Assembly: GCA_977030845.1 (NCBI GenBank)
Contig: OZ365112.1
Coordinates: 20,336,001-20,400,000, forward strand
DNA length: 64,000 nucleotides
Reading direction: 5' to 3'
DNA from: Fimbriosthenelais zetlandica
Taxonomy: Eukaryota
A program made the position numbers and the translations under genes. A model generated the notes under the pieces. That model had not been told where the DNA came from. It did not search any database and worked only from the letters and a program-made list of their open reading frames with translations. This document shows positions 1 to 64,000 of this stretch, one piece after another (the stretch's first letter is position 1; each line of letters begins with the position of its first letter).

Positions 1-858
1 ACCACAGTATCAAAGTGAGTTGTGGAAATTTGCCTACTATTGCCCTGATTAAATATACCTCTAACACATGGGGTGAGTTGGGTACACTGACCTGGAGTTT
101 CTAAAACAGCTGTCTCTACTCGTAGGAATATGAGGTCGCCGTAAATAAGACACATTTGTTTCATTAAAGGCTATTTTTGTCCCTTCCCACTAGCAGCGCC
201 CTCCACCCATTGACGTCAGTGCCTTGCCCGATTCACCAATCATTCGATCCTGAGCCTGAGAAGGGGGCTACTCATCTGCGCTCAAGTAGATGGGTGTGCT
301 TCTGGGTAGGGTCCTCTGTGGAATATCTTTACAGTAAAATACACCCAGCACTGCTTTTTGTATAAAGAAGCCTTCTTACATATAAAGTCTTCTTCACCTC
401 AATAGATAAACCAAATGGATGTCTTATCCATAGCTGGCCCTTTGAACAGATCCTAGAAGGATAGAATAGGAATTTCTCATTTTAATTTATTACGTGATTA
501 ATCAATATTGGCGTATAATGTAGTTCGTTACGGATAACTTTTTAATATCATACCACAAATTAGGAGTATCTCCCCCAATTGATTTTCACATACCTTAGCC
601 AGATGGATACTCGATCCGTCTACACATACCTTGGCTTCTGACTCTTGACTGACTCGGCTACCAGGGCCGGAAGTACTCCTTCAATCAAACTTAGCACTTT
701 CTTTATTTTATTTTATCAGAATATCATTGGAATTAAACACGTTTTTTATGTGTTCTCTTGGCTTATCAACATAATGTCAATATCTAGTGGGAAAATGTAT
801 AAAAAAAACACCCCAAAACTGATATTGTTAACAGATTTTTCATTTGAAGCTGTATTGA

Positions 859-3198
<2,340 letters not shown>

Positions 3199-6061
3199 GA
3201 AGCCTTTTGCGAAACTCCATACTTAACTTCTAATAAGGAAACAAGAAGAATTCGAAGATTTGAAGTGGAAACCCCGAAAATTTCACCATATATATCAAAC
3301 TTGTAGGTTAGTATGCCTACAACAGAAGATATATGGGGAAACCAGTGTATAGTTGAAGCAACAAGAAGTTGTTCAGAAGCTACTGTCACCAATGCATTTC
3401 ATCTGACCTGTGTGATACAAAAGTAATGGCGAAGCCAATGGTAAAAATCGTGTTGAATTTCCTCTTTGAAAAATAAATTTAACAAACCTATGAAATAAGA
3501 TGTAAAATGATACTTAATGGTTATTATAACCATTGAAACACATTAACAGTGAACCAGTACCCTGTAATAGTCTAGAGTTCATGAACAGTGAGCGTATTGT
3601 TCCACAGTGCCCTTATATAAACCGTCCATACGAGTTTCAAATATATATTTAGTTTGTGTTTGAGTTAGATTAGACAATCACTTGAGTTTAGGACCAATGC
3701 CAGACAAGACATTGGAGTCCATTTTATCAGGGCTCATGGCAAATTCCCAAGATTCCTTTTAATGAAAATTGAGTTAATATGTAAATGATTTGGTAGATCT
3801 TACGTTCAAAATGCTTTATAAATATATATGAACCAGATTATTATGTATATATTAGTGGTTTGTATCCGATGTTTTGTTACTCGAGGAGTACCTAAGGGTA
3901 ATATTTATATAGCATGTGTATAATTATATATATTGGATAATCACTGCTAAACACCGACTTGTTGGTGCTATAAAGTATAAGTAGTGGCTTGGTACATATT
4001 TACTGACGTCTATTTATTCCATTTGTTGTAATCGTCTTTTTCTCCTCTTCAGAGGTCTCTTGAGGTGTTAGAATTTTCCTTCAAAAGGGAGGCAGAGAAT
4101 TAATGCAATGGAAATTGCTTTGTGTTACCTTAAATTTATGCTTTATGATTTTCCGTCGTAAATGTTCCTTCTCTGAGTTCTTATCTATATATAGTTGGCT
4201 CTGATTATCATTTATTTTGGGGGTATTCGCCTAGTCCATCAGTGAGGAGTACTATTTTTTATTGGTTTTTGTCTGTTGTGAGAGTTATAATTATGAACAT
4301 GAGGCCGGAATACGATGCAATAACCTGAGTCTGAATGCACGTCTGACAGCTCCATTATTTTTCTTAGATTTTCAATGTTGACTTAACCTTTTAATCTTTT
4401 GAGGTTAATCATCAAAGGACATTTACTTATATTAATTATATGCTCTTGATAATCAGAAATCAGCACTGTAGTTGTCGAATTTGCAGTAAATACCGAATAG
4501 ATAAATTGATTATAGCTTTTATGGAAAAATTATAGAATACTCATCTACCAACTTTGCTATATCTATGCATGTACAATCATGATATTCCAGCAATTATTTC
4601 AACAATGAAAATCTGAAATAATGGTCGGTTAACGTGAATATATTTCTCAGAATCCTGACTGTGGACTGTGTCATGGTGATGTACGATGACGTTCACGCCT
4701 TGATCTAACGTGTGTATTGTGTGAATAATTCTCCCTCTGTGTGCTTGCTTCGTGTTCTGGTTATGAGTTATTTTATTTTGTGTATCTATTCATCTGTATA
4801 TGATTTGGACAAAGCAGGAGAGGGATTGGCATATTGTAAAGAATAGGTCTACCTCTTATCGAATGATAAACTAAAAGAGATTCCTGGGCTAGAAGAATAT
4901 ATAAATCCACCCTCATATTTTATTTTGTGGGTGGAAATATCGAATTATTTGATTGGCTGTTGAACAGTTCTGAGAAAAAGCCATTGATTGGCTGCTGAGA
5001 GAAGATTGTCCCCTTTATGGCTAGTCTCAGAGATATGCTACTGGTTGAAAATAATTATACGATATTTATACTTAACAACTGTAGATCTATACTGATTAGG
5101 AGTATAAAATGATTAGTCAGAGAAATGGATGTAAGTAAAGTATTTTGAGGTTTGGGACTATAATATACGAGGCAGGACTACAAGATGAATATGACAAGGA
5201 GTAATATATTGTAAATCGTTTGAAGGATAACCTATGTATATTGTGTTCTATTCCTGTATACTTGATAGCAGTTTAGTCCTAACTTATGAAACGCGATGTC
5301 TGATAAATTGCATGATGAAAAGTATCTATAAGTTTGCACTGATGTAGGTTTTGTCTTTGTGCAAATAAAATGAACAATATAACTGACATGGTGAATTTTT
5401 TTATTCAATCGCAAAGCAATTTTATATCCTAAAAGGTTCCATATTGTGCGCGGAAGTGACTCTGCTAGATGAATCCTAACAATTTCATGTTTCAATTTTG
5501 CAGCTTGACTACATGTATATTATATAGGAGACACTCTCTTGTTTCCACATTTACACTTGTATATACACTCACATACAATCATCTTGCAATCCTTGATATG
5601 AGATCACGATTGCTTTAATGAGTAACTTGTGTTAGCTCCATAATTCATTATACATGGGAAGCTATCACTCGCACTAAACTAAATCTGTATTTTCATTTAT
5701 TGGTCACCTCTTACAATCATAGTGAATTTAATTATGAATTTATCAATTTTTTACATCAGTTGCTTGTCATTATTTTTGTATTTCTATATAAGTATTTACA
5801 TGGAATATTTACTCCAAAGATTGGTTTCAAGGTGGCATTGATGTTAGAATGGGAATGATCTGTGCAAGGTAATAAAGCAATGATGTGCATGGATGAGATG
5901 GGAGGGGTCCCACCAGAAATTGATAAGAACATTGATGTTGTAATGGTTCATATTCTGGAATACACTTGGCCTATAATTGTGTGTAAAAGGTCCATGAACT
6001 CAGTAATAGTTAGATTAACATTTCTGCAGAGAGGTACATATTGTAATATAAAAAATAGTAT

Positions 6062-9000
6062 TCACTGCCCCGTCAGTAACACTCGACATTGCTCGTTGTT
6101 GGGTTTTGGGAGTGGATAGGAAACGCCTGGTGACTTGGTCAGACGCCGTATACTCGACTTGTATCTGGTCCTCATGCCACTGGCTTTCTCATATTTAGTG
6201 ACATTATGTCTGCAAAAGAAATAGATATTTTTTTATTCTTGAACAGGCCTACATGTAAATCACATCCATGATTGCTCCATGAATGAATGAAATGAAAGTT
6301 ATATGAATGATATTCCCTATACACTAAATGCAACTCAGCTGCAAGTGTATTTCATTCAGCAGTAAGAACATTGGTATACTTTGGAAAGTGAGAGACGGGG
6401 TTAATAAATGAGGCTTTTAATCCATGTCTGGAGCAAGTCTATGGCGTGAGATTTATAAGAAGCAGGTCACTTGGATGGTGGCATTCTTGACGTTCCTCCT
6501 GCTGCTCCCTCCTTCCCACCTTAGTTTCTCATTCACTGGAGGAGCCACTCTCTATAGAGCTGGTGAGGTCAGGGTCAGCATGGTGATAACTCGGCCATGG
6601 GTCAGGGCAATCTTTCTGGTACGTGTAACATGGGTATAAAGGAGAGTGACAGCCGCAGGAATAGGTTAGCTACATCTTACAGCCACCTGCTATGACCCAT
6701 CCCAATATTTAGATGAAAGTTTAAGTATATCTTGCTTTTCATAATGAATCGGTATAAAAGGTTATTTTGGAAGTCGCTTATGATTTATGTGTGGAACGGG
6801 TAAGAGATCTTGGAGGACTTTTATTGTATTTAGATTTAGATTTGTTGGGTTTGTGGATTCCAAGTACAGTACATGGGTAGGGAGGCTAGGTGAGGGTTGA
6901 GTAGGGAGGTTAGAGAGATGGGGTGAAGGGTGACCTGGCCTAGTGCATGGTATAAAGGGTCGCGTGCCCAGACATGACGAGTGGTTGACCTGGTAAAGTC
7001 TCCACTTTCTGAAGGCACTGAGAAGACTTGCAACTGTCCAACAAGTAAATCTACCAGAAAGGTCGGAATGATCTGGTTATGGAGATACGATTTTAGGGAA
7101 GTCAATATTTACCATATGTTAGCAATATGGGAGGTCGTTTCATATAGGGAAAAGGTGGGCTAATGACTGCTTGTGCTGATAGAGTAATGGAAGCCAGATG
7201 GCTGTAGGGGTTTATGATGCACATTATACCACCCCAAGACCCAACCCCTTCCGAACATGGCTACAGTTGGTGAAAGTCCACCCACGCCATATGAATTAGA
7301 TTCTTGGATATCAGAACTATGTGTTGGTTAGAGGAAGTAAAATTATTTGATGTAGTCAGCATTAACGATAATCTTGTTGAGGCAAGCGAGATATTGGTGT
7401 ATAACAATCTGCTCGGTGAACATGAGATGTGTGGATACATTGTGCATGTTTTGCCAATGACAAGCCTGTTTTTACATTTACATACATCAACCCTATCTCG
7501 GGCAGTTTAATGGTGGTAAGATTAAAACCGGTCGTAAAGGTATAGAGGGCATGCAGGGTGATGGTATCTAGCTATACTATATGGTATATCTAACAAGTAA
7601 AAATAACTCAACCTGGAAAAATGTAGGCTACATCAGAGTTCATTATACTATAGACTCTGTTTCATATCATATGGGTCTTCTGAATGTATGGTATGTATTA
7701 TGTCGTAGCCTATTGAAAATTGAAGTAAACTGTATATTTGAGAGCTTCTTGTCTGTCAATGTAGCCATTATAAATACCATGAGCAGCTCAGATATACCTC
7801 AGAGAAATTCTAATCTAAGGATATACTGAAGAGGCCTGGCAAAGTGAGCAGATCAGGGAAGATGTGAAATAATGGTGCCAGGCACGACCCCTGACCCTAC
7901 AACCAGACTTTAAGTTATTCTGTGGTTGGGTTAAATATATGGGAAGAAGCTTCTAAAGATGGAGGATTTTCTATTTCTTTCATTTGCCCGCCTTTCTCTA
8001 CAAATAATTTCCACATTGGGTTGTGGATTTTTTAAAAAGGGATACTATGGTATTGCCTCCGAAAGATGTATAGTGGTAAAATGGATCCTGAATCCTTGCT
8101 GTTTTTCTCCCGCTGTGTTTAGCCCATGCTGAAGCTGAGTCAGGTATATTATATAGAGGTGTAGTATTTAGCACTGAGCCTAAACAATTCATTCTCTCAC
8201 CACCCCCGCAGACACTTTCATCCTGTGTGTTACAGCCTGTACAGGTACAGAACTGTAGATCATCTTTGCTCAGTCAGACTGTCTTACATGCTAACTTTAG
8301 AACAAAAAATGTGCATATATTTCTACGTTGATAAACTCACTGTGTGTGGAATTCTCCACTAACTTATTATCTCATAATTTTTTCTCCCAATATTTATATA
8401 TCAGATAATATAAAACTACAATTGTTGTATACTTAGAAGAGTCAATGTTTTGTGCTAGAACTATGAGAGGTAACGTTAGGTGGGTATATTCTGTAAGGGA
8501 CAGCATATCAGTGTCTGGAAACAGGTCTACGTGGCCATAGATGGGCGTGGCCGACCTGCTCCAACTGGGTGAAATATTGGAGCTGCTCAGGCTTCATTTA
8601 CATACCAGACCACGCCCCTTAGAATAGACACTTCCTCCTAGCTCAAGGCTGCACTCTGGTGGTTTACATGATCTATGAATCCCTGGTGTTACTCACCTAA
8701 ACTGTAGGTCTGGTCTGCTCATTTGTAGGCACATCTTGATTTTGTCATAAAAGTCCACATCAGTGACAAAATCTATAACTGAAGTGGAGTCAGTCGTATA
8801 CTGGACACCTGTCCGGAATACTCCCGTTTGTATACCAAAGCTCCCATGAATAACTAGAGCCCCACTGAAACAAATGAGAAATAGAGCAAATTGTATTTGG
8901 TTACCTGGATGTTCCCAGATCATGTGAAATTTAATTTGGTTGATGGCAAGGGCTTGTAAACTGTTGACAATCCAGGATAAATATGCTCACCTGTTTTTAA

Positions 9001-12000
9001 TGAGAGAGTGACAATTTTTATTCCACAAACTAATAGAAACTTGTCCTGATAAATCAAGGGATACAGCTCCCTGTATATTCAAGTTAGCCGAGAGACCATT
9101 CTGGAAATGAATCACTTGAAAGTGGTCCTGTAGCAGGAAATTTGTCTGCAATGTTAAAAAAAAACTGAATGAATTGATCATCAAACACAGATATGACAGC
9201 CAAAGAATTATTGACCATTGCCTAGCAGTGCTTGCGCCTACCCACTACCCACTAACGTTCCTATTTTGTGAGCTATCTCACTTATATCTTATGTCGTTTC
9301 GTGGGTAAATCTGTCATATAAAAACTATAATTCATTCATGTTTTACCCGTAAAGCATTGGTGAGCTCGCTTGGAGCATTCCACACCGCTGACATAAGACC
9401 ACTTTGTCCTACAAAGAAGGTGACCGGACGAAGTGCAACATCCAGCAGGTCCAAAGCCAGACCTGCTGTAGGATCTACCTCCTCTTGTCCTGCCTCCACC
9501 TCCTCTCCTAATAATCCCTCTATACCAGCAGCAAAGATACCAAACTAGAAATAGAAAAAGTATTAATAACAATATTAATGATTCCTTCATTAAAAATTAA
9601 TCTACAATTAGAGTAGGGACTCCCTTTAAATGACAGGATTACCTTTTTATACAATTTGTGTTATTATAAATGAACTTACAGCATACATAGGCATGGAAGA
9701 CGTTGGGGTGATAAGGTCCACGTCCATACCGCTCCTCTTCATAATTCCTGCCTTAGAGTTCTGCACATACATGTCATAAGTAGCTGTAAGACCATGTGTC
9801 TCTGCGAGAGAAAAAGATAAACTTCATCACATGCATGATGTCACCCAAGCAAGGGTCTAATTGTATACTATATCAGGCCTGCATCCTCCAATACCCCTGG
9901 CATCGAGCAAACCTAGGTCAATATATCAGACCTGTGTCCTCCAATACCCCTGGCATCGAGCAAACCTAGGTCAATATATGAGGCCTGTGTCCTCCAATAC
10001 CCCTGGCATCGAGCAAACCTAGGTCAATATATCAGACCTGTGTCCTCCAATACCCCGGGGCATCGAGCAAAACTAGGTCAATATATCAGGCCTGTGTCCT
10101 ATGACCCTGTGAGTACTTATGTAGGCTACGACGTCTATAAAGCTGCATATTACCTGCTAAACTTTCCTTAAAAGCCAAAGCTTTGCCTTTAGGTGCCAAG
10201 ACATGATAATTCCTCAGTTTTTCATCCTGAAGAGCCTTCTTCACTTTCTTGCTGTCGAAAACAAATGTACCATATATTATGGAGGATAGGCCTATATATA
10301 TCATAGTACTAAATTACTTTATCATGTAAATATAGTCCATATATCTCAAAATGTTATGAGATGAAAATAGTGCATACATGTTTTACGAAGAGAAAGGAAT
10401 TGAAAAGTTGTGGCTCACCTAATATCCTCATCTCGGGATGCCATTAAGAATAACCTTTGTTGGATGTACATGGAGTGTTCTGTCTGGTCTGGATCTGTAG
10501 TGGACTCTACAATGTCCTTGATATCTTCCTCTGTAGGTGAATTATTCACGAGAACCATGAGGGCTTGGTTCCGAACAGCACTGTCATAAGCTTTCTTATA
10601 TTGGTGGTAGATATTGCGCATTGCTGTCTTCACCTAAAGAAAGTTACATTCAAGCTTAGTGCTATACTTATGCATGATCCGATGGCCATAACCATTAAAA
10701 TATGGTCCATTATTCTCTTTAATACTATTAATAAATTTTAAAAGCAATTAGTATTAAAAGTGTATAATGAATGAAGGGTAGATTACCTCTGGGGTGAGAG
10801 ACTGTTGAGGTAGTCTACGTAGAGCCTTGATGGCTGCTGAGTTAACTGAAGCATCAGTACCATGTTCAGCGTATTTAATGAGGGTTGGTAGCGTGTCGGC
10901 GAGACCGGCATTCCCTAACATCCTCAGGTGTTGTGACCGACAACTGTTTTCTGTACATGCTTCTAATCTCTCCAAGATCAATTTCTTAGCTTCCACTATC
11001 AACTAATTAATGAATAAGAATTTGTTCAGTAATCTGGGTAAAAGTTTTTATCTACATCGTACTTCGATCACTTTTTCACTCGTTGAATCTTTTTTGTAAT
11101 GTCAGTTATTGGCCTTGCATACTGTGTCAAGTTTACATGTGATAAGTAAAATTATATTTTGCTGACAATCAAGCACAATATGTTGCTTAATTACCATTAC
11201 ATGTGTGATTCAGCTTACCTCATCTTGACCCACTCTTTGGCTATAGGTGTACATGATTGCACCCAAAGAATCTCCTATAGATTCATGTAGTGTACTGCTC
11301 TTAATATCACTCTTGAAAAGTTTCTATGAAAAGAAAATCAGAAGAAACATCCCTTACTTTCAAAATGAAGGGTTATGGACTACATGTATATAGATTATAT
11401 AGACTGTAGAACTGAATATAGTTTGAAATTGAATGAAATATTGACTTACTAGGATGTCTGTAAGTAAGGACTTCTGTGGGTGTGTACAGAATGCAACAGC
11501 CAGTAGGTAACGCTCCTGAAGCTGGAAATCATACTCTTCATTAAAGTCAAGGAATCCAATGATAGCTGCTTGTCCGGCACTGGTTTGTGCTGCGACTATA
11601 GCATCAACTAGCTGTGGTCTGCAATGCAAATAAAAGGCATCAACATTGCAAAAGATATAGGACAGGTCGAGGATGCTACAATGCTCTTTGATTAATAATG
11701 ATAATATTATTTTGTTACTCACATGATATCTGTATAGTCAGCATCTTTTAAGATGGCAGATATGCTCGTTTGGCTGGAGAATCGTAGAGCAGCCACCAGT
11801 GTGAGGAAGGCACCACCGCCATGTGTGCTGGACACAGCCTCATTTTTGAGTGAAGGCCTCAGTTCTTCTACAAGTTTTACCAGCTTCAAAAACAGAAATA
11901 TAGTTATTAACAGTGGACCTGGATGATATTAATTATGGACCTTTATTATTGGACATGCTAATCAGTAGATATACCATTATAATTGGAAAACCTTACCTTA

Positions 12001-14296
12001 TCACAGTTTTCTACATCACACTGTTGTTCATCTTGACTTAAAGCCAATGTGGAGCCTTGTAGTTTTAATTTCTCTCCTGGAAAAGCAAACAGAAACACTT
12101 TCATGAGCCTAAATCCCCTTTATGCAAAGACAATAACTTGCAGTTGACACTATTATTTCTCTCATGTAGGTATACCTAAGATTAAACCAATTGACTCACT
12201 TGCATTAATAATCTGTGCAGCCTCTTCCAATGAGGACGCTTGCACGGCTGTGCTGCCCAGTTCCTTCTTTTCCAAAATCAGAGATTGCCTGTTACAAGAA
12301 ATTTGATATTATTATTTCATGACAGGCGCCTTGATGAATACTAGCCAGTGCAAAAAAACATATGTTATTACTTACGTGGAAAAGGCTTTAACTGCTAAAG
12401 ATTCTCTCATATTTAACCTCCCAATGTGCTGCTCTTCTGATATGACACTCTGGATGACGTCATCTGAGGAGAGTGTGTATTTAGTATGTACAGATGATGT
12501 CACACTGACGTCAAGTACTTCTCTTACATTAGAGAACTGGTTGAGGTTAGATGTAGGTTTACATCCAGTTTTGGTCTTTATGATTTTGAGTCCGTCAACT
12601 GAATAGTTGACATCACATTCCCCACTGGCGTCAACCTAGCAATATTGAATGAGTGAATGAATTCATTATAAATATACATTAAAACCATGACATATGATAT
12701 ACATTATTATACATATTGCCTATCATTTCTCTCACCTCTGTTTTCGTGTCTGTTTGTCGCAGTATTTGGAGCAGACTTAATATGCCTTTTTTCATATTAA
12801 CGCTCCAGACAGGGTCCGCTTCTGAAGCATACACCTGTTTTATTGAACTACCAACCCAACTGGCCAGCACAGGGTAGCTGCTCAAACTGGATAACTTAGT
12901 GGATTTGGTTGAACGTGACACACTGTGTAACTTAGGATTAGATATCTGAAAAGCAGAACAAACAGTTAAAGGGTGTTAGAGTGTCACTTATCTAGAGTAC
13001 AAGGCAGTGCCGTACGATACGTGTCACAATTAAATATCCTTTTTACCATAATTATACCATATATCTAAGCAAAAGGATTGGTCCATATTCTTACCAATAA
13101 CTTAACAAGCATTTGGCTGCCTTTTGTGTAGATAGGGACGAGTGAGACATCACAAGCTAATTTAAAGCCCACGTCCATCTTGGCTTTGGATGACGTGGTG
13201 ACGTCAGGCTCGTTGAATCTGATGTCGGTAACATATTTGTATCTGTACGTATGACCAGGAGGAAGTTGAAGTGTGAGACCTGAAACAGGAAAACCTTCAC
13301 CTGTAAGATAGTAAGAAGCCAGTGTCAGCTAGCACATTATACCAATGCAATGAGGCAGCCTTAATAATTATAGTACTAACACCGGGCCCAAAACCTAAAT
13401 GACACATCACCATTAATCCGAAAACGATACATTGAATCGCCTTGTTGAAATATCAGCGAGCGCTCGTTGGACTGCTCGTAGAATTTTCTCTACGATTTTA
13501 TTTTCTACGAGAGGTGGCCTGTGAGTGCTCGCTGAAGTTATGCAACAAGGGGCTTAATTATAGCCTTAGTAACTGATATGGCGTAAAGCCACTATTCACT
13601 CAATTCACTCATTCCTAATGAACACAAATCTGATTCCCAAAAGAGGAACATTTTCTTTTCAATTAATATACCATGTTGATGAACATATAATATTTATATA
13701 TGGGATAATCGCTTTGATAATGGTACGTCTATATGGCATAAATGAAATTCCTATAGAGGTCAAAGCTTTATCAGGTCCGTCTAATCTATGTACATGTACA
13801 TGTACTATCTCTGATATAGAAGCTTTACGTGTCAGATCATTAGTGGACCTATATATCCTTATATACGATCTCTTTATACATTAGTATTCCTAGCCCTCTA
13901 AATTATACTTGGGGGTTCATCAATAAAGTATGTCTAGAATTAAACAAATAATTTAGTATTCGTAGAATACTACTATAGGAATAAATTAATGTACGTGATC
14001 GTCGTGCATTTCAGTGATTGCTGTGATTTCCTTTAGATAAACTTCCACTTCCGTGCCAGCCAATATGCTAGAAATATTCTCACATTAAACCTGTTTATAT
14101 AATCACTGTGACATCAATACCCGTATATATATATGTTTAAGCGTCAGCTGTTCATCTATATACATCAGTTTCTCATCTAATAACTAGCAAAGCTCCAATA
14201 CACTCGGCAATAGAATCTTAAATAAGTTCAAATAAATGAATTATACTTACTCAGTTTGATAAATGTGATGAGAATTAATCCTAAGTGGATATACAT
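6062..14296 (-). CDS. MTTP: Microsomal triglyceride transfer protein large subunit (LLTP family), complete, 17 coding exons, 881 aa
   Basis: Minus-strand exons: 14296-14251, 13300-13095, 12945-12736, 12635-12376, 12288-12200, 12076-11997, 11883-11723, 11618-11450, 11323-11219, 11002-10787, 10633-10419, 10251-10154, 9801-9680, 9544-9347, 9145-8991, 8864-8697, 6209-6062. All introns are GT-AG with matching phases; total 2646 nt. Signal peptide MYIHLGLILITFIKLSEG. MTP-typical blocks: EVDASGECDVNY, PQLVDAIVAAQT, LQERYLLAVAFCTHP, IVEAKKLIL, DVALRPVTFFVG, LDLSGQVSISLW, KMCLQM and terminal NEQCRVLL. Confidence 0.96.
6830..8200 (-). mobile_element. Highly decayed non-LTR retrotransposon (LINE RT) remnants in the last MTTP intron
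   Basis: TIVSLFKKSTTQCGNYL (about 8052-8001) resembles the RT-proximal IvPlfKKGD..C.NYR motif. LKSYLHNQ (about 7096-7073) resembles KSYL..R.Q. Many stops and frameshifts. Confidence 0.45.
9870..10100. repeat. Minisatellite, about 4.3 copies of a 53-bp unit, in an MTTP intron
   Basis: Unit atcagacctgtgtcctccaatacccctggcatcgagcaaacctaggtcaatat. The cctcc anchor lies at 9885, 9938, 9991 and 10044; the last unit is 54 bp. Confidence 0.95.
13440..13550. mobile_element. MITE-like foldback element in MTTP intron 1
   Basis: Imperfect terminal inverted repeats ccttgttg-aaata-tcagcgagcgctc and gagtgctcgctga-agttatg-caacaagg, with a nested internal IR ctcgtagaa...ttctacgag. Confidence 0.65.
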
Positions 14297-14459
14297 GGCT
14301 GGACTGTGTTGTGAGAGAATGAAGGAGAGGGAGCAAGAGCTTCGTCAAAACTTCACCATTTAGAAGGGAGGGGTGTAGGTAGCCCAATCCCAGTCCTTCA
14401 CTCTTTGTCCTCTTCTCCAGGCCTCTGACCTCGATCAATGTCCAAAATACAGTATAAGC

Positions 14460-14680
14460 TGGCGTACAAAGTCCTATCTCCCTCACTGTATGAATTAATG
14501 TGCACCACAATGTCAATCTTCCCTGTATGCAATATTGTTATCTTTGAGATAAAGGCCAGTGCATTGTTCAAGTATGAAATAGTGCAGAGTTAGATAATTC
14601 TCCTATCACCCTGGGTCTGTAGGGGCACCGGTATATATAAAGCACAGTGACGATCCTGGCTTATCACTTGTGACTTTCAG
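14460..14680 (-). promoter_or_regulatory. Candidate MTTP proximal promoter (HNF4 and GATA sites)
   Basis: CAAAGTCC at 14467-14474; WGATAR sites at 14538, 14547, 14592 and 14661; TATA-like TATATATAA at 14632-14640; 170-380 bp upstream of the ATG. Confidence 0.45.
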
Positions 14681-15794
14681 TCATAATCCTGCCCCCTATA
14701 AGGGGGATGCATACATTGATATCAAAGTAACTTAACATTGTAGGCTGGAGCAGATGTGAGCTCTTCCAGAAAATGTATTGCTGATACTCTGGAAAGTTCT
14801 AGTGTTCTACAAAAGCTCTATAGCTATCTCCCCTTTTGTCAAGAATCGACCTATAATGGGTAAAATCACAGATTCAGTTCCCAGTTATTATAGTTTGACT
14901 TTCCATAATGTTTCAGTAAATCCTACATGAGATCGTTTGTACTGCATGTTTTGTTCCGACCTATTTCTCAGCGTGTGTTGAGTTATGGTGCGTACACGTC
15001 ATCCTGTGATATTTGACATTATAATTTATATCTACTCAAATATAAATACCAGAAAAAATATATGAATCATTTAAACATTAAATATGATTGTGAAATGTAC
15101 TTGTGTATCCTTGATTAAGTAGTACAAGAGGGCAGTCCGAGGTAGCTACGACATGTTCAAAGGACAATGCTGGAACCTGGGGATATGCAAAACTACATTT
15201 CCTTTCACTCAGCATCATGTGATGATCGTCCTCTCGATCTGTGACCCCAAAACTGGTGCACCCGTGTCCTGGATTCTAAGAATGGGAACCTCGGGAGAAC
15301 TGGCAAAACAACATGACAATAGCTATAGTTATGGTGCACTCTGCAAATTTTTTGAATTTTTTTTTTATGCTTTGTAGCCTATCAAGGTTACTCTATCTAA
15401 ATGAGACATACCACAAACAATCGGATCCATGTGCACCAGGAATATATTACAACAATTCCTAAAATAACAGACTTTAAAAGTATATTTCAATCCAGAAATT
15501 TGGATGTAAGACATCATGAAATCGGGGAGAAAAGTGTGATAGCCTCCAAGAAAAAAAAATGAACGTGTATGTGTACAAAGCTAATCGAAAGTCTGTCATT
15601 GGGGAAAATTGACTTACAGTAGGCCTACTGGGTCGAACCGTCTAGCCTAGACTCTATGTAACCATCGTGGTTTTATGAGAAGATCCTTGATAACAATAGC
15701 AAAGACTACTTAAATAAAACCATGGGGACTGTATAATTATAAATATGGGCTCCAATAGTAAATAGCTAGCCTCTAAGCTCAGTTTGAATCAGTG

Positions 15795-15960
15795 ACAGGT
15801 GCCCCCTCCCGCTGTCACAATAACACTGCCACGCCCCCACCACGTGTTCACACTAACCGGATGTTGACATCACGTGGTTAGATGGGATGCCGTGTTGTGG
15901 AGCAGCTTTCTACATAAGCGGGAAGTTTTCATTGAAATTTGGTAGGAAAAATTCGAGTTT
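15795..15960 (+). promoter_or_regulatory. Candidate TRMT10A (possibly bidirectional) promoter
   Basis: GC-richer island with GCCACGCCCC (KLF/SP, 15828), two CACGTG E-boxes (15841, 15871) and CCGGATGT (ETS, 15857). The coding exon begins at an acceptor (16504), so a non-coding first exon is implied upstream. Confidence 0.55.
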
Positions 15961-16506
15961 CATTAATTTAGTTATCAAAAGACGAACAAGTAATATGTGT
16001 AGGATATTTAGGGAGCTTCTTGGTGGTAATTATGCATGAAACATAGCTGTTAACGGAGAAAGTAGACCTGTAGGTTCCCTTCAACCTTGTACTTCGATGT
16101 GGGGTGTTGGAAGAGGAGGGTGAAATAAATGGCTAATTCCTCGTAGAAATCTTGTCCCCAGTGTGCTTTGATATGCATATTTGTACAGTGAGCAGAGGCA
16201 TAGTGTCATAAATACCGTCTTATGTGGTTAGTTACCTCTAATTCCTTCCAAATACATGTACATTCTCAAAACCCCCGATTATCGCTCACCAATGGCCATG
16301 GCCACATGCCTCATGCATGGCCATGCCCATGAGTCATGACCACCTATATGGCTATATGACCTTCTATGGGCATGACATTAAGCATGTATGTTAGCTATGG
16401 TCATTACTCCTTGAGTGTGTACGTATATTTTGTTTGTTGTATGACTGTTACTTGTTTCTGGAACAATTTCTTGAACTTCAACTGCGGTTTATTTTATCTT
16501 CAGAAT

Positions 16507-18658
16507 ATGGAATCGGACGGAAATGAAACCAGCCAAAATAACAAAGATCAAAATGTGGGTGCAAATGCCGAACACGAACCACAAAATGATGATACTTCTA
16601 GTTCTACTCAAGTCAATTCCATTAGTCCAACAAAGATAATTGAAGCGTCCCCAGGAATGTCGAAAAATCAAATGAAAAAAATGTTAAAAAATCAACGATG
16701 GATGGAAACGAAGGCAGCTAGGAGGTAATGACATAAATAATTATTATTTTATTTAGCATCATTTATATGTCATCTTTGATCATTGACATTGTCTTTTTTT
16801 CTAGTTCATCAGGGTAATTATCTTTACTTATCTTCAAAATATAATTCATATCTAGAGCACATGAAAAACAGAAGAAGAAGGAAAAGCGTAAGGCGTTAAA
16901 AGAGAGTGGGGCCCAGTTACCCCCGAATCGTAAAGTATTGAAGCGAAACTGTATGAAGGACTCCTCCTGTACCACGATGATTGCGATAGATTGCTCCTTT
17001 GATGACTTGATGGGCGAAAAGGTCAGTTTTTTATAATTATATAATACTGGGTGATTATCTCTTTATTTTTGTAAAGAAGAGGTTTATAAATATTCGTCAT
17101 TTAAATTTTCTAAGCGAAGATAGGTTGAAATTATTTTGTTTTTCTTTAAGGATATCAACAAAGTAGTTAAACAATTGAACTACTGTTACGCTTCTAATCG
17201 ACGCATGGTGGATCCCGCACAGGTAAATAATGAAACTAATTTGACAATTTGTCTAATATGTTTTAATCAATCTAGACCATTAAAACTTTCTTTCTATCCC
17301 CATGAAATAAAATCAGTGGTAATTCGGCATTTCGCTATAAAGGTTCATATTTCTAATTAGAAATGTAAAAAGAAAATGTTTTATTTATTGTAACAGTTTT
17401 ACATCACCAGCTTCAGCAGTAAGACAAAATGTCGCATGGAGGAGATCGGAGATTATAAAGGCTGGGATGTAGGTATCATGATCTCATAAAATACACTTAG
17501 TTTTCTTCATTAATTCATAGTTGGCTATTTTGCTTTAAATTTTCGGTATTTTCCTATTTACTCTCACCATTAAACGCAAACGATGATTTCTTTGTGTAGG
17601 TATATTTCAAGGCTGAAGATTATGTGGAGGTTTTCGGGAAGGATAAAATTGTCTATCTTACAAGTGACTCACCTAACGTCTTGGCCCAACTGGAAGATGA
17701 TAAAGCGTACATTATTGGTGGTTTGGTCGATCATAACCATCAAAAGGTAAGGTATTCCTCTTCCTATTCCCTTCCAATGCATTTTCTCACTCCCCACTCA
17801 ATCAGTAGCTCAGTATCTATTCACCAAATCAGCCACCTCCCATATTCTCACCCATATGTATACCATTGTATACTTAAGTTTATTTCTTAATTGACTCTTT
17901 TCTTTTTTGTTAAATATGTTTGCTTTAAGATTTTACTTTAAATTGTGATATTTTGTTTATAGGGCTTGTGTCACAGACTGGCCTTGGAGAAGGGGATTGC
18001 TCATGCTCAGCTACCTATAGGAGATTACCTCGCGCTAAACTCCCGTAAAGTTCTCACTATCAACCACGGTAAGTGACTGTTATAAGTTTTATTTTCATAT
18101 TAGACATTAAGAAACTTATATTAGACATTAAGAAACTTATTTTCATGTTAGACATTAAGATAATATAGATATAAGGCTTTAAAGTCCGGTGCCACCTTAT
18201 GGCACTGGCCCCCAGTAGCTAGCGCCATTTCCATTCTTAGCGATTTTCACTGGGTTTGATTTTAAATGGTGCACCGTTGTTTCCATCCAGTGTTTGAGAT
18301 ACTCCTGGAATTCACAGCGAGTCGGAGTTGGGAGGACGCCTTTTACAAAGTCATCCCATGTCGCAAAGTGGAGCATTTCAAAAACGCGAACAAAACGTCT
18401 ACCGATGCTACCGACAAAAATCCAGCGGACGATAAGAATGATGCTGTATTGAAAGACGAGCGAAAAACAGACAAATCTGTAGAGGACCTCAGTCACTTGA
18501 GTGATAAATCATCTAATGACGAAGACTTAGAAATACCTCTTAAAATAGTAATGCCTGTTTCCGGCAGTGCCCCACCTCAACAAGAAGCGAGTTTAACGCA
18601 ACAACACCAGGTGGCAGCACAGTCGTTAGATATGCCTCAACAACAGCAACACCCATGA
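16507..18658 (+). CDS. TRMT10A: tRNA (guanine-N1, position 9) methyltransferase, TRMT10A-type SPOUT enzyme, 7 coding exons, 382 aa
   Basis: Exons 16507-16724, 16856-17021, 17151-17222, 17397-17468, 17600-17746, 17963-18068, 18291-18658; phases consistent; 1149 nt. Motifs MSKNQMKK, IAIDCSFDDLM, KQLNYCYASNRR, IVYLTSDSPNVL, YIIGGLVDHNHQKG, LPIGDYL, SRKVLTINHVFEILL and WEDAFYKVIPCRK. The IDCSFDDLM and SRKVLTINHVF blocks are cytosolic TRMT10A-like. Confidence 0.95.
18090..18161. repeat. Short tandem duplication (3 copies) in TRMT10A intron 6
   Basis: ttagacattaaga begins at 18100, 18121 and 18148. Confidence 0.85.
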
Positions 18659-20699
18659 TAGATTCATTTTAAACGTTTATTGATATCCTCGAAAAACCTT
18701 TTAATTCTAGCCAAACAATGCAGTATACAACTGTGGTATGATTATACTTGTGATATATGCGCGTATATTCTTTTAAATTAAAAAAAATTATGAATTATTT
18801 CTATGCGCCCTAAGAATATGCCTATTACACACTTCCTTCTCGTGGGCCATGTGCTTTCTACATACGTAAACGTAGGCCTATACCGGTATAAATGGAATGT
18901 TCTATAATTGTATTGTTGAAAACTACTGGTCAGTTGGCTTTTGGAAGATCTATAAATCAGCTCTTGTGATTAGACTTAAGGAAAAGAATACTAGTAGTCT
19001 GCCCCTTTGCCATCATAAGTACCTCACCCATTTTAATTATGTCACTCTATGATGGATGGAAGGAATGGTGAGGGATAACCTTCACCTCGATGACATGACC
19101 TTCAAGGTCATACTCGACCTTCAGGGTTCTCTTGTCTTGACCATGTCACATGGTCCACACCATAGATCACCATTGTCCACTGACCGTGGACACACATGCG
19201 ATACTAGATCGCTCCTTTGCATGATAAGAAGCCGACCCATAGCTTTGAAATTTGATAATTTGGATTCATTATGGACCTATAAGTAGTAATTTGAGATTCT
19301 TGGAATTCTTTTAGGCCACATGATTCTGTTTTTAAATTTTAACATTTCTTAATCCCAGGACATAGGGCATCTGAATAATGATAAATGAGGGCGAAAATTT
19401 AGGCTTATATCATAATTTGTGCCATTGTTCGGATAATGTTTAGAAAATAGAATTAATCCTGTGGTTTTAAGCGGGACCACCCACGGGCTTATTAGCAGTT
19501 TGTACTTACGACCGGTGAGACTGTGACTAACATCAAAGGCACCTCCAGCTTAAAAGGTAGTAATGACCAAACATTCATTAGCACCTTCCCTACCCGGCCA
19601 TGTTATGCACCGCTACTGGCTTCATATGCAAATAGACAACCCCACCCCCTTCGGCCCAATACTTTCTAGTCGGCAGTTCTTTCATTGTAACTCGGAGCGT
19701 GTTCAAATTCAAAACTTACCATCGTCAAACTGATTTCATTGGGAATCTCTGTAAAATGAGAAGAATTGGTGAAACCCATAAAGCTCATGCCTGAGCCAGT
19801 GGAGGAGAGTGTGAGGTGTGACATACTGGTTCCCAAGCTACTAATGCACGCTCATAGAAATGTAATTAAGACCTTCAAGGTGGCCCTAATTGTCATTGCA
19901 TTGCGTTTTAGTTCCCTGCGATTAAGCACAGGTCAATGACTGAGCCCCGGCGTAGATTAGAGAGATTAAAGCCCTATACCACCTCCCACCCACCCAGCCT
20001 CTGGTCATTGTTATGCATCAGGTTGATAGGAAATGCTCTACTGCAGTTTGAGGTAGCAGTTAGCAGCTTGGAGCTGGTGGAAATATCAGAAGAATGTGGT
20101 TGTGTGAGATGTTCAGCAGGGGTGGTCACTTTGTGCTTCCGGTTTTATCTTTGTGGTTCATGGTTTTGTTCATTTTCGTGGACGCACGCTGACATAGGAA
20201 GCTTAACAGTTTCTACTCCGAAACAAATATGAGTCCTAATTCAAGTTGCCAGTTGGACCATTTAAAGTCATTATTTCTTTAGATAGGTTACATTTATAAT
20301 GAAGTAAATTATTGAAAAGGGCTTAGAGGTTGATGCATCATGTAAGAATGCGTGTTGTATCAGAGGGGGTGAAAGTGTGACTTAATGGCTAAGTAGAGTG
20401 TCCAGCTTTGTAGGACTGACCACCACTGTGATCTATTGGTCCTATTTTAACCTACAAGTAGAGGCAAGGTCAAGTGGGCCAATGGTCACCAAGAGCCCGT
20501 CTGTTCACACCGCGGTGATAGGCATATATCCAACATAATATCCTGACCTCAAGCAAAGGAAGACCAACCTAAAACAACTAAAAATGTCCTTCATTTAATT
20601 TGAAAATTGGTTCAATTGTCTTTCCTTCTGCTTTGTTGAACTTGAATACAAACTTTATTATGATTTTTTATTCCGAAAATGACACAATAGGCTTATAGG

Positions 20700-21130
20700 C
20701 GTGTGCCTATCCCTGCCTATAAGTATTTAAACTCTTTGACCTGAGCTCGGGAAGGGGATCTCTGTCCTTTTATTGATCTCATCTGTAGGACCCTGGCTTT
20801 TCTCTGACATCTACCAGCATTGGTAGAAGTATTGTTGAGCTGACAGTCGCATGGTGGCGTTTAGACCATCCTGGTCTCACCTTATATAAAGCCATGAGGA
20901 GAAGCCTGTCAACCAGACGTAAAGATGGTGATAGATGACGTCACCTGAGGGCAGCACCTCAGCCAGGTGATGGCACTCAGTCTCTCTCCCACCACCACTG
21001 ACTCCAACATCAGGACCTCCTCCCTAGGGTTCAATGTATCCCTTCATAGTCACACAAAAATGGTCTTACATAGCTCCCTGTCTTGCTGTGATAGCCTTGA
21101 TTTTCGCCCAGCGAACCCTTATGCCCTTTC
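20700..21130 (-). mobile_element. Decayed LINE reverse-transcriptase remnant
   Basis: ARQGAM (about 21086-21069, cf. GVRQGC) is followed downstream by QVKEFKYL (about 20743-20720, cf. EQVKEFKYLG). Confidence 0.45.
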
Positions 21131-22799
21131 CCGCCACTTATATGTCTTTCTTCCCTCACATTTTTGACAGCAATTTAAATGAATTCAGAGGTATTTTTAT
21201 CAATTAAAATTGATACTTATAATGATGCATACCTCGTGTGGGATATTTAATGATGTAATTGCGCATTTTGTCAACGATCTTTAGGTTTAATTAGTGTAGG
21301 CCCCTATTTTATATTGGCTAATTCCAACCTATAACATAAACCACCATTACATGAAAACATTGCTTTGTCATGTTGCTAATATTATTGGAGAAATGCCGCG
21401 CGTATGAATATTTCTTAGAGGTAGTAAAAGAGTTTTGACACGTGTCATGCATGTCAACAGGAAATTAAGGCACCTAGAGAGGTCACCGAACCTCCTCTTA
21501 ACCTATTACCCCATAGGTAATCAGTTATATTTTCACTTTCAATGACATAGCCCTTTTATTGTCACTGGGTGTGTCCATTTTATTTGCCTACTCCCTTGGA
21601 GAGTATTTGGTTGTTTATAGGGTGCTTGGTTGGTGGTGGCTATCAAGTGATCATTCGTTACGTTCATATTTGGGGGGTAAATTAATTTGATCTTCGCGAT
21701 AAGAAGCATGGGGCGTACTTACATTTTTACTCCAATCTCCAATTAAATTTAATTGACCCACTTTTTATACATCTTAAAGGAATTATTAATTGCCAATGTA
21801 CTAGATCCCCCCCCCCCCAATAGAATTATAATTTCCATAATTAATCGTACTGTGGGACAAATTTATGTGTCGATGAGTGTTGCGTGGATTTATCCTATAC
21901 TGTTGTTGGAGTATGTCAGTTTTTTCCCCCCAGGACGTTAGTTTATGCTGGGCTATAACCTGTCTCGTGCCACCCCCTTCCTCATGCTCTGTATATTTAT
22001 AGGGCCCGTGGGGGCCACGCGTCAGAATGGTCACACCCGACTTGTTCTTTTTTATTCGGTGGCACCCAATTGTTCTACCTCCCTCACTCCTCCTCTCTTC
22101 TCTCGGAATTTACCCCTTGTACCCCGCCCCTATCCCCTCCCGACCCCATCATATAGCCCTGACAAGCCTCACCTGTCGAAAATAGGAGGAAAGGTTAGAG
22201 TGAAAATGAGGGAAGGAGCTATATATTGGTCCTGCGCAACATATAATTATATGTATTCATAAAATATTCTTACGGTTGTGGTATCTAAGGTATGTAAGGT
22301 ATAATAATGTATTATATTATGTAATGTGGGAATCCTATCGGTATCTAATATCTATACCGGTACTTGGTAATCAAATCAGTAATATTTATGATAAATTTGA
22401 TTCATAGATCTTAATGATAGAGGCATATATCGAATACCTATGAATTTAAACATCAAAATAATTCATCCGAGAAATACCTTTTTAATTAGATTCTATCTGA
22501 AAGGGGAGAAATGAAGGTAAATGCCATTGGTTCTTTCTGAACACAAAATATTAAGGACCATATGTTGTGAGCTTTAATAGATTTAATGACATGCTTATAG
22601 TGCTCAGAGTACAAAAAGTGAGGTCATTACTGATCAGGGGAGCGACGGCCAGGCTTCATACAGGGATAGCAAGAGGTTGACATATATAAACTTAAAAAAG
22701 AAAAAAAGAAAACATAACTGTTTTCATCCAAGTTGAAAGGGAAGTATAATAAACATGACTTTTCTCATAACTGTTATGGAAATAGGAAGGGATTCACTA

Positions 22800-23200
22800 G
22801 ATCCATGCACTTATTGACATATCATGAATTCATCTAAAATAATTAGTGATAATTTTAACGAGTTATTTGTCCCTCGGTGCATGACTCCTGTCTCGTATTA
22901 AATAAAACCCCTATTAGTTCCACCGACTTATTTCATATAAAAATCGATGGCAATTTTTAGGTCTTGATCACTGATAATTATTACCGGAGAAGTAGTGACA
23001 TATCTTTCATAATTATGTTGATGAAAAAACTGTCTCATAAATTTCAGGATAATTGCCTTCAAGACATTAAACTTATGGTTACTGTCACTAGATGTGTAAT
23101 TTATAATCGTGCACGCATGCTGGCGGATCACCTCTGGAAGATGCTCAATTAATTATATTTTTGATTGAAAAAGTATTAAATGTATTGGACCTAGGTTCAG
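22800..23200 (+). mobile_element. Decayed CR1/L2-like LINE ORF2 remnant
   Basis: ISDNFNELFV (about 22842-22871, cf. IAn.FN.yF), IITGEVV (cf. it..EV...I) and VIYNRARMLADHLWKML (about 23096-23146, cf. iFN.Sl..G.fP..WK), in the expected order. Confidence 0.5.
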
Positions 23201-25454
23201 GTTCAAATAACGCTATATTACTGGTATGACCAGCCTCTTGGCCTATGGATTTGACCAATATTCAGCCTGAGACTCAATCATGGCGTAATTGGGCCATCTG
23301 AGCGTGTCTATTAGTATTTTGGCCTGGCATTGGGTCAATTGCGTGGCTGAGACCGCGGGGAAAATGACCAGACACTTAATAGCGAGGGAGTTTGACATAA
23401 TATGTTGGTTCTCACCATATTTGGGTTAATCTGTGAAAGCCTTCCCCGTTTTTTCTGACTCAGTGTCCATGGTTTGATCTGATTTCAAGTGTGGGTGGAG
23501 TGCATGTCAGACCATTTTGAGAGTGAGTGCCTCCCCCGGGGTATCAGGGGCTGGTGAAGGGTAGCCTGGCGATACTGACCACAGTATAAACCATGCCTTA
23601 CAGGCGGCAGGATGTGGTCAGACTCAGGTCTGTATATGTAAGGTCACACAACGGGACCTTACCATTTACTTTCCCCCTTTTTGCCATCTTTTAGTACATA
23701 AAGGCCTTTAGAAAGTATGTATGTGACCAAAACAGCACCTGTCGCTGTACAAAGACACCATGGATGCGTAGAGCGTGCTACCTTATTCCCTATACACCAG
23801 AGATACGTATATATCTGTCTGCATACACTGAACCAACATGTATATACTTGAATAGGTTGGTTTTTGGTAAATTCTCATATCTAATATTTGTTTTTATTAG
23901 AAATTAAAATAGAAAAAAGCATTTGTGAATGAAAGCAAAATGAAAAGATTACCAATATTTAACCACATTCTCGATAGAGCGACAGCTTCGATCATTCATA
24001 GCGGAATCTGCAGTATATAAGATTTGTCATAGAGTAGATCTATCTATGTCTATGGATCTATTTAAATACCAGGAATGGAGAATCCTGCAGTCTTTCGAAG
24101 GACACATTATAATGTGAGGGTAAATCATACCGTTAATTTTCTTTTTTTCTAAGACGAAATTGAGATAATCATACTACTTTTTACAACTTTTTCTTGAACT
24201 TAGGAAACTAACCGGTTTGAGTCCATGGAGGAACAACTTTTCAACAAGTTTTTGTTCTCCTTTGTATTTCCACGTGCAAAATGTAAAACACACTTTCTGG
24301 CGCAAGTGGGCGTGTGTCAATGTCTTAAAAAATGTAATAACTTCAATTTTCAGCTTTTTCAGGGTAGAATTAAGAGAAATTATGCCATACTTAAATACTT
24401 TAATGACATGCTCCTCGAATAGGATAAATACCTATGAAGATGTCTATAGATGCGTGTCGTTGGTTATTTACCCAGTCTTCCCCAACCTGAGTTGTTTTAA
24501 CTATTCGTAGGAGACTGATTCATGGCTACTATATTATAATCAATTGATCTACTAGAGTTGAAAAAAAAGTATTGCTTTTCTAAAAACATATTCTCATTAA
24601 GTTTCTCGCACTTTCCCAATGTAAATTCTATGAAATCTGTTCTATAGTTTCCTCCTACCCCCCTCACCACTGACACTTGAAATTTAGAACAATGGAGTCC
24701 AGTTACGTTTGGCAGCTCCTTCTCAAGTTGTTCGCGGGTGGGGTTTTCTTTTTTGTCCGGCCACTCGGCTTGTGAAGTGTCCACCTCACTCCAAATGAAA
24801 AGCAGAGAGAAAGAAAAGCTGACATCTCGATGGTCGGCAGGGGTTTGTGACAACCGGTTTCTCTACTCAAGGATTCAATGACATTATAAATGGTGGTAAA
24901 TCAAGCCCGCCTTATATGATCGATCTATACCTCTGTCCGATACTTGACCACTTCTCTCCACTTTCCCACCATTATACCTCCTCTTTCAGTAGGCCTTTTA
25001 GCATCTATACTATTATTATCTTGACTTTTGTTAGTGTTCAATGATTGGTGGGTAGGATATAGGTGCACGGGGGCTGAGAGATAATGTTCTGTCAAATCTG
25101 GATTTCAATTTGTTTGCATTTTCAATTTTCGTTATCATTTTCTGTTCATTCATTCTCTTCCCTGGTGACAGCGTTGATTCGGGTCTGGAGTTGTGTTTGT
25201 GTTGGGGGTGGGGGCGTCAGTTTTACATTGATTGTTGCCTTTAGTCTAATGTCAATGGCAACCGATTTGTGCGAATTACCGACGTTTACTCAACCGTACG
25301 GTCCACGTCCTTCGCCGGAAAGGGATCACGTGCGTGAGTTTTCACCTCTGACAAGGCATGGTTTTTTCTGGGGACACGAGGTGAAGGCGCGCCTGGCGGT
25401 GTGACAATGCGCCGTGGATGGGTGTCGTCTACTGGTGGTGACGCGCGTGCAGGC

Positions 25455-25468
25455 GCGCCCCCTGCTGA
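25455..25468 (-). promoter_or_regulatory. CTCF-like site
   Basis: The minus strand reads TCAGCAGGGGGCGC, 13/14 match to CCASYAGRKGGCRS, inside a CpG-rich island (25280-25530). Confidence 0.45.
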
Positions 25469-27267
25469 GCCCGGCGGACGACAACTCGCCGTGTTTCACC
25501 CGTCTTAAATCCCTACCATGACAGCGCCCAATGGTAATCACTGATCATTCTCACTGTAACCCTTGTGTTCATGGGATTATGCCTGTCAAAGATACCGGTA
25601 ATTTATTTTGTGATGACTCGAGAGGTTCCCCCCTTGAAGAATGAAATAAAGTCCGGCATTATGCATTTATCTGCAATATAATTTAAAGATGGAGCGCTAT
25701 ATGAGCCAGTCCCCCCCCCCCCCCCCCGTATAACAAATATTAATCAAATCCTGAAAGAACGAAAATCAGCGGCATGCAAAATGTAGGAAGGCAGATGTTG
25801 TGATTTGAGATGCATTCGTCCGAGCTCACTGGTCAGTTGCCTGGGTCTAAGAGGTCAACTGGACAAGAGTGGACATTTGATAGAGAGGCGAGTGGACAGT
25901 CCATGGTGAGATGGACAGGGCCATAACCTTGGACCCCGGGGTGGGGGTGGACAGTGTAGACGAGATGGCACCTGTGTGAAAAGCATGGAGAATATCTGAA
26001 AAGACCATACTACACCCATGTCTCTAATACAATAGGACAGGTGATCCTTAAGTGGTGGGCTTTATGATCCTAATTTTAACCTCAAAGATCGGTCACATAA
26101 TCATAATTGCTGACCTGTGCATATTGTTCCACATTATGACCTGTGAGGAAAACGAATCATCGTCAGCTTACAATGCTGCAAATCATTCCTAAATGAAAAT
26201 TATCACATAAGATGTATTTCAACAATTAAGAAATGAATATCTTATGAATGTGGTAGGCCTACGATGCAAGATAGTCCAGGTATATAGCCTACACATAGAG
26301 AAATTTCAAAAGATTTATTGGAAAAAATGACTTAAAGTGGGCTGCCATGAACCTGATATTCATGCTAGGAATGTTAGATTTCTAAAGGTACAGCCCCACA
26401 ATTTGCCCCCTTCCCTAAACGACCTATGTCTATGTAAACTGACCAAGACGCTTTCATGGAGGAGGTGGCTTTCTTACGAGAAGGCAAAACAAACATATAG
26501 ACGGATGTGACTGCCAAACTATACCGTCAAACCTTAGATATTATTGACTTGGCTTTACTTCCTCTACATATTGCGCCCCTAGGATCAGCGACTTCCACCC
26601 AAGGAAGGCAAACAACCAAACACCCCACCTTTGAGGGAGTCCCTGTCTTGAGTGTTTCTCGCACGCGATTGACCCGTGCCAAAGAAAATGACCAACATAC
26701 TACTGCCCCGAGTAACAAAACGCAGCATGCAAATAGGTTCCCCTGAGAAACCAGTACAAACTTAGACTCGGGGATTAGGCCTGTAGCTTCCAATATTTGT
26801 ATTTATCGGGTGGGGATGGCCTCAAGGCTGATATTAGCATAAAGGGAGGGCGAGTAGCGCCTGACTGGAGCTGAGGACTGCTATACGGGGGTCCTCATTG
26901 GGTACAGCGGGGTCAGGAACCCATGTAAATAATCATGACCATGCTAAGTCACGGTGCAAGGTCAAGCGAATGGGTGAGATCCCAGTTTAAATGATTCTAC
27001 TTTATATTCCTGATAACATTTTTAAACTTTAACAAGGAAATCAACTTGAAACAGGATAAAGTAATTTTTGTCCCAAGTTTGCATGTTAAAGTTATGGGTT
27101 TCCATGTCGTGTGTGTAGGCCCTATGTTATAAACACGCTTGTCTATGACTGCACTTATCCAGAAAAAGGATAATTTGTAGCCATCTTGTGTGAGAAAGAT
27201 AAACTATTCCCCTCCACCATGACAGAGTAATGAATAAGAAGACTGCAGTAAGTGTCTCTATCTTCAG

Positions 27268-27381
27268 GCATACTTTGCCCTCAAGCCAAAGGAGCCGCCG
27301 GCCATCGGCAAGAAGCAAATGAAAGGCTTCTACACGAGGCTCAAGCCTCTGGCTCTGAAGCTCTATGCAGCTCTACCTTAA
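27268..27381 (+). pseudogene. Orphan terminal-exon-like fragment
   Basis: Acceptor ctatcttcag| then AYFALKPKEPPAIGKKQMKGFYTRLKPLALKLYAALP-stop, with a marked G/C-ending codon bias. A consensus donor GTAAGT lies only 20 nt upstream (27248). Confidence 0.4.
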
Positions 27382-29124
27382 ATCTCGCAGTCTTAATTTG
27401 TGTAGAAAACATTTGCCAATTTATTGCCAATTTTTAAGTGGAAATCCCCCCTCAAAACATATTTACAACAGAGACAATCTGTTGTGATAGTTCGTAATTG
27501 TTGGTATTACATTTTCACACACTTTTAGGCCTATATTAGCGGATGTTGATATTTGCGCTAAAATATAATGGACGTAAAAATAAGTAGGTTTAAAGTGCAT
27601 GTCATTTGTATGCAGGAACTATCTCCATGCTATATCTTGTAAGGAGTGACTGTCTCTTGTTGAACTGTTACTGACATGCACTTGTAAGATGAACTTATCA
27701 TGAGTAGTTGTTTGTAATAGATGTGGAGAGGTTGACAAGGGAGCATTATCTACAGAACTTTGCTTGTGGAGCAATGAAAATGGAAAGTGGATTTTTAAAT
27801 TTAAAAACCAGAAATAAAAATAACGCAAAGCTTATCGACAAATAAAAAGGAGGTAAATGATAATTATATACATAGAATTGCCAATATTTCATATTTATAT
27901 ATAATAACAAGCAAAGAGAGAATGAAGGGGAGAGAATGAAGATAATTCAGAATGTATTTTTTTAGCATAATTGTGAAACTGAAAGGTGTATAATCGTGAT
28001 CTTTGCTAGTCATGCTTTGAGCTGTGACCTGTAATTTTACAAGCAGTATTATCTATAGACCTACTCTATAGACACTCTGCCCTCCCTTGTAATTCACAAG
28101 GTGACACGAGCTATATATATGTCTTTGTTGTGTTTAAGTTCACGCTATACTCACTTCTACTAACAGATGACATGCTAACGTAGGCCTATATCCCAAAGTT
28201 CGAAGAGCTATTCCTCTATCTTGCCGTACATGTAGGCCGAGTCCATATACATTATATATATATATATGTACTTTATTGAGTGCATAATTCTCAATGTATA
28301 TCCTAGATCTGGAACTTTAGAAATGAATATTTGGTGCAGCGCTCCATCTAAAAAGATTATTTTCAAAAGGCGCGGTGGTAAGGCGCTAATGAGGCAAATT
28401 AGGCCTATAGGCCTACTGGGACTAAAATATGTGCTCCGTGCATGATCGTCCCAACTTAAGAACCAGCGAGAAAATCGCCCCCAATTTTGCCCATATAATT
28501 ATAATCCAGACCCAAGCTATAATTTTGCTAATAAAAATCGTTTCCGAAACTAATCCATTTCATAGCAATTTTACTTCTTCAAAAAGAGCGAGATTGGCTT
28601 TGAGTGGGCACCGACCACCTTTGTGCCGAGGAGGGGCGCATGTTTCCTATGGTGAAAATCAGAGACTGCCCCCCGGTGCTGATCAGAGGGTTTAACATTT
28701 AGGCGACAGGGGGCCTCTGGCGGGAAAATGTTCTAAGCTTATAGTACAGAAAATTGGTCCTGCAGAGTCCTTGTCCAGTCCTTGAAGGATAGCCGACAGA
28801 AATTAACATAAAAATCAGATTTGCACTGCATCCCTATTATAGAACTACGCCCATTTCACATCACAAAATTGAGCATGAAAATTTGCAATTTGTGATAGTT
28901 TGTCATAATTATACCATACACCCAGAGTAGTCTCCATATAGACCTTGTATGTCTATGCATAGGCCCTATCTTATACGCCTATATATATGATAATTTGAAC
29001 CGCGTTTATTTTGGAATCCAAGGCATAGAAAACCAAAAATGAAAGGTTGAACACAAATCAAGGAAAGAGCAATAAGACACCAATTTCACTTTTGTATCGC
29101 TGCTGTTCACAAGCCATCCGTATG

Positions 29125-29138
29125 CCACTAGCTGGCGC
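29125..29138 (+). promoter_or_regulatory. CTCF-like site
   Basis: CCACTAGCTGGCGC, 13/14 match to CCASYAGRKGGCRS. Confidence 0.4.
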
Positions 29139-30976
29139 CCCAACCAACCCCCCACCCCACCCAAAAAAGAAGCAATACATCAGATTGCCTTACGCCCGCC
29201 AAGCGTGCCGAGGTAACGTGATGCGGCCAGGCGCCGCTGGCCGAGGCCAGGTAGAGAGATACCTCTACACTTTGTTCTCTTTTGTCTGTGTGCATCCGCC
29301 AACAAAATGATCAGTCCAGTCCACAATACTCAAAGAATGATTGCCTGAAATCTTACCCCGGATGACCAGTGGAGGGGGTGTCTTCTCTGGTAGGCATAGG
29401 CCTATTCTTATTCTCTAAAATAAAAATGACCGGTGCATGGACCGCGGGGAGGGAGGGGGTCATTCTCTTTAACTATAGGCTTACACTGTATAGGGGTTGG
29501 GGTCCACTAATGCAATTTCCGCCATGAACTTATTATCTGTTGGCATATATATCGCTGACGAAAAGTAGAAAGGTCACCGTTGCAACTTTATTATTAGGTT
29601 AAACGTATGGTTAAGTCATGGAAAACCTAGCCTACGTTAAAAATGAATTTTTTCAAGGTGGGGCCTAGCAGCTCCTACCAGAACATCTGGCCAAACATTT
29701 CTCCTGCTTTTCATTTAAAATCTGTCGTCGACTCCAGTTTCCTGTAGGCCTACGTCACATTAAAGTGTTTCCCCTATACTGTTAGAATCAATCCTTTCCA
29801 AGTGGCGGTCACTCCTTTTATGACCTGTTACAATCCCCCGCCAAACATGACGGCAGACAATGCCCCTCCCCATGATAGCTCCATAAGTTTACATAAGTTC
29901 ACTCCTTTCCCTCACTCGGGAGTCCTCGGGCTGGCTAGGCTTCTCCTCTGATGCCCTGCGGCCACGCGTTCAAGGTGTGACGTGCGTTTTCAACTGACGT
30001 AACACACAGTAGACAACCCACTGGGAGGTTTGGCGCCAAAAACCAAACTCCCACCTTAAATTAAGGACAGAGAGTTATTTTCAACGGATCTATCCTCTCA
30101 GGGGGAAAACACCTCTGTTTTGTAGGGAGAGTAAGGGGGTCTAGGTGGTGGGATGTGGAGGGAGCGGGGTGATAATTCTTTTCCTGACCTCTCCAGGGAA
30201 ATGAGATGAGCTTTAGATGTTTTGTGTGAGGAGGGCAATTGGATGATCATTACCAGGAATAAACCCCTACTGGCTCTTTATTTAGCCGTCGGCGGACCTT
30301 GATCTCCCCTAGAGTGAGAAGAAATTACACTGGTTTCATTAGGCCTAGGTTGTCTACTTAATGGGAATTTAATTTCTCATAATTTCATTGAATTTTTGTG
30401 CAAGTTGGCCCGGGGCGAGGCCTATGTTTTTGTTGGTAGCTAACTTTTAGGCCTATGATATAATTTGGTGCATAATTATGACAAGATAAATCCAATTTTT
30501 TCATGAATCTAGGCTTTTTATGAGGTATTATATCCATCCTCACCACACATGTTATATTCTTTACGACCAATATTATTCTTGCACCGAGAATCTGGGCTGT
30601 GGCCGAGAAGTCAAAGGTGAGTCGGGTATTTTGAGAGTGTGTTTAGGACGGCTATAGGAGAGCCAGGTTAAGAGGTAACGATGCGAGCCTTTCTCTCACA
30701 ATAGTTGAGGTAATAGCGGGCCAGATCAAAGAGCAGCCTCAACTCAAGGTGATTTCACGCTCTTACGTTCCATAATGATGACCCATTGGTGTCAATTTGA
30801 GTTCCTATTCGGAGAAATCCCATCTCGAAAGAGCGGAAAACACGTAAGTTACTGACCCGTGAACCTGCATTCCAACCCACACAATAGCGACTATAGATAT
30901 GAGAGATGGAAGGTCTTAGGCCTATATATAAATAAAGGCCGCCACTATCAGCAAATTGAATTTCGTTTGGCCCAAG

Positions 30977-31018
30977 AAAAAACATTTGAGACTCCCTGGA
31001 ATTGAACCAGGTCGCTAC
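30977..31018 (-). other. tRNA 3'-half-like sequence (T-arm/B-box, acceptor strand, T6), probably a SINE or tRNA relic
   Basis: The minus strand reads CCTGG-TTCAATT-CCAGG-GAGTCTC-A-AATG-TTTTTT. No A-box or 5' half is present upstream, so it is not a functional tRNA. Confidence 0.35.
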
Positions 31019-31559
31019 CTGTAAAAGAAACGATTTTTTTCCCGGAATGGGCCTTCATTCAAAGAGGAATCAAATTGTAAATTAAAGAATGGACCCTGGC
31101 TCAATAGCCTATTGGAATTTTAAAATTCATCCCCAAATAATAACTAACGGAGAAAAATTGCAATTTCTTTGGCTTTTATTTTTTTATGTAGGCCTAGGGG
31201 GGCCTACGTTTATGATAAGTGCATGAGAAACTCAAGTAGATGCCCTCAGAATACATGTAGATGAAAATGTACAGGGGAGGAGCAACATGACATATATAAT
31301 GTCACATTATGTAATGTTATAACCAATCACTCTCGTGTCATTCAAGTGAATGGTTTGGGCAAGGCTTGCTCCGGGTCTACGGGTCTCGGGAGGCTTTCAA
31401 GAGAGACTTGTGTAGGGCTATCACCCCCCTATCCCTGCTCACCTCACTCTCACTACACCCAAAGATACTAATATATTAGTATCTTTGCTACACCCCTGCT
31501 AGACTAACTATCCTAACTAACCCTCCCAGATAGATAGATTATAAATGTGCTCAGATGTA

Positions 31560-31815
31560 AGCCTGGTGTATGCCAGTATGGCACAAATTGTGGGTCACAT
31601 TTTGGTTTGTGCGAGCTAGGTGTCATAGTCTGGCAGCCAGCTGATGTGGGGTTTCTGAGATCGGAATCCACAGGCTCAATTTCTGACTTATAAGTTATAG
31701 ATCATAGATGAAAGCTTGTCAGAATGCTTTAAGAAATGCCCACATAGCCTACACACGGTTCTAAAGGCTTGCAGATAGCCTGCATAGCTGTCCCCACTCA
31801 AAGCGGGATTAAGAC
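31560..31815. repeat. Decayed tandem segmental copy of the orphan gene region
   Basis: 31562-31677 repeats 32221-32385 (e.g. atggcacaaattgtgggtcacattttggtttgtgcgag and tttctgagatcggaatccacaggc) with a net 54-nt internal deletion and small insertions. 31779-31810 repeats 32589-32630 (cctgcat..agctgtccccact..caaagcggga). Confidence 0.9.
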
Positions 31816-31827
31816 TGAACCCTCCCT

Positions 31828-32490
31828 CTATGTGAATTGTCCGCGACGAATTTTCTCCTGTGAAAGAAATAGAAAATAGCCCTATGTTATGGTTATGTTC
31901 TCTGTCCATATTATAACGGCGACTTTCACTGCATTATTAATATTATCCACATATTTCTGTTTGGATTGGAGGAGTTTTATTTTGTAAATTTTCATGTGGA
32001 TTATTGATAATCCACATTATATAAGTGATAAAAAATAAATTAGAAAGCGGGAGGGGACACTTACGCGGTAGGTTTTGTACCAATCTTTGGCGTCCTCAAT
32101 ATTGGCAGCATTGACCACGTTAGGTCGATCTTTGAGTGCATCTTTCACCTGGGGGTAAAAGTCTTCTTTCAGCCATTTACGTTTTTCATCAGTGTCTGCC
32201 CATTCCTTCTGACTTCTAACCCTGGTATATGGCACAAATTGTGGGTCACATTTTGGTTTGTGCGAGGTGTCATAATCTGGCACCCAGCTGATGTGGGAGG
32301 CAGTATTGTTGCTCTCACTCATCGTAATCTGTTCGGTCGTCAGTGTGATGGATTTCTGAGATCGGAATCCACAGGCCTGAAGCAATGTTAGGATGTTCAG
32401 TGGCCTTCTGGGTCCTGAACTGGCCGTTCTGCTTCTGAAGCTTGAATCCCACGCGATGTTTCTCACGGATTCTGGATCGCTGAGGGGCAT
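31828..32490 (-). CDS. Unrecognised small spliced gene or recent pseudogene, divergent from CATSPER3
   Basis: ORF from ATG 32490 runs to a consensus donor (CGC|GTAAGT after 32065). It joins in phase 0 across a 207-nt intron to acceptor ttctttcacag|31857-31828 (EKIRRGQFT-stop), giving 151 aa. The 3' half (KEWADTDEKRKWLKEDFYPQVKDALKD...KDWYKTYR) is charged and protein-like. The 5' half reads better in another frame, suggesting a 1-nt frameshift near 32317. No family recognised. Confidence 0.45.
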
Positions 32491-32759
32491 CCTTCTCTTC
32501 AGCAGTCACGAAATAGTACTTCTACTATTCCTGTTCCTGGAATAGGGATGGATACTCTATCTAATATGATTTATCTATGTTTAGATTAGCCTGCATATAG
32601 CTGTCCCCACTTAATATCTCAAAGCGGGAATGGGACCCGAGGCGAATATTTTGTCTTTGTTTAGATCTGCTCTGATAATAGGCCTATACCATTTTATATT
32701 GGTAGATCTAGATCTATATCATTTTCTTTTCAAATGAAGGGTCCATTTCTTATCTTAGT

Positions 32760-32965
32760 ACTTACATGTAAATCAAAATGAAGTGAAATCGGCTTGCGAT
32801 CCTCTCGTACCTGTTACCAAGTGCGCATGGCAACTCGTTACTACGGACACAACTCCATGGATTTAGTGTTATCCTGGAAACGCGCCGAAAGCGATGTGAT
32901 GCCCATCCACTTCCGGCGATACACTTCCTGCCTCCCGCCACTGGGATACTCCACCAAAACAGGTG
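32760..32965. promoter_or_regulatory. Bidirectional promoter of CATSPER3 and the orphan gene, with RFX X-boxes
   Basis: X-box-like GTGCGCATGGCAAC (32821-32834) and GTTATCCTGGAAAC (32868-32881); ETS CACTTCCGG (32908) and CACTTCCTG (32922). Outward-facing consensus donors on both strands: plus at 32963 (AG|GTGAG) and minus at 32765 (AT|GTAAGT). Confidence 0.6.
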
Positions 32966-33425
32966 AGATAACTATTTTTCATCTTTATATCCCCATATAT
33001 TTGTAAAGTCATAGATCTGTAGACGGTTAAAAATAAGGTATTGACTACTACACAGATTAATATACAGTGAAATTGAAAGGATAGTAGATTTTCGGGGGAA
33101 ATGAATCTACCAAAATCATGTTTCTTTTGGTTCACTCAAGGCCTACAAAGTACAATCGTACAATCTATAGGCCTACTGTCAATAGTCAATACGGTAATCA
33201 GTCACAGTAGGCCTATTATTTGGGTGAATTTCTGGATATTTCTTTCAACCAACAGGATTAGGAACCTTTAGGATATAAACATTCTGAATTATTCTGTCAT
33301 AATTTTTTGGGCCAGTTATAAAACACATATTTTCCTCATTTCAGACCAGTACCACTTCCACTGAGTACCAAGTGCTGCCAGTACCAGTGCCACTACCAGA
33401 TGAGTCTTTGACTCTAGACTGAGAG

Positions 33426-36004
33426 ATGCCTTCCAGTTCGAGGGGTAGGAGATCGGTGGCTCCGGCTGCTAATGACTTCTCCCAACTCGAGCTTGCCTCC
33501 AGGCAGCAGGCCCGCCTCCATGTGCGCATCAATCGTGTTATGCGCACCATCACTGAATCTTCCTTCTTCAACGGTTTCATCATGTTTGTCATCTTTGTGA
33601 ATGCTATAGCATTAGCCATGGAAACAGAGACATCGTTTGCAACCCCAGAATGGCGCACCTGTTTCCTTGTACTGGATTACATGTTTCTCCTGATTTACTC
33701 ATTGGAGTTCATAATGAAGATCATCGCTGAACCTATTGATTATTGGCACAGTGGATATAACCTCTTTGATTTCCTCATCTTGGTGACATCACTAGCTAAC
33801 TCCATACTGTCCTGGAGTAATCTTGGGGAGAATGATGATCTGGAGGCTTTGAGGGTGCTCCGGGCACTCCGTACCCTTAGAACCCTCCGAACAGTTTCCT
33901 TCATCAAGGGACTACAGGTATGTACCAGTATTATTGTTTCATAAACTGAAATGTCATTTTTACTTGAAAGGGATATGAGTGGGGCTATTATTGTAGCCTG
34001 CTAAAAACATTAATTTGATGGCCGCCATGTTAAAAGTATGGCAACAGGAAGTGACGTTTTCTGTGTTGCTGATCAAATCTGACCAATCAGCTCTGATCAG
34101 TACAAAAGTGGAAAAGACGTACATAATACATTATTTATACCTTTCATTCTAAATGGCTAATCTCTCTACTGAGACATTAGTCAGCTGTAATTTGTTTTTT
34201 TTTTTTTAGCAAATTCTGGTTTTTGAAACTTGAAAGTAACTTTATACCTTGTGTTTCATTTCCCTTTACGCTTTAGGTGTTGGTCATTGCTCTGATTGAT
34301 ACAATAAGGAAATGGGTCATCAACATCCTAGGCCTCCTACTCCTGCTTATGTTCCTCTTTGCCATCATGGGATATTATTTCTTTGGTTATCCTGACATGG
34401 GCGACAAGGAGAACTGGGGAAATTTAGGAGCCGCCATGCTTACTCTGTTCAGCTATGTCACGGTAAGGCTTTCTGTGTCACGCATTTCCAGAAAAAAAAA
34501 ACAAATGAAAGAAAATCAAGATGTTTAATTGTTTGTCTAATATAATAATGATAATATATTTTGTTGTGCCATAGGTTGACGGATGGACTGATCTGCAGGA
34601 TTCGCTTGACAGACATAATGTCGGCAGTGCTGCCCGAGTCTACAGCATCATCTTTATCTTCCTGGGACATTTTATTTTCACCAACGTCTTTATTGGCGTC
34701 ATTATCATGAATATATCCGAGGCCACCGAGGCTCACAAGGTAATGCCACCCTACTATAGTCTTTGTCTCAGGTTGATATTTCCTGGTATAGACAATAAGT
34801 ATGATGCAGTATGTGAATAAAATTACAAAATAATGTTATATATCGGGCAATTTCCTGTCATTTTCAGCTAGAACAACGAGCTGAAAAAGAGGGGATTCTC
34901 AGGCACAAGAAGGAATTTATGCTCATGCGACAACACAATGAAGTTAAGCTTTTACTCGAGCGACAGGTGAGTGTACCATGACGATTTTTAACTGTATCTT
35001 TACTATATTGATTTCTTGGGAAACGACTGGTATCACAACCTCCAGAAAATGTTTTTCCTGGCCTAAATATATGATGATTAAAAAACGATTTCTGTTGACA
35101 GAAACGTGGCAAGTACTCTAACTTTAATGAGATGGTTCAGGAGTTCCAGCGCGGACTGCGTCACGAGGATCTGATCCTCCTGTCTGACCTCTGTACTAAC
35201 ATGGTGTGGGTAGAAACGTTCACACACACCCTCGACATAATGGATTCAACTGTCTGCAGGTGAATACTAATGGTTTAATAGTCTCCTTAGTCCCCCCCCC
35301 CCCCAAGAAAAAAAACAAAACAACAAAATAGCTAAAAAAAAACAAAAAAAAACAACAAAATATCTTATACCTTTTGTTATTATTAATAATCAAATTGACA
35401 GCATACAAAGTTTAAGCGATATATTCAATATTGAGACAATAATCATGTTTTTACGCGCACTGCACTGTGAAGTTTGCCGATAGTCTTATATTATTATAAA
35501 AAAAAGTACACCGACAAAAATATATCACATTTCACCCTTTTTACTTGTACCAGCCAGTGCCTTGGTGCCATTTTTGTCTCTGTCGCAACCTCTACATTAA
35601 CTGATAATTTCACTATAGAGGTGTACAAAATAAATTAGGGTTATTTGGTCATTGACTATTTTGATCCGAGCACCTTATACCTGTTATCAGCAATTAAAAT
35701 CCGAGAAAAGTGGATGAGTGCACCTGTCTTTGAAATATAAATATAATGTTTTCTTTTAACATTCTTAAATAACGTTTGGAACAAAAAAAATTGGAGACTT
35801 GAAAAGCTGGTTATGCATGGGTGATGAAAAGATGAGGCCACATTTTGGAAATTTACTAGTCCTAAGTTTTAATTCAGACTAGGTTAAAAGATCCTCTTAG
35901 TTATTTCTCTTTTTGTTTCTAGGCTCCAGCAATATCATTTTGAGATGGCAAATCTCCTAGCCCGCCATATGGACAGAAAGTTGAAAAAGAAGTATGGGCT
36001 GTAA
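33426..36004 (+). CDS. CATSPER3: Cation channel sperm-associated protein 3 (CatSper pore-forming subunit), 6 coding exons, 393 aa
   Basis: Exons 33426-33917, 34277-34462, 34575-34739, 34868-34966, 35102-35259, 35923-36004; 1182 nt; phases consistent. Single 6-TM domain with S4 LRVLRALRTLRTLRTV and pore TLFSYVTVDGWTDLQ (TVDGWTD is the CatSper3-type filter). C-terminal coiled coil followed by FNEMVQEF...HED...TLD...TV.RLQ, resembling vertebrate CatSper3. A 5' UTR exon ends at 32962 (acag|gtgag) and splices to 33345. AATAAA near 36247. Confidence 0.92.
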
Positions 36005-39000
36005 TCAACTCATCCGACAATTACATGCGTGTGTAAATGAAATATTCCTGCAATGTAATTTGTCGCAATTAAAGGCCATTAGAAAGATTGTTGACTTAAA
36101 AGTTTTACAAGATAATTTAATTCTTTTAAGATGTAAAACATTATGAACTAACTTTGATTTTTTTCCTTCAAAAGCCAGACTTATAATAAGACTAATTTCT
36201 TTATACAAAGCTTTTGTTGGGAGAGTCCTTTTAAAATGCCTGACTAAATAAAGACAGCATACTTTCTCTAATTTACTGTTACTGTTGCTTTATATGTAAA
36301 TCTATTGGTCCTACACTACACATATAGGTAGATACTGACGGGGAGGGGTCAAGTGAAGCTGTAGGGGTTAAATGGGGTTAAGGGGGTCAGTTTTCGCTGC
36401 ATAAATCACCCTGTGGTGCCCCCTCCATTGTTCTGCCCCCTCGGTCCGGTATTTACGAGTTCATTATTTTGGCTTTTTGGAAAGGTTTGTGATCACTGGG
36501 ACGTGGTATTCTAATGTCCATATGATACGCCTTGCCTCAGTTTCCAGGTCCATTATTTCCGTGAATTCTTTTTATCTTTTTCCATACATGAAATGTTATT
36601 TGAAAATGTTTAATTTTTGTTTTTGCAAAGGCAAGAGATTAGGCAGTGGAATTTTATTCATACAATCTTTTTCCGCCATGAAAATGATATTCGCATGGTT
36701 AAAACATATAGGCTTGGTATGTGTTGAGGTTTTGACGTAAACTTTCTCTTTGCGGTATATTGTAGGCGATCCTTTGTATATCTAAGCACATGAAAATCTG
36801 CCGGTGTCAGATTTTAATGCTTCCCCAGCTTTCGGGGACCGTTCTACATTTTGTAAATTGCCCTGGAGTGTGACAATGTTTCTTTCAGGGAGCCGAGCTT
36901 GTCAGCGGGTCCTCTCTTTTTGTTGAGCTCTCTTTAGAAAAGAGTCTTTAGCGGGTCGGGGCTCCCTCTGAACCGAGCTCTTCCATTCTAATTCCATTAA
37001 AGTGCTGTCAGCGAACTTGATACAAGAAAAAGCGGCGCCCAGTCAGTGTCTTCAGTTTGAAAAGTAAGCTTGAAGTCTTCGCGCTTTATGGGTCCATACC
37101 ACTCGATTCATTCGACTTGCCAAGGTCCATACCCCTCACCGCATTGATTTTGCAGTCGTCATGCTGTCAGACTACACCATTTCCAATGTGTTTAGCAATG
37201 ACCCTGATAATCTGCAATCCAGTAGATTCGATCTCTGCAAATCAATGACCTTGTCCACAGTTCTAACGACGCCACAATGTAACCGACTGAGATGCAGGGC
37301 AGTCCAGGGGTTCAGTGATATCTAAAAGGACTGGTGCAAGTCTATAGTTGACACCTGAAAGGTTAGAAATGATGGTTGCTTGACTGGCGCTCGGAGGGCG
37401 CAGGTGGAGGTGGTGTAGGGGTCATGAGGTCAGACAAAGAGGGCCCATCAGAGGGCCAAGGTCATAGCCCTATAGCTGGTTTACATACACCGGCTCTGGG
37501 CATCGCCCTTTGGCCCCCCAATCCCTACCACCCACCCCCACTCACCTTATCTAAGAAAAAATAGGGCGGACTGCAATATTCTATATTTTGTAGTAACATG
37601 TCTGCTTCAGAGCACCAGACAAGATTTTGCAAAGTGTTCCGGTCCAATCTATGCCAGGTGATCAAAATATTTGGATAGGCCTATCGATGAATGGCTTGCA
37701 TCCATTAGGCCTATGTATTTCAGGTGTAAGTAGTCCTACGTTGAGGTTCTAGGCCTAATCTCGAAGGTGAACCAATCGACACATTCGACGTTTATAAGGA
37801 TCCTGCGGGTATTCCACCTATGCTATCCTCCTACATAGGCCCAATATATAGACCCTATACATAGGCCTGGCACTGATGAGTGGACCACCCCAACCCCCTT
37901 TCCCCAACCCCACCCGAAAACCCCTACCCACCTATACACAGCTTTGCAACCATAGCGTCCCGCAGAGTGTCAAACATTTCTCACACGGGGCCATGTCATT
38001 GACATTAATCATCATACACAAGCGCTGTAATGAATTGCACCGCAAATTTGTCAAAGCATCAGGGAGAAAAGAGAGCATGTCACTCTCTAGGTCGGTCTTC
38101 ATCATACCTATTTTGTACACCTTCACAGAGTGAAGAGCTTTACAGGGAGTGAATAACCAAGACCCCACATGGATCAGTGGCCTGGGGAGCCCCCTGCCTC
38201 ACACGGGGGATGCCCCTGCCGGCAATCTTAACTGTATCTCCACCAGCACTTTCCACTTTTTCTGTGGTCGCAGGCACACATCCATGGATCCTGCTATCCA
38301 CGAGTCTTTTGTGTGAGCCTTACGCCAAAATATAAAAATCTCACCTTAGAAAATTGGATCTGTCAATGTCGCATCCGGGATTACATTTCAGCCACCCAGA
38401 CCATCCTTTGTGGTTTTCCATGTCACATCAAATAAAGACAGAAATATATGTCAGAAACATCGCCAAAAGAAAAATTACTCCCACCCATTATTTGCAGCTG
38501 TAATGGTTAAAAAATATCGAAATGACATATCAGTAATATATGGATAGAGAAAGATGATGGTTAGGTCCAGGCACGCGTTCGTGGTTGGCAGCACGGGTGG
38601 GAGAATCTATATGGGAGTGTGCCAAGGTGAAAAACTAAAACCACCTGATACGTTTTTATGTACCTAATTTAAAACGTGAATTAAGATTTTTATCAATGAG
38701 AAAGTACGAAAGAGATCCAAACAATGTTGTCAGGTCAATAATCAGTTATTCTTCTCCTTCGCCGATCAATTTCTTTAAAAATTCTTTCATGAGGGTTCCC
38801 CTTTAACGAAAGCCCCAGGTCATGAAAAATTGTAGATGACTCAGGCTCACTTTGTTAACTATATGTCTGCGCTCGTAAACATCCTGTGATTCACATCCCA
38901 CAAAGCAGATTTTTTTCCCCAAAGTATCATATCTCAGTCATATGTACAATGTATTGATTTTCACTTTAGATATCTTCTTCATCTTTGTCCTCTAGTTTAA

Positions 39001-41229
39001 CAGAATGGCTGGTATTTCTAAGTGAAAAAGTTAAGTGGTTGAAGGGATGTAAGGAAATCCAATGGCATATAAACACAGCCCCCTCCACATTTCGTCAATA
39101 AAAACTTTCTTGTGACTGAAGAAATAAAATGATGACTTGTTCACTACAAAGGTAGCCAAAGGGATTCTACATTAGCCGTAGTGACTCATTTCATTCAGTT
39201 AAATTGATTATTAAAAATCTATTGGATTTAGGTCCTATCTACACTAGGGCCCAGATAGATTGCCCTTGTACATAGACCTCTATCGGCTACCATACCAACT
39301 TATATGGGCCTACCCATCTGGCATGTAATGTTATAAATCTTAAAAAAAATAATTGTAGGACGTGATTTTCTCCTAAATAATTTTGTTTTCTTGAAACTTG
39401 TCATGCTCTAGGGTAATGGCGATACCTTTACTGGAACCCTGCCCTCCATCCAATATGAATCATAGTTCCTCTGAAAAATTGCGTATTATTGCCTATTTTC
39501 ATCACTAACAACCGTGGCACAGGGGGCAGGACCTGAGTTTGAAGTTCTTTATAAATCAGCGAGGAGATTACTTGCCTTGCTTATAGAACATAAAATCTGG
39601 TAGTTTGCATGTTTGGGACATCTTTTCTAAGTACCCTCTGGCTGTACCGACTTTTCTCTTTAGTTCCTATTACAGGGCTAAGTTAGTACCTACATAGAAT
39701 GTGCCTTACATTCTTATATCCCCATATGATGATAAAGGCCCCAAGGTCAGATAATTCTGATGACCTTCACCTCTAATGCCGTTAGAGGGCATCTTTTCGT
39801 CCAGTCTGTGGTCTGCCCTTGGCCAGGTATGACCTTTTGAACCAGGGACTATTTGTTGGCAGTGGATTGTCACGTCCTTTAGTACAGAGACTGAGGTGTG
39901 CAGGGGCAAAGGGCATAAGGGAGGGCCTGGTCACATCAGATTCTGAGGAACCACACAGGATGCAGACCTGTAGCCTACGCCTAGGCCTACACTTTAAATC
40001 AAGATAGTAGGCTACTTTATGGTAATTTTGCCAATAATAGCAGTAGGCAGCCAGTCAACTGAAGGTCTCTGTAGCTCCCTCATTTGATAGATTCCTCTAG
40101 GCCTATATATGCTGATGGTTTCTTGAATGTTTCTTGTGAGTTTTCTTCACTTCCTGTCGGCATGAAGAAACTTTACTTTGTTCTCTAGGATTAACATTTC
40201 CCATCATTTGCTTGACGTGAGCGGCCTCTGAGATGTTCTTACAAAACTGACCACCTCCTAACCCCTCCTCTCTTTGATTATTACTGACCACCACTGACCA
40301 GTGACATGTATGTGTTAAGCCTAGCGCCCAAGCTGAGCACTTAAGAGGCCTCTCCTTGACCTCATGGACACTTGAACGCTTCCGGAGCAGCCCGCCAATT
40401 CATCTCGTGGTATTATCGCTCACTGACCTATTGTTCCTCACTACCGGTCATGCTGCTACAGTCTCTCATTTCCATGGCAACTCTTTAGACATACTTGTGC
40501 AAAAGAGAAACTCCTTTTTAAACTATAATATAGGCCTATTATGCTAGCCCAATATTCTGAAACAAGTCTTTAAGGCGTTATATATGCAGTTCATGCTCGA
40601 AGGATTCATTTCTATTGCGATAGTTGGAAGTTGTTCCATTATATACAGCTGCTTACTGAGTACTACTTATACACATGTACATCAACAAAATTGCTAAAGA
40701 TGCAAAATGTTATTCGTAGAAATAATTGAGCCATGATTTGCCCTCATTTATATTGACAAATCATCGAAAAAGTAGGCATAATATATGCATATTATATGTA
40801 GGCCTACAATTATATCTGAGCTTATTAGAAGTATTTTGCCTCAGAATGCATACATGTAGAAATCGATTTTCACATGAGCTGTAATCTGGAGCGCATGCCT
40901 GATAATCGAAGCATATGGGAACCAATGAGGTCCCTGGTCCCTAGTCACGTGGGTAGAGGACCGTGGTCATGCACCATTGGCTTTGGTTGGGCAGCATCAA
41001 TCACCCTTTGTTGTTCCTCCTCTCTGGTCCTCTCTTTCTTACTCCTCCCATCCATCTTTCGTGAAACAATGATCAACACGCGCCTACCGATGACACACAC
41101 GTGCTTCAAACACTGGGGGGTGGACTAACAATCTCCAAAGTCAGCAAACTTACAAGTTATCGTAAATCACGAGCATGCAAATTAGCTAGCCATTGTTTGC
41201 ATGATTTCAAGAGGTGTTGTCCTGACGGT

Positions 41230-41420
41230 GTGCCATCCAGCAGGCACCTGTGTGCTTCTTAGAAACAGTGCCTTGTCAAAATAGGGTTTAATCATTTGGA
41301 CAATCAATGCCCTCAATATTTCCAAAAGGGGAGGGAGAATCTTTATATGCAAATGATGCAGATGAGATAACAAGGACAAACATGGGACGTCCTGGCAACA
41401 AAATGGACCCGATGAGCAGG
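41230..41420 (+). mobile_element. Possible decayed RT remnant
   Basis: IWTINAL followed, after a frameshift, by SLYANDA, resembling iyiNDL...lyADD. Weak. Confidence 0.25.
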
Positions 41421-44400
41421 CAGTCCATCAACTCATACAAAAGGTCATTAATTAGTGACATCTTTTTGCCCCTTTCAATGTCATCACAACATTATGATTC
41501 ACCCTTCCCAATATTATCCATGTCTCACCCATGTAAATAACATGCAAATGTCCATTTGTTATCCCATGTTGGCCAAGGGTTATCTCTGCATTCCTTTTGT
41601 CTTCTCAAAAGAAGCTACTGGGCGTGATGGCAATGTTAATTGCCTTCTTCCTTTCACTAATTTGTATAATGAAAATGGCAAAAGCCTTAAGGATGATACT
41701 GAAGTCTCATGCCATAAATTATTTCCGCCAGGCGAAGAATTCAGCAAAAAACATATTTATCCAGGGCAATGGCTCGGAAGGTAATTGAGTGGCCGTGCCT
41801 GGCAGGCCTAATGTTCTGGGTGATCAAGTTTTTGACGTTGCCGTTTAAGGATAATGGACGTTAATAGGGAAGGTAGCCATTAGCAAATAAAAAGAAGTTC
41901 AAGTGTCTTTCAAAGTGTCTTGATGTGTGGTACTAAGTTTTGATCTTTGCAAAAAAAGGTTCACTAGTCTGTCATAATTATACATTTCCGGCTAAGGTCT
42001 GCCCAAAAGTTTGTTTTGAAAAATTTGGAGTCGTCCTTTCAATAGATATAATTTTAGCAAACAAAGTGATGGAAATGCAATTAAAGTGGCAATTCTATTA
42101 GCATAAACATGCTTTCACTATAGCTATACGAAATCACAAAGTAGGAATACAGCCAACTAGGTCTCTGTTTCTGAAAGGCAATCTGAGTTGATGCAGAACT
42201 GCAGTAATGTCAGACTTGGTGTCTGGATGAATCACTAATGAAGTGAAAATCAGATAACATGTATCTCCCTAAGGCATTTGGAGCAAATTATACTACTTTA
42301 TACATTGTAACGTATCATAAACTATAGGTCCAATTCTACATAAAAAGCCATGAACAAGAACCACATTCTTTTACCTTTTGTCATTGAACATGCTCAATGG
42401 CCCATTGAATCGTTTTGATACATGAACTGGGTGCATGTTGACAACCATAAATTGAACTGTCATGCTTTTATGACGAAAAACAGAACAAAATTCACTGACA
42501 ATGGAAACGTATGCAGACTGCCACATGGAAATATTACCATCCTTTTGTCAGGGGCGTACGAACCCTTGGCAACTGACTGGGGTGATTTGCGGGATGTAAT
42601 TATAAAGTATCATTACTATTGAAAGAATTTGAATGAAGGAAGATAATCGCTCTATAGAACATGCATACATAGTAAAAATTATGAATTGTATGAATGAAGA
42701 GAATAATCATTTAACAATTAGCAAGATCCATGAAAATTTATGTTCCATAAACAAATTGTCAGATGCACTCATTAATAGCTATCTCTAAAAGGTGTGTATG
42801 CGAATAAAAGCTGCATTGCCGCACACATGTTCCATGTTTTGGAATACAGTAATTTTCACTATACAGTGCACTCGGGTGTATTCAGATTGGCCTGCATTTA
42901 AAGATGCACGAGACAATATTTTATTTGATTAAGGGAGGGGTTTTCATGAGATGAATTTTTTTTACAAATGAGTTCATCTTGGCAGGCGTGAAAAAAAGAG
43001 AGGGGATTCAGTAGAGATGGCTAATATACCCGAGGCTGAAAATTGCTATCAGGCAGTGTCATCATAGACTAATATACCCCACCCACACCTGGCCATTGGG
43101 GCGAGGTAAGCGTGCCACAATTGACACATAGGGCACTTTTTCTTCACCCCAGAACCCCCTTCAACCTTCTTCACCCCCTTTACCCCCAACTATAATTCCA
43201 GTATACCCCCAAACCCCAAGCAATTGCTACTGTTTATAGACTGCTACCTGGGTTCTGATTAGGTTAAATTTACATGCTAATAATTATTGCAACAATTATG
43301 CTGCTTTTTCCCAGAAACAATTCAGAATGCATTGTAAAAATATTTGATAATATAAAACATTGTGGGTTTCATATGGATGTAAAACACAGGCATGTCCTGC
43401 GCGAAAATTAAATTCTGCCGAATTGGCTATGGGCCAGTGCGTCCATTGTTGGTCTGGGCAGATGTAAACCCCGAGTCTCGCATGCCAGCACACGTCCAAT
43501 ACAAATGACAAACAGTGATTGGGAATTAAGCTTCTTTTTGTTAGTTGAGATAATAGCTGTAGGGATATATTCCTTAACTCTAGTTGTTGATTGGGGGAGT
43601 GTAAGGTACAGCACGTGCCAATTTCTAACAAGCCAATGTCAATGAATGGAGTAATATTTCCCAACTTATTAAAGGGCTATCAATTATGGAGGTCTCCTAG
43701 TCATGAATAGATGCATATTCCACTGCCATAAAATGTATTTATTGTGATGTTTTTAATTAACCAAATGACTTTCTCAATGGGATATATGACATAAATTGCC
43801 ATGTGTCTGGATAAGAATTTTTGATAGAAAAAAAAGAAAGATGAACGTGAATGTTTTAATTTGCATTATTCAAATTAACGAAGTCTTTATATTAGGCTAT
43901 ACCTCAGTCTTTCATCGAATAAGTGGGGGTTAAGGCGGTTATGAAGCCATTAAAACTGAACTATTTTCTCGGGATAAGGAACTTGGAGTGCCCAGTAATC
44001 CACCTCAGCCACCTGTTAGGCCTCACCTTGTGCCATTACTGAGCACTGTGTCCAGATTCCCGGGAGGGGTGCTTGTCAAAAACACTAAGAAAATAGCCGT
44101 GACATCTCCAAGGATAGTCTTCACTATTTAAAAAGAAGCTTAACACTGGCAAGATAACCGTATAAAGGGGAGATTATTCATGTGACTAACGCATCTCTAT
44201 AGATATTTCCCGTTGTTAAGTCCAGGGTTAATAGCTTTTTATGCAACGCTTTCTTTGCTATTATGTAACACTGCCATATGCAAGACATTGTGTTTTGGAA
44301 AGTCATTAGCTCAGAAAAATTGAGAAATGGTGCACCCCGCTTACCCTTAACGGTAGTTGTTATTCGTTTAAGATAGTGGTTTATGCAAGGAAGATGACAC

Positions 44401-44969
44401 GTTGCATAATTGGAGTTTTTTGTATGGGTTGCTATGGTCTTGATTATGGGGTACATGGCAGGAGGGCCATGATGCGCATTTGGTTGAATAGTTAGCCGTT
44501 GCTAAAAGGAGGGAAATGGTATATCAGTGGCTGGCAATCAAAATATAAATAATTCCCTATATAATTATAATTATACACGTATTTATTAACCAATGATATA
44601 TTTAAAATTTCATTTGACCTTTAATATCTTGTTCTTTGCCTGATTCTAGAAACAATACTTTTGACTGTTGTTTCTAATGTTACCTGGAATAAATTATTCC
44701 AGGCATCGGAAAGAAACTATTCCAGGCATGCTGCCCGCATCTTTTATTGACATCGAAATTTCACGAAGTAATCTGCGTCAACCCTCCCTTTTTTACACCA
44801 TACATTTTGTGCTAACAATAAAAGTGGTTATTTGTATAAGAGCAAAAGCCCGTTATTTGTACCTCCCTAGTATTTAGCCCGACCTGCCTGCCTCAGACCC
44901 GAGTGTTATGGTCACACTTTCCATCAAGGATAAAGCACCTAAAGTGGTCATCAAGACTGGAACGAGTCA

Positions 44970-45190
44970 GCTGTCACGGGTCCATTCTAGGATGTAACTG
45001 AGGCAATAGGGGAAGCACAAAAGAACTTACCATTAAAAGGGACATTCCTGGCTTCTGTTTAAAAGCCAGATATATAGTTCCTGGCTCAGGGGTATAGGGC
45101 CAGCCTGGGACACTGGAACCAAGCTCGAGGCTATAGTGGTCAGCGTTAAACGATACCCTACAAGATGACCATTCCATCATCCAATGGGAG
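44970..45190 (-). mobile_element. Decayed CR1-like RT remnant
   Basis: RVSFNADHYSLELGSSVPGWPYTPEPGTIYL aligns by eye to RVvvnG..S....v.SGVPQGSVLGP.LF.iY. Confidence 0.4.
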
Positions 45191-48100
45191 CAGCTTTAAT
45201 TAGGCCCTCTCTGTTCAAGAGAAACAATTGAATGCAAGGGCGGAAACAGCGGGCGATTTGCTCACTCATCCGAGTTGCCCGGACCCGGCTTAGTCCGCCC
45301 CTAAAGTCAGATTTTAATGGCCGGAAGCCAGAGGGGAAATTACACGCTGGTGGCTAGGGTGGGAGTATATTTTAGTGTGAGGGCTTATGATGGTCGAGGG
45401 GAAAAAATAACCCGACAGGCTGTCCACGAGCGGCTAATGAGTACCTGCATGGCCAAGGGGTTGAGGGTTGAGGGGTGGGGGAGAGAGGGAGGTCTCCCTC
45501 GAGGGTGGGGTCCCAGATTGGACGCAGCCTATCCTCATCATTAATTAGCCATGAAGCTGGTGTTGTGTCCGGCCATTTGTGTCACAACAAAGACCAGGGA
45601 GCGAGTGGACATGCATGCACATATAGTTTAGTAACATTTCCTGGGAGTCCCCAAAATTAGCATCCTTTTTTTTGGGTGGGTAGGGTGGGGGGGATGGATT
45701 AAACTCTAATAAGAACCTTGATGTTTGTAACTTAATCTATTAATATAATTATAATATTTTTGTTTCAACATTTTTATATGAAGTTCACTAAAGGAAGCTA
45801 TTCCCCCTAAGTTCATGAACTTGGAAGCAAACCTCTAAGTATAATATGCCAAATTCATCACCATTATGTTATCAAGTACAGGGCTCATTATTTCTAACAG
45901 TACAAGAGAGTGAGTGACCCCACATTCTGCTACATGTTGTACATACATATGACACACCTGTACATGCCCTGCCTGTCTTCCATAAACGTTACCATGGTCC
46001 ATGACTGGGATGATTTACCTCCAGCTATGTATATCACCATGTTCTGACAACAGTTGTTTGATTACCTAGCCTGTCTATAATGGCATTATGGTAGACCACT
46101 GTACCTGACCTCTAGCCCTCCCCTCACTTCTCACATGTTAGGGTCGTCTTAACAAGACCACACACCTCTATATTTAAAGCTTAACTTAGAAAATGTGGTT
46201 TTCTTCTTAAAATGACACAGGACAATGAAGAAATGTCTCTAATTCTACTTGTAAGTAGTATATAGATCAGGGTACATTTACCAGGACTAACTCTACATCG
46301 TCTAATATATTTTGACTCATGAACTCATAACGGTTTCCTTATCATTGGTTCCCTGCATGAGAACAGATATGAGAAGAAAGGTCATTATCCTCAGTTATTC
46401 CCCTGTCCATGATAATTATATTTCAATATATGTTTGAATATAATACATATAGGCGTTGATTTGGTTCATTTGTCTCCTCTCTCCTGCCGGTGAACAATGG
46501 ATAATGATGATTATATTTGCAGTCTGTAGAAGGAGAATTGCTAATTTTCTGTTGCTATTCATGCCTAGAAATTGTAATCAATGGAAATATAGCTGAACCG
46601 GGTTTGAGACAGACGTATAGATTATTGCTTGCTGTTTCGTGACCTCTCATTATATTGTCCGGCACAAGCCATTAGAGCAGAACGCTCATATCAACTGATC
46701 GTTATTACTAGGCATTTGCCAGGAAATTTGTAACCAGTTTTCTCACGAGCTTGATTCTCTCTGATAGAGGCCTTTGATAGGCCGTGATATCGTGGGAAAT
46801 TAGCAGTTGATTATAGACCCGTTGGTGGGGCCAGGTGCCCGTTGGAAGGGGCCTGCACGAGGCTAATTCATTCAACAATATTATGAATGAATGCCCGGGG
46901 CATGAATGTGTGCGAATGCCTCGATGTTTATTTTACAGTTCCTATAGATTGTTTCCATGGGAACACGCCCCTATTTTCAGTTAAGCGAATAAACTTTCAT
47001 TGTAATTCGCGTGCACTCTTGTCCATTGTGAAAAAACAAGCAGTTCTTCAACTGTAGACTCGTCCTCGAAGTTGGGGGTCCCTAAGTCCCTAAGTCCCTA
47101 ACAGTCATGGCTATCATAGCAAGAGTGAAACAGTCTTCATGGTAGCCAGCAATGCAATCTTTATTGCCATATCACCAAACACTATATTTGTCTTGACGTC
47201 ATAGTGACGCTCACAATTACCCGTTCTGACCTATCTTAGAGAATCTCGAGCGCTTTAAGTTTTGAAAAGTGTCATGACGTACATGTAGACCTATATAAAA
47301 CTTCTAAGGCATCATATCTTAGGCAATCTGGAGTAGACTTCTTCTAAGCGGGGTTTTTGATGTCGCAAAATGGCGCGTGGCTGACGAATGTCGCACGACA
47401 ACCGTTAAGTGGCTCAGTTCCTGTGCAGGGAGCGTGTGAAATGCCACGCGCTTTGAAAAAATGCTGGAAAAGCTTGTCTTTCATTGCATATCCTGACCAG
47501 GCACACCAGTTTTGATCTCGGCACGCTTGGCAGACTGTAAAAAGATTGAATGACATGGAAAATACTGCACATCCGACACGAGTGACTGCATTATTCGCCA
47601 AAAATCAATTACCCATGATTTGATATGTCAAAGGTCCATGTAAGTTAAGAGAAGTCTGTGCGTGATTACAATATGAAAGCTGATGGAGATTTCCTTTTCA
47701 AATTTCTCTATTATAGACCTGGCAGTATATTATTGGTGGGTTATAATCACTTGCCAACATGTGCCAACATGAAATTTTACATGAGGGCAAATTCATGACA
47801 TTTTTAACATTGGTCATTGAGTTGTACGGGTCAATGAAGTACCAGTTGGTTAGAACCCTGTAATTAATCATATGAGCGCATTTATTGAAAGCTCAGTGTT
47901 TGTGGCATATTATTTGCGTTTCCTTTGATATTATAACTGTTGGGGATATAGAAAATTAAGTTATTGCTGGTATTTGAAGTGAAGTTCATCTGAATATTCA
48001 ACAGAAATCGGGAAAGAACTGACCAAGTCTTTCTCTTAGCACATTTGATCTGTCTCTATATTAAGCATCTGCTTTAACGCCCCGGAGACATACAATTATA

Positions 48101-51100
48101 TAGATGAATGCACAGAGGGCCATTCGTGTCAGTTCCTGATCATTATACCCGTGTTGCCCAGCAGAGGACCTTCTTGTGCACAAAAACCGGTGACGTAATG
48201 CGTACTAACTTGACAGCCAATGATCGACAAGCCTGGCTTTCCCTTTGCCATCCACCTTTCTAAAACCAGCTGAGGCATTATAAGCCCGTGCTAAACAAGC
48301 GCTAAACTTGGGCCATATTGAATAACCTTTAAGTTCACTTTCTCATCAGCTCCCTCACTCAAGATGGCGCCCATGAGAGGGCACGTCGAGTGTTACGGAA
48401 GTAGCCTATGGGCATGCGCATAGACTCGATCATTTATGGGGCCAGGAGGACCAATTAGTTGGGTGGACAATGGTTGCTAGGCTAGCCCTCTGGCGTTAAG
48501 GGCACAGATGATAGGTCATTAATGCTAATTTGCTCCCTTTATAGAACCTCGAACTGATTACATATACACTTGCATCACCCAATAACGTGATAAGTGATTC
48601 TAAAAGTGAAATATGTAGTGATAGTAAATTGCTATTGTATACTTTTCAACTTAAAGTGATTTAGATGATGTATTAGGGATTAGTGTGACTTGATTTTCTC
48701 ACCTATCATAAATGTGGCAGAGTTCTGGTGAGAGATCAATTTGTTTTTAATCGGTGGACAGAAAGACCATTTAATATAATTGCAATCAAATCGTTAAAAT
48801 TTAATATGCAATTTCCTCGCATTTTTGTGTGTATATGGTTTGCCTCAAAGCAATTGGCTTATATACTATAAAATATATTATGGCTTTTGATACACTTGAT
48901 GCTATATCTTTTGTTTCAAAGTGGACGAATCTCCAGAAATCCTGACTTATGTCAGTTTTCAACTATGAGTGAAATTAACTTGGATACCGAAAATTTTGGT
49001 AAATGGATATTATAGTTAGGCCTTTCAAACATCACATTAGCGAGTGTCAGAAACCACTGAAGATAATCACATACATTTTACGTTTCCATGTGATTAATCC
49101 ACTGACTGGCATAAAGGTGAACAGATTACCTAGGTAAAAACTTCCCTGGTTGCCATGGAATCCCTTCTGTGAGTAACCTCACCCCATCAATTTAGGAGCT
49201 GTACTGTTGACACATCATCTATTGGCCTAACTTGCCACGTGCGAGGTGATCGAGAGCTAGCAATCTGCATATGTAAATTGAATTACTGAGGCTGTCAATG
49301 AGATGCATTTACAACGAGCAATAAAGCATTGTGACGGCCCAGAGAGTGTGGAATCCAGAGGTTTAACACCCTCTTCTTATTCCATTGATACTATAAAGTA
49401 TACACGGCAAACACTTGGTTTTTGGCGAATGAAAACAAATAGGGCAATGTACTGAGGATAGTGATTTATAAATCCATAAAATCAGAGAAAATCGGAAAAT
49501 GATTGTTGAAAAACTGAGAAATAGACCATTCAATAAAGTTCTTTTACTGTTCATCTGTCATTGGTATGGCTATATATAGTTTTTATTAGAAGAGACATAT
49601 ACCTTCACCCACGAACCATTAGCTAGAGCAGAATGTCATCACAATTGAGATAAAAATAATATACTTTTTTATTTTAAATTTCCATTTCATTAAGTTTGTA
49701 ATTTGTTTCATACTTTTCACTGTGTATTTCCTTTCCATTTATAGACGTGGAAAAGACGTTGCTAATCTCCCAGACTAAACATACATCAGTAAGGTATGTT
49801 AGATACTTTCTGCTACTTAAAAAAAAGAACAGCAGTGTATGCATGGCTCTCTGCTATATTGGGGCGCGTGTCTATGAGGAGTTAATTTTTCGGCAGCGAT
49901 GTTAAATAAAGGAAAAGTGACAGTGGACCAAATGTCCGAACGGTCAGTCCTTTACTTAGCCCTTCCCTCTACCCTCGTCACGCTCCTATTTACTCTGACT
50001 AATCTTTACTCGCGTGGCCCTTTCATTGTTATTAGCGGTAATTAGGATGGCTGTACTGACCGGTATATGGGCCCATCAAAGTTCATTAATCCTGGAAGCG
50101 GCCTCTGGTAGAGAGGACGACTGAGCGTGATGTCCACCATCAACCTCCCCCTCCTCCCCTTCCTCCTTACACTCTCATACAAAGACGCTGATATTAGTGA
50201 TTGTATTTCGTCAAGAAAAACAGTGTCACCTGGCCTTTGATAAAACACAAACATGTCATGCTGGACACGGGCCCTGATGCATAGAAACGGTGAAAATAGA
50301 GGTTGATGACCCCTTTGACCTGCTGCTTCAATGCATTATCGGTGCCATTTAACCCTGAGTGCCACCTGGCAATTTTATATCCAAGGCAAAAATTTAATAG
50401 GTGGCAGTTATAGCCTTTCCTTTAAAGGATTCCCAACAAAGTGAGTTAAAGCATTTTTATTGGTTACAAAAGATGCCATTTAGAACCTAAAAGGTCGTCA
50501 GGAGAAAAGGCCTGGGGTGGACAAAAGGATCTCAGTGGTGGTCAGTCCATCTTATACCGGGGTTAATTTTGTCTTTGGATGGAGGGCTCTGGCCACCAGA
50601 ACGACTACCGAGAGGGTATAAATCAAGAAAACGACGTCTAGTGGTGACAATGCATACTGTCAGAGTGACTTGGCTACATTCATATCCCCAGTATGCCACC
50701 TCCAATCACTTTTCACCTTCCTTATTGCATTGTGAGGGCTTTTTCTTACGGACCCGTGCCCTTGTCAATGACCAAAGGTCCTTCTTTTCGCGACACTCTG
50801 CTGACACGGGAGTCCCCTTTTGACACACACAGACACCCCGTGGGCGCATGCGCCGGCCCGTGCCACCATAAGTGTGGCCCCCGTGGCTTATGAAGGCATT
50901 GGCTTGGCTTTTTTAAAAGAAAGGAGGCAATCTCTGTCAGTGACATGTACCCCTGCCAAAGTTCCCCTACATCAAAAGTTCTCGCTGACCCTTGTCCCCG
51001 ACCCCCGACCTCTGGAGCCCATCAACAAAGTAGAGGGGAACTATTGGTTTATAAGGGTCAAACTACCTGGCCCCCTTTTGTACTTAGCCATCCAGGCCCG

Positions 51101-52399
51101 GAGAAAGGGGATCTAAAGCTTTTACTAACGCCTACATTAATGACCTTTGACTGGGGTCTGATCCAGTGATGGAGGGACACCAAGTAGGGTGGAATGAATG
51201 CATACCTGGGGTTCAAGACCCCTGATCATATTCCCCTCCTACCGTCTCAATCCCCTAGTCGCCATTAAGCATTTGTAGGGGGGATCTTTACTGGTATTTG
51301 AAGGGTCTCGTGTCTGCCACCATGCTGACGTTCATAGAGCATTTGACTTAAGCTGGCGACAGATATATTTAAAGGGATGGAACTAAAAGCCTTATATTGG
51401 GCTGGACAATGCTTCCCTATACTATCTTGTTAAGTACAAGTACTGAGAACAAGGAACCTAAAAAGTATTTGTTTAAGCTCATTTTGCATCCATTTATAAT
51501 AGAATCATTGTTTAAATCACACATTTCGTTGTCAGTTCACCAATCCAATATCTTTGAGGCATTAACTAGAAGAAAAGATTTATTTTTAACATCAATTTAA
51601 TTTATAAGAATTCATGGAAGGGAGATAATTATCTTATTCATGCTCATGTCATGATTATCATATTTGTTTTTCCTATAAAGAATATGTTCCTGAAATGTAG
51701 GCGTAAATTGAACTCAACCTTTTCAAAGCTCTTTCAGATAAACACATTAAACTTTTTTTTTGTAAAAAAAGAAAAAGAAAAAAAGAAGGTAAGGTTTGGC
51801 TGAGTGTAAAGTACATTCACACCACTGGTATTTGCGGCCAGGTATATTAACACGCCACTATGACAACTTTCCCATCTGTGCTCCTGTATCTCTATTTCGT
51901 GCATGTCAAACCGGACAACTGATCGATCGACTGTGATATTAGAGATGCACAGGTCCCTTATTATGGGGGAGGATCCAAAGGGACTCCCTTATGTAGTTGA
52001 ATGGGGAAAGGAAAGGCAGTATATTACAGTAGAGGTTTGGTTAAAAACTCCTGTGGTAGGCACGTGCTCTCTTAGACCACCCCGTCTGCCTTTGCTATAA
52101 AAAGTGTTTACGTGTACATATGGGAAATACTATATAGTAAACCTAGGCTACCTTATGTATATATATTTATCCCCCGGCTAGGCCCTCCTCGAACTGGAAT
52201 TAACAAAGCCCCTCTGAAAAGCTAGCCTACTCCAATTTGTTATATACTTGCATTAGATGTCAGATGTTACATTAATTAAGTTAAAATAAATTTTATAGTA
52301 GCACCATTCTGTTAGAAAAGGCATATATTTTTAACAGATCTGAAAGTAAATATTACTTTTGGGCGGTTTCATTGATCCTATATCCTTGAAGTTGCCCGG

Positions 52400-53100
52400 C
52401 ATACCCAAAGTTTTTGTCTGTCTATTGCTGTTCCCTCTGTCTTTAGAATGACCTTCTAACCCCTCCTCCACCATCTCACGCAGGTTTTCCCTTTCCCCCG
52501 ACTTTAACATCAAAGCCAATGTCCAGCATACCTTTGCCAATAACACTCGTCCTCAAGGACGTCTCAAGCACCAATATCAATCAACGAGTCCCCAAATATT
52601 TCCAATTGGTCGGAGCCCTCTTTGAGAAGTGTTCAGAACTTTTAATTTATACACCTGACACAAAAAGTTGGAGGGGACAGCTTGGATATCATTTTTACCT
52701 GTGAGTGAATGGGATGGCGTGGCGTGGCCTGGGTTAGTTCTATATAGGCGGCGCCCATGTACTTGAGTAGCAATATATGATTCCTCTTCAAAAGCCTCCT
52801 CAAGTATACACGCCAATCACTGAATAAGTTAACTGTGAATCACTTTCGGTATGCACTTCTCTTTCTGTCTCCATACACATTGAATTTAACACAGAGACTG
52901 GACACCGCGTCCATCAACTTTTCTTAATGCAATCGACTCGAGATTCCCATCTGAGATGGGGGACATCTTTGATCTCCACCGCCAATTTGTCACAAGGTGT
53001 AAATGGAGACTTTGATCACTGTGTCTAAAGTGTGGCATAATTGCTCGCCCGACCATTGTTGTCCGGACTGGCCTTGGTCATAGAAAGTCCCTGGCCAACC
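52400..53100 (-). mobile_element. Decayed LINE RT remnant
   Basis: GDQRCPPS (about 52977-52955, cf. GV.QGCPLSP) upstream of WKYLGT (about 52604-52587, cf. KYLG). Confidence 0.35.
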
Positions 53101-56100
53101 GCTTTCATCAGTGTAGATAGATATATATTGGTTCCCTGATAAGAATCTTTACTATGGTGGTGGGCTATATAGTGGACAGGTAAGATGGTTTCTGTGTAGG
53201 ACAATATTATGTCAGGTGCCCAGCCACACAGAGGTGACAGGTAGAGATAGTCATCAGCCCTGATCATTCACTTCAATCAGATGGCTATCTCTACCAGGGA
53301 CCGATTGCCTTTCGCCTCGATATCTTTCTTCCCATGCAAGCCGGTAGTAAGTGAAAGAAATGTGATTGTACATAATCTGGCCGGCGTTGTCTGTGATACT
53401 GTTTCACAAAGGGCACCCATGGACTTTTAATTAGTTTTATTGCCATCATACTGAGGTCCTGTGGTCATCCTGTTAAATATACAACAGGTAGTATCAACTT
53501 TAACATGAATTATGTAATGATACTAATATACTACAGCATCAAAAGAAATATACTCAGGTTCTTCATAATGAAGCTTACATATATCTGCATATGATACCCG
53601 CATCCAGATGTTGAGAAGATTGAGGTTGAGATAACACAAAGAGGATCATTTCTCTTAATTTTTCTCACACTGTGATCAACATTACTGCTTCCATTATTAT
53701 CCCGCTTGACCCTTAACACACCACAAAGGCATCAATCACTTTATTTTTCTTTTACTTCTACTGCAGGCATATGTTGATTTCTTCATTTATTTATAGACTT
53801 CCCTGCTGCATCCAAGGCAATTTTAGTGACGTGCATACCGTTCATAAGTAATTTTCGCGATTATGTGAAGTCATTGTCATGTCCTTTTACAGTATTTTAT
53901 ATTTTTTAATGAAAATCAATTCTCAAATTTATCTTTGAACAAGTGATACTTCGTTTATACCATAGCTGTATTCTAAGCGTCCCAAAACTCAACGTCGTTA
54001 ACTGCTTCGGTGCAACATTCTTATGATTTAAAAAAATATAATAAAAATACCAAAGAAACATTAGCTATTCTCTAATCCTATTACCTCAGATAATTGCGTA
54101 GCGGCATCCGTCACTGTCCTATAATCAGAATAAACAAAGAAGAATCGGCACATAGTGGAGAGCTGAAAGAGCTTCTTAAGCCATCTCTGTCTGTTTACCC
54201 ACTTATCACCTGAAACTTTTCTATTGTCCTTCGCCTGTTTTGGGTTTGTGGATGTGAGTTGGCTCGCCTTAACAATTGTTTTTGACCTGGCTGGCGACAG
54301 GTTAATGGATACAGCTTTTCCTGAAAGTATCATAAAACAAAGAGAATAGAGGGATTAGTTAGTTATCTCTCTGTATTTCAGTTAAGAGTGAAGGTGTTGG
54401 CTTAATTGTGAGCATGGATCAAAGCACGGCGTTTGACATTAAAGGTCCGCAGTCACTTGGCTTGAGTGTATACCTTCACGACGTGTTGACTTCTCGGCGA
54501 CTGCTCCTATTGTCTTGTAATTGCAATTTCCAATTTAAGGTCTGAGAGTTTGAGAGGTCTGAGGTCTGACTGGTAAAGTAATACCGATGGATAGTGGAAA
54601 ATGGCTACTCATATATAAATCTTCAGGTGGTAGGACGATGTACGTGACATATGGACTATATTGTTAGTTCTTTAACAGGCGAATTGCCTTTCATTGTTTC
54701 TTGCTTTTGTCTATGTATATTGGGGAAAACATTGTTTTCTCAAATAGCCAATCCAATTATCATTCTGTCATAGTGTGTGGGATATACATGGAGAAGAATT
54801 TAAAATGGATACTGTTTAAAATAGAAGATTAGAAATAGAAAGGCTGATATAGTCAGCGTTGGAAAGGGGAGGCTTTGTTAGCTAGGTCTTTGGCTCTCAT
54901 CAAAGGGACATCAGCAGTATCATTCTCCTGTTAAGGGGGCGTATGGAATTACACTTTTGCCCCGGTCAGAATAAAAACTCCCATTGGTCACGCCGCAGAG
55001 GGTCCATCTAGGATTAATTTGAGACCACAGGGTGCCGAGGGAATTAAAAAAACAAAAAACCCGGTGAATGAACTTTATATTTCACCGCTATGCACACAAA
55101 TTCCTAGAGGCCTCCAAGTAATTTGTGATCCTTTAGAAGGGATAATATATGAATCAGTGTGGAGCAATAATACAGCAGTTAGAGAATGATGTAAGAAGGG
55201 GTGTGCATGGGGTGGTGACAGATCACCCCCACAGAGACAGAGAGGGCTCTTGAGACTTGGTGATTGCTGAGGCATGAAAACATCACACTGCATGGTATAT
55301 TGATCACATGATTATAAGCAGGTGTAGGTGGTAATATAGAACGCGATCACAATATCTTTTGTATATTATATTTGAAATAAATGGACCTATACACAACTAA
55401 AGTGTACAGCCCCTTGATATAAATTTATCTACATGTAACATGTAATGTAAATACTTTTTCTCAATTATTTATTTATAACAGTATAATTATATTTTGAGTA
55501 TAGTTATTAATGAACACTTACAACGACAACATTACAATCTACGCTCATATCAACTCATTAAGTTGTCATTAGCTCTAAATATTAAATTCTTCGGATTCGG
55601 GGATGTCTCTCTTTAAGATATTTGCAACAGAATTATTATCAATCGAAACCCCTCAGTATGTAAGTCAATGATTTCATAACCGCTTCCTAACAGGTACTTA
55701 TTCACTTAATATCGTCTATTGATGGTTGAAATGAACTACACTGATGAGGATAATTATTAATTGACATGTGCCAAGGCCGGGGTGGTCCACGCGAACAACA
55801 TGCCTTCTGATATATGGAATTAACCACGTGTAGTCCACACGCCCCAGGTCTACTATAACTCATAACACCTTTTGTCGAGACCAATCCTCTTAAACATGGC
55901 TAAACAATAAGAAAAACAACAGGGTGGTTGGGTTATTTATAATCTTTAATTTTTAATCCTAAGAGGTGTGAAATCTCTCCGGGTAACTCAACAAGCATTG
56001 CTTTTAAGCTGCAAAATATTTTCACTGTAACACAATATCCCTCATTACATTAATGCTACTTAATGGTGATTATCGTTGAGAATTTACAATTTTAATTGCT

Positions 56101-58199
56101 ATTCTGGATTTGTGCCAACTATGACTTACGATTGCTTATTCTTTATGCCATCTGTCAGTATTATTTTACATACTGCACGCAAAGTGACATTTTGAAGTTT
56201 AAGAACCCGAAACCCCATACTTGTGATCATTTCAAATGACGAAAATGACTACATTTTCAACATAATTATGCATGGCATAGGCCATGACAGTGAATGGTAT
56301 AGTCGAGGGTGCGAAAAGGATTGAACCAAACTTCCTTTCTACAAGCCATGTTCTTTACCCTCCACAAAAAACAGGTGTGGGAGACCGCTTGTTTAAGACG
56401 CATCTTAAATAAATTCTTATTCGATAGACATGAATGGACATTGTTTGGAATGATGGAGGAGGAGGTGGTAGCTGGTGGTCACTCAGTAGGCTTGACCAGT
56501 GGACAGGTGCATGCATATAGCACGAGCTTCTTGAGGCCAAATATAATAAAGTGGTTCCAATACCATGCTAATAATAGGGATATTATATACAATTATGTTC
56601 ACTTTGATATTTGGCAATGGTGTAAATCCTCCCATAAATTATGAATTGGTGATATATAATTGTGTGTCCAATGTCACTAGGATCCTTTCAACTCATCAAG
56701 ATGTGTTTAATGTCTAAGAATTGGTAGTTATAGAAACATTCATCCTATTAGCCTAACCCTCCCATTTTACCCCACCCACGTCCCCCACTTATAACCCTAC
56801 ACTTGCATTCACTAACTTCCATTCTCAGTGTATTGTTATCTGATGCCTTGGATATAGGGACTGGTCAAGTTTGAGAAGGTTCAAGAGTGTCTCACGTTCC
56901 TGACAAATAGCCTTTCTTCCTCAAGAATAAATGCACTTGATGTTATTTTCTTTAGAGATTTTACAAATTTTGCCAAAGGAAAAATGGAAACTTGTTGGAA
57001 CCATAGTCCATAGTTAATTTAGCCCCATCCATTCAGGAATACCACAAATATTTGAGGCTAAGATCCGACACCCAAATCCCTGCTCATCTACCCCAGTGAA
57101 TCCACACGTGCATGCAATTTATCAAGTGGTCAAATCCATGCAGTTGATTTTACAACTTTGGTAGGTCCAAGTCGGAGTTCATTTCATAAACTTCCACGCC
57201 TCAAGGACCCCCACACCGCATCCCCGTCATAGAAGAATAGTCTTCTTTTGTACCTGTCCGAATCACAACACAAAAAGCCCTACGCGAATAAATCACCAGT
57301 TTCTAGGGCTCTGAGATGGGGGCCAAAGTAACCCAAGCTTTGATGGCGACGCCCGGGCCTGGGGTCCATTGTCCAGCCTGTCTGCAAGCAGAAAAATGTT
57401 TGTCTATTGCTATGACAATAGCCAGGGATGTACTGGACAAGGATGGTGGCACCAGGAGTGACCACCACTCACTGCTCCCCCCATGGCATCCCCAGGTGAT
57501 GTGTATGAAAGTGATTATCACTAGCCAACACTTTCATGGGCCTTAATCATAACCTCTGATTTTTGGTCACGGATAGTGATATCGCAGTCAAACTTGAGCG
57601 ATATCAGACATCTCTTGAAATTGGAAGGTATTTATCCAATTCTCAAAGAGAATCAAACACAAAAGACGTAGTGAAATTTAATTGGGGTTGTGCCTGGAAA
57701 TAATTTTTTATTTACCTCAGGCGTTTATATGATTTAAATAATTAAATTGATTCATTTACATATACAATACTGGATTGGCGGCCTCCACTGTTTTAATTCA
57801 CAAAAAGATACCCGTGCTGTTCTTGAAGGTATTGCCTCTATAGTATTCACACTTACACTGTATTGCTCTCAGCAGGGAAGGATTAAATCCATCTCTGCAG
57901 GCTACTCTTTATTCTTCTGGATTCCGTAAGCCACAGGTTTTACATCAATGGATTTTATGTATTTGCATTTGTCATTTTCAATTTCACTTCTGCCTTTCAT
58001 CCTTTTGAGGCCTCAGTGTTTTCAACACCTATGATAAACTCGGCAGCTGTCCTTCTCCGAGGTCATATCTCTAGGATTCAAATCACTGACTTTGAGGGTG
58101 TTAGGCGAAAGGCTTTTTAGGCTCTCATCAATGTTTTCTCGGACACCCGAGGCGCTTATGTCGGTGTGGTAGAGGGGTAAAGGGGGGCTGAGTGTGAAC

Positions 58200-58800
58200 A
58201 AAAGCATCCCCATCTTTGCTCTTCTAAAATGGCATACAAAAATCAAGGCCGACAAGGGGGGCTGGCACCCGCAAAGCCCGAACATTAATCCTGGCCACGA
58301 TTCTTTGATGCTCCTGGTGGATATCTAAAATTATAATGAGTTTGCTGCTTTCTCTGTACCCTTTAAATAAGCAGAGAGAAGTATGGGTAGCGGCAAAGAA
58401 CATTTGGCTGAAGGGCAAAAATGTTGGGTGTGGGCAGCGGCTCGTGGAAGAGCTGTCTATACTCTCTACCAAACTGATTCGATGCAGGACATCAAATAAA
58501 ATGTATACTTGCATTGGTGAGTTAACATTAAAACATAAGGTGGCGTAGAATATAATGTTGAGGCTGGTTTTCCTCAAATCAGCAGGTTGAACGTGAAGTG
58601 GAAATAATTAGGCTGAAATAATGAGGAGAAGGACTGGGTGGTCATGCTAGATATGGGTGTACTGTAAAAGGAAGGCCATTCAGGGACAGTTTAGGCTCGT
58701 CAGATCCGGGACAGTCCCACAATACATTGGCTTCCCTGAAGAATAAAAGGGCTATACAAATTCCGGGGAAAGGACCAAGCTATCAAGGTATGGCTTCTGG
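58200..58800 (-). mobile_element. Decayed LINE RT remnant
   Basis: Motifs in the expected order: CPGSDEP (about 58713-58694, cf. aPG.DgI), NQFG (about 58479-58468, cf. nQfGFR) and IILDIHQEHQRIV (about 58330-58290, cf. vFLDl.KAFD.V). Confidence 0.5.
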
Positions 58801-61800
58801 ATGATGATTGAACCAAACTTTAAGGGATAACTGGCACAGGCCACCGTGTCCAGACCTAGATATTATATATTTTGCATACCAGTATTCATAATATTTTTTT
58901 CTCTATTTTTTTTTTTATACATTTAATATAATATAATAGATAGATTTGATTAAAATACTTGGGATGTTGCAAGGAAAAAGAAAATTGAAAATCACAGATG
59001 GTGCTTTGACAGAAAATATGGGTCAAAAGTAAAACAAAGGTGAAACTACATGTAGTTGTGTCACCCAACCTCCTCATATCATGCAGAGGCTCCCATTGTA
59101 GGCATCATCCATTCTTCCTATGTCAAACTAATTTGCATATCATTAGACAGGTATTCTATAGAGCACAGGTATTATTAATTGGATTTAGCTTTAACGGGAG
59201 CCTGACAAATTGTTTAACAAACATGCCTAGTTCCCTCGGGCCATCGTGATTATGAAATACGCTGAGACAAGGGACAAGGGGAGTTGATGGGAGGAAATTG
59301 TTGATGTCTACTCAGTGCATCTGTTCCATATTTTACAATGAACAGATTTTTCATGAAATTTGATTGCTGTTGTTAGCAATAGCCCAAAGACATTGGGTTG
59401 TGGTCACAGTAGATGTTATACTGGATCGGTTTAATTAGTCTGTTCCTACCCATAATTTACTCTCATTTGATATCATGAACTCTTCTCTCACGAAGTAAAA
59501 TGTCATTACACAGGGAAAAGCTTTCAAATGTACTAATGGTGTTCAGTATATATAGGCCTATTACATACAATTCGCATGTGTTCAGATTTCACCATGAAAG
59601 AATGTAGGATATAGGGAAAATAGACTGCATGAAATAAGATTACAAGTACTGACGGTGTTTTGTTCACTCATGTAGAAGAAAACTCAGGGTGCTCTCTCCT
59701 TGATCTTTGGGCCCTTTACCCTCAGGCTGCCTCGATTACAATGAGTGATAGTTATGTAAACCCCGACTAGTCGCGACAGACAGGTAAGAAAAGGAAAACC
59801 TGCCTTTAAATATGATTTCATGCCTTACAATGAACATTCTGTCCTCGGGTCGAGTTTTTTCTTAGAGGACGGCACGTGCCTGAGCTATAATAAAAAGTGA
59901 TAAGCTCTAGTAGTGGATTTTTTCTCAAGTGGACAATATTCTGATTGTCCCCAAAGGGGGTGAACTATGTCAAATATTCTTGCACCTGTCGGGCATCGTG
60001 GTGGCATCTAACAACGTGTCTTTTTTGACATATTGCTATGAACATAAGAACAGGTAGGCTACATCGTCCACTATCGCCTATAGATTGGCTGTCTATGGTC
60101 TGCACTCAATGGAAGTGATAGATTGGATTTTTTGTATGGCTTTGTGGTCCGGGTGTATTTCATTGCTTTTCAGTTGGGGATTAATGGAAGAAAAGTTGGA
60201 GGGGTTGGTCTTAAGGGGACCAAGACATTAGTATTGGGTAGAGAGGGTTTATTCTCGAGGGTATATTTGGGACTGACACTACTGACACCCGAGCTTGTAG
60301 CGCGCGTGTTTGTCATACATTATACTTCGCATATCAACCAGTCTTCTCGCCTTTTCTTACTCATTGTATGCCAGCCGAACCCAGTCATCTTATTTGTGCA
60401 TGCGTGAACGACATCACAATAATAGGTGAGTGACACGCGTCGTCAGGGGAAAGATTAGTGCCACCGCGCATGCCTTTGGATGGTGGAGAGTTCAACTTCC
60501 GCTCGTGACGTCACGGGGGCACGTGTCATTGATGGCGGCTGTGGCTAAGTCGCAGGGTTGAATGTAAACAGACGAGCCAGCACATTAAAGGCTTTGCTAT
60601 CCACACCTTTCAGCTTGGCAATCGCTTTTCTTAAGCATGAAGTACATTATTAGCTGGATTAGGCCAGTCACAAAACAGTTGAAGCTGTGATGGGGGAAGG
60701 GTCAAGCTATATTTTGACTTAATCTCTAATCCAAGGAAGGGGAGAAAGGCTTCTTGGTGGAGGCCCCAGGGAGGCCAATGAAGTGCCTATTAGCTTTCAA
60801 GGTCCCAGCTTTAAGATTTCTGAGATGGTGGAAAGATTGAAGACCTTCTTGATGAATCTCAGAGCAGTGAAAAGGTTGACACTAAGAAGGTAGAAATCCG
60901 GAAGCTACTCTTTGTTGTACTTGTATTTACATTCCTGAATCTGCCTCAGATTAGCACGTTTTCCAACAATCAATTCCCCACGATGAACCAATTAAACTTC
61001 AGGAAGTTTTATGATATGATACGCATAATTATAGGTCCACTTTAATGTATGATCCAGGACTATAATTTTTTTAGGTCATCGTATCTCGATCTGGGGTATA
61101 GGGCCTATATATAGGGCCTACAGCTTCACTCTGTTGGATTCACAGGTGAAAGTTTAAGATTCACATTGTGTATCAGACTCTGAGGAGGATGACTTCAGCA
61201 TTCCATTGATGTATAGTTGTCAGCAGAAAAAAATCACCTCAACTAACCAAGTGAATCTTGTGCATTGAAATAACGGTTTCAGAGGCAGAAAACGTTCTGA
61301 CTGAAACTCATTGTTGTGATCCAAATGAAAGTCCTTAGTGTGTCAAAATGTGCATAAACTTTTTTTCCTTTTCTATATTTAACGTAATTAGGAACTTGGT
61401 TCTCCCCGAAAATATCGAAAACGTGCAATTGGCTATACCTAGCCAAGTTTTTTCTGAAACAACCTAAAATCTTTGTGCAGATGTGACAGTCATACACACA
61501 TTAAAAAGTATGGCTCCGAAATCAACAGTAAAAACTGGCTAAATTTCTATGCAAGTGACAGCCCGAAAAGCCCCCATGCTGAAGAAGAAATCATATTCCT
61601 CACGCATGTTAAGTGACACGCGCCGGGTGTATAGTGTATATGGAGTCTGTGGTTATAGGAGTTTGGGGGCGCCACAGTTTGTAGGGTAGTCATTAGCCTG
61701 TTGTTCTATACATGGTGTAGTCATGTTGCCTATATACCCCCATACCACCAGGTGATACCTATAGGCCAGGGGAAAGGCGCTTAGGTAACTCGGCCCCTTA

Positions 61801-64000
61801 TGAGGTGGAATATTGTCAGGGCCAGAAATATAATATTATAAAGGATTTTATTTTTGGAGGACGTATCTATGTCAATTAGGATAGAGTATCATTGGCCATA
61901 CAGACCGAGTAATATGAGGACACGTTGTGGTTTGTGCACCAGGCCTTTTTATGCACATTGAGGTGTAGTTCATTTCCTTCGAGTTCTCTTCATAACACAA
62001 TGAAAAGTTTTATTCTCCATTTCTTGGCCTGAGGGGTTTGACAGAATGGTACCAATACTGAATCTGCACGAGCCCCCACCGCATCACATCCTCTGCCTGC
62101 CCTGACCCAAAACATGCAAGGCTTGGTCCAGATTGTATGGCACATCCTGACGACCTGCGACAGGACTGGTTTCCTTCCATTTTTGCACTGGGCATGTCTC
62201 TGAGGAAATTGGGTAATTTATGTCCATTATTTTCATCGTTAGAGGACGGCCTATTGTTGAAGTATGCATTCATGACCCCTTATGATATGATAGAGGAGAC
62301 AGAGGTGCAAGACCTGCAGTAAATTTTATGGCCTTCAGATTATAAGGGCATGTACATGTATGATGTCTGTGGCCTGGAGACAAAGTAGTTCATGTTTTCA
62401 TATTCATATGCTGTTCTGAATTCAGAAGGAATGCCATTGTCCAAAGATTATTGCTGAGTTCTGGATGGACTTGCATCTATAGAAGAATACAACTATAAAG
62501 CTAGATATGTTCCTACCTTGGCTATGTGATAACCTGCATGAGAATCAGCATATCGCTCCAGGTAAAACATGGGTTCAATCTTGAACCTGAGTTAAACGTG
62601 ACCCTGGGGTGCAACAGGACTAAAAACCAATTACATTAAAGAACTACCTAGCAGGAGCAACCTGCAGGTCAAATAATGAAAGAAAACTTTGGTCACCACA
62701 ATTTCAGGCCATCATAATACATAGCGCGGCCACTTCCACCCGGAGACCGCATGTATAGCTCACATCTTGATAATTCATCCTCCATTTTCTACATGGCGGC
62801 CCGCCGACAAAAAAACCCTGCTCTGCTTTTGGTCGTTTCCTGTAAAGACCGACTTAACTTCCGCTTGGCTGCGCGCGTCGTTTTGGTCTTAATGACGGGC
62901 AATGATTGGCGGGGACTGAAAAGTATATAAGGGCTCCTGGCTTTCCTGGGTGCCCTCGTGAATAGAAAGGAGAACAAAATGGCCCTCGTGTGCTGGGTGA
63001 TGGGAGGGGTAGCCTTTGGTATGCCTTTCAAAGTTTTACTCCATTGGGCGATATTTACCGTATTCCCAACAATAATGAGTTCTCGGACCCGTATACTTGG
63101 CCGTACTTCCATTTCTATTCTTGGTGTCTTGCAGGCCTTGCCTTTAATATTGCAAGAAAATATTTGTTATATATGGTTGTATAAAGTGATTATAACTATA
63201 TAGCGATTGCAGTTTGTCCTTGTGTTGATCACGAGGCGTTTAAACATGATAATACGGTAAAGTCGATGAAAGTGGGTTCAAAGACAATCGTGAAGCTTTA
63301 TGCATGGAGCCCCATTATACCAGGGACACTGAGAATAGTTCACTATACAGGCAGCATCGTTTCACTCTCCCTCTTTTCCATCATCTATGAAAACTTCATT
63401 TCTCAAGTCCTTTCTATTCATCCCCTGACCTGGCCTCGGCGAGATCAAAAAGAGTCTCAATGACGTAGAATAGTGGAAAACTAATGACGTCATAACTGGA
63501 CTGAATGACTTTCCTTTCAAAAGAGAATTGTGGTGTTCTATATGTAATAAATCAAAATCGACCCATGTAGTTTGGCATTTTTGACAAGCAAGGGTCACAG
63601 AATACAGAGAATTTCTGAGACTGCATGGGTATGAGACATGTATATCTTGTTGATATTTCCCAAACATTATACTTTGGATTAAACTATAGGCTGTAAACTA
63701 CTGAGACAATAATATAGAATGAAGCTTTATGCACCTAAATAAGATTTCCTTTTAAACTAAATAGGTGCTTATTATGACCATTTCCGTCTTTTCATTGATT
63801 TCTCAATTACAGAAGACATACATATAGTGTAAATAACAACCTCGCCGCTGAAATGCCTTTCACGCTTGCGCTCTGTTGGGTGATTATTTCAATGATGTTC
63901 ATAATTGTTCATAATTCAAATAAATCACCTAGTTTATGGGCATGTCTGCACTCTAATTAACTTCAATAGAAATCTGCTGAAAAAAGTTCACAGTTCATGT

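What the first reader, a model, noticed from the sequence alone, without database searches (positions are those of the whole stretch)
14296..16507. MTTP and TRMT10A are head-to-head, as in human: a probable ancient microsyntenic pair
Seen: the two ATGs diverge 2.2 kb apart. Established: human MTTP and TRMT10A are immediately adjacent and divergently transcribed at 4q23. Inference: the pairing of a gut lipid-export gene with a housekeeping tRNA methyltransferase predates vertebrates and may be held by shared or interdigitated promoter elements.
Basis: partly seen in the sequence, partly recalled or inferred. Interest (0 to 1): 0.7.

Follow-up and report, generated by a model that had tools for sequence, protein, structure and literature searches.

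The report
Ancient head-to-head MTTP–TRMT10A gene pair
A lipid-transfer gene (MTTP) and a tRNA methyltransferase gene (TRMT10A type) sit back to back here as they do in vertebrates, a hemichordate and four spiralian phyla, so the pairing dates back at least to the bilaterian ancestor; it is a solid but ordinary example of conserved gene neighbourhood.

Summary
MTTP starts at ATG 14296 on the minus strand. A seven-exon Trm10-family gene of the TRMT10A type starts at ATG 16507 on the plus strand. The two start codons are 2,210 bp apart, and no gene, Rfam RNA family, tRNA or repeat was detected between them.

The same divergent pair, with no gene called in between, occurs in six of eleven other animal genomes that could be read:
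- Present: bowfin, a hemichordate, a brachiopod, a scallop, a nemertean and a tubeworm (ATG-to-ATG 594-5,191 bp).
- Absent within 10 kb: two echinoderms, a bee, a scorpion and an octocoral.

The pair therefore predates vertebrates and was most likely present in the bilaterian ancestor, with later losses.

Nothing found supports a single shared promoter. The MTTP side is CpG-poor. A TGGACTTTG motif, the reverse complement of the HNF4-specific site CAAAGTCCA, lies 67-191 bp upstream of the MTTP ATG in six of seven syntenic species. The TRMT10A side has a CpG-richer patch with two E-boxes about 650 bp upstream of its ATG, and probably a 5'UTR intron.

No RNA data were available, so transcription starts are inferred. 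TRMT10C is excluded. TRMT10B could not be tested by a tree.

The parts
14251..14296 (-). MTTP coding exon 1: ATG at 14296, a hydrophobic signal-peptide-like N-terminus (MYIHLGLILITFIKL), and a phase-1 GTAAGT donor
   Evidence: Sequence. One search shows it is the best hydrophobic ATG exon upstream of exon 2, and its phase fits the exon 2 acceptor at 13300.
8696..13300 (-). MTTP exon 2 onwards, as homology-supported exon cores (for example 13086-13292, 12733-12966, 12375-12635, 11396-11638, 10784-11002, 10418-10633, 9335-9544, 8990-9157, 8696-8866). The 3' end and stop codon were not modelled.
   Evidence: Pfam Vitellogenin_N and MTP_lip_bd. PDB best hits are human MTTP 6i7s/8eoj. Exon-by-exon collinearity with the MTTP genes of Lingula, Pecten, Lineus, Glandiceps and Amia. 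It is the only MTP_lip_bd locus found in the genome.
14297..16506 (.). Intergenic region between the two start codons (2,210 bp). It holds both 5'UTRs and both promoters.
   Evidence: Unique in the genome. No Rfam family, tRNA or notable repeat. Overall CpG o/e 0.46, with an uneven profile.
14467..14475 (-). HNF4-type motif: AGGACTTTG on the MTTP strand (CAAAGTCCT on the + strand), 179 nt upstream of the MTTP ATG
   Evidence: An unbiased 9-mer search of the MTTP-proximal 250 bp in 7 syntenic species gives TGGACTTTG as the top consensus, present in 6 of 7. Only 2 of 200 shuffles reach that coverage. About 0.21 species would be expected from the local background. The motif is the reverse complement of the HNF4-specific site CAAAGTCCA (PMC3384313).
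14632..14641 (.). TATA-like run (TATATATAAA) within the CpG-poor MTTP side. It is readable on either strand and its use is unknown.
   Evidence: CpG o/e is 0.14-0.28 over 14200-14900.
15841..15876 (+). Cluster of two E-boxes (CACGTG at 15841-15846 and 15871-15876) flanking an ETS-like CCGGATGT (15857-15864). It lies inside the richest CpG patch of the intergenic region (15800-15999) and is the putative TRMT10A promoter.
   Evidence: Motif scan. CpG profile: 9 CpG, o/e 0.91. The function is inferred, with no RNA data.
16488..16503 (+). Polypyrimidine tract plus AG (tttattttatcttcag) ending 3 nt before the TRMT10A ATG. It is a probable 3' splice site of a 5'UTR intron.
   Evidence: Sequence. This is an inference only.
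16507..18658 (+). TRMT10A-type Trm10 gene, 7 coding exons: 16507-16724, 16856-17021, 17151-17222, 17397-17468, 17600-17746, 17963-18068, 18291-18658 (382 aa, stop TGA)
   Evidence: Open frame with GT-AG at every intron. PF01746 on exon 5. Human TRMT10A (4fmw) is the best PDB match for exons 5 and 6. 52-59% identity over about 240-270 aa to the best-matching spiralian proteins, several of which NCBI names tRNA methyltransferase 10 homolog A. Exon collinearity with orthologues.

Best explanation
This is an intact, single-copy MTTP gene and an intact TRMT10A-type tRNA m1G9 methyltransferase gene in divergent (5'-5') orientation. Their start codons are 2.2 kb apart. The arrangement is orthologous to the vertebrate MTTP-TRMT10A pair. 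It was inherited from at least the last common ancestor of deuterostomes and spiralians, that is, the bilaterian (nephrozoan) ancestor.

The pair has been kept in vertebrates, hemichordates, brachiopods, molluscs, nemerteans, annelids and this genome. It has been broken, or stretched beyond 10 kb, in echinoderms, arthropods and an octocoral.

The intergenic region looks like two back-to-back promoter modules rather than one shared promoter (inferred):
- A CpG-poor MTTP-proximal module carrying a conserved, strand-fixed HNF4-type site.
- A CpG-richer module with E-boxes and an ETS-like site about 650 bp upstream of the TRMT10A ATG, followed by a 5'UTR intron.

The most likely reason for retention is that the compact divergent promoter region, and possibly enhancers lying in the neighbour gene, leaves little room for a harmless breakpoint. 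That last step is not shown.
For: Gene identities.

Synteny. The look-up of encoding contigs with 10-kb flanks shows an 880-900-aa protein carrying PF01347 and PF19444 divergent from the TRM10A gene, with no gene called in between. This holds in Lingula (ATG-ATG 594 bp), Pecten (716 bp), Lineus (1,040 bp), Glandiceps (840 bp), Amia (2,124 bp) and Ridgeia (5,191 bp). The gene ranges are CDS ranges: one search shows both genes start with ATG at the reported ends in the five loci it checked, Ridgeia not among them.

Six-frame comparison shows collinear MTTP and TRMT10A exons between the window and five of these loci; Ridgeia was fetched later and not compared.

Human coordinates abut or overlap at the 5' ends, and mouse Mttp and Trmt10a are listed as neighbours.

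Promoter anatomy: CpG profile, motif positions, the conserved TGGACTTTG motif, and its match to the published HNF4-specific motif. The vertebrate MTTP promoter is known to be driven through a DR1 element by HNF4alpha and HNF1alpha (statement in PMC5504083).
Against: - Five of eleven readable genomes lack MTTP within 10 kb of TRMT10A. The pair is dispensable, and the single cnidarian sampled does not push its origin before Bilateria.
- No RNA or CAGE data could be found, so TSS positions, the 5'UTR intron and the two-module model are inferred from sequence.
- No element shared by both genes was detected, so selective constraint is unproven.
- Only 12 genomes were sampled, one or two per phylum.
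- Amphioxus and tunicates were not tested.
- TRMT10A versus TRMT10B orthology rests on best matches, a motif and position, not on a tree.
Confidence: 0.85

Rival explanations
1. Neutral persistence. The pair is ancestral but not under selection. It survives in slowly rearranging genomes simply because a sub-kilobase to 2-kb intergenic gap is a small target for breakpoints.
For: - The pair is lost in several lineages without obvious cost.
- No motif is shared by both genes.
- The two gene functions are unrelated.
- A third neighbour, SPATIAL, is kept in four invertebrate phyla but has drifted about 390 kb away here and is not the neighbour in Amia. That is what gradual neutral decay would look like.
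Against: - Orientation and tight spacing are kept in six phylum-level lineages (plus this unidentified genome) over more than 500 My, while most neighbour pairs are scrambled (PMC3514665).
- Irimia et al. report that 5'-5' pairs are enriched among conserved pairs, have shorter intergenic distances and are better coexpressed than controls.
Confidence: 0.3
2. One truly shared bidirectional promoter co-regulates both genes.
For: - ATG-to-ATG distances of only 594-1,040 bp in Lingula, Pecten, Glandiceps and Lineus.
- The human gene models overlap at their 5' ends.
Against: - In this genome the CpG and E-box patch and the HNF4-type site are about 1.4 kb apart.
- The conserved motif is MTTP-proximal and strand-fixed.
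- Nothing is conserved on the TRMT10A side.
- By established knowledge, MTTP is tissue-restricted and TRMT10A is broadly expressed in vertebrates.
Confidence: 0.12
3. The methyltransferase is a TRMT10B or TRMT10C orthologue, so the resemblance to the human pair is superficial.
For: No TRMT10B sequence could be obtained, so no A/B/C tree was built. The TRMT10A-only tree is poorly resolved.
Against: - Exon 5 scores 59 bits against human TRMT10A and 39 bits against TRMT10C. Exon 6 hits TRMT10A and yeast Trm10 only.
- The genome has a separate locus on contig 19 whose best match is TRMT10C.
- All 120 best database matches of the syntenic Lingula and amphioxus orthologues carry PF27710 (TRM10_TRM10A). 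Where they are named, they are TRMT10A or Trm10, never B or C.
- The GGLVDHNH motif is identical to human TRMT10A.
- The vertebrate gene at this position (Amia) is TRMT10A.
Confidence: 0.04
4. Convergence: the two genes became neighbours independently in different lineages.
For: None found.
Against: The same two unrelated single-copy genes, in the same 5'-5' orientation with no intervening gene, occur in seven genomes representing six identified phyla (the window's own phylum is unresolved). Chance adjacency of a given pair is of the order of 1 in 10,000 per genome.
Confidence: 0.01

Closest known systems
Vertebrate MTTP-TRMT10A divergent pair (human 4q23, mouse chr3, bowfin)
   Same: The same two orthologous genes in the same 5'-5' orientation, with no gene between them. 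The Amia ATG-to-ATG spacing (2,124 bp) is almost the same as here (2,210 bp).
   Different: This genome is a non-vertebrate, and its best TRMT10A matches are spiralian at up to 59% identity. The downstream neighbour differs: SPATA6-like in Amia, SPATIAL in other invertebrates, neither adjacent here.
Conserved ancestral microsyntenic pairs (CAMPs) of Irimia et al. 2012 (PMC3514665), for example HSPE1-HSPD1
   Same: Non-paralogous neighbours conserved in four or more major metazoan lineages, with conserved 5'-5' orientation and a short intergenic distance. This is the commonest class of CAMP.
   Different: HSPE1-HSPD1 and similar pairs are functionally linked and strongly coexpressed, whereas MTTP and TRMT10A have unrelated functions. 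Whether this pair is among the 595 published CAMPs could not be checked, because the supplement is not held.
Vertebrate MTTP proximal promoter with an HNF4alpha/HNF1alpha-responsive DR1 element
   Same: An HNF4-type site (CAAAGTCC[A/T/C] or CAAAGTTCA) lies within 200 bp upstream of the MTTP start codon, in one orientation, in six of seven syntenic species including this one. It matches the published HNF4-specific motif.
   Different: Binding was not tested. No HNF1 consensus was found in the invertebrate regions. The distance to the TSS is unknown.

Membership tests
MTTP (microsomal triglyceride transfer protein large subunit) | N-terminal lipoprotein beta-barrel/helical region (Pfam Vitellogenin_N, PF01347) | tested here: met
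   The exon at 12682-12975 scores E 3.7e-10. Weaker hits on two further exons fall in the expected order.
MTTP (microsomal triglyceride transfer protein large subunit) | MTP-specific lipid-binding domain (PF19444 MTP_lip_bd), which separates MTTP from vitellogenin and apoB-type relatives | tested here: met
   Three consecutive exons hit profile positions 75-136, 140-190 and 190-246. Human MTTP is the only significant PDB match. It is the only such locus in the genome.
MTTP (microsomal triglyceride transfer protein large subunit) | Complete open reading frame of about 880-900 aa with a signal peptide | tested here: inconclusive
   Exon 1 has a hydrophobic N-terminus and a phase-compatible splice to exon 2. 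Exon cores are collinear with orthologues down to 8696. The full CDS and stop codon were not assembled, because no full-length MTTP reference could be passed to the tools.
TRMT10A (Trm10 family, tRNA m1G9 methyltransferase) | Trm10-type SPOUT methyltransferase domain (PF01746) | tested here: met
   Exon 5 scores E 2.5e-11, 44 bits against a cut-off of 27.3.
TRMT10A (Trm10 family, tRNA m1G9 methyltransferase) | Closer to TRMT10A/yeast Trm10 than to TRMT10C | tested here: met
   Exon 5: 4fmw (TRMT10A) 59 bits against TRMT10C 39 bits. Exon 6 matches 4fmw and S. pombe Trm10 only. A separate TRMT10C-like gene lies on contig 19.
TRMT10A (Trm10 family, tRNA m1G9 methyltransferase) | Falls with TRMT10A rather than TRMT10B in a phylogeny | not tested
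   No TRMT10B sequence was obtainable by reference. Indirect support comes from the all-TRMT10A best matches of syntenic orthologues, the GGLVDHNH motif and positional orthology with Amia TRMT10A.
TRMT10A (Trm10 family, tRNA m1G9 methyltransferase) | m1G9 methyltransferase activity on cytosolic tRNAs | not testable with these tools
   This needs biochemistry.
Conserved ancestral microsyntenic pair (CAMP, Irimia et al. 2012) | Non-paralogous neighbours conserved in at least four major metazoan lineages | tested here: met
   The pair is present in Vertebrata, Hemichordata, Brachiopoda, Mollusca, Nemertea and Annelida, and in this genome.
Conserved ancestral microsyntenic pair (CAMP, Irimia et al. 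2012) | Conserved relative orientation | tested here: met
   The orientation is 5'-5' in all seven genomes, with no gene called in between.
Bidirectional promoter (two TSSs less than 1 kb apart on opposite strands) | Distance between transcription start sites under 1 kb | not testable with these tools
   No RNA run was listed for this DNA. ATG-to-ATG is 2,210 bp here, and the putative promoter modules are about 1.3-1.4 kb apart. In Lingula, Pecten and Glandiceps, ATG-to-ATG is already under 1 kb.

The most novel reading that the evidence does not exclude
The MTTP-TRMT10A intergenic region carries an HNF4-to-MTTP regulatory link that has been kept, in the same place and orientation, since the bilaterian ancestor. 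The pair is then held together because gut or liver-type MTTP control elements and the TRMT10A promoter or gene body are physically entangled. This would be a regulatory-block type of constraint between a tissue-specific lipid gene and a housekeeping tRNA-modification gene, neither of which is a developmental regulator.
Probability: 0.25. Interest if true: 0.55.

Novelty: new member of a known kind. Interest (0 to 1): 0.35.

Why it matters
The finding adds a well-documented case to the class of ancient 5'-5' microsyntenic pairs. It gives a positional-orthology anchor for both MTTP and TRMT10A across Bilateria, which helps in annotating large lipid transfer proteins and Trm10 paralogues in new invertebrate genomes.

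The conserved HNF4-type site next to MTTP suggests that HNF4 control of lipoprotein assembly is as old as the gene pair. It also offers a compact region of 0.6-2.2 kb for reporter tests of how a tissue-specific and a housekeeping promoter coexist back to back.

[quoted passage not shown] Regulatory cross-talk between them would therefore be of practical interest.

The class itself is well known, and the pair may already be in published lists.

Tried and rejected
- **RNA evidence.** The look-up of sequencing runs was busy once and then listed no run for 13500-17500 or for the TRMT10A gene. Read laying was therefore not used, and TSSs and UTRs remain inferred.
- **Spliced proteins.** They could not be handed to the search tools, because there is no reference for them and long letters must not be typed. 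All family and PDB searches were done exon by exon. The full MTTP CDS was not assembled.
- **TRMT10B.**
  - Two homologue searches, with Lingula and amphioxus queries, returned only TRMT10A-type proteins.
  - An Atlas search leaving out PF27710 gave no usable hit.
  - No A/B/C tree was possible.
- **TRMT10A-only tree.** It is poorly resolved. It places the window protein nearest Lingula without support, so the host phylum is not settled beyond 'spiralian-like best matches'.
- **Published lists.** The Irimia 2012 supplementary pair list is not held. Full-text searches for MTTP with TRMT10A or RG9MTD2, and for TRMT10A with 'bidirectional', found only GWAS or locus lists and no description of the pair as conserved synteny.
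- **Whole-intergenic motif comparison.**
  - Shared exact k-mers are at most weakly above shuffles.
  - A panel of known motifs (NRF1, YY1, Sp1, CRE, HNF1, FOXA, GATA, CDX) shows nothing consistent.
  - The TRMT10A-proximal 250 bp has no motif above shuffles.
- **Bacterial-type promoter and terminator scan.** It is not applicable to a eukaryote and was ignored.
- **Owenia fusiformis.** The look-up came back withheld, with no DNA. It counts neither for nor against.

Full report
**What is in the sequence**

The window is eukaryotic: 36-44% GC, with GT-AG introns throughout.

On the plus strand, ATG 16507 opens a seven-exon gene: 16507-16724, 16856-17021, 17151-17222, 17397-17468, 17600-17746, 17963-18068 and 18291-18658. 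Every intron is GT-AG, and the exons join into an uninterrupted 382-codon frame. The N-terminus (MESDGNE...) has the same short acidic start as the orthologues (MDGDHS, MDLSKE, MDSNDQ, MEVGDT, MSSEDA). The in-frame ATGs at 16366 and 16372 are therefore unlikely to be used.

On the minus strand, ATG 14296 opens a 46-nt exon encoding a hydrophobic, signal-peptide-like MYIHLGLILITFIKL. It ends at a GTAAGT donor in phase 1. The exon 2 acceptor at 13300 needs exactly that phase.

**Identity of the two genes**

*MTTP (minus strand).*
- Its exons hit Vitellogenin_N and, over three consecutive exons in the right order, the MTTP-specific MTP_lip_bd domain.
- Human MTTP (6i7s, 8eoj) is the best match for one tested exon and the only match for the other among solved structures.
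- This is the only MTP_lip_bd locus found in the 447-Mb genome.
- The 3' end below 8696 was not modelled.

*TRMT10A type (plus strand).*
- Exon 5 hits the Trm10 SPOUT family PF01746.
- Exon 5 aligns over its full 49 residues with human TRMT10A (4fmw) at 59 bits, against 39 bits for TRMT10C.
- Exon 6 matches TRMT10A and fission-yeast Trm10 only.
- The assembled model is 52-59% identical over about 240-270 aa to the best-matching brachiopod, mollusc and annelid proteins. NCBI names the Lingula and Haliotis ones tRNA methyltransferase 10 homolog A; the others carry generic or no names.
- The genome has one other Trm10-family locus, on contig 19. Its best structural-database match is TRMT10C, the mitochondrial RNase P protein 1.

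TRMT10C is therefore excluded for the window gene.

TRMT10B could not be tested by a tree, because no TRMT10B sequence could be brought in by reference. The indirect evidence is against it:
- All 120 best matches of the syntenic Lingula and amphioxus orthologues carry PF27710 (TRM10_TRM10A). Those with a family name are TRMT10A or Trm10.
- The GGLVDHNH motif is the human TRMT10A one.
- The vertebrate gene at this position is TRMT10A.

**The synteny test**

I took TRMT10A orthologues from other animals and fetched their genomic surroundings with 10-kb flanks. The gene ranges returned are coding ranges from ATG to stop (checked for five of the loci).

An 880-900-aa protein carrying Vitellogenin_N and MTP_lip_bd lies divergently upstream, with no gene called in between, in six genomes:

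| Species | Group | ATG-to-ATG (bp) |
|---|---|---|
| Lingula anatina | brachiopod | 594 |
| Pecten maximus | bivalve | 716 |
| Lineus longissimus | nemertean | 1,040 |
| Glandiceps talaboti | hemichordate | 840 |
| Amia ocellicauda | bowfin, vertebrate control | 2,124 |
| Ridgeia piscesae | annelid | 5,191 |

A six-frame comparison shows collinear exons of both genes between the window and five of these loci; Ridgeia was fetched afterwards and not compared.

For human, a published gene table gives hg19 TRMT10A 100,467,866-100,485,189 and MTTP 100,484,918-100,545,156. The two models therefore meet at their 5' ends. Mouse Mttp and Trmt10a are listed as neighbours.

No MTTP lies within 10 kb in five genomes:

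| Species | Group |
|---|---|
| Xenia | octocoral |
| Bombus | bee |
| Diadema | sea urchin |
| Amphiura | brittle star |
| Centruroides | scorpion |

The six-frame comparison also finds no uncalled MTTP exons in the four of those flanks that were checked.

By parsimony, the pair was present in the common ancestor of deuterostomes and spiralians. It was then lost, or stretched beyond 10 kb, in echinoderms and arthropods. The one cnidarian sampled gives no support for an older origin.

Independent assembly of the same oriented pair in six phyla is not credible.

**Anatomy of the intergenic region**

The 2,210 bp occur once in the genome and hold no Rfam family, tRNA or notable repeat. The CpG profile is uneven:
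- CpG o/e is 0.14-0.28 over 14200-14900, next to MTTP.
- There is a local peak of 9 CpG (o/e 0.91) at 15800-15999.

That peak holds two CACGTG E-boxes (15841, 15871) and an ETS-like CCGGATGT (15857). A strong polypyrimidine-AG acceptor ends 3 nt before the TRMT10A ATG. I infer that TRMT10A starts transcription near 15.85-15.95 kb and has a 5'UTR intron.

On the MTTP side, I searched without a prior motif for the 9-mer consensus (one mismatch allowed) found in the most species. The search covered the 250 bp upstream of the MTTP ATG in the seven syntenic species. It returned a single top word, TGGACTTTG, present in six of seven.
- Only 2 of 200 dinucleotide shuffles reached that coverage, and none matched the number of high-coverage words.
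- The sites lie at -67 to -191, all on the MTTP strand, where the local background predicts about 0.2 species. There are none in the rest of those six intergenic regions.
- TGGACTTTG is the reverse complement of CAAAGTCCA, the HNF4-specific binding motif defined by Fang et al. 2012 (PMC3384313).
- The vertebrate MTTP promoter is known to be activated through a DR1 element by HNF4alpha and HNF1alpha (as stated in PMC5504083).
- The window copy is at 14467-14475.

Nothing comparable is conserved on the TRMT10A side. Whole-region k-mer sharing is at best marginal.

**How it most likely works**

- *Shown:* two intact orthologous genes in an arrangement inherited from the bilaterian ancestor.
- *Inferred:* the region consists of two back-to-back promoter modules, about 1.3-1.4 kb apart in this genome and necessarily much closer in Lingula, Pecten, Glandiceps and Lineus. 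It is not one shared promoter. MTTP is probably driven by an HNF4-type nuclear receptor from a proximal, CpG-poor promoter. TRMT10A is probably driven from a CpG-richer promoter of the E-box/ETS housekeeping type.
- *Why the pair persists is not shown.* The leading idea is that the compact divergent promoter region, perhaps with enhancers of one gene inside the other, leaves few harmless breakpoints. The main rival is neutral persistence of a small target in slowly rearranging genomes. The repeated losses, and the decay of the third neighbour (below), make that a serious alternative.

**Comparison with what is known**

The class is well known. Irimia et al. 2012 described 595 conserved ancestral microsyntenic pairs. 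Most are 5'-5', with short intergenic distances and conserved orientation. This pair meets their criteria.

I could not check whether it is on their list. I found no paper that describes MTTP-TRMT10A as conserved synteny. I therefore rate it a new member of a known kind, with modest interest.

The HNF4-type site is the most interesting by-product. It is a testable lead, not a demonstrated binding site.

**Limits**

- No RNA data were available.
- Only one or two genomes per phylum were sampled, with a 10-kb horizon.
- Amphioxus and tunicates were not tested.
- There is no TRMT10B tree.
- The MTTP 3' end was not modelled.
- The host organism was not identified beyond spiralian-like best matches.

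Noticed in passing
L003:16708-23768, L006:14161-22134, L008:20866-25373, L018:22390-25151; own genome contig 13 at 20741780-20744040 (about 390 kb beyond the window's TRMT10A): A SPATIAL-domain gene (PF15256, TBATA-like) lies convergently downstream of TRMT10A in Lingula, Lineus, Glandiceps and Ridgeia. The ancestral block was therefore probably MTTP<->TRMT10A-><-SPATIAL. In this genome SPATIAL is on the same chromosome but about 390 kb away. In Amia the downstream neighbour is a SPATA6-like gene instead.
   Followed up: partly
own genome contig 19, 11005124-11008327 (L002): This is the genome's second Trm10-family gene. It has a coiled-coil-rich N-terminal exon, and its best PDB match is TRMT10C/MRPP1, so it is the likely mitochondrial RNase P methyltransferase subunit. 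No third (TRMT10B-like) locus was found by the PF01746 scan, but that scan gives lower bounds only.
   Followed up: partly
window 16366-16506: The TRMT10A frame stays open upstream of ATG 16507, with in-frame ATGs at 16366 and 16372. The stretch is hydrophobic and pyrimidine-rich and ends in a strong splice acceptor. It looks like intron or UTR rather than coding sequence, but an automatic gene caller could extend the protein by 47 residues.
   Followed up: partly
human 4q23, from the tables of PMC12083599: Several GTEx eQTL variants assigned to TRMT10A lie inside the MTTP gene body (for example hg19 chr4:100525515 and 100541636). This is compatible with regulatory overlap between the two genes in human, but equally with linkage disequilibrium.
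   Followed up: no
P0254 (Muraenolepis orangiensis, 463 aa): This database protein carries both SPATA6 (PF14909) and TRM10A domains. It is probably a gene-model fusion of TRMT10A with its downstream neighbour, the same neighbour seen in Amia.
   Followed up: no
L018:4810-10000 (Ridgeia piscesae): Ridgeia is the only syntenic species without the TGGACTTTG-type site in the 250 bp upstream of the MTTP ATG. It has two sense-strand copies further up in its unusually long (5.2 kb) intergenic region, which suggests a 5'UTR intron or a shifted promoter there.
   Followed up: no
(Owenia fusiformis TRMT10A, P0150): The contig look-up for Owenia was returned as withheld with no DNA, although the window protein is only about 52% identical to the Owenia protein. 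The reason is unknown.
   Followed up: no

Follow-up and report, generated by a model that had tools for sequence, protein, structure and literature searches.

In genomic regulatory blocks, a developmental transcription-factor gene is surrounded by an array of conserved non-coding elements, and bystander genes remain in synteny with it (Irimia et al. 2012, PMC3514665; Touceda-Suarez et al. 2020, PMC7530604); neither of these two papers names Neurogenin, CatSper3, H2AFY, or Pitx in its main text. Vertebrate neurog1 is driven by discrete regulatory elements, for example, the zebrafish neurog1 LSE, which is bound by B1 SOX (PMC2865518). On human 5q31, the gene order is CATSPER3-PITX1-H2AFY-...-NEUROG1 (PMC2222245).

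The window analyzed here, i.e., the whole stretch of 64,000 nucleotides, ends in a desert (36,250-64,000) that resembles the described regulatory blocks in several respects. A developmental transcription-factor gene, Neurogenin, stands alone in a gene-free region of ~64 kb, discrete non-coding blocks outdo its coding sequence in conservation, and the unrelated CatSper3 gene is linked to it in another species, with a wider gene set common to human 5q31. Unlike in the described blocks, element conservation is seen here against one related species, over one sixth of the desert. On balance, we favor the reading that the desert, which makes up most of a 33.6-kb intergenic interval, is the 3′ cis-regulatory landscape of Neurogenin. 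The features of the locus are collected in Table 1.

Table 1. Features of the CatSper3-Neurogenin interval and the Pitx-type genes of the same genome
Feature	Position	Strand	Evidence
CatSper3-type single-repeat cation channel gene, left border of interval	33423..35263	+	Exon ORFs, Ion_trans, homologues
Gene-free, single-copy interval	35264..64000	.	ORFs at chance; no Pfam, Rfam, or tRNA; single-copy; no local repeats
GC-richer island	37001..38250	.	GC 0.48-0.50; 500-bp windows in top 5% GC
GC-richer island	45001..45750	.	GC 0.50-0.52; 500-bp windows in top 5% GC
GC-richer island	50501..51250	.	GC 0.51-0.53; 500-bp windows in top 5% GC
GC-richer island	57001..57500	.	GC 0.49; 500-bp windows in top 5% GC
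Weakly conserved collinear block, marginal	59627..59990	.	62-66% identity over 368-378 bp, E 3e-6
Conserved non-coding element	60250..60685	.	80% identity over 436-438 bp to L032, collinear, E 1e-100
Conserved non-coding element	62682..63030	.	76-78% identity over ~355 bp to L032, collinear, E 4e-61
Neurogenin orthologue, single-exon	68,853-69,914, continued numbering (L012:4853-5914)	-	HLH domain, homologues
Pitx-type genes, three tandem copies	Contig C1, 7.23-7.30 Mb		Homeodomain exon and OAR exon each

Gene content and composition of the interval

An initial annotation of the window had placed CatSper3 to the left of the desert, and this assignment holds. Ion_trans Pfam matches were found on two exons (33.4-34.8 kb), PDB matches were obtained to the CatSper1 and CatSper3 chains of 7EEB, and the named homologues of exon 1 are exclusively "cation channel sperm-associated protein 3." The exon layout, taken from the ORFs, comprises 33,423-33,941, 34,277-34,525, and 34,575-34,817. 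The last open frame ends at ~35,260, from which we infer the 3′ end of the gene, and the gene-free interval therefore starts near 35.3 kb. The MTTP and TRMT10A genes named in the same annotation were recovered as MTTP-like and TRM10-like exons, at domain level only. A distant CatSper3 locus (L033) had nothing in common with the present one beyond coding DNA.

The 28 kb that follow CatSper3 had been described as devoid of recognizable genes, and our results agree. The window sequence contains zero N. In 36,250-64,000, there are 35 stop-to-stop ORFs of at least 80 aa, the longest measuring 127 aa, while second-order Markov simulations of this sequence itself yielded 28.8 ± 5.4 such ORFs and a longest one of 147 ± 20 aa; the ORF content is at chance level. 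None of the 35 ORFs could be assigned to a Pfam family, a lone match at E = 0.008 being what chance produces in so many tests, and neither Rfam families nor tRNAs were found in the desert. Against 1.84 billion representative proteins, the longest ORF (58,227-58,607, minus strand) remained without a relative. The desert is not bounded by the window edge: it continues to 68,852 (continued window numbering), after which the next gene starts, for a total gene-free interval of ~33.6 kb.

The only content noted earlier in the desert, apart from GC-richer islands, was LINE debris. Searches against the 447-Mb genome were run as 8-kb tiles, and each of the four tiles covering 36,250-64,000 matched itself alone; a positive control located 45 kb to the right yielded 1,067 candidates at first look and 181 matches, with identities as low as 70%. 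No local repeats were found in the interval, no reverse-transcriptase or endonuclease Pfam domain was present in its ORFs, and tblastn with three reverse-transcriptase proteins from another locus gave no match in 264 kb, tests that are blind to very old fragments below ~70% identity. Since the tiles are single-copy in their own genome, the LINE debris was not confirmed. Two unselected nearby control tiles proved to be single-copy too, so that repeat poverty is a regional trait that is not peculiar to the desert; for the same reason, repeat exclusion was dropped as a sign of constraint.

The GC-richer islands do exist, as modest islands at five spots, i.e., the four listed in Table 1 and a fifth at 60.25-60.75 kb. 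Their enrichment is weak, with 9.2% of the 500-bp windows inside the desert falling in the top 5% for GC, versus 4.5% outside. The overall base composition and CpG depletion (0.53) of the desert are at the regional average. These averages, along with adjacent non-desert DNA that is equally repeat-free, are what would be expected if the desert were mostly neutral spacer, with functional elements confined to 59.6-67 kb and the 36-59 kb part consisting of unconstrained intergenic DNA. The roughly 2-fold higher frequency of GC-richer windows inside the desert speaks against such a spacer, to which we return below with the conservation data.

Neurogenin as the next gene and the location of Pitx

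The next gene begins 4.85 kb past the right window edge. It consists of one open frame of 354 aa with an HLH domain (E = 1.7e-17), and by homology it is Neurogenin, its closest named relatives being neurogenins rather than NeuroD or Atonal. There are 1,405 homologues; among the best 120 listed, all those bearing a gene name are neurogenin, and the named ones among the matches listed are neurogenin-1, -2, and -3 across bilaterians, the best named match coming from Platynereis. It is also the sole Neurogenin-grade match in the genome. The runner-up bHLH gene is NeuroD on C1, a separate gene that lies with the three Pitx-type genes in C1:7.2-7.4 Mb and scores 88 bits to NeuroD1 versus 71 bits for the Neurogenin gene. 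CatSper3 (+) and Neurogenin (-) are convergent, and the interval is therefore flanked by their 3′ ends. As in known regulatory blocks, the gene-poor interval thus adjoins a developmental transcription-factor gene. Neurogenin is the sole domain-bearing ORF between 35.3 and 99.1 kb, with another 29 kb empty on its 5′ side. In amphioxus and in a chiton, the 10 kb on either side of Neurogenin are free of other called genes.

The initial annotation had interpreted the desert as a Pitx regulatory landscape and had expected a Pitx gene beyond the right edge. Using the Pitx homeodomain exon of this genome as a tblastn query against the window and its 200-kb right flank, the best E value was 0.39; with the Pitx C-terminal exon, it was 0.028, i.e., noise. 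The check proposed at the time, a scan of the next 50-200 kb for a K50 homeobox and an OAR motif, came out negative, as there is no homeobox in 264 kb and no OAR motif on the window's contig, C13 (0 of 13 matches). Genome-wide, all 78 candidates retrieved with the homeodomain exon were scored; the Pitx-like ones are three genes on C1, another chromosome-scale contig, and none of the 78 is a Pitx-like match on C13, where the closest homeobox matches are 0.65 and 1.03 Mb off. The three C1 genes each encode a K50 paired-type homeodomain that is split at position 46/47 and, at the C terminus, an OAR motif. Their best PDB match is PITX2/3 (2e-23, versus 1.6e-14 for the next family) and their gene-named homologues are all "pituitary homeobox" or "paired-like homeodomain 2," features by which they belong to the Pitx family. 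The prediction of a neighboring Pitx gene is thus refuted, because the next gene is not Pitx and Pitx lies on another chromosome. The accompanying statement that the window holds no Pitx coding sequence remains correct, since no homeodomain is detectable there.

A Pitx landscape was nevertheless a reasonable expectation. The neighborhood matches 5q31, on which CATSPER3 and H2AFY/NEUROG1 flank PITX1 (PMC2222245), and mouse Pitx1 touches Neurog1 in 3D (PMC12241559). Moreover, judging by equal record lengths, Pitx and Neurogenin sit on one chromosome-scale record in two species, a chiton and a spider, as do Pitx and CatSper3 in a crinoid; within 10 kb of the crinoid CatSper3 locus, there is neither Pitx nor Neurogenin. 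For the present assembly, a landscape serving Pitx is refuted and virtually untenable, since a cis enhancer cannot serve a gene on another chromosome.

Conserved non-coding blocks 3′ of Neurogenin

We compared the locus with a contig from a related species (L032), which encodes a Neurogenin of 63% identity and ends at the equivalent of ~59.6 kb, so that the comparison covers 59.6-64.0 kb of the window in one related species. The alignment comprises 11 collinear blocks in the same orientation, which in the 264 kb compared are confined to 59.6-71.3 kb. The eight blocks 3′ of Neurogenin are 62-89% identical (73-89% if the marginal block at the L032 end is left aside), and their longest identical runs reach 48 bases. 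The coding blocks of Neurogenin are 68-71% identical, below most of the non-coding ones, and show an excess of third-position mismatches (76/58/151 by codon position). No such excess is seen in the non-coding blocks, which have stops in all frames. With 25% of 59.6-68.85 kb alignable, the background has diverged beyond recognition. A poly(A)-signal-like hexamer is conserved 1,165 nt after the Neurogenin stop here and 1,163 nt after it in L032, so that most blocks lie past the probable 3′ UTR.

Two elements within the window stand out. The larger one, 9.2-9.6 kb 3′ of the Neurogenin coding sequence, contains identical runs of 38 and 28 bases; its mismatches are evenly spread over the codon phases (29/27/29), stops occur in all six frames in both species, and its CpG observed/expected ratio is 0.84-1.1, compared with 0.55 on average in the region. 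The smaller one, 5.8-6.2 kb 3′ of the coding sequence, shows mismatches without codon periodicity (24/18/29), gap lengths that are not in threes, stops in all frames, and a CpG ratio of 0.90. Further conserved collinear elements are found outside the window, at 65.2-67.2 kb, among them one that is 89% identical (L012:1201-1369). Conserved non-coding elements, for which an alignment had been suggested earlier, are seen at 59.6-68 kb, in common with one related species only. Five more distant Neurogenin loci (L034-L038) have only bHLH coding DNA in common with this one and no block, exact-pattern searches of metagenome contigs for the best-conserved cores from two of the elements gave no match, and conserved transcription-factor motif counts in the elements are at chance level.

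Vertebrate Neurog1 loci are known to have enhancer-associated and neighboring non-coding transcripts, and the conserved elements may likewise be transcribed, for instance, within a long UTR or an lncRNA. A hidden transcript, be it an lncRNA or a gene with very short exons, in which the conserved blocks are the exons, nonetheless seems improbable, as the blocks lack a coding signature and the desert yields neither Pfam nor Rfam families, only ORFs of chance length, and a longest ORF without a protein relative.

The alignment also bears on the neutral spacer considered above. While 75% of the comparable interval does not align with L032, conserved blocks recur every 2-3 kb up to the contig end, nothing indicates that the array is over at 59.6 kb, and developmental transcription-factor genes are typically flanked by such arrays on either side. 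We thus regard a mostly neutral desert as unlikely, albeit the foremost alternative to a Neurogenin landscape.

Under the preferred reading of a Neurogenin landscape, the conserved blocks nearest to the gene probably act as its enhancers, and the 36-59 kb part would belong to the same landscape as these proximal elements. Because the non-coding blocks are collinear with Neurogenin in the related species, Neurogenin is their likely target; it is proximity and collinearity that point to it. Enhancers or silencers in the interval would be bound by neural patterning factors and would loop to the Neurogenin promoter, and CatSper3 would be a neighbor possibly held in place by this landscape. The earlier proposal of a regulatory desert with CatSper3 as a bystander thus survives in part: the desert is probably regulatory and the bystander role is possible, with Neurogenin rather than Pitx as the target, as suggested by the collinear blocks. 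Mouse Neurog2 has 3′ enhancers, and, as in vertebrates, discrete conserved elements flank the single-exon Neurogenin here, the 3′ side included. In contrast to the vertebrate enhancers, function is here putative, and the likeness drawn is one of position.

The neighborhood shared with human 5q31

CatSper3, Neurogenin, macroH2A, and FNIP lie within ~200 kb of each other here, and FNIP1 also maps to human 5q31. In a third species, CatSper3 and Neurogenin are found on one contig of 933,396 bp. The linkage of CatSper3 with Neurogenin, together with macroH2A and the human 5q31 gene set, is synteny over a long evolutionary distance of the kind seen for bystander genes. By the same token, the window is the counterpart of the PITX1 neighborhood, minus Pitx, so that the idea of a Pitx neighborhood is retained, in altered form, for its surroundings (CatSper3, Neurogenin, macroH2A, and FNIP) and lost for Pitx itself. 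The vertebrate PITX1 locus (human 5q31 and mouse chr13) is similar in having CatSper3, macroH2A, and Neurogenin as neighbors. Unlike in vertebrates, the block here is without Pitx, Neurogenin directly adjoins CatSper3 with macroH2A 125 kb further on, and the scale is ~200 kb versus ~0.5 Mb.

Speculatively, and with rather low probability, the CatSper3-Neurogenin-macroH2A (plus FNIP) block could date from the protostome-deuterostome ancestor and have been kept together by the Neurogenin landscape. Pitx would formerly have been a member that left the block in this spiralian lineage and was tandemly triplicated elsewhere, the old landscape staying with Neurogenin. If true, the vertebrate PITX1 landscape, with H2AFY as a bystander and NEUROG1 as a contact, would be an ancient domain shared by two regulators and not a vertebrate construction.

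The locus corrects a plausible synteny-based prediction, in that a counterpart of the PITX1 neighborhood does not imply the presence of Pitx. It offers a compact invertebrate case in which a developmental gene is flanked by conserved elements; two of these, at 350-440 bp, are small enough for direct trial as Neurogenin enhancers. The sharing of CatSper3, Neurogenin, macroH2A, and FNIP as neighbors between a spiralian and human 5q31 makes it possible to ask, on a concrete case, whether regulatory landscapes may tie unrelated genes together for more than 500 million years, and it raises the question of whether Pitx joined or left the block.

Gene content of the interval to the right of CatSper3

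The stretch at 36,250-64,000 follows CatSper3, whose exons carry Ion_trans domains and whose exon 1 has only CatSper3 among its named homologues, confirming the initial annotation on this point. Among the other left-hand genes, exons of a TRM10-type methyltransferase and a lipid-transfer protein fit the earlier TRMT10A and MTTP assignments at the domain level. The window contains no N, and the stretch holds 35 stop-to-stop open reading frames (ORFs) of at least 80 residues, the longest of 127; in simulated sequence of the same composition, 28.8 ± 5.4 are expected, with the longest at 147 ± 20 residues. None of the 35 gave a Pfam match beyond chance, no Rfam family or tRNA was found in the stretch, and a search of 1.84 billion representative proteins returned no relative of the longest ORF. 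With ORF counts at chance level and these searches empty, the reported absence of any recognisable exon holds. The stretch is real, single-copy non-coding DNA and makes up most of the interval separating CatSper3 from Neurogenin.

The stretch had also been described as LINE debris with several GC-richer islands. However, when searched against the 447-Mb assembly, all four tiles (36,250-44,250, 44,251-52,250, 52,251-60,250, and 60,001-64,000) matched only themselves, and reverse-transcriptase queries gave no match in the 264 kb formed by the window and 200 kb of right flank (numbered continuously, position 1 being C13:20,336,001 and 64,001 being C13:20,400,001). Repeat-bearing DNA 45 kb to the right, used as a positive control, returned 1,067 candidates and 181 matches with identity down to 70%. 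Transposon debris is thus not supported as the nature of the stretch, at identities down to about 70%. Two unselected control tiles were single-copy as well, so the absence of repeats was not taken as a sign of constraint. Five GC-richer islands are indeed present, but at only about twice their frequency in the surrounding 236 kb. CpG is depleted across the 264 kb (observed/expected, ~0.55), which suggests a methylated genome. A locally reiterated repeat family in the right flank forms dense arrays on the same 41.2-Mb contig, C13 (18.37-18.38, 18.90, 19.17, and 20.16 Mb), with shorter pieces on C1, C10, C11, C19, C21, and C25.

Neurogenin and adjacent conserved non-coding elements

The first long open frame past the window contains an HLH domain (E 1.7e-17), and the gene-named matches among its 120 best listed homologues are all neurogenin. 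Its best solved relative is NeuroD1 (71 bits), and the true NeuroD of this genome is a separate gene on contig C1 (88 bits). The frame is the single Neurogenin orthologue of the genome. It is convergent with CatSper3. No domain was found in the largest ORFs between it and the inward-rectifier K+ channel, and Neurogenin therefore stands alone within 35.3-99.1 kb. No other gene is called within 10 kb on either side of Neurogenin in amphioxus and a chiton, or within 7 kb in Lingula. For both the Neurogenin and the Pitx proteins, the best named relatives come from nemertean, chiton, bivalve, and annelid, so the animal is probably a spiralian.

For comparison, we used a contig of a related species (L032, Logan run ERR14368248) that carries a 63% identical Neurogenin with 10 kb of 3′ DNA, reaching leftward to the position matching 59.5 kb. 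Against the 264 kb, it gave 11 blocks that keep both order and orientation and are confined to 59.6-71.3 kb. Two coding blocks (68-71% identity) show an excess of third-position mismatches (76/58/151 and 9/9/27) and mostly in-frame gaps. Conservation of the non-coding blocks equals or exceeds that of the coding blocks, the one at the left end being weak. Their mismatches show no preference for any codon phase, their gap lengths are not multiples of three, and in each of the two species all six frames contain stops. The longest perfect matches are 38 bases (60.25-kb element) and 48 bases (65.2-kb element), and of the DNA at 59.6-68.85 kb no more than a quarter can be aligned. At the Neurogenin promoter region and these conserved elements, CpG observed/expected is 0.8-1.1, and the two strong in-window elements have windows at 0.84-0.90 versus the regional mean of 0.55. 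With the loci of more distant species, only bHLH-coding DNA is shared. Since a poly(A)-signal-like hexamer follows the Neurogenin stop at nearly the same distance here (1,165 nt) and in L032 (1,163 nt), the first non-coding block is probably the end of the 3′ untranslated region, and the remaining blocks would lie beyond the transcript. Stored gene calls on L032 read through stops (P0001 has 367 residues and the Neurogenin frame ends after 334), and simple translation does not re-derive the products called on such Logan contigs.

The pattern is that of conserved non-coding elements beside a developmental regulator. The elements in the Neurogenin-proximal part are probably Neurogenin enhancers, which would act from the 3′ side of the gene. 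Neurogenin is favored as the target over CatSper3 or the K+ channel on account of distance (6-9 kb versus 25-28 kb), collinearity with Neurogenin, and the known behaviour of such genes. Features of this kind are well known, and the stretch adds one more example.

Coordinates of features in the window, its right flank, and contig C1 (L012 and L015 to L028, pieces of the right flank; L005, L007, and L002, Pitx loci)
Feature	Position	Strand	Remark
Lipid-transfer-protein exon	12,754-12,936	-	
TRM10-type methyltransferase exon	17,585-17,749	+	
53-bp tandem repeat	9,869-10,100		4.4 copies, 93% matches; left-hand gene region
GC-richer islands	37.0-38.25, 45.0-45.75, 50.5-51.25, 57.0-57.5, 60.25-60.75 kb		
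Non-coding block, weak	59,627-59,990		62-66% identity to L032; in window
Non-coding block	60,250-60,685		80%; in window
Non-coding block	62,682-63,030		76-78%; in window
Non-coding block	65,201-65,369		89%
Non-coding block	65,752-65,842		83-84%
Non-coding block	66,159-66,314		76-80%
Non-coding block	66,726-67,170		73-81%
Non-coding block	67,680-67,964		72-74%
Neurogenin	68,853-69,914 (L012:4853-5914)	-	4.85 kb beyond edge
Inward-rectifier K+ channel	99.1-100.5 kb (L015:5097-6548)	+	
Repeat family	L016:5773-8846 (C13:20,445,773-20,448,846)		>1,000 first-look candidates genome-wide
Annexin	~114.8 kb (L017:783-1136)	-	
357-aa ORF	130.2-131.2 kb (L018:6150-7220)	-	no Pfam domain; between annexin and BTB-BACK-Kelch gene
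BTB-BACK-Kelch gene	174.3-176.6 kb (L023:304-2553)	+	
macroH2A, Macro domain	194.67-194.85 kb (C13:20,530,671-20,530,850)	-	
macroH2A, H2A exons	196.7-198.0 kb (L025:2679-3981)	-	
FNIP	231.5-233.2 kb (L028:7508-9235)	+	
SH3 exon	244.6 kb	+	
Three complete Pitx-type genes	C1:7,233,915-7,299,562 (L005, L007, L002)	two +, one -	tandem, within 66 kb
NeuroD orthologue	C1:7,405,567-7,406,883 (L040:634-1950)	-	bits are to mouse NeuroD1 bHLH

Location of the Pitx genes

The initial annotation read the stretch as a Pitx regulatory landscape and placed a Pitx gene beyond the right edge. A genome-wide scan for the OAR motif gave 13 matches, none on C13. Three matches on C1 (7.235, 7.248, and 7.295 Mb) end last exons that open with a K50-type recognition helix, each with a homeodomain exon (positions 1-46) nearby; these homeodomain exons are 74-88% identical among themselves. 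In the PDB, the homeodomain of one of them (L005) finds PITX2/3 first (2e-23; next family, 1.6e-14), and the gene-named homologues of its last exon are all "pituitary homeobox" or "paired-like homeodomain 2." When the L005 homeodomain exon was searched as protein against the whole genome, with all 78 candidates scored, only the three C1 genes were recovered (74-100% identity); next came other paired-class genes, at most 56% identical, and no Pitx-like homeodomain lies on C13. Searching the 264 kb with both Pitx exons by tblastn gave noise only, and neither a homeobox nor an OAR motif was found in the next 200 kb; the nearest homeobox matches on C13 lie 0.65 and 1.03 Mb to the right of the window. 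Since the next gene is Neurogenin and the Pitx genes lie on C1, the predicted Pitx gene is refuted by the annotation's own test, and a Pitx regulatory landscape is ruled out as the identity of the stretch.

In a related species, two Pitx last exons share one 172,571-bp contig (P0132 and P0178). NeuroD lies ~107 kb from the Pitx cluster on C1. On C13, ten full-length homeodomain matches, all on the plus strand, fall within 0.9 Mb (13.59-14.49 Mb), probably the Hox cluster, ~6 Mb left of the window; no duplicated Hox-like clusters were found elsewhere in the genome, which marks it as that of a non-vertebrate animal. Human NEUROD genes are located close to Hox clusters, and human NEUROG genes close to PITX genes; the pairing is reversed here, with NeuroD near Pitx and Neurogenin on the same contig as the probable Hox cluster.

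A PITX1-type neighbourhood without Pitx

The H2A exons and Macro domain, found in succession on one strand, identify macroH2A. CatSper3, Neurogenin, and macroH2A span less than 165 kb, with FNIP 35 kb further. The human counterparts of several right-flank genes map to 5q31-q33, 4q, or 10q, and FNIP1 is on 5q31 as well. The right-flank genes form a conserved neighbourhood with CatSper3 and Neurogenin. The order on human 5q31 is PCBD2, CATSPER3, PITX1, H2AFY (macroH2A1), DCNP1, TIFAB, and NEUROG1 (PMC2222245, Table 1), and in mouse, Pitx1 and Neurog1 are in Polycomb-associated contact (PMC12241559). CatSper3, macroH2A, and Neurogenin are thus common to both loci, but Pitx is missing here. A rough estimate made without real gene lists puts the chance of two out of about nine CatSper3 neighbours having a human counterpart no more than 0.5 Mb from CATSPER3 at around 1e-4. 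Given these shared neighbours and this low estimate, the window is the counterpart of the PITX1 neighbourhood, minus Pitx; to that extent the annotation's synteny argument holds.

A third species, more distant, likewise has CatSper3 and Neurogenin together on a single contig of 933 kb. On the evidence of identical record lengths, Pitx is on the same chromosome-scale record as Neurogenin in a chiton and a spider, and as CatSper3 in a crinoid. Chromosome-scale linkage of Pitx with Neurogenin or CatSper3 is therefore likely in other animals, and its separation from the block here may be lineage-specific. Of the side results of this analysis, the most interesting is the conserved neighbourhood of CatSper3, Neurogenin, macroH2A, and FNIP that lacks Pitx.
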